This document shows, in pieces, positions 1 to 64,000 of a stretch of DNA of 64,000 nt. Positions within the stretch are counted from its first letter, which is position 1. Each line of letters begins with the position of its first letter. Origin of the DNA: Lingula anatina (taxonomy: Eukaryota; Animalia; Brachiopoda); contig CM120640.1 of NCBI GenBank assembly GCA_051362555.1, forward strand, positions 8,060,001 through 8,124,000. The letters run 5' to 3'. The notes under the pieces were generated by a model. That model was not told the origin of the DNA, did no database searches, and worked only from the letters and a program-made list of their open reading frames with translations. Made by a program: the position numbers and the translations under genes.

Positions 1-639
1 ATAATATGATTGAAAATACTGATTGAATTCTTGGCCTTGCACTGGGCAGTTTCACATTTGTGCTAAGTGCTTTTTTTTGGACTCCATTGTACAGTGGTAA
101 AAGTTCTTCAATTGCCATGAAGGTTTTTAATCAGACTCTGTATGGTGCTGCTATCTGCTGGTGCTATCGGCAACGAATTGTTTTGCCTTTGTTTCTGAGT
201 GAATCTACCGTCTAAAATCACTATTTCTGAAAATATGTGCGTTTTGCTGAGGGTAGGCTTGGCAATACACGGCAAACTTCTTAGTACGTGTGTACAACAG
301 AATTTTTTTTAATACCCTAGCGATATTTGGTCAGGAGTTGCTTGAAGCAAAGCACAGCGTTGCTGTCGATCGGCATCAGGCCGTTAGTTTGTCAATTATC
401 ACGAACAACCCACGAATCGCGAACCCATTCATTTTCCTATGGCAATCTAGCAACTCATTAAAAGTGCACGCATGCGCAGTGGGCTAAGCGTGACGTCATG
501 CAGTGCATTTCTGGGGATGCACCGTTTTTAATATTTTGATAAAGTTCGTTACAGTATTGATAAACATAGAATCACGTTTTCAATAATTAATATTATAAAG
601 TACGATCCATGTCTTGTATTACGACGACCAAACAACAAC

Positions 640-803
640 GTTGAGTCAATGACCAATATACAACGTTGAGTCAACGTCAAATTATGACGGCGTTTTGATG
701 TGACTGGATCAACATTGATTGACGTTGAAATTAGGTAGATCAACGGCGATTCAACGTCCCAACCTGTTTTCAACGTTGATCCAATGTCACTCTGCCTGCT
801 GGG
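640..803. repeat. Repeat insertion rich in CAACGTTGA/ACGTTGA units that interrupts the second linker exon
   Basis: Similarity to the 4320-4195 exon stops at about 803. The sequence then switches to repeated (TC)AACGTTGA motifs and supplies the TGA at 787-789. Confidence 0.5.
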
Positions 804-3800
804 TTGTTGATGAGGTTGGATTAACAGGGCCTGCGCCATTACCTGAGGAAAAAACAACATGAAGATGAAATGCAAATAAACTGAACTCGACTAGCGAACT
901 ACTAGTAATGTGTAATATCATTTTTAGCATATACACTTTTATTTTCCAAAAAATAAATGATCTAAGGATGACCAATTACATGTAATGCATTGACGTGTTC
1001 TGTTAAAATATCAATATGATTCAAACCGTTCTACTTGTGCAGCAGATAATAATTCTGAGTCATATTCGTATCTACTACTCTACATTTACCAATTTTAGTG
1101 TGTGTATATTTCAAAAGAAAGAAAACATACCACAGCCAGTGAATGTTACATCGTCGATGGATACGACTTTACCAAAAGCAAAACCAGGCTTTATTTGAGC
1201 TTGAATCAGAACCTGAATAATGAATTGAAGTATGTATAAAACTACTCGCATACAACAGTAGATATAGCCCGAGTGACTAGATTTCAAAGTTACATTAACT
1301 TCATCAGATACTTCGAAATCAAAATGTTTTGTGTCCTTTGAAAGTAAAGGATATCGAAAAAGGAAAAAAATGATGAACAATAAAAAGCTAGCCTGAAACG
1401 GATACGGCCGCTTTCACAAACCTGAAAGTACCCTAGGTTTGAGAGAGAAGTGATATCAATTGGCCCACTGTATGTCCAACCTTTTCCTTTTACTTGGTGG
1501 GCCCATATTTGTTTTGTCTGTTGCATTGACCCTGTTTTCAAGTGTGCGGTTAATGATATTTGGTCACTGTTCATGTAATAATAAAATCCTATGCTACATG
1601 GAACATTTGTCTGAGGAATACGTGGTGATGTTATAATGACATGCCATAATGGCATATATCGCGAGAGGGTGAGAGTGTATTATTTGACATACATACCGAG
1701 AAAAAATACAGTCATTTCATCCTAAAACACCCCTAAAATCGAATAAAGTGACCCTATATCACGCTCTAGAGATGTTATACGAATAAACTCGTCCACGTGT
1801 TCTGGTCACCTCCCGCCAAATTCTTAGGTAATGTCTGACCAATTTGGCCAATTTTTGCTAAATACTTGTCGTGGACGTTCAACTGGCTTGAAAGGTATTT
1901 AATAAACAAGGAGCGTCGGACCGGACTATAATTTTTCACAAGTGCAAAGGAGAAAGAAATTTACTTTTTGGTGATATTTCTGACAACGATGCAGTTCCGG
2001 AATATAGTCAAAATCAGACGGATGTTTATTACAAGTTCACGGGAGTAATAATTCTAGTTTTTATTGTTATTTCTGACGACGAGGCGGTTACAGTATATAG
2101 TCAAAATCAAATGGATGTTTATTTCGAGTCCACAAGAGTAACAATTTTACGTTTTGGTGACATTTTTTACTACGAGCCGGTTTCGGAATATGCATGTGCT
2201 AGTTTTCAGAGCATTCATGTGCTACATGTAATTGCAAGTTCAAAGGGGGAATATATTTGATTTTTACCGATATATCTGATAAAGAGGAAGAAGAACAGCT
2301 TAAAAACAAAAGGTAAATAACACAACCCTCGTTAAAAAGTTATAGATTTACAAATAATTTGTATGCACGTGTGGCTTAAATGTAAACGAATTCCCGTTTT
2401 CGAACCATACCCATATGATATGACTTAGTAATAAAATTATAAATAATAATTGTTAAACATGAAAAGTTTATGCTAATTTTTTAAGAGTGTGAGAGATTTT
2501 ACATTTGTCTACTGGTAGTTATATAACGCAAGCAACGTACAATGTAACTATTCTCTTGATGCCAAGAAGGTCGCATGATCACTCTGTATTTGGCTTTCAG
2601 CATTTAAGAGACCTCGACTGATATAACCAAGATGTAGTCGTGGAATTCTAGACTACATCGAGGTTAAATCCGAGTTTTCCGAGAGACGCTACGCAGAAAT
2701 GTCGAGTGAAGCGAGATCTTTTTGGGTAGCGGCTCGAGGTTGCCTTCGATCTTCACTGAAGCTTGGCTAAATGGACAGGCTTCAGTGATCATCATATCGC
2801 CACGGTCATATAACATCCCTAGGTATGTATTATTTCACATACAGTCACACACACACGCACGCAAGCAGACAGACAGACACACACACACACACAAACAGAG
2901 AGAGGGGTAGAGAAAAAAAAACACCTTTTGAGCCAAATGTGTGATCTTTAGTTGGTAATCCTTGATTCCATCCAATCTGTTGCCATTTAAATCTGTCTTC
3001 ATCTGAAGACAACAAGTACCCACAAAAGGATCCATCAAAATTACACGTAACTCCATCACCTGAAAATAAGTCAATAGTTTCACTTCCATGATCAGGCTAT
3101 ATCGTTTGCATTAAAATGCTACTCGGAGAGGTGTAAAAATTATTATTCATCTGGAGGAAAGTATTACTTCTATACGACTAAGCATTTCAAATATTAACCA
3201 TTTCATTTGCATGGTAGAGGTGTGCGCAGTCAAATACATGTGTATGGCCGACCCACTTGAATGCTTCCGCACGGGAATCTATTTAAAGGGCAGTGTCTAT
3301 AAGCGGATTAGACGGCAAGCTATTTATTGGGTCGCCATATTTGACCCGCAGACTAGTTAGTCCAGTTCAGAATGCGGCCATATATGTATAAAATATGTGT
3401 TTGTAATACAAATGTAGAAATCATTGCAATTAGAATGGGTAAGAAGGTATAGATAAAGTACGAGGCGCTGAGCTTTACGCGAAATAGAGCAGATAATTGG
3501 CGAGGCGAAGCGTAAAGCTCAGCGCCGAGTGCCTTATCTGGCTTAAAGCACGAGTAATTAACCCTGTGCACTGGTGCGTGGAATGCATTCGTGGATGACG
3601 TGACTTTACACGAAATAAAGCACGGCGCGTCCCATTGTCTTTTGACAGGAGAGTGCTTTAAAACATGTTGATAAGACTCTTTTTATGATGTCTATTCATC
3701 TTTTAGCAGTTAAACACAAAGGGCTAATACATGCTTGTCATATCTCAATTGAGAGCACAATTAACGAATGGACGCACACTTGTAGCTCACAAACAGACAA

Positions 3801-6438
3801 CCTAGCAAGACAGCAAGGACGGGGCGTCAGGACCCATATAGGTAGCCGGTACAATTGCTATATCTTTGATAATTTCCAACAGAGACATTTTACATCAGTT
3901 GACTTCATAGATAAAAAAGCTATGAGGATATGTAATAAAAACAGGTTTATTGCTATAAATATGATTCTCTAAACAGTTGGGACTGGAAGATTCCTTAACT
4001 ACTTATCCGGCCTTAAAAAAATAGCGTTAACCGCAGAATAATTAAACTTTTTCATTTTTTATAGATAAGGGGTGTTCTACAATCCAATTTATTTCAAACA
4101 TAATTCAGCAGAAGCGCAGATATTTGCATAAAAACTTACGTCAAACAAAGAAAGCAAATTAATATTTACTCATAATCGGAAACAAGTATATTACCTGAAA
4201 AAGAAGTTGGCGTCGAGGTAGTAATTTTCATCGAATTTGTCGTACTAGATGTGGTGGAAGGCGTGGTCGTAGTTTTAAGAGTTGTTGATGAGGTTGGATT
4301 AACAGGGCCTGCGCCATTGCCTAGGAAAACAACAACAGGATGATGAAATGCAAATAAACTGAACTCGACTAGGGAACTACATGTACTAGTAATGTGTGAT
4401 ATCATTATTAGCAGATACACTTTTATTTTCCAATATAAAAGAATCGACCTAAGGATGACCAATTCCATGTAATGCATTGACGTGTTCTGTTAAAATATCA
4501 ATATGATTCAAACCGTTCTACTTGTGCAGCAGAGAATAATCCTTTTTCATATTAATATCCACTACTCTACATCTGCCCATTTTAAGTACACGCCTCCCCA
4601 TGTGTCGTCCCAATGGAGCCGAGATATAATGACTGTCCCCCCGCAGGGAGGACGTGTGGGGAGGCGTGTTGAGAGGCGGAGAGACTATTAAAAGATTAGG
4701 CGGTTTTTCTTTCATGTACGACCGCCATATTTAGTCCCCAGGATTTGTAAAGCCTGGCTCAACTCGTTGTGGATGCGATCATAGTGTGTGTATATTTCAA
4801 AGAAAGAAAACGTACCACAGCCAGTGAATGTTACATCGTCGATGGATACGATCGTACTAAAAGCATTACCAGGCTTTATTTGGGCTTGAATCAGTACCTG
4901 AATAGTAAATATAATGATGCATAAAACTACTCGTATACAACAGTAGATATAACCCGATTGACTATAGATTTCCAAGTTGCATTAACTTCATGAGATACTT
5001 CGAAATCAAAATCTTTTGTGTCCTTTGAAAGTAAGGGATACCGAAAAAGGAAAAAAAGATTAACAATAAAAAGCTAGCCTGAAACGGATACGGCCGCTTT
5101 CACATACCTGAAAGTCCCCTAGGTTGGAGAAAGAAGTGATGTTAATTGGTCCACTGTATGTCCACATATTCCTTTTTACTTGGTGGGCCCATATTTGTTT
5201 TGTCTCTTGCATTGTCGCTGTTTTCAAGTGTGCGGTTAATGATATTTGGTCACTGTTCATGTAATAATAAAATCCTATGCTACATGGAGCATTTGCCTGA
5301 GAAATACGTGGTGATGTTATAATTGCTTTCTGGTTTCCAGCAGCACCACTTGTCCACTTGACTGTAAGGAACTGACCATTAGGACCTTGGGTACGAAAAC
5401 AAAAATGTTATCCATAAAACGTTGTCGTGCAATGGAGTGTGGAAAAATTATATAATAACCCTTTCGAGCCAGCCTTTGATTTCAATGCAGTTTCCAATAG
5501 ACAGAGCAGATTTCTAAGGGTATCAGAACATTTGCACTAAACCTTTTCACATACAGTCACACAGACGCGCCCCCCCCCCCCCCCACACACACACACAAAG
5601 AGAGGGGGAGAAAAAATACCTTTTGTGCCAACTGTGTGGTCTTCAGTTGGTAATCCCTTATTTCTTCCAATCTGTTGCCATTTAAATCTATCTTCATCTG
5701 CAGACAACGAGTACCCACAAAAGGATCCATCAAAATTACATGTGGCTCCTTTACCTGAAAATTACAAGAAAGGTCTCACGTCGACTGAAGCTACGTGTGT
5801 ACATGTATATCGTTTGTGTTAACCTCTATATCAAACTTGACCATTTCATGTGCATGGTTGGGTGTGGGCGGACTTTGACGAATCCCACTGTATTGCCTTA
5901 AATATAAATACGCAATTGTTAACACGCGTTTATGAAACAGATGTAGAAAACATTACAGTTTAAAAATGTGTAAGAAACTTTAGACTCTTTCTTTCTGATA
6001 CGTATTCACCTTTTGGCAATTAAAGACAAAGGAGCAATGCTTGTTACACATGCACTGCATCTCCACAATCATAGGTTCAGATAGATATCCGACATAGAGC
6101 ACAATTAACAAACAGACGCACTGACAACAAACATATACTCGAGCGTACGGCAAGGGCGAGGCTGAAGGAGTGACCGGTACGACTGCTAAGTCACATAATT
6201 TCCATCAGAGACATTATACCAGAGATGGCTATAACATAGTGAGCAAAGGGGATATAAAATGTGAAATACACCGAAGAGAACGAAACCAACTAATCTCTTC
6301 GATATTTTAAGAGATCAGTCCAAATGCCCTTGTCACAAATCGTCCCCGATAGTGCTCATACTTACCAAGAGCGTTTTTTGCACAGGAAAGCACCATCGCA
6401 GCGCTTATTAGCAGCGTGTTAATCATCTTGATCCCCAT
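787..6438 (-). CDS. Secreted MAM-domain protein (signal peptide, MAM, Thr-rich linker, second damaged MAM module)
   Basis: Exons with GT-AG boundaries: 6438-6366 (MGIKMINTLLISAAMVLSCAKNAL, signal peptide); 5754-5620 (CNFDGSFCG..FKWQQ..PTEDHTVG); 5385-5108 (AIITSPRI..CSIGFYYYM..IW); 4897-4816 (IVSIDDVTFTGC); 4320-4195 (S/T-rich linker). A duplicated set follows: 3059-2925, about 1637-1421 (5'-truncated), 1212-1131 and 842-787. CxFD..C, W, P.DHT.G, SP, CxxFxY and IDDV..C are MAM hallmark motifs. The gene may continue beyond the left edge. Confidence 0.85.
1638..2830. mobile_element. About 1.2-kb insertion replacing the acceptor and 5' part of the second MAM exon B; contains roughly 93-bp tandem repeats (about 1960-2285)
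   Basis: Absent from the paralogous module, where about 5325-5545 holds the acceptor and intron instead. The internal unit TTTTGGTGATATTTCTGACnACGA..ATATAGTCAAAATCA..GGATGTTTATT occurs 2-3 times. Confidence 0.55.
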
Positions 6439-9400
6439 TATTCTCCCTCGCGCAGTCTCTGTCAGACCAGAACAGAGGGGAGTGGTGGTCTGCCGAAGTG
6501 TCCCAGTTTAGACACAACAAGGGGTGGCACGGGGAGCCCGGTTCTCAGCTATCTCAGCAGTACATATTTTATTTTGTTGACCTTCACGATAAAGAGGCGG
6601 GATTTTATAAGATTTCCTAACTGGACTCAAATATCGTTTTTCATGAGATGTCATATCGTGTTTTGTTATTAAATTATAAGCAATATAATCTCAGAGAGGG
6701 CGAATCTGACAGGATATTATGGAAAAGGTGTTATTTCAACACATATGTTTAATCCTTGAAAGGAACTTTGCTTGCTTTTTTTTAAATCTGGGGGCTAGCT
6801 GGTTTGTCAATTATTAATATAAAGTAAGCATCAGTGCACTTCAAAAGATCAAACCTACACATCGTCTCAGTAAATAATGGGAACTGCGACCTTGAGGATA
6901 TATGTAACTAAGGCCCTTTAAATCCATCCAGCACTGAACATAAGCGTTTGATTTTTTGTTTTTTTCAACAAAAGTTATGACCACTCATTATATCAGGGTC
7001 TCGCAAGACATCATCAAAATGAGGCTGTGGTTGTTAGAATAATCTCTACCCAGATGTACAGCTACCGGTAGTGTAGTTTACCTGTGTTGAAAGAAACATT
7101 ATGATCTAAAAGCCATATTTTGTAATACACTAAGCCATCATCATAATGACAGCTACGAAGGAGCGGTTGATACATTCAAGTTACTATACTAGGATTCAAA
7201 TGCACCAAATAATCTCCTAACCGCATTCATGCTCTAATCTCCATGTCGTTATCGCCAAAGCAGGGCTCGTTGGTGCTAGGCGCTACCACCTAGACACTGT
7301 CCTTGCACAATATGATAACGCGTGTGTATAAGGTGATCATACAATAAGACACTATGTCATTTACGATAACAGTAGATGCTACACTGTTTTCTGAAAGATT
7401 CAGGGGGTGGGTAGCCCACCCACTCCCTTTTCCCATTCAAATACCGGAATTGGGTGTGTCCCTTACCGAAAGAGTAGACCTACTGGTCTGAGACCCACAA
7501 AAATACTGTTAAATACCCCAAATGTCCATATATTTCCCTAATGTCTCATAACCTGGATCCCCTAGTGTTCTACCAGTCCCCCCAAACCCCCGCGGATAAC
7601 AGGTGTATGCTTAACATAAAGAGATGACAACTCTTCACTTTGGCGGAAAAAGTGCCATAAAACGGATTTCTGGGAGTAAAGACAATTTACCATACTTTCC
7701 AAGGGTTAATGAATCCGTTCGACATTCAAAGTGAATCGATTAAGTGTGGTTAGTGGTAATAACCATTTTGGAGAATTTTACGGAAGGTTGCCATCTATGA
7801 AGGTCCACGTGGTCCATTGGCAAGCTCAGATTCTAGAATGCTTGCGATAACCGCGGTTTTGGTTGTAAAATGGAATTTATTATACTTCTATGTGTTGTTT
7901 ATAATGTATTTATCGTGGACTTTTGAATCTCATGTGAAGAGTTGTTATCCCTTTAATATACTGGGGGCAGTGGTAATAAAGACGCCACGGTACCTTAGTC
8001 ACTCAAAAGATACATGTAATACAATTAATGATCTACATATCACAACTGCTGTATGTAGAACAGTTTAAATGTGTTTTGATATTTTTTTCTGTATATTTGC
8101 AAGCCGCTCCCGTTTCTTAGCGATTTGTTAATTCTCCATTTTTGTAGATGTGTGGTGTTTGGTTAATTCCTTCTTGTTCTTTGGAGCAGATTAATAGCAC
8201 AAAAAATAGCCCACGCCAAACGATAGATATAGCAGTTGCATGACTTGACGCGCTTGTCATGGCTTCGCCACGTGTCTGAACATCATCAACCACGTGCTAT
8301 ACAGGTATGTTTCATACTCTATATACATTTTCCAGGCATGAGCGCACCATCTATTATTTTGTTTCTTTTACTAATTTTATTACATTCTATAATGACAGTT
8401 TCCAGATAAGGCGAGGGGTTGGTTCCGGGAAGCAGAATATATGTAAATGATTAAGTACTTTGAGACATAAAGGACAATGACCAGGATCAGTTGGGATGAT
8501 ATTAATAATAAAGAGAAGTGTTGGGAAAGTGAAGAATGAAGGGCAGAGGCGTTTTGGAGAGCAAAAAGACAGAAAACGGAACCGAGTGTTCATGTCGTGA
8601 GAAGGCCTAGTGAGAAAAGGGAAATGACAAATGAAATGAAAGGTCAGAGAGGGGTTGGCGGATGAGGTGTGTGAGTTGTCGGTGGCCAGAAAAGAAAGAC
8701 TGGAAATATATAGAATAGGTGGACGAAAGCGATCACCAACGTTCGGAGTTATGGCGTCGCATGGTGATGATGGAGTACTTAGAAAATATGCTCAAACTCT
8801 GCAGCTTTTCAGCTTTCAGATTTTCATCGGATTTTTAAAAGAAATAATAGATAATGAAATGAAAGAACGGAAGAGTCTATATTTTTCATATTTTCATATA
8901 ATCCCCCCTTCGCCTAAAGCTGAAATAGTAAGAATGGTCTCCTGCAATGTGTTAGGTGAGAGCCAATACTAAATGATACGATTTTCACTTCTTTTCCTCG
9001 CACAGTCGTATATTCCATTGCGTGAACGCATTCGTTGTCACAGCTCCATCGGCTCCAATAGGATAACGGTCTAAAGCACTTGTGGATCCATAATTTGAGT
9101 AAAGGGAAAGGGGGCAGAGTCAATAGCAAATAGAACACAGCTGACGAGGGCTCCTTCTAGGACACAGGGAATTAAAATTGCTCAGTTTGGCGTTGTGTCT
9201 TGAGGGGAAAAGGGGGATGCCTGGGAAGGATGGGTCGGGGGACCGGGGGCACGTATTCCGCTGTGACCTCTCCTCTTCATCTACATGTACCTTAACCTTG
9301 TTACAGATCTATATCCCGACTGTGTGTTGTTCTCCCGGTGGTATACCTATTAAAGATGAATTTTATATTTTAGTTTAGTGATTATAAATATTTTGGAAGT

Positions 9401-10164
9401 GGGTTTACTAGTTAAAAGTACATGTTACTTTTAATTTAACTGAGTTTTTTTAATCTTTATGGTAGCCAGTGTTGACTTATATGTACATGTAAATTTGTAA
9501 ACTTTACAGTCATCGGAGGCAATTTCTAAAATATTTCAACTAAGAAACTCTATAACATAGTATTACATAGTATTATTTATTTATTTATTTTTCAATTGCA
9601 ATTCTACATGTAGGCCTATGTAGATAAAGACAGAGAAAATAAAGGACCCTAAGGTCTGCCGTCGGATTAGAACCCCCGGGGGTGAGTAAAAAAAATCACG
9701 TGCTGTCGTATATTAAGAACCACAATTAATTTGCCAGATATTCTAGAGTGAGACAGACAGCACACAAAATGTGCCATGGTAACCTGCATAGAGTCACATT
9801 CTAAGTCGTGGTGCACTGAAGGAAATAGCTGAACACCTACAAAAATCTTTTTTAATGGAAACAGTACTTACGTGGAGTTTGCCTTAATTAACTGTGATTT
9901 TAATGAGAAAAAAAGCAATGAAAAGTCTTCATTGTATTTTTGTTATATTAATATAGTGAAAATTATGCATCTGTCGAGTACATTGACGGGGACTTAATTA
10001 GCTATACCGACAATGTAATATTCAGATTTAAAACTTCACAAAACCAGATAAAATAGTAATGCAAACCAGATCTCAGGAAAAATTCAAAGACTCATATCTA
10101 AATTTTGAATTGGCACCCAGCCTTATGCTAGATCAAATTTTACCCAAAATGGACATTTTCCTGA

Positions 10165-10215
10165 CAAAAAGGGCGGTTCTTTCGAACCCCCCGAACCCCC
10201 CTGGCTACGGGCCTG
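10165..10215. mobile_element. Solo terminus of the same MITE family as 31100-31278
   Basis: Ends in CCCCCCTGGCTACGGGCCTG, the same terminal repeat as the 31.1-kb element. Confidence 0.6.
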
Positions 10216-11815
10216 TTATGTCTGTTATTTAAAACTGACTATGGTAAAAGATGATAAAGTTATCATTTAAAAAGACAGAAATACGTATCTTAATTTCATA
10301 CTCCTGTAAAGTTTTGACAGACAGGCGACTTAACGCTTATTATCATTCTATTTTTTTAGCTTTCTAGTCATACATACAAAGACTGATTTTACACTGTTGT
10401 TCTGTTTTTGACATTCGCGTCAATTCAGCACGTAATTGGTTTAACAGACTTGCATAAATCATTTGAAACGCAAATCGCAGGCATACCGTAAGTATTTCTT
10501 GGCGTGCTTTAAATTCTCTCAGTGAAATGTTCCTTCAATAATTAAAGTTAAGTAAGATATTGTAATGAACTATTTGTTTTGACGGAACCGGTGCATTCGA
10601 GTCACGTGGCTGATTGACGTTAGTCAATGCGGTATACTCTCTGTCAATGCATAGTAGATTGAGCAGCAATCACTTTTACTTGATTAATGGGGTCATTAAT
10701 TATGATTGGAATGCTTTAACATTGATGAATAGGATCTCTTGCACTGGAACAAAGTCGTAAGAGTCGTGTCAGCATACACTATGTATGCAGTACTTTCAAA
10801 TGTGTTAGACTGAGTTTGAATTGTATTTTCATGATTAATTATTATTCAGTGAGTTGCTTTTTCGTCTTGGGCATTTGGTCGTGCAGTTTGCACTTCTATC
10901 AGTAGGGTATTACCAATTCACTGCACTGTTGCCTCACTAGATCTAGAGTTCTAGATGCATCATTAACGGAACAACAAGATTGTTCAAATGTTTCTAGGAA
11001 CTTCACATGTGTTGCCGTGTGATGTTTTCCCTAAATACTAATAAATTACTTTACATATATTCTAAAGAAACATTTTGGTTGGGAACCAAACCCATAGCTA
11101 AGGTTGGGCCAAAAGTGGGCGGATTAGGGGTTTCTTTGAAGTTTTGAAGAATGGTGGACCAATAGGGTAACCTAAGAAAGATTCGAAAGCTTCAAACTAT
11201 GGTTTGTGTGGCATTAATCCATTTGTGACATTATGTCTCCGTTTGCTGTAAAAACACTTGTTTCGAACCAAAGACTTCAAACCACAAAGGCGGCGTGCTC
11301 CTTTCCCCACCAAGCATTGGTCTGAAAACCGCATAGATAATATCCACCTATCAAAATGGGCATGGTTATTAGTTTTTTGCACGGAAACACCCCAGAATCA
11401 CAGCATACCCAAGTTGTTCAGACCATTAATAGTCTAGCACACCTCGTACTCACCCAGGGTCGCCCGTTTCACACCGGCAGGAAATCCGGGATACTCAGTT
11501 TTAATTAACTAATTGCCAAGAATCGCATTCACTTACGTAATCTTGGGGTTCGTTGACTGAGAATTTCTTACATGGGATGGAGACATTTACAGTGTGCTTG
11601 CTAATAGATATTAATCATCAGTCCTGATCCACTATTTCCTGTGCTCCAGTATACTTGCTTTCATTAGATGCTTGGCAAGCACTTATAGGTGTTTTATCAC
11701 AAATGATTAATACGTCATAAAAGGAAAGACATTATCTCCCCCCCCCCAAAAAAAAAAAAATAATAATTAATTAAATATGGTGCCCAAAATATTTACCGTT
11801 AAGGATAAAGACACC

Positions 11816-11816
<1 letters not shown>

Positions 11817-11876
<60 letters not shown>
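11817..11876. repeat. (TTA)n microsatellite
   Basis: About 19 perfect units; it produces the spurious poly-Tyr ORF. Confidence 0.95.
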
Positions 11877-11877
<1 letters not shown>

Positions 11878-13554
11878 TAGAAATTATAAATGCTTCATTT
11901 GCCACAGACTCATGCTTATTTATTTCCCAGTTATTTCTCTTTGCATTTTCTGCTCCAATTCACACAAATCGCTTCGTATTGAAACTAAATAATTATCTTG
12001 CATTATAAGTATTTTCAATGATCATTTCTGAAGAGGATCGAAATCAAGTAAAATAAAAAAAGAAATATGTATTAGTGTTGTTTCCAAAGGCATCTTCGTG
12101 AACTGAAATTGATAACTGGAAATTAAAGGCCAACAATACAAAACTGCCAAATATCGCCAGCTTATAAAAAGTAAGACTTCAGACACGGTTTAAACAGATA
12201 TCTGCAGAGTGTTAACGGTATGCAAACATTAAACTACCAGTTAAACCATGAGGCTTTACGTAAATATATATCAGGGTCAAGATCATGATAAAATGGCATT
12301 TTTTCCTCTTACAGTGCACATGTATGTACAACTGCCAACTCACTTACAGTATTTAACATTGTACGTGATATGCCATTAGCCAATGCACTCGCTTCATATT
12401 ATGAACTTTAATAGTTACTTCTTACATTGTTAAAACTGTAGCAGAGACCAAAGATAACTCAAAATGAAACATGAATGGCTGCAGATTACATACTGCCGTC
12501 ACCTGTTTTGTGTTCGGAGTGACCTTTCTCGACCAACATTGTAATAATTTACAGTGTTTTAAAGAAACATTTGACGGTTAGATAATGGGCATTGGCATAG
12601 TATACAGAGGGTTTTTGGTACACTTCTTTTAGTCCAATTGCTAGAAGAGTATTCAAGACGGACATGCAGTCTTCATAGTAGGCCTATTCCAGAAATTAGT
12701 GTCTCCTGATAAGTCGGCGTTTTTGCGTCATACATAGGTCCTTGCAAAGACAATTGTTAATCTATGCTGTAATTTGGTGCATAATCCATACGATTCATCT
12801 TGGCCTACGATATTAATCTTCATGTCCGTCACAGAGTACAATAGAGTAATAATTGTACATGTGGGTGGCAGTTTGAATTAACTATTTTTAACTATCTATT
12901 TTTTGACGCGGTGAATAGTGATAAATGATGAAAGATAACGCGCCATTTACAGAAAACAATAATTTGGAGAGTTTCTATGCAAAAATATCCATATGTAATA
13001 ATCTTACATCGCGCAATTTTTCAGCCACCAGGCAAGTGAGTAAATAATAGTACCAAGTGGGTTGTTCCCCCAAAACCATTGATCTTTATTTATTGTGCGA
13101 TGGAACATTAAGGTTTTCTTAATACCACTTTTCAAATCCATTTATAAACCATGTAAATATAACGTTACTTTTCCTATGAACTTGGTTTTCTTGGTGGTTT
13201 GTGGTTATTCCCGTCAACAGTCAAGGTTGGGGTCAACCCTTCTTAGAAATCGCAGACCCATTCATTAGTATGCCTTCCGGAGACCCGCTGCCATTGGTTA
13301 TTTCGTGTGACGCAACCGAAATATGTGGTGCCAGCATCCAATCAGGCATTGGCATCTGTGTTCTCCTTTGACCTAGACGATTTTGATCGGCCATGCTTTC
13401 TCTCACGCCTTCTTTTAACACTTCCAAGTGCCGTCCAGCAGCGACAAACTGAATGAACGAATTTACGTTTTCATCCTAATTAATTATTTTGATGTGTTTT
13501 GCGCGTGTCGTATATCAGAGGATAATGGTCGGAAGCCAGTGGCTGTTCTGGAGG

Positions 13555-13561
13555 TATAAAA
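13555..13561 (+). promoter_or_regulatory. TATA box of gene B
   Basis: TATAAAA about 100 nt upstream of the ATG at 13655. Confidence 0.6.
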
Positions 13562-13654
13562 TGCAGAATGATATGGTAGATAGGTGAGTTTTGCTCTTTG
13601 TCAATTTGAAGCGTATATTTGCAGTGGAAAGGAATTATTAAGGTTGACCAAAGG

Positions 13655-16600
13655 ATGTGTGGTAAATATCTCTACTTTTTGTTAAAACAAAGTAAATTGT
13701 CATCTGGATGCTTCTGTCGACTATTTTCAAGTAGATATCACTGCTTCATTTCGCTTAGCGTCACGTTGGTAATTGTTACATAATGGGTTTGCTTGCCGTA
13801 AATTTCATATAACAATTATTCATTTTAGTCCAGCTTCTTCCATGTTTTTTCTAGTATCCTAATATAAGCACATTCAACCTTTCCATTTCAGCGCCAAGGT
13901 TATATGCTGTCGCGTTAAGTGGTTTGTTTATTGTACTGTTCATGTTGGATACCGGTGCAACAAGCCCGGTTTCAACTAATCCATTCCCTTGGTTTCCTAG
14001 CGAAAATTTACCAAAGAGGGACGCTTTCAGAAATTTGATAGACAGATTAAAACGGGTTCAAGCTCGTTCTCAAAGCTTTGGAGCAAGTAGGCCAAATAAT
14101 GTTGGCGAGTCTGTGCTGGATTCATGGGCAGCTAGGGTGCGAAGAGCTCCAACAGCACGTCAAATGAAGAAGTTAAAGATCAAGAACCTAGCTCAAATGG
14201 CACATGAGGTCCGTTCGTTGTGCAAGGAATCATTCAGTTATTACGTGAGTATGTCCTTACACTTAAAAACCTAAGGAATAAATATAAGTAATGGTACAAA
14301 GATAAGCTATCCATCATGAAAGCTTGATACGTTAATGAATAATTCATTTTACTTACTAGAGAGGTGCTCACCCCCTACAAAATTAAACAACAGGTAAACT
14401 ATCCAGGGTGGGTCTTTATTTATATCAGCACGCCGTTAAGAATTATTAAGTGGAGCTCAACTTTAACGGCTGATAAAACTTTTCAGATTGAAAGAAATGC
14501 CTGATTTCAAAAAAACAATATCAGGTTAATTCCGTAGAGTATGAAATGTGCGTTTGTGACATTGTATTAATTTGAAGTATCCAAACCGAATGTAGATGAC
14601 GCTAATAGGTATTCTATGTTTGCTGGAAATGCATTACCTTCGTGCAATTTGGACTTTAAGAGAGACGTTAGGTGAGAGTCAATTCGTTGGAGATATATGC
14701 TAATGCTTCCGATGATCACCCAGTTAATCTCTGTGGTCTTTTCTTCTTTTTTCGTGAGTAAGCACATGCCAATAGGCACGAGTGATGATAAAGTTGATAT
14801 GATATAATAGTTTTGGTTATTGTATGAAATATTACGAACAATTTACAAACCCGTAAAGCAAAGTAAAACTCGATTACATAGTTTATATAAAAAATCAATT
14901 TGATCACATGATTAATCTTCATTATATAGTTCCTGTGACAGGATTCTTTAAGTGGCCAGTTTGAAAACGTGCTACTTTAGTGTAAATGACCATTTATTTA
15001 ATAAATCTGAGTAATGTATAAAATATTTGTATCACTATTAGTAGGTCATCAGACAAAAGGACAGACAGATGCATTATCCCCTAAGTTTAATAGAAGCATT
15101 TTGGTTGATGTGTTACGCTGTTTCCAAGACCTTTGGGACGTTGCTTAAAACGCTGTCCCAAAACCAGCTTGGCAAATAAAATAAATCGAAGCGAAGAGAA
15201 TTCAGACACCAGTGTTAATTTATCACCCCTAGTATTTAAACTTTCTGGTACAGATTTTGGTAGACGTATGTACCTATAATTTACAAACTTGAATAAATTA
15301 CTCTCGTTCAAAAGGGCACGGAGCACGTGCCTTCCATGAGACTGTACGGCCAGTTTCAACGATTTCAGCTATTCCTAATTACCTTACCATAAACCCTAAC
15401 ACAGAGACAGTATATTTCGAAAGTGACTGTTATAGACAGATACAAATTGGATATTTTTCAGTGTAGTAAGGTGAGGGAAAGCATCCCAGGGGTTTTCAGA
15501 AGCTGTTCAGAGTTTTCATCAACTTTAGTTGGAAAGTATGGACTACCCAGACTAGGTTCTGTCAGCGTTGAACCAATGCAAGAGGAGGACGCATTTACGG
15601 TAAGCTTATCTCTTTTTACTGTTTATGATTGTAAGAGAGGATGTACAGACTGAATATCATGTATGCCATAAATATGTTTTCTGAATGGTCTCACAAGAAA
15701 GCAAGGACAAATATATCTCAAATATGCCATCGTCGCTCTATTAATTGACGGCAGTAATGTACTTTTATCATGCAGTAATGTACTTTTATAAACGTTGCCT
15801 TATCTGAAACAGTAATAATAACATGTTAGATTAACAAATTGCAAAAGATAAAATACTATGATGCACTACAGGTCAAAATATTACATTTTGTCATTGATTA
15901 ATGATTGTGAAAATGTTCTATACTTCATCATGTGCCGAAATATCCGCTTAAAGAGGAAGAAATACAAGACATATACAATTGAACATATCGATGTATTCCT
16001 GAACAACTGATTTCTTTAAAAATGCAAAATTCGTTTACTTTAAAGCGTGTACCCTGTGTTCTAGCTACAATGGTATAGGTTAAAGATTCCCAGTTATTAT
16101 TCTAATGACTGCCATGTATTTTTTTTTTTATTTTTAGGTGGCTCTCAACAGCGTGCTCAAGGATGTTTCCCGCTACAGATTTGTGATGGCAAACGTCAGC
16201 AAGATGGAGCAGGAAGCACTGTGCCCTGGAAACCGTGGGTTCTGTCCGCAGCTTGAATGTTCCGGAGCATACACCTTCTATTGCCACATGGAGGACTTAA
16301 TGGATGCCACTTCCAATCTGATAACGAACTTAAAAGATGATGTAAGTCGTTCTCTTTTTGAATTTTGCGTGAAAATTATTACGTTTTAACGATATACTCT
16401 TCTGTTTGTATTCGAGCATTTATTGGTAATATATTTGTGATGGTTAGCTAGCTATGAAGTGTGCACTAAGCTCTGTAGGAGATGAAATGAGTCCTTGTAC
16501 ATGCAAAAGGTGCCCCACTTTCACCATCTCTATTATACGTGCTTGTCAGCAATTATGATACAGAATTCAGAGAATAAGTTTATTCAATGCGTATTTTTTA

Positions 16601-16789
16601 TTGTTTCAGATGGCAACATTGCAGATTCCAGTGGAACAGCAGCGAAATACAGTGACATTAGACAGTTACTCTTTATCTCCTGTTACCACAACGCCGAGAC
16701 AAGAATATACACTAGCATCTTTGCACCAATACTCGAAGCTCTCTTCGGAAATGCAAGAAATGTTTGTATACCTGTACAATCTTGTTTAA
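13655..16789 (+). CDS. Gene B: secreted putative long-chain four-helix cytokine-like protein, 293 aa, with probable furin-cleaved prodomain
   Basis: Exons 13655-13661 (ATGTGTG|gt), 13892-14244, 15462-15599, 16138-16341 and 16610-16789. All boundaries are GT-AG, phases are 1,0,0,0 and the frame is open (882 nt). N-terminus MCAPRLYAVALSGLFIVLFMLDTGATS is a signal peptide; an RVRR site follows. Exon 4 VALNSVLKDVSRYRFVMANVSKME..C..CP..C..FYC is homologous to the D genes. Gene model is strong; the cytokine call is inferred. Confidence 0.8.
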
Positions 16790-17142
16790 TGCTTCAAATT
16801 CTAAAAATATTTTTAAAACAGCATTATGTGATAATACCGGTGTACTTAAGCTTGAGAGAGTATAGTGGTTAGCCATTCAAAATTGGTTGGAGAGATGCCA
16901 GTGCCCCTGATACGAGAAAAAAGAAAGAATTGCTGGAAGCGATTCTTACAAATTTGCACAAATGCCCATTACTCTAACTAGATATCTATGGAAGGTACGC
17001 ACAACCACAGTATATCACTTAGACTGCCGCTGTTTAATATATGAGAACGAAGACATTATGGAGAGGACTGTGTTTGTCGAAATTTTGGTTAGATATCGTA
17101 ATGATCTCGATGCAAATTGCGTTCTCTACACTATAACCTATG

Positions 17143-17182
<40 letters not shown>

Positions 17183-17689
17183 TTGTTGTTGTTGATGGCT
17201 TTCGTTGCACCTGTATTGACCAAATGCATTTCGCTTCTTGTTGGGTTTAGCTGAAAAGAGAGAATTCCTACAAAGTGCAATTCAGTTATGAATTAGGAAC
17301 CTCCTACCGAGCGGGTAGGCACTGAAGTCGTAGGAAGTTCGCGTGTGGCCCTCCCTTCCAAGGTTGATCCCACTTTTACAGATGCAATTACACATTTCCT
17401 ACTGATTGAATATGAATAATCGTATACAACCGGCCACAACTGCTGTTTGCAAGCGTGCCAACAATGTTAACTTGGATGTTTAGAGGTTACTAAGTAAAAC
17501 CAGGCACTTTTTTGTAATATGCCTTGCCATATTGTATTGACGGCATCACAAAGTACGTGCTTTCATTCACATGGAGTAGGGATAAACGTGTAAAGCATGC
17601 TCTTAAATCTCCTTAACTTAATTGCATCATTCTTTATGTGTTTTTAGTGAAAGCGGCGATAGTTAGAGTAGATTTCATATGATATAAGT

Positions 17690-17776
17690 AATTTATTGTG
17701 TCTAATTTATTCTAATTTATTTACTGTATATTGTATCATTTAAGTTATGAATTTGACTGGAGAATACAATAATAAA
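17690..17776 (+). promoter_or_regulatory. AU-rich element cluster and poly(A) signal of gene B
   Basis: TAATTTATTCTAATTTATTTA near 17703-17723; AATAAA at 17771-17776. Confidence 0.5.
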
Positions 17777-20562
17777 GTGTTGAAAATGTTACAGATTGTG
17801 TAAAACTTGTCATTGAGCCATCTGGCTTATCTCCAGGAGAGCTGTGATAGATTGAATCACATGAGACACTCCCAGCACATTTTACCGTAAATCCCTAATC
17901 AGTAAGATGTCATTTTACGGGACCACACTTGGGAAATCTCGATTACGATTTGGTCTACTACATGATCGTGACAAGCGGTGTAAATGTGTTTATATCAACA
18001 CTTGCAATACTAATGCAATACTTTCTTCGCGAGGTCCAGGTGCCACAAGAGCATTTGACACGTGTTTGCACTGGTGATAAATAATTGATTACCCTAATCT
18101 ATTGGACATTGACACATTGTTTTTCTGGTTTAATTTTAGGGAGTAGTTAACCGCGTATAATTGTATTTTTATATCTACTATATTTTAACGGGTTTTCTGC
18201 TCAATTTATATCAGTTCAAATTTATTCGGTGATATGATAATGATAAACGTTTTGATCGCTTTTTATGCAAGTATTTGCAGTATATTATACGTCCACTGAA
18301 AGCTTCTAGTGATTGTTTCTTATCTATTGTCGACTTTCTGTTTTTTTACTGCATCCATCCGTTAAATGTCTGGCGTGTCTAACCACATCAACATTTCTTT
18401 TTGATGTATGGCGGAGCACTTAGGACACTAGGCACATAATCTACAGCAAAATACCAATTACAGAGATGGCCATTTCGCAGAGGTTGTCAATATACAAGAA
18501 GCACCTGTCTGAAAATGAGCCCTGCTAATTCTCTATATTAATCATGCGCTTGACTGCGAAAATAAGGGGACTGGATATTCGGTTTTTGTCCGATCACTTC
18601 GTGTCTCATATGATAAAATTGTCAAATTAACAATGAAATTGCGGCTGGATCAAATAAACGTAATCAACATATCTAACTCGAAGTTGGCACTTCTGTATAA
18701 ATATGTAGTGTTTTATGTTAAGGTATTCATTCATATGCAAAAAATTGACCTGTAATTGTCCACATCAGCACCAATTAAAACAGAAAGATAAAGAGCACAT
18801 CAAACAACTTTCTCAGTTCGTAATTTCCGAAGAGCACACGCAGGTTAACACTGAGAAACTTCAGTCTATTTCCAACCAATTTTAGGGGATTTACACAAGG
18901 AGCAATACACTAATCTTAAGAAATAGAACGTACTGAAGAACAGAGCAGAGTGGATATGTTTAACATATGGTGTTTTCACTGTAAACTTAACCACAAAAAG
19001 TCACTACAGGTCACTATGACTGGTCGGTCAGTGTTTAGAACAGCGGTCTGAAGATCAACCACAGTCTGCTTGGAATGGACATACCTGCTAATACCCAGTT
19101 GAACACCGGCGATAACTGTATATTATTTATAATGTTGAAGTCTAAATATAGAGAAATACTATAGATGTGATTTATATGAGTATCCTAAGGACAGTTCAGC
19201 TTGTTGTGAACTACACTAGCTTTATACGTGGATATATATTTTTCTAGAATTATTAAAATATATATATTTCAATACAGCCATGACAAAGTTTCCGGCTAAT
19301 AGTAAAATGTTCTTTAATGTAGTGAAAGCTGTCTATTACATGTGCAAAATCGTCGCGCACAGAAACAGATGAGACACAGAAACACTCCTTAGTTGGCCTA
19401 AAATCAGAGGAAATAAACACTGGCGGTCAGTATTTCGTATACTGACGCGTGACGAAAAGTTCTGTTCCTCATTGTCGTCTGACGAAATATCCCTCAATGA
19501 AACTTAAGGAGAGGAAACGGAAGTAGACGTTGGCTCGGCTCCCTTTTAAATTTCGTTGTGTTGAATATTTTAAATGATACGGAGTGGCTAATGATTGGTC
19601 GGCCTGCATTTATAATCATAGTATTCAACAAACAGTCGATAAATTGAGCTGAATTCACTCTCCCATAGTTTCTGTAAATATTGCCCTTCCTAATCTTTGT
19701 AATTGTTTCAGTCACACCATAAATCTGGAGTACCGTCTGTACGCCTGCGGTAGGGAAAAGACGGCAAAGGGGTCGTACAAAACATCCTCTCTCACTCACA
19801 CCCTCGTTTCAAAATCGATACCAGTGCAATTGGTCCTGGATAATAAAAGAGGAAGCGATCATATCTAACCCCTGTATCGCTTCTAGATATGATCTTGCAA
19901 ATTATCACAATGAAACTCTGCGACATATTACATGTGGCATCGCAATATTTTAAGTTGGCACTAATGATGTGCTTTTAATTGACTGCATGGGCACAAGTAA
20001 AGATGAGAAAGGAATGTAATGGCTTGGGGAGATGACTTGATGTTCGTTAATTCTTTTTTATTTTCTCTTTACTTTCTCTTATTTTTCTTCTTTTTGAGTT
20101 CACAACATCATTTTTATAAGTAGTACGTGTGCGTCTGAGTTGCAAGAAGTATTTTAATCAGGAAAAAGGACACAACGTAACGGTACTTAGTGTATTTCGG
20201 AGGCTCCCTTACGGTTGTATTTACAAAACAAACACAAGATATCAGAAAACAAACCACATCAAATCTCCTCATGTACTAGTGTTACTGACTATTGATTGTG
20301 ATTTTACTTCAGTCCCTATTCTATTGTCAATAGCATAGGTGCATGTTGCAATAGGGTCACTTAATCAGAGTTCTTGGCCATTGAAAAACTGCCTCGTTAA
20401 CTGAATGATCTATACGATATCATGAAAGTAAAGTGCGTTGCATGTAACGCTTAGCTACCTGAGCTAGATAATAAAACATACTACAGGTTGGATAATTTAA
20501 AGTGTCGTACAAAAAATATAGGTGCAGTAATAAGCATATCTTCACCGGGGACGGAAAATAAA

Positions 20563-20611
20563 GTGTGTGTGTGTGTGTGTGTGTGTGTGAGTGTGCGTGT
20601 GTGTGTGTGTG
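20563..20611. repeat. (GT)n microsatellite
   Basis: Near-perfect GT run. Confidence 0.95.
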
Positions 20612-23144
20612 TTCGACGGAAGGTTCGCCATTTTAAGGTACCAGTGACCTAATAAAAGTTCCTGTGTACATCTTCAACCTGAATTGACATGCCATCTAAG
20701 AGGGTTACTACGAGGTGATACCGGAGTTTCTGAATAGATGTTTCAGAATGCATTTACACTTTTCTTTTATCATGCTTATTGCCAATTTCCGATCACTGCG
20801 ACATTATCGGCGACACCCAGTCACTCACATTCTCTGAAACGAATCGGAATCGAACGGGTTCCTCTTTAACGTTACATTAAAGGTAGAGGTAAAGGATATC
20901 GAAAAATAAACCTGATAAACTTTTGATAATTGTTACCATGTTTGTTTCCATTGAATAACCTGTTCTGTCTGTGGTTATGAGTGATAAAACATTCAAGATA
21001 AAGGTATATGTCACTTTTAATGCAGCCCAAAGGTTCTAGCATATTCGCTGTCCTTTAATTCTATTATCTGTTTAGCACATACCATTACTGTGCAGGCGTT
21101 TTCGAAACCGCCAAAAAGACAAATTCTTTCTGCTTTTCGATTGCCTCTGACACAGAACATAATCATAAGATTAGGAACCCTGAAAGGATTTTCTGTACTT
21201 TTACTGTCAGATAAATGTGCAACTTTGAATGCTTTCCTCCCGAGGTTTAGAAAACGATTAAGATGGTGTTTGAATTGTTTCTGATTTACAAAAGTGCAGG
21301 AACTACGGGGTTTGCAATATGCTATGTAAAAAAAGTTATAACAGTTAAACAGATGTCTTGTCATGGTTTACTAAAATGCTAAGTCATGTTTCGTTCAACA
21401 ACTAATTTGTCTTGTGCACCTCAGCACAGGTTATATCCTGTCAACTAGGAGCGCTTGCTTCTTGCAACCTTTTGGGCTGATATATTATATAAGGAACTTT
21501 TGACGTCATTGTGTAATGTGAATCTACAATATTATTTGTACTGGTACAAGAATATGTTTTCCTTCGTTGTGTTATTTGTTACGGGCAACGTTATAACGGT
21601 AAGCAGGCAAGGAGCTGAGTCATTTGTGTAACCGGAAATTGCATGTCACTAAAGGTCACTACTATTAGCAAAGCAAGCAACTTCTGCTGGACTTTGTGAT
21701 AACACATTTTAATAGTTGATAAGTTATAAGTCGATAAGTTATAACGCCGACAACGATGGTTTAGTGAAATGAGTCATTTCTTTTTTAAAAAACCAAAAAC
21801 TGAAAACATTATTTGAGTCCCCTTTCACTGCTTGAGAGGAAAAAACAATAGTTCGTGAACAAATTTAACAGAAAATCCCGGTTTTTGATCATTTTCGTGA
21901 ACGTCAATTGTACTCAGAAAAATTATCGTCATTTTGCTGATGATGTCATATTAGCGGTTTTGAGATGAATGGGCATAAATAATAAAAAAATAATAATAAT
22001 AATAATAAAAGCTCGTATGAGTACCTGAGGTTCAACAGACCATTGTCAACAAGACCGCATTAACAAATGCCATCCATAATCTAGCGTGGTGTTACCCAAT
22101 TGTTCTTCACACCTTTGACATAACTACGCTTTTATTGGCGAATTATCTGAATCGTTTATGGAGTTAACCACCGAACAGATACATGTATATATCTACAACC
22201 AATTAGGATAAATGGGTTATGGTTAAAAAAAATTCTTCCAGGTACCTGTTCAGGCAACACCTTGGTACAATGACAGCCCTCTTCTACCTGTAATCGATAT
22301 GTTGATCAGCATAGTCACTTAAAATATGCGAGATATAATACATTGCTACATAACTAAAAAAATAAAGAAAATAACTCAAATTAGGCCACACCTTGATTTA
22401 TTTCAGGGTTTGTAACCTAGAAGAATTAAAAAGTATTTCTCACAGACGGTATTCAAACAGATCCAAAGGGTTCACACTTATGCACAGAAGGAACCCTGAC
22501 AGAAAAAAAGGCCAAAAATTGGGTATATTGCACTGGTTCTGAATTTGATGAGAGGAAGAGGAAGACCTTTCTTTTAGCATCACTAGAGAAATTTCAATTT
22601 CACTCTAACCGCCGTTTTTGTGTGTCCTTTACCTAAAAAACACCACGAGACCTAAGGTGTCAAGGTACTGAACCACGTATGGATATAACGTGGAGAGGAT
22701 CCATGTATGTCGGTGACGGCTCAATTTGCAACCAACAGGTCCCACGGGAAGTAAAAGTAAGGTAGTACCGCGTAGTAACGTGTAAGAATGATCATTTCTT
22801 ATTCAAAAGGAACTCATATGTCGGTGTGACAAAATGTAGGCTATGAAAGGTGACAGAAGTTCACCGTAATTAACAAATGCTAATCTTAGTGGAGGTTTGG
22901 GGCGAATGGTATCTACTCCTGCGTGAACCTCTCCCCTTCCCTTTTGTAAACATCTATATCAAAATCTAAATCAGAATGGACAGGCTGTGCAGATTCTTAA
23001 TTCAGTTTGTAAACTGTAAACAGAATATTCGTTCACTCAAGAAAGTCATACATAAAATATATATAAACCATAAATATAGAACCGTCATATCTCATGCCTT
23101 GTGGTTTCGATTTCGAATATTCCCTGCATAACGTGATACATTTG

Positions 23145-23575
23145 ATTGCGCAACGTAATCAAATTGCAGCATGAAGTCATGGGTCCCATATTATAGGAAT
23201 CTTGATAGGTAATCATATGATATCTTATTATATCCTGACCACATGTATAGGTAAAGTTAAATATACGTTCATTTCAGTATCAATGCTCGAACCATTTATC
23301 AATGGAAATACCAGGATATGAACGTATATGGAATGAGCTACTTCTACTATGAATAGTTTATTTTGGAATGTACAGTAAAGTTACCTGTTATCCATTGTCA
23401 GTGACGAAGAGGTATGTATACTGCAAGAACGAAACGGGATATTCCCAATAAAATTGTTTTAGAAAAATGAGGAAATATACCTCAGCGGTCATGGGTCCGA
23501 ATATTAGGTAATTAATGTTAATTAAACATATCTAAAAATACAGTCAATCCCATATATATATATATATATATATAT
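23145..23575 (+). promoter_or_regulatory. Promoter of gene C with C/EBP-like and NF-kB-like sites and a (TA)n/TATA element
   Basis: ATTGCGCAAC at 23145-23154; GGGATATTCC (fits GGGRNNYYCC) at 23436-23445; (TA)n at about 23552-23575, roughly 60-85 nt before the ATG. Confidence 0.5.
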
Positions 23576-23636
23576 TCACTTTTCTCAAATTCAAAAATCA
23601 AAAAAACTGATATTGACAAGCAACTCATTAGGCATA

Positions 23637-26083
23637 ATGGGATTCAAAGGTAGGTCAAATCAGTGCAGTGCTACATGTAAGGTGGATATATCAATTATTC
23701 CATAACGTTTTGTACCATGACTAATTCAGTGCATTGTTTCACCTCAATGTTTTTCTTTATTCCAGATCTTTTAACAATTATATGCGTACTGCTACACCAG
23801 GCACCGACAATCAAACCAGCAAGTATAACAACGGGATCCAGCGTTCAGAAAGATATAATCGTAGATATACGATCAGCGGCAACAGGTTTGATTGATAGTA
23901 TTGACACTATGTTGCTCGATAACAAATTCAAAATGGTAAGGACGTATCTAAGTTTCCCCCTGTCATTATCTTGATTTATTAATATATTCTAACCTTAATC
24001 AACAGAATCTGTCTGAGCCGACACAAATGTGCGATTCTCAGAAATCACGTACAGAATCACGGAAAAAATAAATGGGTTAAAACGAGTCACCGTCACTACC
24101 TGGAAACACAGTGTGCCTATAACCCGCAAGCAACAGCGGTGAAAAGCACCTGTTGGACCGCTAGCGAAATGTTTCACGTAATTCATTTTTATGGCGTAGA
24201 CAAACGACTCACTTATCGTAATTGTGTTTTACGTCAATTTCATGGTTATTGTGTATTTAAGTTATTTACTATGTACTTGTGTTTGATTAACTACTTTTTT
24301 CCAGTTGATAGAGAATTACAACCATTTCAATGTGGGATTTCCAACTTCATCGTGCAGTAACTACCAATCAGGAGACGTTATGTTGCAGGTATTTGCAATA
24401 ACTACGTGACTTTTCCATGTATCAGGATAAAAAATTCTATCATCATTTCCAGAAATGGGTTTAATGCAGATATTTTTATGACTACGCAATCTTAAGTTGC
24501 GCTATTTTATAACCTTTTACTTGTGCATGATGTCTTTCAGTATTTTTTTTAAAGAAATGTTCAATAAATTGCTCAAGAACTATTAAACTACCTACCATAG
24601 CCATTTGTTAACTCAAACCAAAATTAATGTTTTTCGGTCTGTTTAGCACGTAGTAAACGACATAGGGTGCTACCAGTCAATATTGATGACACTCAACAAT
24701 GCCTCCTGTGCATCGAGTTCAGAAAACCCCGTGTGTTTGATCTGCCGGGTAGGGATTTGCAGTACAGTCGTGAACGACTTGTTGAATTACAAAAACCAAA
24801 TACAAGTGAGTTGGTTTATTCTCTCGTTGTGCCTTTGGTAATGCTTGATTTAAAAACCATTTAAAAGATTAATTGTTGGACTTGTGCATTCACATTTCGT
24901 GATAATAATGATAATGATAATGGTAAAAGAAATCCTCATACATGAAGATTATTTATAAGATTATTTATTACATCAGGCCAGTGTGATCCTGTGTTTCTCC
25001 ACTTTATTGTTTCTGGTCTCTCACAGTCCCTTGCTCCCATTCTTCAATCTATCTTTCATTGACATTAATCTCCTTGATCACCTTGACAGTCTCTGTTAAC
25101 GGTCAGTTTATAAATAACCCGCTCCTGTTCTTCCTCCCGTCCTTATCCCTAGCTTTCCGTCCCTAGTGACTACACGGCTGAACAACTGACCTAATAGCTA
25201 TAGGCTTATCACCCAATTTTATTTAGAGTTTAGTGTTAGTGTTTTATGAATAATCCTGTTCACAGTGTGTATCTCATTTCTTTTCCTCTCATTTAATTAT
25301 TATGTGTCTTGTCATCCAATCTTTTCTTTCATTATTATACTATTTTAGTCAGTTCAATCAATTTTTGGATCTCATTTCATCCGTTTCTATAAAAAATCGG
25401 TACCTTTCTATCAGTTTTTGTTATTTTAATTAAAAAACATTAAAATGTGTTACACAACTTTTTCTGTTTTTTTTTTTTTTTCTTAAGATATTCCTCTTTT
25501 TCCTTGCAATCTTACTTTTTCTATTCACATATTGGTTTGTCCCATGTGGTACTACACACATTCGGTTAGGAAAATTGTAAACCGCCAACCTGCTTCTACT
25601 TTCCCCTTTTCCATCTTAAGTTAGCACACACTGGTCAAGGAAGTGACAGATTTTTTTACTCAGTTCTGTGTGCATTCTTTTATTCTAAGCGATCCATCAC
25701 CTTGATTGTCTTCTAATTTAGGAACTCTTGAGTTAAGCATATTGTTTATCAAAGTATTCAGTTGATAAACTGATGTGCTGATTCATTTATCCTGGCAAAG
25801 GCAGGTGTTAATAAAATATTCTTCTGTTTTATTTTGTATTTTGGTAAATTAAGAAAAAATAGTTGTGCATTTCAACTCAGCAGCAGAACTGTTGTTCTTT
25901 CAGAGTCTTAGTAGAAACACCATATCGCCACAACGTCTGCGTTCCAGTTGTACCAGCCTTGCCGGGGTCTTTAGCAAAACTGTTGCCACGAGGGTCGTGG
26001 CCTTATCTCAAGCTGTCACTGCACTGCAACATGTCACAAGGAGTCACCTGAAGTGTTTCACTTTGCCTCCAATTGTCGGATGA
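23637..26083 (+). CDS. Gene C: secreted putative IL-6/IL-11-type four-helix cytokine-like protein, 201 aa
   Basis: Exons 23637-23649 (ATGGGATTCAAAG|gt), 23766-23935, 24305-24388, 24647-24805 and 25904-26083, i.e. 13/170/84/159/180 nt, phases 1,0,0,0, open frame. Signal MGFKDLLTIICVLLHQAPTIKPA. Helical segments: IIVDIRSAATGLIDSIDTMLLDNKF, LQHVVNDIGCYQSILMTL, TVVNDLLNYKNQIQSL and ATRVVALSQAVTALQHVTRSHL. AATAAA at 26366. Confidence 0.8.
24960..25190 (-). mobile_element. Possible degraded LINE 3' fragment in gene C intron 4
   Basis: Purine-rich minus strand ending in an AATAAATAA-type tail; no intact ORF. Confidence 0.25.
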
Positions 26084-28149
26084 TTATGCCAACGTGGATT
26101 TTTAATCTAGGTGTCTTATCTGACATTTAAGTGTAAAAACGCAAATAGTTTCACGCTTCCATGATATCATGTTCATGAATACTCTTTAGTGGAAAGCTGA
26201 CTACCTGCAAATGGGACATTATATTGCCAAACGACCTCATATTTAATATTATACTTTTTATCCTTTATTTTTGTACTATTTTGCATTTATAACATAATTG
26301 GATATTTTCTGATATAGAATATCTTTACGATTATTTTATTTGTCATACAAATATATTTTGCAAGCAATAAAATGTGGATGAATATACACATTATCATCGA
26401 TGTTTACTCGTATCCCGTAAATTAAACTTAAATACTTTTGAAGCCAATTTCACGTTATCATGATAATTATTAAATGGCAATTTGAACCTCGGGCATTCAA
26501 TCTACGAAGTAGTGACGGATATGATGATGATGATAATAATGATGATGATATAAAAAGACAACAATTTTTTAAAAAATGTGATTAAGCTCTGGCCATTTAT
26601 AAACTTTTTTATTCTAATATTGAATCGGAATATAAAATGTGACATGCTTCCTGTAAAAACATGACAAACTTCTGACGAATTTCTGGACATCTTCCTAAAG
26701 TTGCTGGACATTTCTCCACCAGATGCCATTTCATTTACCATCAGTTGTATATCATGCCTTGTATAAGTACGAGTATGTATGGGTGCACAGTATAAACAAT
26801 TTTTCTGTATGCTATTTGACAGAATTTTGCTGAAGGCCAGCAAATATATCCACCATGCATGTACAAAGAAATGGTACGTCTTCGGCATGTTTCGAAGGGA
26901 AAATAGTCACTTTCACTATGAACCTAAATCGCTGTTGTCCTAACAACGCATACAGATAAGAGACCATTATGTAGTATTAAATCAGAGACCACCGCCAAAG
27001 TGATCAAATGAAATTGTCTTAGATGGGGGATATCTGGAACGGTGGCGACATCTGTATAATCAGGTAAACAAACATTATGTGATTCCAAATTGATTTTCAT
27101 ATCTGTTGGTCTGACGGCAATACCTACACCCAGGACAAGACTGTAGGTGCGTTTAAACATTAAGCTGCAACACTTCCTCTCGGGAAGACCCATCTAAGAA
27201 ATCTGTCTGATTTAGGTGCATGCGCCATGAAAGTTGAATTGGCAAATATCATCATGAACAACTGCAATAGCCAGAAACCAAAGCTGCATCTATTCAGGCA
27301 GTTAAAATGTCTACGGTAGTGAACACATTAAATGATTAATTAAATTAAGAAATAGTTATGACAATTGTCCTCTATCACATGGGACAATTTGACAACTAAA
27401 TACAACATAGAAAATGGCAGCGTAAACAAAGCTAAAATGCAGTCAGGGCTCTTTAGAGCACAGCTAGCACAATCCAATACGGTGCAATCGGCGCAGTGTA
27501 AACTAATCACATAGGCTAACAATTAAGCAGTGTAAAAAAAAGGCACCTTAGCACCAGTATGATTGAAATATGAAGGATGCAGTCTTTATTTATGTAAAGA
27601 ACCATCAAATATGTACTTGTGATTCTAACTGGATTTTAGAATTACTCTTACGTTGTTGCTTTCAAATAACGTGTCTGCTGCAAATCCGTGAATACGAACA
27701 ACTGCATCACGTATTTCAGGAGTTCCTTCCAAATTTTTAGGGGCGTTGGACATTGCTCATTGACTTCTTTATGTTTTAATTTTATAATATAACCACGAGG
27801 CTACCGACATTGTCACATATACTGAATGTTTGGTTGAATTTGCCTATCCAGATAGCTTTTCAAGTTATTCTATCATAGACAAGGTAGCAACTGGCATTTG
27901 GCCTATATTCCATGGAGACATCATAAATCACGTCTTATAAGTAAGTCACTGCAATTTACTAGTCTAATCATTTCACTCCAACTGATTGCTGACTTATTTT
28001 ATGTCGCATTTATCAGGGCAATAGGCAATTTGCTGACATTCTTTACGCAAACAGGTATTAACTATCTACAGCAGTTATTGTCTGTATGTGCTGCATGTCC
28101 ACTCGAAGACCTGTAGCCTATTGTAAGGGTCCTCCCTTACTTGTGAGAG

Positions 28150-28540
28150 ACCTATTTTATGACCACCCCGACCCCACACTACATAAAACAACCCTTTATA
28201 ATAAAACCCCAGGAGTTGGGTACATGAAAAATGGACTCCCATCTTCGGATAACGCGGTCTGTTAAACTGCTACGGAAATTCCCAGGTACTTTTTATCCTA
28301 AACTCTGCACACGGAAAAGACTCCATGGTGTAACTTCAACAGAATATATATTTTACTAAGCTAAAAGCGTGGTCAAATCCAAGCTTCACGCCATACCTCT
28401 CTCCTCCTAATCTCTCCCTCAAGATTTAAGCTCACAGATTTGCTCAACTTTATCAATTAAATTGTCAATCACATAACTTATAAACTGATTGGTTACTTCA
28501 GACTAAAGTCCACCTCCTCAAGTGAGCACGACTCAGTAAC
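28150..28540 (-). mobile_element. Degraded L1/Tx1-like reverse transcriptase fragment
   Basis: The minus strand gives, across stops and frameshifts, SLK*PISL*, then GMA*SLD and a R.G.P-like segment. This is the order of the RPISL, LSLD.KAFD and QGxPLS motifs. Confidence 0.35.
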
Positions 28541-29678
28541 TCCATGTAATCAAGATCTAACAGATTACTAGCTTGAAACGAAGGACATTAAAATTTGAAC
28601 TGTTAGGTGTAAAATATTATCTTATGCCACTTATACATCTTAGCTTCCCATGTGTAAATTTTATCAGATAAAAAAAACTTCCACTGGTTGAATTAATAAA
28701 TGTATGAAACATAAAAATATAAAGTGCAATGTTTTCAATACTGTGGTCCCTGACACTTTATTAAAAGTGCTGGTTAGAAATATGTGCTTGCAAGCGTTGT
28801 AAACATGTTAAACTGACGGAATGTATGATACCTGTATGCGTGGCCTTTATGGTTTTATATGGTTCAAAAATCAGATTATTTACATATATAATAAACACTC
28901 CATTGGCTTGGACAAGGTCTAAATTAATTAGATTAACATTTAACTTAATCCAACGTTAAAACCGACCAAAACGTTTTTGTTTTGGAGGATTCTGTCAAAT
29001 TCCCTCAGTGGCAGCCGGCGATTTGTTTGCACTGCATAGGGATACGGTGTGCATTATGCGTTAACTTTTGACCCCTGACATCATCTAGGTTCGTCGATTT
29101 CCAGTTAATCAATATGACCTATAAAGATATCTTATATCATCAAGGGCTTTGACCTAGCAGTGGAGAGGGTCCTTAGCTATTAAGATGAAACGCGATTGTG
29201 ATTTCTGAGAAAAAGGCTCTTTCTTTTTCCAGTAAAACAAACGTAAGATAAGACCCTTTGGTATTCAACACTGATTTAATTCATCAATAAACACTTAAAG
29301 AGATTAAAACTGCAAAATAGTAAGAAATATATGATTATGAATCATTTAAACAGTAGTTGTTTGTCTTAATATAACACAAAAAAATCACAAAACAGCTGAC
29401 ATCCCGTAAATCTCCACCTCTTTCTGACAAATATAAAAAAGTTATAAAAATAAAGTTTTAAATAATAAACAAATTAACCTAATCAGTTAATCAAAAATTC
29501 AAGTTAAAAGATATAAAAAATAATAGCATCTATAAAAGTAAAATAGTTGTTTATATCTATAAGCCATTTGTTTGTGTATAACATCTTCTGATTGATAAAT
29601 AAACATGAGATATGCAGTAAACTGCAAAATGCATACGTGGTGCTAAAATAAAGACTCAGTCTTTCAAAGTTTCTACAG

Positions 29679-31896
29679 TCAGATTTGAGCCATATCTGAG
29701 TTATTGACAGAAAAAACATGGAAAAATGCCAACATGCAGTCTTTAAATTCTTCCGTAATTTCTTGAAGATTATAGAGGGCCAGTTGAGTATAGACTGAAG
29801 TGACAAAGTCTGATAGCTTTTGTGGTCTGACAAACTTCACCTGAAGTGCGAGGGAGTGGTTACCGGCAATTTCTGTGTTAAAATTGGACAGCTGCAAAAT
29901 AAGAGAATATGTTATAATGTATACTAGTTTAGACATTTTGTTTTTACATATACATTAGTAAGTTAATTTGTTAGTGAATTATGCCATTTTTAAGTGATTT
30001 CGAACGACTGCTTTTCTTAAAGATCTAATTTTCACGATTTCTATGTATCATACAGTATCTACGTGTATTATTGCTCAATTTAAAACACCAAGTGACAGTA
30101 GTAGTATACAGCGCTTTTATGACACTGATGTATACATATATAAACTTTACGTTATTATGCTCGGAATATTATTGGTTTGTTTTCATCATTTTTTATCAAA
30201 GCTATTCGTTCTAACAGCCTCCTTTAAATAAATATATCCCTCTTTATCATTCTACTCACCGTTCTTCGAAGAAAAAACATAGTATCGTTCACACTTTTCA
30301 TGACGTCACCAAGACTGGTGCAGTAAAAGCTGTTGTCGTCATTGATTGTGCCACACTGGTAGTTGTCGGTGGGACAGCCAGATTTGGAGTTACACAGTCG
30401 ACGATACTCCAGCATAGACACATTGCCGAGAACTAACTTATAAGCGGTAAGATCATGGTGAAAACTGTTCAAAGCCACCTAAAACAAAAAAGCCATTTTA
30501 TAGTTATTGTAAGTTCAAAACTTAAAGTATAAAAAGTTTATAGATCAACTATCTTCAGCCTCTTGAGCGTAATCAATTTTCCAAGTAAAGATCTGAGAAT
30601 TACTTCAAGTACTAAAACGTTACATAATAACAGCTACCATTGCATATTTAGACATTTTCAAATAAAATTTAATTTAGGCATTTATTTGAATAAGGTACAT
30701 ATTGCAAAATATAAAAGTAAAAACAGGAAGTCCTAAAAACTTACCGCAAGAGCTTCCACTTCTTCCAAGTATTTTGTCTTTGTTTGAATGAAGAGTTTGG
30801 CACACGTGTTTCTAGGAAAGTACCAGCCTCCTAATTTGCCAGGATCCGCAGTTTTGGGGTCGATATTTGTATAAGGTGCAACTCGTGGCTGGTTCACCTG
30901 CATAAAATGATACTGTTGTCTCAATTTGTCGAATTCAAATCAAAATATTTAAGCACAGATCTTTTTATATTCTAATGTGGATAATTTGTTTTCTGAAAAT
31001 GACATTACATCAAGACTGAAATATATGAGAAATATGCGGTGAATTTTACTGTCTTGAAAAAATAGAAGGGAGACGAGTGATAGAATCAGTAAGTACATGC
31101 AGGCCCGTAGCCAGGGGGGTGCGGGGGGATTCGAAAGAACCACCCTTTTTGCTGGGAAAAGGTCCACTTTGGGTAAAAATTGATCTATGTACCTGAGAAT
31201 TTTATGGTAAAAGGTCCACTTTTTCAGCAAACGAACCCCCCCCCCCCCCCCCCCATGAATTTGCTGGCTACGGGCCTGACATGTAAGTGTCAGTTTAAGT
31301 TAACCAAGACTTACAGTCAGACAATATATTGTATATACATTAACCATTACTTTTCTACCCTGTAGTTAATATTTCACAGTATTAAGAATCCATGTTCACT
31401 CACGTAAGTTTGGTAACTGCTCTGTGTCACAGTGTACAAATTTATCTGGGACCTGATCAGCCGGGTGAGATTCCCTTTAAGAAACTCCATTAAAGTCGGG
31501 TTCATGTAGTTGACGGGTCTTTGGCAGGAAAAATCAAGGCTAGTTACCAATGGACCATTGGTCCGGGCAGGATAATGCCAGTTTAGGTTTGACATATGGT
31601 CAGCAGTCGGTAGGGGGTGGATTGTTGTGCTTGATTCAACAATCGCCAAAGCAAATAAAAAGGCAGCAGTTCCTAGGAAGACAATCAGACAAGATATCAA
31701 AGTTTTGATCAATTAAAACTTTTGTCTGTTGGTCTTAATGCCACAGACTCACTTTAAATTTAAGATGCAAAAAATGCAATATTAGCGAATCCAGTTATGG
31801 ATCCCGGCATTTATCAAAAACCAATTCATCATTCAATTTCTTCAATAAGATCGGAAGAAAAGTTCACTCACCTGTTAGGCTGAGTTTGAAATCCAT
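29679..31896 (-). CDS. Gene D1: secreted helical cytokine-like protein, 292 aa (tandem copy 1)
   Basis: Exons 31896-31872, 31672-31404, 30897-30745, 30478-30260 and 29891-29679; phases 1,0,0,0; open frame. Signal MDFKLSLTGTAAFLFALAIVES. Helices: LMEFLKGNLTRLIRSQINLYTVTQSSYQTY, VALNSFHHDLTAYKLVLGNVSMLE, LGDVMKSVNDTMFFLRRTL and VYTQLALYNLQEITEEFKDCMLAFF. Confidence 0.85.
31100..31278. mobile_element. 179-bp MITE with 5-bp target-site duplication in D1 intron 2
   Basis: Terminal inverted repeats CAGGCCCGTAGCCAG / CTGGCTACGGGCCTG, flanked by ACATG on both sides. The empty site TACATGTAAG is present in D2 (about 36376) and D3. Confidence 0.9.
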
Positions 31897-31971
31897 TTTC
31901 TTTGCAATGCACTGTCGTATTGTAGGTGATTTAAACTTGCATCAAATTAACGATCAGATTTTCTTCGTACG

Positions 31972-32110
31972 CTTTTATACAATTGTTACCCATCTTAAGA
32001 CGCTATTTTGATCTCAACAAAAATATTAGAATATTTTGGGTATCCACTTACCATCTTATTTAGATACCTCCGAAACAATAAGATTGGAAATTTCAAAGCT
32101 GACGTATTGT
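31972..32110 (-). promoter_or_regulatory. D1 promoter: TATAAAAG, degenerate kB site and CRE-like TGACGTA
   Basis: CTTTTATA at about 31972-31979; TGGAAATTTC at 32085-32094; TGACGTA at about 32100. Positionally conserved in D2-D5. Confidence 0.55.
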
Positions 32111-33295
32111 AATAAGTTTATAAGTCACGGTTTAAAGATGGTTATGTATTATGTATCGTAAAGGGACAGGCTAAGAAATCATTGATATCAGTATTCATAC
32201 CTACTTCCGCCACTTCAGTTGAACAAATACCGCAAGTAAAATTTCTTTGTTTTCCTCCTTGAGCTCTTTTTAAAATTGCAGTAAATAGGCAAAATAATTT
32301 CGACATCTGGTTTTATTTATTCGTTTTTCATTTTTCAAAATTTTTATATCTTAAGAAAATTGAAATACGTCATTGTTTCATTTCGGTTTGATATGCAGTT
32401 TTGATGGATGTGAATTTAGGTTTAAAAATGATAAAAACCAAATTATTTGTCATATTTTTCATACTTTTTCTCGTGTACATAAAAAACAAGCAGAATCTGT
32501 AGTTAAATACTTAACTCACAACGTACATTTAAAAGAATACCATAACTTTGGCGGATCTTCTACTTAGCTAAGACAAGGGGAACAAGATAAAAATCCGAGC
32601 GAAGCGGGCGAAGTTTTTTTCTATTATATTTAGGAAATATGGATGGAAATAATTGGTTCGTTTTATCCTGTTTCATTTCGGAATTTTGTTTTAAGGGAGG
32701 GAGAAGGAGACGCATGTAATGCTTGCTGCCCACCCCCTCCTCCCGCCGATGAGCCAGTGGATAACTTAACTACATTGTAAAGTTCATTCCGTACAACAAT
32801 TAATGGAATACAGACGCAGATAGGATAACTGTCACAGGTGGCAGTAATTTCTGTCAGTTGACAGATTAAATGAACAAGTTTGTAGAATTTTAGTCATTTT
32901 TTTACGAAAATGAGACTTCCATCTATAGTTCAAGACAGAAAACGTGATTGAGATTCAAATTTGGCCTGTCATTATTTTTTTATTCTACATTACTTAAAAA
33001 ACACGACGAATTGATGGAAAATGCTACTCAAGGATTACTCGCCAAGCGAATTTTAATTAAATTTCTTTTTACATTATGTGCAGAGTATACACATAATATA
33101 ACCCTGGAGGATCAAGGAGTTTGCTTGGGCAGGGGTATAAGGATAAAAAAAAATCCGAGTAATGTGAAGCAAATATACAAAAGTGAACGAAAATTTTACT
33201 ATGATATGGAATGGATGGAATGGTATGGAAAATTTGTTGTTTTTTAAATTGTCCCGTATTCTGTGAGAGTGAGAAGTGTGATACCTTCGAAACTT

Positions 33296-33750
33296 CATTC
33301 CCAGTGTAACTCCAAATCATTCCCAGAGATTTAGGTACCATTCTCATAGCTTAGATCGACCTACATTGGATCGACCTAACTCCCTGGGGGTTCACGCTAA
33401 ATAGCTGTCAGCCGGGCGGACACGAAAGTTAATTACCCCTTAAAGCTTGTAGTAGGCGGGGACGGACACTTACGGGGGATTATCTGACAGTAATCTAGTG
33501 AGACTCCCCGCGGTGATAGATCGATCTAAAAGTTGTGAGAACAGAGCCTTAGATCGATCTATCTGGATCGACCTAACTCCCTGGGAGTTCCCACTAAATT
33601 GCGGTTAGCCGAGCGCGCACGATAGTTATTTACCCCCATACAGTTTTTAGTAGGCTGGACAGACATTTAAGCCTGTTAAGCTGACACCAATCTAGTGAGA
33701 CTCCCCACGGGGATAGATCGATCTAAAATCTATAGGAATGGGGTCTTAGA
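33296..33750. mobile_element. Insertion made of two tandem units of about 200 bp with imperfect terminal inverted repeats (PIF/Harbinger-like MITE)
   Basis: Absent from the paralogous spacers (about 39130 and 43808). The unit TTAGATCGA..GGATCGACCTAACTCCCTGGG..TAGTGAGACTCCCC..GATAGATCGATCTAAAA occurs twice. Ends are TTAGGTACCATTCTCATAG and CTATAGGAATGGGGTCTTA. Confidence 0.65.
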
Positions 33751-35020
33751 AGGAAGTAGTTGCGTGCTCCCCCCTCCCCTCAGATAGGTATTTCAATATC
33801 TTTACTTCAGTGAAATATAACAGGCAGGAGTAGCAGTAAATTAAGAGATGAAAAGACCATGTGTCAATAATGTACATAATGCAACAAAAGGGCGAGCACT
33901 ATGTTCAATTGATTGAATAACACTGGCGTACGCAGGATTTTGTTAAATGATGGAAGGACAAAGGGATAAGGAAAAATTTCATTGCACTGGGTAAATATGA
34001 AACATTACATGAGAATAATTTTGTAATATGCTATGTCAGGCACAATCATGAAAGACAGTCTCTTATGTCGTTTTTGTTAGTTATGATGTTGTGTTTTTTT
34101 TTTTTTTTTTTTGGGGGGGGGGGGGTGGGGGGGAGTGGAAACGGGATAAAAGCGGATGCCTAAGAAGCTGGGGGGGGTGCCGGGAGAGCAGGTACCCGAT
34201 GTGCCTTCCCCTGTATCCAGCATTGTTTTTACAGTTAACTACACTAATAGGTGCAAAATTGGGAGATAGGGGTAATGTGCAGCTCCTAAATACGAACTGG
34301 TCTTTGGGATATAGTGCAAGACAAAACGTGACTGAGAATGAAATTTGGCCTGTCATAGACCTTTCTTTATTTGTTATTCTTAATGCATCATTTGCTTAAA
34401 TAAAATGCTCCAATTTAACAAATATACGTCACTCTTCAAAATTTCAATTTCAAAGTGCTTGTTCACAAGAAGAAATACCTTAGGACTATAATCTCCTGAA
34501 TTTTATATTTCAGTAGACAGCTGATTTAAAAACTTGTTTTCAACTTAAACAACAGCGTTAAACAGACAAAGAACGCACAATAGTGTAATTGTTAGTAATA
34601 TGTGCATAAAAATTTTAAGAAACATCGAATTTCCCTTTTCTGATAGAATAAACTTCAAAAATCTAGTTGGTGGTACATTTGTACTATACATGTATCTTAT
34701 ACTATATATGGTCCACAAAAAAGCCTAAAGTATTAAGACTGATAATCTTCACCTTTTCTTGACAAATACGTAAAAGTTATAAAAACTTATATAAAATAAA
34801 CAAAGTTAGTGTATAAAAGTATAAAAAGTAAGTATAAAAAGTCTTAAACGCAAAATTCAAACTATAAAATAATCAAAAATAAAAGAATTTTGATATTTTT
34901 AGAGTAAACCATCCGTTTCTTTATGTCATCGAATTTATAAATAAAGATCAGTAACGAGCTGCAAAATGCCTAGTGCTACCAAAGTCAAAATACGTCTTTG
35001 AAATTTCGACTCGCTTGTGA

Positions 35021-37707
35021 TTAGAAAAGAAAAATGTCTGAGTTGTTGACCGAAAAAATATGGAAAAATGCCAACATGCAGTCTTTAAATTCTTCCGTAA
35101 TTTCTTGAAGGTTATACAGGGCCAGTTGAGTATAGACTGAAGTGACAAAGTCTGATAGCCTCTGTGGTCTGACAAACTTCACCTGAAGTGCGAGGGAGTG
35201 GTTACCGGCGATTTCTGTGTTAAAGTTGGACAGCTGCAAAATAAGAGAAAAGATTTATAACGTGTATCAGTTAAGGGTTTTTGTTTTACACTCTTTTACA
35301 TTAGTTGGTGAATAAAACCTTAGTTGCGTGATACTTGACGACTCTTTTTCATACAATTCTCATCATTTTCATGTATCATTTCAATATTTAACTATTCAAA
35401 TTAATGCGTAGCAGAACACAGTGCACTTGTTTCTTTCATACTGACATATAAAACTACGTTATCTATTTGCTTACATTTTATCCTTATTTCAATTTATATT
35501 AAAACTTAAAATATTTTTTCTTTTTGTCATTCTACTCACCGTTCTTCGAAGAAAATACGTAGTATCGTTCACACTTTTCATGACGTCACCAAGACTGGTG
35601 CAGTAAAAGCTGTTGTCGTCATTGATTGTGCCACACTGGTAGTTGTCGGTGGGACAGCCAGATTTGGAGTTACACAGTCGACGATACTCCAGCATAGACA
35701 CATTCCCGAGAATTAACTTGTAAGCGGTAAGATCATGGTGAAAACTGTTCAAAGCCACCTAAAACAAAAAAGCCATTTTATAGATATTGTAAGTTCAAAA
35801 ATTAAAGCATAAAATGTATAAAGACTTAGGCCTACTATCTTCTGAGCGTTATCAATTTTCCAAGTAAAGATCTGAGAGTAACATCAGGTACTAAAACGTT
35901 ACATAATAACAGCTACCATTGCATATTTAGACATTTTCAAATAAAATTTAATTTAGATATATATTTGAATAAGGTAAAATTTGCAAAATATTAAAGTAAA
36001 AACAGGTAGTCCTAAAAACTTACTGCAAGAGCTTCTACTTCTCCTTCCAAGTATTTTGTCTTTGTTTGAATGTAGAGCTTGGCACACGTGTTTCTAGGAA
36101 AGTACCAGCCTCCTACTTTGCCAGGATCCGCAGTTTTGGGGTCGATATTTGTATAAGGTGCAACTCGTGGCTGGTTCACCTGCATAAAATGATACTGTTG
36201 TCTCGATTTGTCGAATTCAAATCAAAATATCTAGGCACAGATCTGTCCATATTCTAATGTGGATAATTTGCTTTCTGAGAACGACATTACATCAAGACTG
36301 ATATACATGAGACATATTCGGTGAATTTTACTGTTTTGTAAAAATACAAGGGAGACGAGTGATAGAATCAGTAAGTACATGTAAGTGTCAGTTTAAGTTA
36401 ACCAAGACTTACAGTCAGACAATATATTGTTTATGCATAAAGCATTACTTTTCTACCCAGTACTTTACTTCGCAGTATTAAGAACCCATGTTCACTCACA
36501 TAAGTTTGGTAACTGCTCTGTGTCACAGTGTACAAATTTATCTGGGACCTGATCAGCCGGGTGAGATTCCCTTTAAGAAACTCCATTAACGTCGGGTTCA
36601 TGTAGTTGACGGGTCTTTGGCAGGAAAAATCAAGGCTAGTTACCAATGGACCATTGGTCCGGGCAGGAAAATGCCAGTTTAGGTTTGACATATGGTCAGC
36701 AGTCGGTAGGGGGTGGATTGTTGTGCTTGATTCAACAATCGCCAAAGCAAATAAAAAGGCAGCAGTTCCTAGGAAGACAATCAGAAAAGATATCAAAGTT
36801 TTGAGATTAAAATTTGTCAATTAAAACTTTTGTCTGTTGGTCTTAATGCCACACCCTGAGCTTCAGAGATAACTTGACACTAACCTCTTCACAATAGCCT
36901 ATCTTCATCGTGTCAAGTTACCTCTGACCACATTCGATTGCCCCCGCCGCCCGCCAATCAAATTTCAGTTACCTCTGACGAAAATAGTTTGACCTAGTTT
37001 ATATAAGCCAATCGAATCCATGTTTAAAAAATTTTTCACCAAAGTTTGGTGAAAACGCTGATTGGTTGAAAGTCCAGAATTATGTCCAATGAGGAAATTG
37101 TATTTCGTTGCGTCCGCATAACCGTCAATCGGCACTCCTCGGCTGATTCCGCAAGCTCCATACTAACAACAAAGTTATTGTCGAGTGCGGAGACATCCGA
37201 GTAGTGCCGAGTGCATAACCGCACACAAAGAAAGCATGGCGTCTCCTACGAGTGACTACGTAAAAGAATGTGTTAAGTTATCTCTTGATTCTTTGCGAAA
37301 TATGAGTATATCGGAATTGAAACCAGAGCAGTTTGAGGCCCTGCATCATTATCTACTGAGGGATGATGTATTTTGCGTGCTGCCCACAGGTTACGGCAAG
37401 TCCCTGATATTCAGCCTTATCTTTGATTGGTCCGGATTTGAACAAAGCGCGCTTTGACTCGTTCTCGTTCATTGGCTAGATCGTTCAATGAGTCACTGAA
37501 GGCGGGCTTTAAATTTGATTGGCGGGCGGTGCGGGCAATCGAATGTGGTCAGAGGTAACTTGACACGATGAAGATAGGCTATAGTGAAGAGGTTAGTGTC
37601 AAGTTATCTCTGAAGCTCAGGGTGTCAAAAACCAATTCATCATTCAATTTCTTCAATTAGATAGGAAGAAAAGTTCACTCACCTGTTAGGCTGAGTTTGA
37701 AATCCAT
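35021..37707 (-). CDS. Gene D2: secreted helical cytokine-like protein, 293 aa (tandem copy 2)
   Basis: Exons 37707-37683, 36768-36500, 36179-36024, 35758-35540 and 35233-35021; frame and splice sites intact. Confidence 0.85.
36851..37625. mobile_element. Non-autonomous DNA transposon with about 115-bp terminal inverted repeats carrying a RecQ-type helicase N-terminal fragment (AcademH-like)
   Basis: ACACCCTGAGCTTCAGAGATAACTTGACAC.. (36851-36965) is the reverse complement of 37511-37625. An internal + ORF (37236-37457) reads ELKPEQFEAL..DVFCVLPTGYGKSLIF, the RecQ Q-motif plus Walker A. Absent from intron 1 of D1, D3 and D4. Confidence 0.85.
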
Positions 37708-38123
37708 TTTCTTTGCAATGCACTGTCGTATTGTAGGTGATTTAAACTTGTATCAAATTAACGATCAGATTTTCTTCGTACGCTTTTATACAATTGTTAC
37801 CCATCTTAAGACGCTATTTTGATCTCAACAAAAATATTAGAATATTTTGGGTATCCACTTACCATCTTATTTAGATACCTCCGAAACAATAAGATTGGAA
37901 ATTTCAAAGCTGACGTATTATAATAAGTTTATAAGTCATGGTTTAAAGATGGTAATGTATTATGTATTGTAAATGGACAGGCTAAGAAATCATTGATATC
38001 AGTATTCATACCTACTTCCGCCACTTTAGCTGAACAAATACCGCAAGTAAAATTTCTTTGTTTTCCTCCTTGAGCTCTTTTTAAAATTGCAGTAAATAGG
38101 CAAAATAGTTTCGACTTATGGTT

Positions 38124-38158
<35 letters not shown>

Positions 38159-40447
38159 TTTTTCATTTTCAAAATTCTAATATCTTAAGAAAATTGAGAT
38201 ACGTCATTGTTTCATTTCGGTTTGATATGCAGTTTTGACAGATTTGAATTTAGGCTTAAAAATGATAAAACCCAAGTAATTTGTCAATTTTTTCATAATT
38301 TTTCTCATGTACATAAAAAAAACAATCGCAAATAGAATCTGTAGTTTAATACTTAACTCACAACGTACATTTAAAAGAATACCATAACTTTGGCGGATCT
38401 TCTACTTAGCTAAGACAAGGGGAACAAGATAAAAAATCAGAGCGAAGCGGACGAAATTTTTACTATTATATTTAGGAAATATGGATGGAAATTCAAAAAT
38501 AAGTTCGTTTTATTACGTTACATTTCGGAATTTTGTTTTAAGGGAGGGAGAAGGAGACGCATGGACCCCTAATTAAGAAGTAATGCTTGCTGCCCACCCC
38601 CTCCCCCCGCCGATGCATTGTAAAGTTCATACCGTACAACAATTAATGGAATACAGACGCAGATAGGATAACTGTCACAGGTGCCAGTAATTTCTGTCCG
38701 ATGGAAGATGAAATGAACAAGTTTGTAGAATTTTAGTCATTTATTTACGTAAATGAGACTTCCATGTATAGTGCAAGACAGAAAACGTGATTGAGATTCA
38801 AATTTGGATTGTCATAATTTTTTACTTGTACTTAAAAAACACGACGAATTGATGGAAAATGCTACTCAAGGATTACTCGCCAATTAAATTTTAAATTAAA
38901 TTTCTTTTTACATAATGTGCAGAGTATACACATCATATAACCTTGGCGGATCAAGGAGTTTGCTTGGGCAGCGGTATAAGGATAAAATATCCGAGCAATG
39001 TGAAGCAAATATACAAAACTGAACGAAAATTTTACTACAATACGGAATGGATGGAATGGTAAAGAAAATTTGTTTTTTTTAATTGCCCCGTATTCTGTGA
39101 GAGTGAGAAGTGTGATACCTTCGAAACTTACAACGAAGTAGTTGCATGCTACCCCACCCCCTCTCAGTATTCCAATATCTTTACTTCAGTGAAAATTTCT
39201 TGCCATAGAATGATTGATAGAATATTCACACAGGTAGGATAACAGGCAGGAGTAGCAGTAAATTCTGCTATTTAGAGATGAGAAGACCATATTTTACTCT
39301 TGTATCAATTATGTACATAATGCAACAAAAGGGCGGGTACATGTACTATATTTAATTGATGGAATTGATTGAACACTGGCGTACGCAGGATTTCGTTAAA
39401 TGATGGAAAGACAAAGGGATAGGGGAAAATTATTGCCCCTGAGTAAAATATAAAACATTAGATGAGAATAATTTTGTAATATGCTATGTCAGGCACAATC
39501 ATGAAAGACAGTCTCTTATGTCTTTTTTGTTCGTTATAATACTGTTTTTCGGGGGGGGGGGATGGAAACGGGATAAAAGCGGATGCCTAAGAAGCTTGGG
39601 GGGGGGGGGGGTGCCGGGAGAGCAGGTACCCGATGTGCCTTCCCCTTTAACCAACATAGTTTTTACATTTTACTACACTAATAGGTGCAAAATTGGGAGA
39701 AAGGGGTAATGTGCAGCTCCTAAATACAAACTGGTCTTTGGGATATAGTGCAAGACAAAACGTAATTCAGAATGAATTATGGCCTGTCATAGACCTTTCT
39801 TTATTAGTTATTCTTAGTGCATCAATTGCTTAAATAAAGTGTTCCAATTTCACAAATATATGTCACTCTTCAAAATTTCAATTTCAATGTGCTTGTTCAC
39901 AGGAGAAATCCTTTGGACTATAATCTCCTGAATTTTATATTTTAGTAGACAGCTGATTTAAAAACTTGTTTTCAACTTAAACAACAGCGTTAAACAGATA
40001 AAGAACGCACAATATAGTGTAATTGTTAGTAATATGTGCATGAAAATTTTAAGAAACATCGAATTGCCCTTTTCTGATAGAATAAACTTCAAAAATCTAG
40101 CTGGTGGTACGTTTGTACTATATCTTATACTATATATGGTCCACAAAAAGCCTAGAGTATTAAGCCTGATAATCTTCACCTTTTCTTGACAAATACGTAA
40201 AAGTTATAAAAACTTATATAAAATAAACAAAGTTAGTGTATAAAAGTATAAAAAGTAAGTATAAAAAGTCTTAAACCAAAAATTCAAACTATAAAATAAT
40301 CAAAAATAAAAGAGATTTGATATCTCTAGAGTAGACCATCCGTTTCTGTATGTCATCGAATTTATAAATAAAGATCCGTAACGAGCTGCAAAATGCCTAG
40401 TGCTACCAAAGTCAAAATACGTCTTTGAAATTTCGACTCGCTTGTGA

Positions 40448-42412
40448 TTAGAAAAGAAAAATGTCTGAGTTGTTGACCGAAAAAATATGGAAAAATGCCA
40501 ACATGCAGTCTTTAAATTCTTCCGTAATTTCTTGAAGGTTATACAGGGCCAGTTGAGTATAGACTGAAGTGACAAAGTCTGATAGCTTTTGTGGTCTGAC
40601 AAACTTCACCTGAAGTGCGAGGGAGTGGTTACCGGCGATTTCTGTGTTAAAGTTGGACAGCTGCAAAATTAGAGAAAAAAATTTATAAAGTATATCAGTT
40701 AAGGGTTTTTGTTCTTACACTTTTTTACATTAGTTGGTGAATAAAACCTTAGTTACGTGATACTTGACGACTCTTTTTCGTACAATTCTCATCATTTTCA
40801 TGTATCATTTCAATATAAAACTATTCAAATTAATGCGTAGCAGCACACAGTGCACTTGTTTCTTCATACTGACTTATAAAACTACGTTATCTATTTGCTT
40901 ACATTTTATCCTTATTTCAATTTATATTAAAACTTAAAATATTTTTTCTCTTTTTCATTATACTCACCGTTCTTCGAAGAAAAAACATGGAATCGTTCAC
41001 ACTTTTCATGACGTCACCAAGACTGGTGCAGTAAAAGCTGTTGTCGTCATTGATTGTGCCACACTGGTAGTTGTCGGTGGGACAGCCAGATTTGGAGTTA
41101 CACAGTCGACGATACTCCAGCATAGACACATTGCCAAGAACTAACTTGTAAGCGGTAAGATCATGGTGAAAACTGTTCAAAGCCACCTAAAACAAAAAAG
41201 CCATTTTATAGATATTGTAAGTTCAAAACTTAAAGCATAAAATGTATAAAGACTTAGGCCTACTATCTTCTGAGCGTTATCAATTTTCCAAGTAAAGATC
41301 TGAGAGTTACATCAGGTACTAAAACGTTACATGATAACAGCTACCATTGCCTATTTAGACATTTTCAAATAAAATTTAATTTAGATATATATTTGAATAA
41401 GGTAAAATTTGCAAAATAGTAAAGTAAAAACAGGTAGTCCTAAAAACTTACTGCAAGAGCTTCTACTTCTCCTTCCAAGTATTTTGTCTTTGTTTGAATG
41501 TAGAGCTTGGCACACGTGTTTCTAGGAAAGTACCAGCCTCCTAATTTGCCAGGATCCGCAGTTTTGGGGTCGATATTTGTATAAGGTGCAACTCGTGGCT
41601 GGTTCACCTGCATAAAATGATACTGTTGTCTCGATTTGTCGAATTCAAATCAAAATATTTAAGCACAGATCTGTTCATATTCTAATGTGGATAATTTGCT
41701 TTCTGAGAATGACTAAAATACATGAGAAATATTCAGTGAATTTTACTGTCTTGTAAAAATAGAAGGGAGACGAGTGATAAAATCAGTACATGTAAGTGTC
41801 AGTTTAAGTTAATCAAGACTTACAGTCAGACAATATATTGTATATGCATAAAACATTACTTTTCTACCCAGTACTTTACTTCGCAGTATTAAGAACCCAT
41901 GTTCACTCACATAAGTTTGGTAACTGCTCTGTGTCACAGTGTACAAATTTATCTGGGACCTGATCAGCCGGGTGAGATTCCCTTTAAGAAACTCCATTAA
42001 CGTCGGGTTCATGTAGTTGACGGGTCTTTGGCAGGAAGAATCAAGGCCAGTTACCAATGGAATATTGGTCCGGGCAGGATAATGCCAGTTTAGGTTTGTC
42101 ATATGGTCAGCAGTCGGTAGGGGGTGGATTGTTGTGCTTGATTCAACAATCGCCAAGGCAAATAAAACGGCAGCAGTTCCTTGGAAGACAATCAGACAAG
42201 ATATCAAAGTTTGGAGATTAAAATTGCTCAATTAAAACTTTTGTCTGTTGGTCTTAATGCCACAGACTCACTTAAATTTAAGATGCAAAGGAATCTTATG
42301 ACCTGATTGATTTTAGCGAATCCAGTTATGGATCCCTGCATTTATCAAAAACCAATTCATCATTCAATTTCTTCAATATTCACTCACCTGTTAGGCTGAG
42401 TTTGAAATCCAT
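40448..42412 (-). CDS. Gene D3: secreted helical cytokine-like protein, 293 aa (tandem copy 3)
   Basis: Exons 42412-42388, 42179-41911 (AAG acceptor), 41607-41452, 41186-40968 and 40660-40448; frame intact. Confidence 0.85.
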
Positions 42413-42487
42413 TTTCTTTGCAATGTGCTGTCGTATTGTAGGTGATTTAAACTTGTATGAAATTAACGATCAGATTTTCTTCGTACG

Positions 42488-42622
42488 CTTTTATACAATT
42501 GTTACCCATCTTAAGACGCTATTTTGATCACAACAAAAATATTAGAATATTTTGGGTATCCACTTACCATCTTATTTAGATACCTCCGAAACAATAAGAT
42601 GGGAATTTCCAACGCTGACGTA
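42488..42622 (-). promoter_or_regulatory. D3 promoter: TATA box, consensus NF-kB site and CRE-like site
   Basis: TATAAAAG at 42495-42488; GGGAATTTCC at 42601-42610; TGACGTA at 42616-42622. Confidence 0.7.
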
Positions 42623-45047
42623 TTATAATAAGTTTATAAGTCACGGTTTAAAGATCGTAATGTATTGTAAAGGGACAGGCTAAGAAATCATTGATATCAG
42701 TATTCATGCCTACTTCCGCCACTTTAGCTGAACAAATACCGCAAGTAAAATCTCTTTGTTTTCCTCCTTGAGCTCTTTTTAAAATTGCAGTAAATAGGCA
42801 AAATAGTTTCGACTTATGGTTTTATTTATTTATTTATTTATTTTTCATTTTCAAAATTTTAATATCTTAAGAAAATTGAGATACGTCATTGTTTCATTTC
42901 GGTTTGATATGCAGTTTTGACAGATTTGAATTTAGGCTTGCAAATGATAAAACCCAAGTAATTTGTCAAATTTTTTCATAATTTTTCTCATGTACGTAAA
43001 AAAAACAATCGCAAATAGAATCTGTAGTTTAAGACTTAACTCACAACGTACATTTAAAAGAATACCATAACTTTGGCGGATCTTCTACTTAGCTAAGATA
43101 AGGGGAACAAGATAAAAAATCAGAGCGAAGCAGACGAAATTTTTACTATTATATTTAGGAAATATGGATGGAAAAATAAGTTCGTTTATCACGTTACATT
43201 TCGGAATTTTGTTTTAAGGGAGGGAGAAGGAGACGCATGGACCCCTAATTAAGAAGTAATTCTTGCTGCCCACCCCCTCCCCCCGCCGATGCATTATAAA
43301 GTTCATACCGTACAACAATTAATGGAATACAGACGCAGATAGAATAACTGTCACAGGTGGCAGTAATTTCTGTTCGATGAAAGATGAAATGAACAAGTTT
43401 GTAGCACTTTAGTCATTTATTTACGTAAATGAGACTTTCATGTATAGTGCAAGACAGAAAACTAGATTGAGATTCAAATTTGGCTTGTCATAATTTTTTA
43501 CTTGTACTTAAAAAACACGACGAATTGATGGAAAATGCTACTCAAGGATTACTCGCCAAGCGAATTTTAATTAAATTTCTTTTTACATAATGTGCAGAGT
43601 ATACACATCATATAACCTTGGCGGATCAAGGAGTTTGCTTGGACAGGGGTATAAGGATGAAATATCCGAGCAATGTGAAACAAATATACAAAACTGAACA
43701 AAATTTTTACTACGATATGGAATGGATGGAATGGTAAAGAAAATTTGTTTTTTTTTTAATTGTCCCGCATTCCGTAAGCGTGAGAAGTGTGATACCTTCG
43801 AAACTTACAACGAAGTAGTTGCATGCTACCCCCCCCCCCCCCCTCCTCAGTATTCCAATATCTTTACTTCAGTGAAAATTTCTTGCCATAGAATGATTGA
43901 TAGAATATTCAAACAGGTAGGAAAACAGGCAGGAGTAGCAGTAAATTCTGCTATTTAGAGATGAGAAGACCATGTTTTACTCTTGTATCAATTATGTACA
44001 TGATGCAACAAAAGGGCGGGTACTATGTTCAATTGATGGAATAACACTGGCGTACGCAGGATTTCGCTAAATGATGGAAGGACAAAGGGATAAGGGAAAA
44101 TTTCATTGCACTGGGTAAATTAGATGAGAATAATTTTGTAATATGCTATGTCAGGCACAATCATGAAGGGGGGGATGGAAACGGGATAAAAGCGGATGCC
44201 TAAGAAGCTGGGGGGTGCCGGGAGAGCAGGTACCCGATGTGCCTTCCCCTGTAACCAACATTGTTTTTACAGTTAACTACACTAATAGGTGCAAAATTGG
44301 GAGAAAGGGGTAATGTGCAGCTCCTAAATACAAACTGGGCTTTGGGATATAGTGCAAGACAAAACGTAATTCAGAATGAATTATGGCCTGTCATAGATCT
44401 TTCTTTATTATTTATTTTTAGTGCATCAATTGCTTAAATAAAGTGCTCCAATTTCACAAAAATATGTCACTCTTCAAAATTTCAATTTCAATGTGCTTGT
44501 TCACAGGAGAAATCCTTTTCTATAATCTCCTGAATTTTATATTTTAGTAGACAGCTGATTTAAAAACTTGTTTTCAACTTAAACAACAGTGTTAAACAGA
44601 CAAAGAACGCACAGTATAGTGTAATTGTTAGTAATATGTGCATAAAAATTTTAAGATACATCGAATTGCCCTTTTCAGTTAGAATAAACTTCAAAAATCT
44701 AGCTGGTGGTACATTTGTACTATATCTTATACTATATATGGTCCATTAAAAGCCTAGAGCATTATACCTGATAATCCTAACCTCTTCTTGACAAATACGT
44801 AAAAGTTATAAAAACTTATATAAAATAAAAAAGTTAGTGTATAAAAGTATAAAAAGTAGGTATAAAAAGTCTTAAACCAAAAATTCAAACTATAAAATAA
44901 TCAAAAAGTAAAATAGATATCATGTCTAGAGCAAAACATCTGTTTCTGTTTGTCATCGAATTTATAAATAAAGAACCGCAATGAGTTGCAAAATGCCTAG
45001 TGCTACCAAAGTAAAAATACATCTTTGAAATTTAGACTCACTTGCGA

Positions 45048-46955
45048 TTAAAATAGAGAAATGTCTGAGTTGTTGACCGAAAAAATATGGAAAAATGCCA
45101 ACATGCAGTCTTTAAATTCTTCCGTAATTTCTTGAAGGTTATACAGGGCCAGTTGAGTAGGCCCTATAGACTGAAGTGACAAAGCCTGATAGCTTTTGTG
45201 GTCTGACAAACTTCACCTGAAGTGCGAGGGAGTGGTTACCGGCGATTTCTGTGTTAAAGTTGGACAGCTGCAAAATAAGAGAAAAGATTTATAACGTAGG
45301 CCTATATCAGTTAAGGATTTTTGTTTTTACACTTATTTTACATTAGTTGGTGAATAAAACCATAGTTAAGTGATACTTGATGACTCTTTTACGTACAATT
45401 CTCATAATTTCCATGTTTCATTTCAATATTTAACAAATCGTTATAACACGTAGCAGCACACAGTGCATGTGCTTCTTTGATAGTGACATAAAAAACTGCT
45501 GTCTAAATGCTCACATTTTATCCTTGTTCCAATTTATATTACAACTCTTCGTCGTTACTTCTTCCATAAAATATTTTTTCTCTTTATCATTCTACTCACC
45601 GTTCTTCGAAGAAAAAACATGGAATCGTTCACACTTTTCATGACGTCACCAAGACTGGTGCAGTAAAAGCTGTTGTCGTCATTGATTGTGCCACACTGGT
45701 AGTTGTCGGTGGGACAGCCAGATTTGGAGTTACACAGTCGACGATACTCCAGCATAGACACATTGCCGAGAACTAACTTGTAAGCGGTAAGATCATGGTG
45801 AAAACTGTTCAAAGCCACCTAAAATAAAATGTCACTTTATAGAAACAAAGTTTAAATATTTTGAAGCATATACACAATTCCTACCATTGCATGTTATAAA
45901 TCCTTAAAAGTTTCAATGATTATATTGAAATAATGTACATTACGAAATTATACAATAGAAACGGCTAATACATGGTCCTTAGAATTTACCGCAAGAGCTT
46001 TCACTTCTCCTTCCAAGTATTTTGTCTGTGTTTGAATGAAGAGCTTGGCACACGTGTTTCTAGGAAAGTACCAGCCTCCTAATTTGCCAGGATCCGCAGT
46101 TTTGGGGTCGATATTTGTATAAGGTGCAACTCGTGGCTGGTTCACCTGCATAAAATGATACTGTTGTCACAATTTGTCGAAGCGAAATCAAAATATCTAC
46201 GCACGGATCTGACCAGATTCTAATTTGAATCTTTAGCCTTCTGAGGATTACATTTAGGTCTACATCATGTCTGAAATACATTAGAAACAGCCAGTAATCC
46301 TTACTGTCATGTAAAATTAGGAGGGAGATGAAAGTGATAGAATCAGTAAGTATATGTAGGTGTCAATTTAAGCCACCATCAGACGACATATTGTATATAA
46401 CATTTAGCATTACTATTCTACCCTGTAGTTGATAATTCACAGAATTAAGAATCCATGTTTACTCACGTAAGTTTGGTAACTGCTCTGTGTCACAGTGTAC
46501 AAATTTATCTGGGACCTGATCAGTCGGGTGAGATTCCCTTTCAAAAATGCCATCAATGTCGGGTCCATGTAGTCAACGTTTCTTTGGCAGGAAGAATCGA
46601 CGTTAGTTACCAATGGACTATTGGTCCGTGCAGGATAATGCCAGTTTAGGTTTGGGATATTGTCAGCAGTCGGTAGGGGTCGGAATGTAGTGCCTGATCC
46701 AACACCCGCCAAGGCAAATATGATGGCAAAATTTCCTAAGAAAAAAGTCAGACATGTTAACAAAGTTTTGCGATTAAATTTGTCTAATTAAAACTATTCT
46801 CAGTTAGTCCAAATGCCACAAACTGAAATAAAGTTGCAAAATAAATCTCAAATCTCTAATCGAGCCCTGCATTTATCAAAACCAAATGTACCATTCAATT
46901 TCTTCGATAAAACCGGAAGAAAAGTTCACTCACCTGTTATGCTGAGTTTGAAAAA

Positions 46956-46958
<3 letters not shown>
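45048..46958 (-). pseudogene. Gene D4: tandem copy 4, frameshifted in the last exon (C-terminal helix lost)
   Basis: Exons 46958-46934, 46735-46467, 46145-45990, 45818-45600, then from 45267. A 7-nt insertion GGCCCTA (45160-45166) gives ..TSVYRAYSTGPV* with the stop at 45141-45139. Confidence 0.8.
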
Positions 46959-46999
<41 letters not shown>

Positions 47000-48119
47000 A
47001 ATGCGCTGTCGTATGGTAGACGATTTAAACTTTAAACTCATCAAATTAGCGATCGGATTTACTTCTTACGCTTTTATACAAATGTTACCCATCTTAAAGC
47101 GCTATTTTGATCTCAACCAAAATATTAAAATATTTTGGTATCCACTTCCATTTGGACATCCTATTGAAACAATAAGATGGGAATTTTCATCGCTGACGTA
47201 TTGTATAACGCTGACATTTTAGTAGCTAATAAGTAACAGTTTAAAGATGGTAATGTCTCATATACCGGGTATTGTAAAAGGACAGGCTAAGAAATCAATG
47301 GTATCATTATTCAAACCTACATCCGCCACTTCAACAAATACTGCAGGTATAATTTCTTTGTTTTCCTCCTTGAGCTCTTTTTAAAATTGCATTAAATTAG
47401 CTAAGTAGTTTCGACTTTTGGTTTTTCATTTATTTTTTAAAAGTTTAATATCTTAATATCTTAAGAAAATTGAAATATGTTATTGTTTCCTATCGGTTTG
47501 GTCTGCAGTTTTAATGGATGTGAATTTTGGTTTAGAAATGATAAAACCCAAGTAATTTGTCTACTAGTTTTTCATAATTTTTCCCATCGAAAAAACAAAC
47601 AATCCTAAATAGAATCCGCAGTTTATTACATAACGCATAAAGTGCATTAAAAGGAAATGCCATAACCTTGGAGGATCTTTTACATTGGTAAGACAAGGGG
47701 AAAAAATAAAAAAATCCGAGCCAACCGGGCGAAATTTTTACTAAAATATTTAGGAAATATGGATGTAAAAATTACTTCGTTTTTTCACATTTCATTCGGT
47801 ATGTTGTTTTTGTGGTGTGAGAAGGACACGTGTGTACCCCTGTGAAAGAAGTGGTGCCTGTTACCCGACCCACTCCTCCCACCTTACTGCATTGAAAAGT
47901 TCATACCGCACAATAACTGACAGAATGCAGACGCAGATAGGAAAACTGTTATAAGTTGCAGTAATTTCTGCCTATTAAGAGAGGGCATTTTGCCTCCCTC
48001 ATTTACGTATATGAGACTGCCACTAAAGAGCAAGACAGAAAACACGTGAGGTTCAAATTTGGCTTGTCATAATTTCTCACTTGGACTTTACAAAACACGA
48101 CGAAGCGATGGCAGATGCA

Positions 48120-49507
48120 ATACTTCTCCTTCCAAGTATTTTGTCTGTGTTTGAATGAAGAGCTAAGCACACTTGTCTCTAGGAAAATACCAGCCAGGAT
48201 TCACATTTTTGGGGTTGATATTCGTACAAGGTGCAGCTCGCGGCTGATTCACCTCCATAAAATAATGCTATTTTTATCACTTTTTATTACTTTGGCGAAG
48301 CGAAATCAAAATATTTCCGCACGGATCTGACCAGATTCTAATTTTGATCTTTCTTCTTCTGATGATTACATTTACCACAAGTCTGAAATACATTAGAAAT
48401 GCCCAGGAGGCTTATAAAAATAGGAGGGAGACGAAAGGGAGAGAATCAGTAAATTAGAGTAAATCTAAGATAAAGAAGAGTTACCATCAGACATTATATT
48501 GTATATTACATAAAGTAAAGAATTATTGTTCTACCCAGTAGTTTATTTCATAGTATTAAGAATCCATGTTCCCTCACTATCTACTGTAGTTGCCAGTCTC
48601 AGGCATGATCTTTTAAGATTAAAATTCTCAGACAAGATATCAAAAGTTAAGGGTTAAATTAAAACATTTTACTCTAGAGTAGATATATTCTTAAGTCTGC
48701 CTAAGTTCTACAGGAACATTTGAGGAAATTTTGATTTTATTATAGGTGTTCATGACCTGGACACAATGGACAGGGGTTCCTAATTATTTGTTGCTTTATG
48801 TGTGTAAATACGCTTCTTAATTTGCATCACAGATGGTCTTGTCTTTTCTAATTGTAGTCCTGCTGAAAAGTAATATAGCGAAGGTTGTATGTATAGGCCT
48901 AAATGTTAAAAATGACCTATTGCACACAATGCATTTGATTTTCTCTTTAAAATAGTCATAACCTCTCCAAAACAAGTTGCGAAAAAATCTCATAGCCTAA
49001 TCAATCCTATCGAACTCAATTACATCTATCAAAAAACAAATTATTTTTCAATAAAATTAGAATCGCATCCACTCTCCTGTTATGCTGAGGTGAAAAATAT
49101 TTTGTTGTTCTTCGCAGTGAACAGTCATATCATATAAAGGACTTCTATCATAACTTACTCATTTTAACGATTTGATTTCCTTCTTACCCTTTTATACTTT
49201 TGTTGCACATCCTAGATGCTATTTTGATCTCAACCAAAATATAAGAATATTTTACATCCAATTTATACATCTTATCGTAACAATAAAATGGGGATTTTTA
49301 GCCTTGACGTACATGTATCCTGTAACGTTGATATAACAGTAGTTAATAAGTAACAGATTCAAGGTGGTAACGTGTTATATACTGCATACGCACAGGTATT
49401 AATATCACAGATATGAGTATTCAAACTTAGCTGAACAGACACTGGTAAGTCAATTCCTTTGTGCTTTTCTCCTTGTAACTTTTCTAGGATTGCAGCAAAA
49501 TAGTTTC

Positions 49508-49545
<38 letters not shown>

Positions 49546-49560
49546 TGTTTCATATATTTT
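48120..49560 (-). pseudogene. D5: degraded relic of the D gene (exon 3, exon 1 and promoter remnants)
   Basis: 48120-48265 aligns with exon 3 with deletions. Exon 2 is nearly all deleted (about 48550-48660). The exon 1 remnant (about 49070-49100) has ATG changed to ATA and the donor GT changed to GA. TATA, kB and CRE remnants lie at 49190-49315. No exons 4-5. Confidence 0.8.
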
Positions 49561-50814
49561 CATTTTGATTTCTGATGGTAAATTGAATACGTCAGGATGT
49601 AGACGTAGGTTTCTAAAGGCAAAATTGTCAAAGCTTAATTAGCTTGTATTACTTTTCAGTTGGGCATTTTTACAAATCGCAACCTTCGCCATATTACTTT
49701 TCAGCAGGACATTTTTACAAAACGCAACGATCGCAAGTGCAGTCTGAGGATTTATTGTCTGATTAATTAACCGTTAAGTTTCTTTTCACGACAAGCAGAT
49801 GGCAGGAGGAAACAACATAACCCAGGCAGATCCAGCACTATGCCAAGACAGGGGCACAAAGATAAAGGAAAAAACTGACCGAATCGAGGCAAATATTCAA
49901 GAATAAAGATGTTATTTTACGATAATATGTGTGAAACTGGGATTTTAAAAAATTGCTTGGTTTGTTCTCTGAGTATGACTAGCAAAAGGAGGCCAAACCA
50001 CACATTTTTCCATCATTGTGCCCTGCAAATTACAGTGACATTGTCCACATGCAACTACAAGGCAAATTTTCTATACCAGTGCCCCTCATCCCAAATCCTG
50101 TATCCACTACTGTAGTAGTACCTACCATCAAATTTATATAGGTCCTCGTCCGTTGAATAACATATAGGGAGGGAGAAGGGGAAGAAGCAGTTACGCCCAA
50201 AGCTAAGGTGGGCTGCTGCCCCCCCCCCCCTTGATCCATTACAACATAACCCTACTGCACTGAAAAGTGTGTTTGTAAATATGGTAGTAGAGGCAGATCC
50301 TTGTTCGTAATTTGGTGAGTATGACATTTGAAACATTTACCATCTTTTCCTTTCCACAGAATGAATCATGAAGTAAAGGTTATATTTAGGCATATTCCCC
50401 GTTTTTTAACAATCTGTTTTACGATTGTAACGAAAATGTCTTGAAGTCCAATAAAACTCATAAGCAGGAAATTGATCTGAAAAGAGACCGCAAAGAAAAC
50501 ACTGATACATGTAGCTTAGAAGGTTCATGTCCTTTTGAAAATGAGACACAGAGAAATAACGTTAATTGAACTCTATTACTTGCAAATAGCACCGATCAGA
50601 CAAAAACAGAATAGCAAAATAAGTTGGTGGTGACAGTGAACCAATGTGCTGCGGGCCTGAGTATCCTGGGTTTTGTAAACTTGGTGTTATTGGCCATATT
50701 CCAATGCTTTAGAGAAGTCAAGATGTCTAGACATTTTTACTCAACTATCGCAATTGTTAGTCCGATTTTATCCTAATGCCTGTGAATGGTGCACTTGAGG
50801 ATCTCATGCACAAA

Positions 50815-50815
50815 A

Positions 50816-50883
<68 letters not shown>
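50815..50883. repeat. (CT)n(CA)n compound microsatellite
   Basis: Directly visible. Confidence 0.95.
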
Positions 50884-50884
<1 letters not shown>

Positions 50885-53693
50885 TAACACAATTTCAGTT
50901 CATACACGATGGATAAATTATCGAACGAAAGAAGCAAAGAATAATGCTTCAGAGAAATTTAACAAAATATTGGTTGCTGAGGGGGCGCTGTTATTATTGC
51001 TATCGAAATATGATATGAAAAGTAATCGTTATATAGTCATGATCAGCAGTGAGATTTCATTCAAACTAATTCACTAGTTTTATTCTTTATGTTCTAGTTT
51101 AGATGCGTTGGAAAAAATATACCTCATATGGGGCACCGATTTATTGCGGTGATTAACTTAATTCAATTATAAAAATCGAATATTTCCGGGAGGTTATTCA
51201 ATTTTGATTCTTATCCTGTTAATCATCCTACATTATCAATTGATATGCCCAGTGCCCCCCAGCTATAGATATCCGCAGAATACGGGTGCTGTCAACAAAC
51301 CCATCAGGGATACGCCATGTGTTTTGATGAGATACAGGGAGAGAACATTTGGCTAATTTCATAATTACTCTGGCGCGAGGCAGTCGCATAACCTGTTTGG
51401 GGTCGGAGATAGAAGAATTTACAGATTGTCAAAATTGATAGCTTACCGGAGAAGAATGTCCGTTAGAATAATTCGGCTCAGCTGGGTTTCCTAGATAATA
51501 AGTTGGAAATGGATCTCTCGTTTATTAATTGACTTAGCCCAATTAATTACGGTTAATCTTATCATCATGATGGCGAATCGGCATTTGAAGGGTAACCATC
51601 ACGCTGATAGCATGGAGTGCACCGCACCTGTGCATTCTGAATCTACCCCGGTTTATCTCTCTTTCGCCCTCTCACCTTAGATTTATTTTTTTCACAATAT
51701 CAGAGGTTTCATTGATGCTACGTTATATTGAGTGTACTCGTTAGGAGCGAAAAAAAACGTGCAAAATGATAGAAAATTATATTCAAACGGATAACAGTTC
51801 AACTTCAATTATCCTACTTAAATCGTACACCATGGATTCCTGTTGTTCCCGAAGAAGTCAGTGGTAAAAAGGTCAAGCAAAAACTTACTTACAGAGCGCT
51901 TTGATACATAACAGTAGTTACAGTCAAGGGCAAGAGGTTTGAGTTGTGCGGAAGGATACCCTGGCGTGATTCGGTTCGCTCCTGGGGCTGTAGTAGATAT
52001 TAGTGCAAATTAACACTTATGTTTCAAATTATGTGTCTATAGCGATGTTGTCTCCCCCGGAAACGCAGGTTAACACGCAGCAAAATGGGGATGATTGATT
52101 ATTAAAACATTGTCAGCGCACCATGATTTTTTGAAGGGCACGGCGCAGGGCCCCCTTTTCCCTCCAAAAGAATTTCTGCGTTTCGGAAGTAGGCGACCGG
52201 CACACACAGCGATTAAACCTGTAAACAATTTCCATACGACGTGTGGAACATCCAAGTTTGCGTGTACATAGAAGCTTTGCTACTTTGGAACAGTTGCGCT
52301 GCGTGTATTTCTAGAAATATACAGCTTACTTTACTCCTCTCTTTTTTCATCAGTAAATTTGTAGCATTTTTGTCGTCCCAATTGGTGTATTCTCAAAGCA
52401 AATGCTTGACTGATTTGATGAATGGACCGAGAGATCGATTTCAAACGTCTTTTACTAGCAAATAAATATTTCAAATGGATACAAAAAACGGTTGGCACTT
52501 GCCAGCTCGGTTTTCTGCTGGTCTTTGTATAGTGTTCACCCTTTGAGATGTATGATATCAACGCTCCTGTTCTTTTCAGATAAAGTTCTTTTTTTCCTGA
52601 ATGATTATGATCATACCACGTCAAAATGGTGAAGAGTTTTCACATGCTGGGGCCTTCTTCGTAGCATCATATTTCTCTTTCATCTTTTGAATCTTCACTT
52701 TTATCTGGAGTCAGCACCTTGTTCGTTTTTCCGTAATTTTGTGTTCAGTGTCGCGATTAACTTTAATTTGAAGCAATTGCGTGATAATCGTTGAGTTTAA
52801 TCAAAATCTGACAACTTACATTATCCATCAAGTCTACCTCACGTTGACGTCTATATCACGGTTGAATAGAATTGAGATAATACAAATAGTATTCTGTGTT
52901 TTGTCCTGTTTGAAACTAATACTACTTTAGAATTCCTCTTTTTTCTGTTGAACTTGTTTCATTTTTTGTTCAGTCAAATCAGCAGGTGCAAACGCTTTGT
53001 CAGTCTATTGCAAGAATAGATACAGGGAAACCAAATGAAGGGCTATGTATATTCCTAAGGCACACGTTCTTTTTTTTTTTTTACTTCACATTTTTTTTTC
53101 AATTTGAATAAAAACAGGATTAACTCTAAAATGTGAGTTCAAACAAAGGTAACGCAGTTTTAACCCTGAGAAAATAACCTGGAACTGAAAACAAAATAAA
53201 ATAAACACATACATTTATTTTTCGTTTTATTACGGTATGCAATGTCAAATTGTTATTTATTGAATGTAGAAATGCAGAGGCTTGATTGAATACCTCTTTT
53301 TCGTATGAAAGTAATAGTCTTGAAATTCAGATACCCGCTTAAATATAATATGTAATGACAACCTAACAAAATTTCGTTATTTAAACAGAGTTGTTTGTTG
53401 AAATCCTTTATTTGCATGTCTTAAACACAGGTGTTTTCAACATTAATGTTAATACAACTTCGGCTCCAAGATGTTATACTCAATAATTGTCCACTGAATA
53501 TTTCAGGCATCTATTTCTAACGTAAAGCATAAAGTAGGAGTGCCATGCGCATTCCTCTCCTGAATTAGAAAAAAAATAATTACCAATTAAATTTTTGATT
53601 GACTGTGATCGAGACTTAATCATGCCGCAATGACATTTATTTGGCAGCTCTGCGCTGTTTTTATATCGAAAATAAATTTAACATTTGTGTCTA

Positions 53694-53695
<2 letters not shown>

Positions 53696-53741
<46 letters not shown>
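53696..53741. repeat. (CT)n microsatellite
   Basis: Directly visible; source of ERERER in the 177-aa ORF. Confidence 0.95.
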
Positions 53742-53743
<2 letters not shown>

Positions 53744-56700
53744 AGACCAGCACTATAATATTTTAAGGGGTTGATCTTTAATCTTGGTTTTCTTATTAAT
53801 TTGAACTGTGTTCTTCCAGTGAATGCCCTTGACTGAACTTTTCTCCAGGGGTCGTCACTTGAGCGAAAAGACGACATGCCCTTTCGTGAATTCCCGGTGT
53901 TTGATATGCTTGCGCCCTGCGGGAAACCCGAATAAAACTTCTTTGAACTATTAGCGGAAGCATAACATTTACTTGTTGTAACTCTAAAATTAATAACGTA
54001 TACAAGGTTGCGATTTTTAGAGACGTTATTTATGGGGCTGAGGTGAATTAAGACTAATGGTAGCCTTGTTAATGTGTGTTTTCTCCCAATTAGCGCATGG
54101 TTGTGAAACGTGGAAAAATTCCAGTGTGCTGAGAAGTTGAGAGATGACTTCATTTGCTGCCGGCGGAGTGCTGCGTGAATTATGGACCTTCATTAAGTTT
54201 GGATCAAATCCTGCTTAAGAACAGCGTGGGGACATGTGCGATTGATTAAATCAAGTGCCTTAAATTGGGAAGTAGACGATTTACGTCCGCAGTTATACAT
54301 CAAGTCGGACGTTTCCCTCTTCAACCACAGATGCACTTCGTTGCAGGAACTAATAATGGTCTTACTTTGGTAATAGGAACTAATTTTTATTTAATCATGG
54401 GTTAATTGCCAAAACGGGAGGATCTGTTTCCCAAGTGCCCCTGACTGGGACAGTGTCAGCAAAGTTCGAGGAAGACCATGCCTGTATTTGCCCCGTTGAT
54501 GAAAACCTTTACTCAGCCTTGGCCAGACCAGGCTGGATATTTCCCATGCTTATCTGTTTCCAAATCAGTCCAACTTACAATCATCCTTTTCATACCTCTG
54601 GCTCTCTTTCACTGTGAGTGAATTCCTAATTCTACTTTTCTATAGATATCGTATCTAACAATTTCCCTAAGTTAATTGCTGTATTTGTTGCGGTAGCTTT
54701 GATGTAGGAAGGTAGAATATGGGGACGCTTTCATATCACCCGTCTTCTTGTCTTCAAAGAAGTCTCAATTACCACCACCCCATTGTTAAAGTTACGTACT
54801 TTTAGGAGGCGGCGCGCATGACAATTTATTGGCAATTTGTCTGAATGAATAAACCTTCAGCTGTATTTGATAATAGTTCTCCCGTTTCTAATCACCTTTA
54901 CTCATTACACTGTTACGACACTGTCCCAGAAGTGTTCCGCGGTGTGTTATTTATTTGATATTTGTTTCTGAATTGTTGTCAACGTGTTGTTGAAACAGAA
55001 ACTGTTTTTGTGTAAACAAAGAGAACGTTCATGAAATCTTTTAAACCTAAAAATTATAAAGTATATTTTTCCTTTTTTAATTGTCTTTTCTTCTTAATAA
55101 CCCTATGAACTCATTTTGTAGAGATCCGCCAAAACACATCAGTAAGGAAGATCATGTTTAGTATATTCTATTTATTTTAATCATTAAAATGTAAATTGAA
55201 CGTGTTTCTTTCAAGAAAATGGTTTTATTTTATTAACATTCCTTTTTCTGATGGGACTTATATTGTGATTCATGTTCACAATATTGATAAAAGATAGCAC
55301 AATGTCCTTTAGAATTGTGTTTCTGAAACTCTCTTGGCGGATTCTAAAGATAATGCTAAATTGAATAAAAGGGAAAAAAATTATAGCGTTAAAAAGTACA
55401 TTTGTCATACAAAGTGACAGACAAATGAATCTTTGGCCATTGATGCAATACTTCTGCAAGCGAATGTCTTTTCATCATTGCCTCTAATATTACACAAAAA
55501 ACATTCTATGAATTTATTATTTTTTTCTTCGCGCTTTTAAAAAAAATTGGCTGATGAAACCGCGTAGTCGCTCGGTGCACTTTCCGCCTCTCTGCACCTT
55601 GCAGCATCATCTACACAGAAATGGAGTTCCTTGTGGCGTTGTACTGACAGCTCCAAGGGTGCTGGTGTCAGGAAGGCGCTCCCCACGGGGGCACGGTCTG
55701 CGCCTCAATAAACTTGGCCTAAGCGCGCCTTTCACCTGGCAATCAAGCGGTCCGTGAAGCGTGCGGATTACCCCTATCGGCTAGATTGGCCACATAACTT
55801 GCAATGAGATAGCAGTCACTGATCTGTTTGTATTTCGCTTCTCTGGCCGATGAGGTTAGTGATGATCTATACTCTTGATGAAGAGATCCTACTTCTCTTT
55901 CACGGCATAGCATAAATAGCAACATTTAGGGGAAGATTGCCGGCGCATTTGCCGCCCGATTTTCGTTATGCATCGTTCAACCCTTTGAAATCTGAAGCTG
56001 GAAACTTTTAGACACTCTACTGCAGGCTGGCAAAGACGGCGCGATAGCTCGGTGTGTGTGACTGGACTAGGAAGGGGCTGTCTGCTTCAACAGGCACACT
56101 CATTAATTAAAGCGCTGAAACGTTCGCCCTGCTAATTTGTTTATGCAGCAATTACACAGTTATTTGAGGCTGCACACTTATCAATCAATTAAGATTGATA
56201 TAAAACGAGTGGGAGACCAGTGGGGATGGGATTGTAAACAATTTGGGAAATGGCTCTGGCGTCTGAGAGCACAAGATTCCGTCCATTCCTACATTTCAAA
56301 GTCTCTGGAAAAAAGACATAAGCAAATTGACTTGGAAAATTATTGTCAAGTTGAATCAAATCCCACTTCCAATCACAGCCCTGAGCACCATCACCCCACT
56401 GCTCCTTGAACTTTGAAATCACTGCAAAACGATTCAAAAGTATCCACTAATGGAGATCTTATATTAATTCTCTGATTCCCCAACAAGCGTCTGCTCAAAT
56501 TAACCTAACCCTACGCGGAACAAAAACCAGCACTTAGATCTCAGCGATTAGACTTGAAGATTTCCGACCACGCTCGGTTTCTGTGCATTTTTTCCTTTAC
56601 AGCATGATGGGCGAGACCCTACTGCAAACGGTGTAGATCTCTCTGAATTAACACTTACATCTGTTCAACTGGCAAAACCTGAGTTTTTTCCCGATCCACA

Positions 56701-59700
56701 GCAATTTTACAGCAATTTGGCTTTCATAATTAAATCAATGCACAGAGCACAAAGGTCCCGCACAGTTTCCCGGCTCCTTGAAAAAATGCCTTCCTTTAAT
56801 TTGTAGTGCATTAACATTTTTTATTTCCTTTTGACGTCGTTTTTCTGAATTTTGGTTGGCTACGAAAACTTTCAACTCAGTGTGATACAATTTTCAGAAA
56901 AACATTTCCCCATATATATATACGTTATTGATAGATAATTGTAAAGGAAATATATGTGGGTTCTACTTCAGGCAAATTAATAATCCGAAAATATACATTT
57001 TCCAGATTTCATTATTCTATTTGTTTAACTTATAAGCATATTCTCTGCGAATAATTAAGTCAATATAACTCCAGAAAAATCCCATATTTTTATAAATATG
57101 TTATAGACAATTAATTAATAACGAATATATGATGTTGTTGTTTAAGGAGTTCTTATTTGCTAGAGCCTGCATCCTGCTAATGAAATTAATCGTAGTGCCA
57201 CCCGGTACTGTTTGCCCTAAAAATGAAATTGAAATATTTAGTAGCGATGTTATGCTTTGCTTCCCACATGCACTACTCATATTTTCAACACCAGATTGGA
57301 CCGACTCAATTTAACCATGCGATCTAGTAATTGTCACAAATTAAGCTATTCACTGCTGACAATGTTTGAAATATATTATGAATTACTACAAGCTTAGATT
57401 TGATTCAACTCACAAAAAATTAACCAAAATGTTTCTTTTTCGTGGTGCACGTGAAGTGAAATAATTATGTTTCCTGGAACATTTAAATATGGATGGAGAA
57501 ATATTCTATTTTTTTCTTACCTGTAAGTTGAACTGAAGATCCCCACATCTCACTTTTCATATATTGTGGTGTTGTCTGGGAATCTTTTCAATAATTCTGC
57601 ACGACTCCTTTCAATGTCTGTTTCTAATTTCTTTCTTTCTTTTCTTTTTAATTTTGAAATATTATTTATTCATCTTTGCTTATCATGTCAACTTACCTAA
57701 TACTTAATGGTGTTCTCCAGGAAAACCGTAACCAAAGTCAATAGGTGGGAAAAAATTAAAAATTACAAACCCTCTAAATGTCGATAAATTATGATCCTAG
57801 ATTCAAGATTAACTATACCTTTCGCATAAAGATGTCAAACCAACCATTATCTCTGAACGCCTTTTTTCAAATTTTTATTATCAGCGCAGTGTGCCATTAA
57901 TTTGAATTCATAAATAAAAAAATACTAAATGCCGTATCGCGTGATTGAGTCGGATTCTGACAAACACAAGATGTCGCAAAACAATTGCAAGGTGCTAGAA
58001 CAAAGGCTGAACATGACACCTGCCTCAGATTGTACCACACTCAAATTTCGGCGATTTTTACCTATTTGTATCGCCAAGTTGGAGTAAAATGGTCAAAATT
58101 GTACACGTTTTTCACTTTTACTCTCAGAAGACTTCGGTCTTTACGCTTCCTTATGTCTGCACAAAGGAACAGTTATAGCAATGTTTAAAATCAATTTCTG
58201 TGATATTTTGCTTGTAGTGCGGTTAATGATCCGTTGACGTAATGCTGGAAGTACAAGTGATAGGGGTTCGCGGCCGAAGTGACATTTTTCTGGCAATGGG
58301 AAAGTCGTGTATTTTGCACGTGTGTCTAGTTCATATTTAGAGGAAGCCTAATGGAATATTTACCTACGTTTTCAAAATTTAATGAAGCATATCGCCGTAC
58401 CATTCTGCCAAAGGAAGTATGTTGGTTGTGTTTTAACTACATGTATTGAAGAAGTCGTGCGTATGGAATTATTTAACAAACGGCTCGTCATCTGAAAGAT
58501 TATAAAAATGACGTTATGGGAACATGGCAACCACAATATGACAGTTATAGTGCAAGCCTAAAATTGCTCAAATTATTCCTAAATTTACTGTTTTTTTAAG
58601 ATGTGCATACCATATCAATAAGAAAAGGAATTGTGTGAGTGGGACTCAATTATAAAGTATATATCTCGTAAAAAAAATTTGAAAGACATTTTAGAGTATG
58701 AACATCGGCTTGTAAAACCTGAATTCTTGAACCAGTCTGGAAATTAAACAATGTATATGTAATATCTAAATCAGGCCCTGCAAATAAACTTTTCTCTCTC
58801 AAATTTTGTGTCGCAGGAAACGTCTTAAAAACTTCAGTTTATAAAGATAAACTTAACGGTGAAATAAGCTGCACCAGCTGTGGTTCTGACCGAGAAACAA
58901 AATAGGGCTACACAGAAATAGACACAGCGCACCATACTGCATAATGTGCAAAAGGTTGGGCACAGATGTCGCTGGTATTAGGAAATTGGCACCGTCACTT
59001 GAAAAGGTATGCGTCAAAACATTCAGAGGGAGGGTTGAGATTGAGTGGTGTAAAGGGGCAGTAGTTGACACTAATTTAAGCTAATTAAACAGTCGAGGGG
59101 CACGAAGTCAAAATCTGCCAAATTTGATTGTCCCTAGATGTTTGACGATAGTACACTTTATGCACGTTCCTCCCATTCACTTTCCTCTCTAATCCGTACA
59201 TAACGTGTCCAATCATAATTGGAACTTCATAAACATGTTGTATTATAGGTTGTAAAAGACATTTCAGCATATTTAATAATCCATCTTATCTAAATCATCC
59301 CCACCCCAGTTATATAGGAGTGAGTCCGTGGCGTCGGCGCAGGTTGGGTCTGCATCATTACCTACATTGTCTTTGCATTGCCAAGCATTGACAAATGATT
59401 CACGTATCCATTATCCATCACTTGAGCATTCTTAGTGCGTTCAGATGGCGTGGCCTTGCCATTTCAGGTCACGAGAGACAAATTGGTTTCACGTTAGTCT
59501 TATTTAAACAGAGAAGGGTAACAATGAAGAGGACACACAGAGCACGCTGGAAACATGATTTATTATAGCATGCTTTTTGATGCCAACGCGATAAAATCGG
59601 CTACGCGAAAAAGTGATGCTTTTTCATAGATTTTTACATTACATTTTCAAGTGAAGTTATTTACAAAAACATTAATCTTTAAGTAGGAAAAAACGCCGAT

Positions 59701-62700
59701 ATAATTATTATTACTATTATCATTATTACTGTTGTTACTATCATTATTATTCGCAATGTAACGAGTGGAGAAATCTGAAATAGTTTGTACGTTGTTAACG
59801 TTGATCTTTTATTCATTTTCACTTTGTCAGTGGAATCATTTCATAGGTCAAACTGTCGGGAGCTCACACATGTCCACATGTAGCTTCAATCCTCCTATTT
59901 CGGTTATATCAAAGGAGTGCCGCCGAGGTGCAGGCATAAACAGACACATTCCTTCTCATTTTCCAGCATCCAAGTTTGCTTTAATAATGAATTAGGAGCC
60001 TATCCAGCACTTACGCCAAGTCGTTCAATGTTAAATGGGTACTTTAGAGCGTCTACCACGCGCTGGCCTAACCAAACAAACATCTAAAACCTGTACTGTT
60101 TGTTATTTGTATCAATCTAACTATTTTTCTAACTCTGATTAATTCTTCTTATCAACGTCCGTGACACTGTGTCGCGAGGAGCTGTTATTTCATTTATTTC
60201 ATCCACCTTGCCACTCTCTTTCACTGCCTGTGCTCTCTCAACTTCCTCACATCACGCACCAATCCAGCACATGACCAATTCTGAAATGATTTGCATTTCG
60301 TGTTGCTAGTAAAAAACGGATAGAGTAACAATGAAGACGGATCACCTTTTGAAGGATTAAGTGCGAATAGGACCTCATGTTAAAAGAATGATAAATTAAT
60401 CGGTAATGAATTAATTCGCTGGATAATGGGCTTCAGGTGTGAAAGTTAAGAAATAAAGTGGTACAAAGAGATCTGGCGCAGAATTGTTGGAGAAATAATG
60501 AATTGTTCACCTACATATCTGTCAAACAAGGATTTCCAGTTTCGCGGAATAATCGAGCTTTGTGTATTATATTCTTTTGATATAACACTCAAAGTGCTTT
60601 TATTGGTAAATTACAGCAAGATAAAATAAATTGCCCTATTCCAGAACAAAAGTTTTTTATTGTTTTTTCTACTTTCTATTTGAAAGATGTAATTACCGTA
60701 TAAAGTCGCCTCTGTTTGAACGGCCGTCTCTCAGGTGATACCAGGTATCTGTCGGTTTCACTGATAAGTTAGGTGTGTGTAAAAAATGGTCAAAGTGACC
60801 GAAATCTGCTCTCAATATCTCAATTTCATTCAAGTAATAGATCGAAAAAAAAGATGTATCTGAAGTGTCGCCAGCGTAATTACAATTGGACCACATATTC
60901 GAATATTTCATAAAGCTTGCTTTATATTAGTATGGTTTTAATGGCCTGATAGAGTTATAATTTGTTTGTTATGGAATGGGCGCATCGCGTGCCTGGCAGA
61001 ACAGTGCTGCGCTATGATTTCTGTACGGATTGGGGAAATTGAAGAAAAGCGAGCGACGTTTGAGGTGATAAAATATGATTAAATTGCGAGCGTGGAAGAC
61101 AACGAAGATGGGATACGATTTTCTTCAATCAATGGACATATTAGAATGGGCAGCCGTTTCCTTTCCCTCAAGTTCGACTCCCCTATTTGCAGGTAGAATA
61201 ATGGCAGATCATTGCCCGCGTGCATGTCGAAGATTATAGCTATTACTCTAAGGAAGCTTGCCTTATCTCTAGCAAGACCAGTGACTCCTGAATTGCTGTC
61301 AACAAATGTCCCCCAGACATGTGAACCAAGTAATTTCTACTTTACTCACAGCAATCCATCATTAGGCACTAAAATCGAACGTGAACGCAACAGTACTCAG
61401 AATAGTTATATCGAAATGACTGTGAGAATCAGTTGATAGTGCCCCCATACTAGCGCTAGTTTGACATGATGCTGAACTTTCCGCCACGTACATAATTAAA
61501 AAGGTGTTTGTTTTGTGGGTAGAAATGTTGTTAGTCATTGATGAGGGTAGATAGTGAGAAGATAATCGAATAGCGTTGATTGTTATTAGACGCTTGGACT
61601 CCTCTTACACACAAAAGGGACAGCTGCCGCGACTGATCAAACTTTGTTCTTTGTTTTCCATTTCATTTCTGAATTATTTAACTAGAAATAATGTACAATT
61701 ACATTAAATAAATGGGAAAATCAAAGTTTATCAATAAATTATTATGTACATTATATTTTCCTACGGGTGTTTAAATATCGGATATTTAATTATTCAATTT
61801 AAGACAATTACAGTAAATCCAATCGGATACATTTTATGTTATTGATACTAGAACTTACCCTTATCTGCTTGGAGACGACATTTTTGTCATGACAACAAAG
61901 GTTACGCGCAATTTTTCAATCGTTTAAATAGATGTCTCGTCTGTCCAGTTATGTTTTGTCTGTCCTATCATGTGAAAACAATGCCAATCTCTTAAACAAA
62001 AACACAGATAAATACTTAAACCTGCGCTTTTATCGAGGACACACTTCAAAATAGATAATTCAGTAGTAGAAATGGTTAAAGCTCCTTGGCGCCTAAAAAG
62101 CGGAAGTACAGGCCAAAAATTCATTAAAAGGCTGGGATGGAGTAATTCTACTGTTAAATTGTACTGGTCACGGAGGGAGCTTTGCATATCGTCGTCATTT
62201 ATCCAAAGCCATGGGCCTTTGAATGAATTATCCGATTTGTCTTAAGCAGTCAAATTCATGACAGAAAACGATATTTCGCTCCGGCTCAATGCATTCGTTT
62301 GTTCCCGTGGGTTGGCTCCCACGTTCCTTAAAACCGTTAATTCGCAGGATTACATATATAATGACTATTTATACGACTATTGAAAAAGTGAATGGGGGAT
62401 TAAATGCTGATTTCCATCGATGAAACATTTCTAATGAGTTTTTGTAAAGAACTGACAGGGTTGAAAACTATGTACAGTTTTGTAACTTCGGTTATATATT
62501 TTTGATCTGACAGTGAGATTTATATACTTAAAATAGAATTATTTGTATGTATCTATCTTTATCGTTATGAGCAGACATTCTGTAGATAAATAAATGCATG
62601 AAAATGACTTCATTAGTCAACCAGGATGAAAGGGCAAATAAAAACCATCATCAATGGCCTTAGTGTCGCAATGTAAAGTTGATTGTGTTCTCTGTACCAA

Positions 62701-64000
62701 CTTCAAGACAAACAAATCAAAACTACAAATGCCACTTTAAAAAGAAATTTTAAAAAGCGAATTTCTCACTTTGAATACTATTTACTGTTGGGGTTCGACA
62801 CCGTTCCTAAGCAACAGGACGTCCTTTTTGCCACATCAAGTAGAGAACAAAGCAGAGGGTCACTGCCAAATGCTGGAACTGAAACGATATAATTGCTGTT
62901 TCAACATGGGCGTTAATTAACCGTGTCAAGTAAAAAATAACTCATTTTTTATAAGTTAACTTTCGGAGGAAATTCAACAAGATCAAGTGAACCAAATTGG
63001 TCTCACCTTTTCAACGCTCACTTTCACAGCAAGAACAAGGTAGTTGTTAGTGAAGCCTTACTGCCAAATTTCAAAGATTACTCTATCAATTAGCGTAACT
63101 CACAATCGAGCAGGTTCTCGTTGAAGGGTCAAGTCCCAAGCAAATAAGCAGCGGTACTTGTGTTTTCATCTTCCCTAATTAGACAACATTCACACTTCAC
63201 ATGGAAAAAAAGCGGCCTCATTAAAACTCGCCGCAGCCGTGGAGATTGAACCCCTAGCCCGACACCTTAATCAATCATCGTGTGTTTAAAGAAAATTATC
63301 AGATAAAATTATGATTCTGTGTGTAATTGTAAACATTCGCGGTCCTACCATGCTGTGCTGTCGAGAGGTCGCAACAGCTAGGATCAAATTTGCTCAAAAA
63401 ACTTAGTCTCAAACTGTGCAGAGTTCCTACTAAATAAATTCCTGGGTTCAGACTTTGGGTAGAGCGCAAGGTATCGAGTAATTAGAGTCATATCCAACTA
63501 GGTTGACTTTTAACACAGGAATTCTTAGCCTGAAAATTAGCCTGTCGCCTTCCAGAGCGAGAGCAATCTATGCCAGCATATGAGCCCTTTCCTATGATTG
63601 AGAGCGCAAATGGCGAACTAACTTCCTTGCAACCTCCTGACATTTATACCTGATCCAGGAGCTCTCCGTGCCGCTGCTGAGGAAAGCAAGAAATTACTTT
63701 CAATAACTTTAAACTCAGGGGAATTTAAAGATTTCACTTATTTCTCTTTCTATTGGAAACCCTGAAATTGAAAAAAGATATTTTAATTCTTTGAGTGCAA
63801 TATAGTTTTCCCCGTTTTTACTTACTTTGAACTTGGGAAATTGTAAATTTCTTTTTAAGTGAAAATCTAAACAGTCAAAATGTATTTCGTCAAATATTCA
63901 ATTCGCGGAAAACAGAATATTAGATTCGGAGTTACATAAATATAAATAAGAAAATCTAAAACGGGAAAATGGCAAGAAAAAATAGAGACGCATTCAGTTA

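What the first reader, a model, noticed from the sequence alone, without database searches (positions are those of the whole stretch)
13655..49560. Cluster of seven IL-6/IL-11/G-CSF-architecture secreted protein loci: candidate invertebrate helical cytokine family
Seen: B, C and D1-D4 each have five coding exons, a 7-25-nt first exon with a phase-1 intron inside the signal peptide, then three phase-0 introns. They show four amphipathic segments: A at the end of exon 2, a loop in exon 3 (GLP/GFP/YFP), B and C in exon 4, and D in exon 5. Helix B has a shared D-[LVI]-x-x-Y-x-x-[VI]-[LM] motif (KDVSRYRFVM, HDLTAYKLVL, NDIGCYQSIL). Established: IL6, IL11 and CSF3 have this five-exon 1-0-0-0 layout, and IL-11 helix B reads ADLLSYLRHV. 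These cytokines diverge too fast for simple similarity searches, so invertebrate ligands of gp130/Domeless-type JAK-STAT receptors are poorly catalogued. Inference: this is an expanded, probably unannotated, cytokine locus.
Basis: partly seen in the sequence, partly recalled or inferred. Interest (0 to 1): 0.93.

Follow-up and report, generated by a model that had tools for sequence, protein, structure and literature searches.

The report
Brachiopod cluster of cytokine-like genes
A stretch of the lamp shell Lingula holds five intact and two broken genes, built like vertebrate interleukin-6 and growth hormone genes, whose unnamed proteins are predicted to be secreted and are likely cytokines; they would be testable candidates for the signal that switches on JAK/STAT in this animal group, where recent surveys found none.

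Summary
The gene layout is real. A blind parse for five-exon, phase 1-0-0-0 secreted genes returned exactly loci B, C and D1-D4 (scores 32-40; best of 300 null windows 30.5). The DNA is Lingula anatina: B is RefSeq LOC106150477, uncharacterized. Corrections: five loci are intact; D4 has a 7-nt frameshift that removes helix D, and the seventh locus is a remnant. B and D are homologous (0 of 1000 shuffles); C is linked only by layout and motifs. Language-model look-alikes of B are long-chain helical-cytokine clusters (0.93; GH/PRL, IL-6, Unpaired, LIF). Low-confidence AlphaFold models give four long helices that follow the exons, but no fold search matched a cytokine significantly, and RNA reads confirmed no junction. 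Best reading (0.75): a lineage-expanded family of long-chain class-I helical cytokines acting through a Domeless/gp130-type receptor and JAK/STAT. The IL-6/IL-11/G-CSF label is not established: GH/PRL share the layout, and the IL-6 cysteine signature and site-III tryptophan are absent. The scan earlier reported similar arrays in octopus (unchecked notes).

The parts
13655..16789 (+). Gene B (= LOC106150477 isoform X1, 293 aa). Exons 13655-13661, 13892-14244, 15462-15599, 16138-16341, 16610-16789. Predicted signal peptide, about 65-aa N-terminal extension with two R-x-K/R-R sites (aa 54, 84), then four predicted helices; four Cys between helices B and C
   Evidence: (model; 292 of 293 residues as RefSeq)
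13240..13561 (+). B upstream region: palindromic STAT-type site 415 nt and TATA box 100 nt before the ATG (motif matches only)
23637..26083 (+). Gene C (201 aa, not found in the protein collection). Exons 23637-23649, 23766-23935, 24305-24388, 24647-24805, 25904-26083. Same layout; FPxxxC in exon 3, helix-B motif, Cys late in exon 5; likely divergent paralogue
23436..23446 (+). NF-kappaB-type palindrome 201 nt before the ATG of C (motif match only)
29679..31896 (-). Gene D1 (292 aa, intact). Exons 31896-31872, 31672-31404, 30897-30745, 30478-30260, 29891-29679
35021..37707 (-). Gene D2 (293 aa, intact). Exons 37707-37683, 36768-36500, 36179-36024, 35758-35540, 35233-35021; intron 1 carries an inverted-repeat element
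40448..42412 (-). Gene D3 (293 aa, intact). Exons 42412-42388, 42179-41911 (AAG acceptor), 41607-41452, 41186-40968, 40660-40448; consensus NF-kappaB-type site 198 nt before the ATG
45051..46958 (-). Gene D4, frameshifted in this assembly: exons 46958-46934, 46735-46467, 46145-45990, 45818-45600 and exon 5 from 45267; a 7-nt insertion at about 45158-45166 gives a stop at 45139 (265 aa, no helix D). The closest RefSeq model (LOC106150473) has an intact exon 5
48122..49533 (-). D5 remnant (pseudogene): promoter and exon-1 region, intron 2 and an exon 3 with an in-frame stop; exons 2, 4, 5 not found
36851..37625 (.). Inverted-repeat element (115-nt arms, 97% complementary) in D2 intron 1, with a helicase-like ORF fragment at 37167-37454 (+)
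   Evidence: PF00270, E 0.001, below cut-off

Best explanation
The cluster holds five intact genes (B, C, D1-D3) and two broken copies of a Lingula gene family whose proteins are predicted to be secreted and likely are long-chain class-I helical cytokines that would bind a Domeless/gp130-type receptor and switch on JAK/STAT. Shown: gene structures, B-D homology, tandem duplication of a 4.6-5.4-kb D unit, constraint on the D coding sequence, decay of D4 and D5. Predicted: signal peptides; four long helices with A ending near the end of exon 2, a 30-45-aa AB loop in exon 3, B and C in exon 4 joined by a four-cysteine insert, and a long CD loop plus D in exon 5. Inferred: up-up-down-down packing, with a disulfide between the AB loop and helix D in C and D (both cysteines are absent from B); removal of B's N-terminal extension at a furin-type site; low resting expression with induction through NF-kappaB (C, D) and STAT (B) sites; receptor dimerisation and JAK/STAT activation in immune or growth signalling. 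C's membership is less sure (about 0.65).
Confidence: 0.75

Rival explanations
1. The proteins are secreted four-helix bundles of another kind (for example an up-down bundle used as a defence, mucus, shell-matrix or lipid-binding protein), and the layout resembles cytokine genes by chance.
For: B's model matches only generic bundles; the Atlas structure search finds no cytokine; young tandem arrays are common for secreted effector genes (established knowledge); the four-Cys insert is not a vertebrate cytokine feature (recalled).
Against: Cytokine-clan look-alikes for both B and D; phases, tiny first exon and helix positions all fit; long A-B and C-D links in both models; helix-B half signature at the expected place; no match to any other family.
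Confidence: 0.17
2. They have the cytokine fold but work as growth hormone/prolactin-like hormones, or through another receptor such as CRLF3, not as gp130/Domeless immune ligands. This overlaps with the best explanation on fold and differs on receptor and role; the number given is for a non-Domeless receptor or a purely endocrine role.
For: B's three best Atlas rows carry Hormone_1 (12-32% of members); GH/PRL genes have five to six exons (PMC9546618, passages); an AB-loop-to-helix-D disulfide is a GH/PRL feature (recalled; also in LIF and OSM); no site-III Trp or FxxK in exon 5; CRLF3 is present in invertebrates (PMC12409108, passages).
Against: No cysteine pair at the C-terminal end as in vertebrate GH/PRL (also absent from amphioxus GH-like, PMC9546618); kappaB- and STAT-type promoter sites, near-silence in bulk RNA and fast copy turnover fit an inducible immune signal better (weak).
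Confidence: 0.25
3. C is an unrelated secreted gene that happens to lie in the cluster.
For: No significant alignment to B or D; no fold or Atlas test was possible for the spliced protein.
Against: Same phases and exon roles; M-x-F-K start as in D; FPxxxC in exon 3 and a late exon-5 Cys as in D; helix-B motif near the start of exon 4 (chance about 0.001 and 0.002, picked after the fact); kappaB-type site at the same distance as in D3.
Confidence: 0.3
4. The D array is an assembly artefact or a set of dead copies.
For: D4 and D5 are broken; RNA support is a few reads.
Against: Copies differ by 1-25% in introns; D1-D3 are open with pN/pS 0.15-0.16 for D1 pairs (0.75 for D2-D3); a database model from another assembly of the species holds four exon-3 copies in tandem (P0003).
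Confidence: 0.05

Closest known systems
Vertebrate IL-6, IL-11 and G-CSF (gp130/G-CSFR long-chain cytokines)
   Same: Five coding exons; first intron 7 nt after the start in B as in IL-11 (PMC3271213); phases 1-0-0-0 (recalled for the vertebrate genes); signal peptide; four predicted helices; hydrophobic-Pro motif in the AB loop (recalled); second half of the helix-B signature.
   Different: No C-x9-C-x6-G signature, no site-III Trp, a four-Cys insert between helices B and C, a 40-65-aa N-terminal extension in B and D, no sequence-level match, tandem amplification.
Growth hormone/prolactin family (PF00103) and amphioxus GH-like
   Same: [quoted passage not shown]
   Different: No C-terminal cysteine pair; no Pfam match; B lacks the long-range pair.
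LIF, OSM, CNTF, CLCF1, IL-12p35
   Same: Best cytokine rows in the fold searches of D and among Atlas neighbours.
   Different: Scores are at the level of generic bundles; no FxxK in exon 5; LIF, OSM and CNTF genes have fewer exons (recalled).
Drosophila Unpaired 1-3 (PF15972), ligands of Domeless
   Same: Protostome secreted helical cytokines; one Atlas neighbour of B (0.90) carries Unpaired in 13% of members.
   Different: No Pfam match; reported from insects only (PMC13203501).
Unnamed arthropod, mollusc and chordate clusters of the ESM Atlas; octopus arrays noted earlier by this scan
   Same: 229-325 aa, minority Hormone_1/IL6 hits, scores 0.90-0.93 to B; tandem amplification and five-exon layout in the octopus notes.
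   Different: No sequence-level link to Lingula B or D was found; the octopus notes are unchecked.

Membership tests
Long-chain class-I helical cytokines | Four long alpha-helices in a domain of about 170-200 aa | tested here: met
   B: helices 6-34, 65-91, 119-144, 176-199 of the 200-aa isoform; D similar, last helix broken and uncertain (low confidence). C not folded.
Long-chain class-I helical cytokines | Up-up-down-down topology | tested here: inconclusive
   No significant fold match; long A-B and C-D links and the cysteine pattern fit.
Long-chain class-I helical cytokines | Secretion signal, no membrane anchor | tested here: met
   N-terminal 11-residue hydropathy 2.1-2.8; best 19-residue window after residue 35 is 0.55-1.56. 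Hydropathy only, no signal-peptide program.
Long-chain class-I helical cytokines | Five coding exons, phases 1-0-0-0, helices divided as in IL-6 and GH genes | tested here: met
   five exons in IL-6 and GH/PRL from PMC3271213 and PMC9546618; the vertebrate phases are recalled.
Long-chain class-I helical cytokines | Binding to a class-I cytokine receptor and JAK/STAT activation | not testable with these tools
   No genome held, no receptor sequence obtained.
IL-6/G-CSF/MGF family | Signature C-x9-C-x6-G-L-x2-[FY]-x3-L | tested here: not met
   Full pattern absent from B, C, D1, D3, D4; only the second half, with Asp for Gly (pattern from PMC3271213).
IL-6/IL-11 (gp130 site III) | Tryptophan hot spot at the start of helix D | tested here: not met
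   No Trp in exon 5 of B, C or D (feature from PMC7378365). B and D have an aligned Tyr there; these sites are poorly conserved even in fish IL-6 (PMC3271213).
IL-6, IL-11, G-CSF, GH/PRL, LIF/OSM, Unpaired (Pfam) | Match to the family HMM | tested here: not met
   No such family at E up to 10 for B or D proteins, or at E up to 1 for 12 single exons.
GH/PRL family | Four conserved Cys forming two disulfides, one at the C-terminal end | tested here: not met
   D has one exon-5 Cys, B none, C two 35 residues apart; feature from PMC9546618.
Type I interferon / class-II cytokines | Phases 0-0-0-0 and five helices | tested here: not met
   First intron is phase 1 in all six; feature from bioRxiv 10.64898/2026.05.30.728932 section 5.
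Vertebrate IL6/IL11/CSF3 orthology | Shared neighbouring genes | tested here: inconclusive
   Left neighbour is a MAM-domain gene; 20 ORFs on the right gave no Pfam match above cut-off; wider context not available.

The most novel reading that the evidence does not exclude
B, C and D are the brachiopod members of a widespread, unnamed family of protostome long-chain helical cytokines (the arthropod and mollusc Atlas clusters, the octopus arrays) that descends with IL-6, G-CSF, LIF, GH and prolactin from one five-exon gene in the last common bilaterian ancestor; they are the missing ligands of lophotrochozoan Domeless/gp130-type receptors, form a variant with a disulfide-knotted B-C insert and a cleaved N-terminal extension, and are wired as an NF-kappaB-to-JAK/STAT relay.
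Probability: 0.45. Interest if true: 0.85.

Novelty: new member of a known kind. Interest (0 to 1): 0.66.

Why it matters
A 2026 survey found JAK, STAT and IL-6-receptor-like proteins in molluscs, a STAT in Lingula, and no IL-6-like ligand in invertebrates apart from insect Unpaired and a shrimp lectin (PMC13203501, sections and passages); a 2025 paper says IL-6-family cytokines are known only from jawed vertebrates (PMC12284397, passages). If these genes are what they seem, they supply named, clonable candidate ligands in a third lophotrochozoan lineage, push the five-exon 1-0-0-0 cytokine gene back to the bilaterian ancestor, and give a simple recipe (exon phases plus signal peptide) for finding such genes where homology search fails. 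The RefSeq model of D lacks its signal peptide and C seems unmodelled, so protein-based screens would miss them.

Tried and rejected
No whole genome held, so no receptor search or wider synteny. No RNA holder listed for B; runs of the same species label were laid instead: X1, X7 and X9 gave 0 reads on B, which is no test; X4 gave one pair; X2, X4, X5, X8 gave reads mostly on an intronic repeat and no exon junction for C or D1 (6-30% of each run read). Homologue searches found only the two Lingula clusters; the 1.84-billion library added four unrelated long proteins with repeated weak stretches, of which I read one, a kinase-like repeat; C's exon 4 found nothing among 36 candidates. PDB sequence searches gave only weak hits; cyanovirin-N dimers (E 2e-4 and 8e-4 with the two-sequence profile, over the Cys-rich part) were rejected as an all-beta fold (recalled) at odds with the helical models. 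Foldseek on PDB and viral models: nothing at E<=0.001. Cytokines are absent from B's VIA list, which does not exclude them. Spliced C could not be folded or searched. No complex was predicted, as no receptor sequence was in hand. First models of B and C were off by one base and C's exon 5 once more; final coordinates are those. No further family member was found in the window by tblastn or the parse. Ten literature searches listed no paper on Lingula helical cytokines; the library lacks most subscription journals, two papers asked for by DOI were not held, and I recall a report of an oyster IL-12p35-like protein that one search did not find. Supplements were not read; those of PMC13203501 and the interferon preprint could list these loci.
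Full report
What is there. The window is animal DNA of 36% G+C. A search with exon 4 of B and D returned two proteins only, both Lingula anatina 'uncharacterized' RefSeq models: LOC106150477 and LOC106150473. I rebuilt the genes from the sequence. B (293 aa), C (201 aa), D1 (292 aa), D2 and D3 (293 aa) are open through five exons with GT-AG introns in phases 1-0-0-0 and first exons of 7, 13 and 25 nt. Coding G+C is 43-46% against 29-36% in introns. B equals RefSeq isoform X1 at 292 of 293 residues. The RefSeq D model starts at a Met inside exon 2 (residue 65 of my model), so it has no signal peptide. C was not found in the protein collection (a weak test).

Is it more than chance? A parse that used only splice consensus, phases, loose exon sizes and an N-terminal hydrophobic stretch found, in its strict form, five models in the window, exactly B, C, D1, D2 and D4, and none in 12 null windows. 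Loosened, it ranked the six loci first (32.3-39.9; alternative sites chosen in B and D3), the neighbouring MAM gene next (27.6); 0 of 300 nulls reached 32. The size ranges were set knowing the genes, so this tests that the loci are real genes, not what they encode.

D4 carries a 7-nt insertion in exon 5 that ends the protein at 265 aa and removes helix D. The insertion reads as a TA duplication around five bases; the related 8-mer occurs 6 times in the window against 0.38 expected, once as an insertion in D4 intron 4, so it is likely a transposon footprint and not a sequencing error (inference). The closest RefSeq model is intact there, so the lesion may be allelic. The seventh locus is a remnant. 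The count is five intact genes of three types.

Relationships. B and D align over exons 4-5 at about 25% identity, score 102-106, above all 1000 shuffles; four Cys in exon 4 are shared. C does not align significantly. It shares with D an M-x-F-K start, FPxxxC in exon 3 and a Cys late in exon 5; B lacks both of those Cys. These were picked after the fact. The D copies sit in 4.5-5.4-kb units; D1 against D2 and D3 gives pN/pS 0.15-0.16, D2-D3 0.75, pairs with D4 0.5-0.6. A database model from another assembly has four exon-3 copies in a row, so the array is not peculiar to this one. No relative outside Lingula was found by sequence.

Expression. One read pair at 99% or more covers the end of B's exon 5 and 3' region in 1 of 4 runs. 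D1 exons have depth 0.2-0.5 in 1 of 4 runs, C's exons none, and no junction was seen. RefSeq's three isoforms of B use the same junctions, but they are predictions. Motif scans found TATA boxes 83-120 nt before the ATG of B and D1-D4, kappaB-type sites about 200 nt before C and D3, and a STAT-type palindrome 415 nt before B; these are leads.

How it most likely works. Inferred chain: a stimulus induces the genes; the protein enters the secretory path; B loses its extension at a furin-type site just before helix A; the core folds up-up-down-down, with a disulfide-knotted B-C insert and, in C and D, a link from the AB loop to helix D; it cross-links a class-I cytokine receptor and activates JAK/STAT. 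I put the fold and ligand role at 0.75. Which receptor is open.

Comparison with known families. It probably works like IL-6, LIF, Unpaired or growth hormone. It cannot be filed as IL-6/G-CSF: the cysteine half of the family signature (PMC3271213, section 12 and passages) and the site-III Trp (PMC7378365, passages) are absent. It cannot be filed as GH/PRL either (PMC9546618, passages). The exon layout does not choose between them, since GH/PRL genes also have five to six exons; that their phases are 1-0-0-0 is recalled. Interferons are 0-0-0-0 (bioRxiv 10.64898/2026.05.30.728932, abstract and section 5). Invertebrate helical cytokines already known are insect Unpaired and amphioxus GH-like and related genes (PMC9010856, passages).

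Novelty. PMC13203501 (results section and passages) and PMC12284397 (passages) state that IL-6-type ligands are unknown in most invertebrates. PMC13736523 (passages) shows the same hidden-cytokine problem solved for IL-1, Lingula included. PMC9756803, PMC8557429, PMC13524488, PMC12409108 and bioRxiv 10.64898/2026.10.26.761873 were seen as passages only and name no such Lingula gene in them. Ten searches found no description of this locus. Earlier scan notes describe octopus arrays of the same kind; I did not test them, and no sequence link was found. Verdict: real genes, likely new members of a known superfamily, fold and receptor unproven. Interest 0.66.

Noticed in passing
window 9611, 12679, 35827, 41255, 45158, 45297, 48894: The palindrome TAGGCCTA occurs 6 times against 0.38 expected, plus a one-base-longer variant that breaks D4; it looks like the footprint of a TA-targeting DNA transposon.
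   Followed up: partly
window 36851-37625: Element with 115-nt inverted arms replaces part of D2 intron 1 and holds a fragment with a weak DEAD/RecQ-like helicase match.
   Followed up: partly
window 45051-46145 against 40448-41607: D4 and D3 differ at 10 of 585 aligned bases in exons 3-5 (1 of 219 in exon 4) but at 13-23% in the introns between and 36 of 269 in exon 2: the helical core may be homogenised by gene conversion while the N-terminal part diverges.
   Followed up: partly
window 31100-31260 and 10129-10215: A short G+C-rich interspersed repeat in D1 intron 2 draws most RNA reads in all four runs, from other loci.
   Followed up: no
window 500-9000, minus strand: Multi-exon gene with at least three MAM-domain stretches and a Thr/Ser-rich linker, head to head with B.
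   Followed up: no
window 50000-64000: Twenty ORFs gave no Pfam match above cut-off; some minus-strand stretches (61927-62241, 56192-56446) read like exons of an unidentified gene.
   Followed up: no
database protein P0003: A 565-aa database model fuses several D copies into one protein, probably an annotation artefact; its copies differ from those in the window, which suggests allelic variation.
   Followed up: partly
window 28300-28600: A weakly transcribed stretch between the 3' ends of C and D1 has reads in all four runs, with loose ends, probably another repeat.
   Followed up: no

Follow-up and report, generated by a model that had tools for sequence, protein, structure and literature searches.

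Does a small gene of the brachiopod Lingula anatina whose coding exons closely mirror in size those of vertebrate interleukin-11 (IL-11) descend from the same ancestral gene, or does the likeness express something more general about the cytokine-like genes among which it lies? We addressed this question for the gene here called C, which lies within a window of 64,000 nucleotides (the whole stretch of DNA analysed, contig CM120640.1, positions 8,060,001 to 8,124,000), together with its neighbours B and D to G.

The gene model was recovered exactly as the initial annotation gave it, with coding exons of 13/170/84/159/180 nt and a protein of 201 aa (Table 1). All four predicted introns (116, 369, 258, and 1098 nt) are bounded by GT..AG and interrupt the frame in phases 1/0/0/0, the 606 nt of spliced sequence form 201 codons with a single terminal stop, and the splice scores are comparable to those of B and D. 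The lengths of the three phase-0 introns (introns 2-4, 23936-25903) are all divisible by three, a coincidence expected once in 27 cases, and these introns contain stops. Both the five-exon 1/0/0/0 layout and the size of the protein, 201 aa including a signal-peptide-like start, fit long-chain class I cytokines, whose mature forms measure about 170-200 aa. By simple hydropathy (no SignalP) the N-terminus is hydrophobic, with a Kyte-Doolittle mean of 3.4 over residues 6-14. Prolines are restricted to predicted loops and ends, tryptophan is absent, and the nine cysteines form a pattern that is not alignable with the conserved cysteine set of B. No RxxR site was found in the translation, and exon 2 is only 170 nt long against 353 in B and 269 in D, so that the claimed absence of a prodomain was confirmed.

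Table 1. Position of gene C, its flanking elements, and neighbouring genes in the 64,000-nt window.
Feature	Position	Strand	Description
Gene B	13655..16789	+	Exons 7/353/138/204/180; 293 aa; signal peptide, prodomain to RxxR (residue 84), predicted four-helix cytokine domain
NF-kB-like site	23436..23445	+	201 nt upstream of the C ATG; GGGRNWYYCC match; a lead only
(AT)n run	23552..23575	+	Upstream of C; possible TATA-like element
Gene C exon 1	23637..23649	+	13 nt, phase 1
Gene C exon 2	23766..23935	+	170 nt; start resembling a signal peptide, then predicted helix A (by analogy with B)
Gene C exon 3	24305..24388	+	84 nt; predicted AB loop
Gene C exon 4	24647..24805	+	159 nt; Cys-rich loop between predicted helices B and C
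Gene C exon 5	25904..26083	+	180 nt including stop; predicted CD loop and putative helix D
C 3' region	26125..26371	+	Three ATTTA motifs; AATAAA at 26366-26371
Gene D	29679..31896	-	Exons 25/269/153/219/213; 292 aa
Gene E	35021..37707	-	Tandem copy of D; about 280 of 293 residues identical
Gene F	40448..42412	-	Tandem copy of D; about 280 of 293 residues identical
NF-kB-like site of gene F	42601-42610		One of the four matches in the window
Gene G	45061..46958	-	Copy of D; 7-nt insertion in exon 5 shifts the frame
Relic of a further D copy	48130..49566	-	Exon 3-like piece 69% identical, with upstream region

Gene B is represented in RefSeq by XP_013378784.1 (the uncharacterised LOC106150477 of Lingula anatina), from which our model differs in one of 293 residues and which was retrieved by B's exon 4. 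Two proteins of the nemertean Tubulanus polymorphus (P0004 and P0005) are homologues of it and may belong to a cluster there too, and a profile of these three sequences recovered only the same three among 3186 candidates. The structural model of B, built on three sequences, is predicted to be an up-up-down-down bundle of four long helices, whose structural matches are headed by IL-11, tied with CLCF1 within 1 Z, and include CNTF, IL-27, and IL-6; in Foldseek no row for this model reached E 0.001, the best standing at 0.009. The introns of B fall at positions 27, 73, and 141 of the model, where helix A ends, helix B begins, and helix C ends, respectively, and vertebrate class I introns lie at those same helix ends and starts. 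An N-terminal extension is present in B, D-G, and the nemertean proteins, ending at RxxR in B and in both nemertean proteins. The promoter of B contains two STAT-like sites (-484 and -415), a possible lead to feedback.

Gene D matches the profile of B and the nemertean proteins with E 3.8e-13 and opens an array (29400-49600) of tandem units of about 5 kb with 75-93% DNA identity. Exons of D, E, and F measure 25/269/153-156/219/213 nt and 280-281 of 293 residues are identical, whereas G is a probable pseudogene, or else an assembly error. In exons 2, 4, and 5, codon differences number 11 non-synonymous and 4 synonymous between E and F, and 10-11 non-synonymous and 13 synonymous between D and E/F, too few in either comparison to call selection. 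Intron 1 of E carries an insertion of about 775 nt (36851-37625) flanked by terminal inverted repeats of 115 nt that are 97% alike, and within it a fragment resembling the start of a DEAD/DEAH helicase (E 0.001, below the cut-off); the insertion probably represents a non-autonomous DNA transposon that has captured other sequence. The only flanking gene of the cluster within the window encodes a secreted-looking protein with an internally duplicated MAM domain (Pfam E 3.8e-7 and 0.004) and a Thr/Ser-rich linker (780-6440, minus strand), head-to-head with B at a distance of about 7 kb; beyond the array, exon-like open stretches rich in Tyr/Trp (50055-50500, minus strand) had no Pfam match. Phases 1/0/0/0 are common to all five intact genes of the cluster, and B and D-F very probably have the class I four-helix cytokine fold.

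In sequence, C is the least connected member of this cluster. Against two family profiles it scored -1.5 and -0.7 bits, and against the profile of B, D, and the nemertean proteins 852 of 1895 scored shuffles did at least as well, which is not significant; the summed global-alignment z against the family was 1.1 and the hhalign probability 0.08. Like-for-like exon comparisons gave p<0.05 in only two of eight cases, uncorrected, with exon 3 of C weakly matching exon 3 of B (p 0.046) and of D (p 0.038), both likewise uncorrected. Exon 4, queried alone against longer proteins, found no homologue among 36 candidates at E<=10, which is weak evidence. Searches of Pfam (12 exon pieces and 4 whole proteins) and of PDB sequences revealed no cytokine family, and neither the four exon pieces of C (E<=1) nor B and the nemertean proteins (E<=10) matched IL11 or IL6, so that the reciprocal match to IL-11 proposed as a check did not appear. 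Amphipathicity of the four predicted helices of C gave p 0.10-0.70, in a test that was significant for only one of the four helices of B and hence uninformative, and a MAFFT alignment combining eight exon fragments and the full proteins put the fragments in the wrong places, so that it was left unused. The initial annotation had taken C as the most ancestral-looking member and the best anchor for homology; on these results it is the worst anchor, whereas B has homologues in another phylum and a confidently predicted fold.

It might be argued that C is a secreted protein of some other fold, or one unrelated to B and D that shares their phases and neighbourhood by chance, given the lack of sequence homology to B, D, or the collections searched, the different cysteine pattern, and a model of exon 4 which, folded alone, gave a helix-loop-helix of low confidence (pLDDT 55). 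However, C lies between two cytokine-fold genes of the same layout, its exons fall into matching size classes, and a motif, [GD][ILV]xx[YF]xxx[LVM], defined after the sequences were seen, occurs once, early in exon 4, in each of B, C, and D. This predicted helix-B motif resembles the IL-6 signature quoted in an account of halibut cytokines (PMC3271213). Moreover, loss of signal is to be expected in this family, because B and D compared exon by exon show clear significant likeness only in exon 4, and for the class I family such loss has been described (PMC13081863). We consider another fold or a chance neighbour unlikely. The place of C between B and D, its phases, its size, the prolines in loops, and the exon 4 motif together give indirect support for a cytokine. 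C is an intact gene that probably encodes a secreted long-chain four-helix class I cytokine of IL-6/gp130 type, a fast-diverged member of the cluster.

The intactness of C could itself be doubted if the locus were a young pseudogene derived from a cytokine, or a chance chain of open stretches. C is without an entry in the protein collection. Eight of nine RNA runs of the same species were covered (6-30% of each run read); in four of them C had trace depth and no exon joint, and in the other four no reads aligned, none of which we count as evidence on expression either way. On the other hand, B, despite its RefSeq model, is almost without reads in the same four runs that gave trace depth for C, and C retains 606 nt open over four canonical introns, a start, a stop, an AATAAA, and a kB-like site. 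When the window was scanned for open chains of five exons in phases 1/0/0/0 that begin with a hydrophobic stretch, six loci came up, against none in any of 12 Markov-2 controls of 64 kb; the scan was partly circular, because its size limits were set with B, C, and D known, and it missed F and G. Four of the six loci are B, C, D, and E, and the other two were judged false, the chain at 6161 falling within an intron of the gene for the MAM-domain protein and that at 31151 joining a false exon 2 to the exons of D. A silent gene or chance chain is likewise unlikely. As for the array, five RNA reads from two runs cross a D-type exon 2-3 joint and may derive from paralogues E-G; a short repeat in intron 2 of D (31100-31255), absent from E/F and with a related copy at 10129-10215, draws hundreds of reads of other transcripts, so that the depth peak there does not represent D expression.

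There remains the exon-size likeness from which the question arose. Human IL11 has coding exons of about 7/173/87/162/171 nt and IL6 of about 19/191/114/147/168 nt, and IL11, IL6, CSF3, EPO, GH1, and PRL all have phases 1/0/0/0. On these approximate sizes, C differs from IL11 by 6/3/3/3/9 nt, 24 nt in sum, against 72-93 nt for each of the other five genes, and the cumulative intron positions are 61/89/142 in C and 60/89/143 in IL11. Under a uniform-size model a match of this quality has a chance of 0.3-1.4% for IL11 alone and of 2-7% for any of the six templates, before counting the other invertebrate genes one could try; IL11 is indeed the nearest template, and the mirroring is suggestive only. 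Nor do equal cumulative lengths mean identical structural positions, since within exon 4 the helix-B motif of C starts at codon 5, that of B and D at codon 9, and that of vertebrate genes some 10-11 codons in (about 11 in IL-11); the proposed agreement of introns with structure held for the model of B. The growth hormone/prolactin/EPO group also has five exons and phases 1/0/0/0, and the first coding exon of EPO is, like that of C, 13 nt long; these hormones occur among the structural matches of B at Z 10.6-15.4, below the best gp130-family ligands, and their exon sizes are 72-78 nt apart from those of C.

In print, the IL-11 genes of both fish and mammals have their first intron at 7 bp from the start codon, five exons are given for halibut IL-6, halibut IL-11b has an open reading frame of 606 nt for 201 aa, as in C, and the IL-11 protein is called rich in leucine and proline (PMC3271213); five exons and conserved phases are likewise given for IL-6 genes (PMC13081863). 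Literature searches for human IL11 and IL6 exon sizes found none in print beyond the first of IL-11, so that the vertebrate exon tables used in the initial annotation are corroborated in part, at that 7-nt exon. In the Lingula cluster it is B, not C, that carries a 7-nt first coding exon (13655-13661), typical of IL-11 genes.

If C were truly orthologous to IL-11, or had changed least of all descendants of the ancestral IL-6-family gene, these sizes and the IL-11 rank of the neighbouring B would be accounted for. Yet that rank is shared with CLCF1, and because IL-11 is top for B, a prodomain-bearing protein whose exons differ greatly in size from those of IL11, C has no special claim to the likeness; the offset from intron 3 to the motif, the nine cysteines, and the lack of a Pfam cytokine match stand against such descent, as does the report that IL-6-family paralogues arose within vertebrates (PMC13203501). 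We regard this as the least probable of the explanations weighed for C; the match is real, but its most likely source is a template common to the whole family, with exon length following helix length, rather than orthology. For the cluster, the proposed link to IL-6/IL-11-type cytokines is borne out by the predicted fold of B, its top match, and its intron placement. An interferon or class II reading of the cluster, of the kind sought in a screen of 0-0-0-0 genes (10.64898/2026.05.30.728932), was rejected on the phases, which are not 0/0/0/0, on the number of helices, which is not five to six, and on the structural ranks.

If C is such a cytokine, its transcription may be on demand, as the kB-like site and the AU-rich 3' end would suggest, although GGGRNWYYCC matches in the window number four against 3.0 expected, a chance level (30 of 100 shuffles), with a site in only two of six promoters, and the three ATTTA motifs compare with 1.4 expected per 400 nt, which is not significant. 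The protein would be secreted directly, without propeptide processing, whereas B-type paralogues would be released from their propeptide by furin-type cleavage at RxxR. C would then fold up-up-down-down and may dimerise a receptor resembling gp130 or Domeless, leading to JAK/STAT signalling, and from the predicted fold of B the cluster as a whole likely supplies JAK/STAT-activating cytokines, of a kind believed to be absent from this branch of animals.

How do these genes compare with known systems? For lophotrochozoans, a helical cytokine of class I has reportedly been claimed in a 2021 study by Xin and colleagues (PMID 34051203), an oyster "interleukin-12 p35 homolog"; no oyster protein was found among the matches to B. 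The Lingula proteins share 8-13% identity with the vertebrate IL-6/gp130 family (IL-11, IL-6, CLCF1, CNTF, IL-27p28, LIF, and OSM) and G-CSF, and differ by extra BC-loop cysteines and, in B and D-G, by the N-terminal extension; C in addition misses the tryptophan that is a site-III hot spot of IL-6 (PMC7378365). The closest precedent is a 2026 preprint extending IL-6 to lamprey and hagfish by structure, where tandem paralogues were likewise recognised by fold and exon phases rather than BLAST, and were shown to drive STAT5 phosphorylation (PMC13081863); those genes are vertebrate and have synteny and IL-6 cysteines, whereas Lingula is a protostome. Among protostomes, Drosophila Unpaired 1-3, the ligands of Domeless, are clustered JAK/STAT ligands modelled as four-helix bundles, for which the same paper annotates homologues in Drosophila species alone (PMC5385356), and sequence searches with B gave no link to them. 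A survey from 2026 that covered 18 metazoan groups places IL-6-family ligands only in vertebrates, and receptor, JAK, and STAT also in molluscs and other invertebrates, mentioning Upd in insects and a Lingula STAT (PMC13203501). The origin of a gp130/Dome-type receptor has been placed before protostomes and deuterostomes separated (PMC1963337). In the open-access literature we found no published description of these Lingula or Tubulanus genes.

We tentatively propose, as a possibility short of an even prospect, that a gp130-type cytokine gene of five exons in phases 1/0/0/0 was present in the last common ancestor of bilaterians, and that brachiopods and nemerteans keep it as tandem clusters of two sub-types. 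One would be a pro-cytokine activated by furin (B-type), the other a form inducible by NF-kB and lacking a prodomain (C), which in its exon sizes would retain the ancestral template also kept by vertebrate IL-11, both being the missing ligands of lophotrochozoan Domeless/gp130-like receptors. The significance of the locus rests on the cluster and not on the exon-size coincidence. The cluster gives named proteins that can be tested on lophotrochozoan receptors and, if the proposal is true, would date both the IL-6-type ligands and the layout of their genes to the common ancestor of protostomes and deuterostomes.
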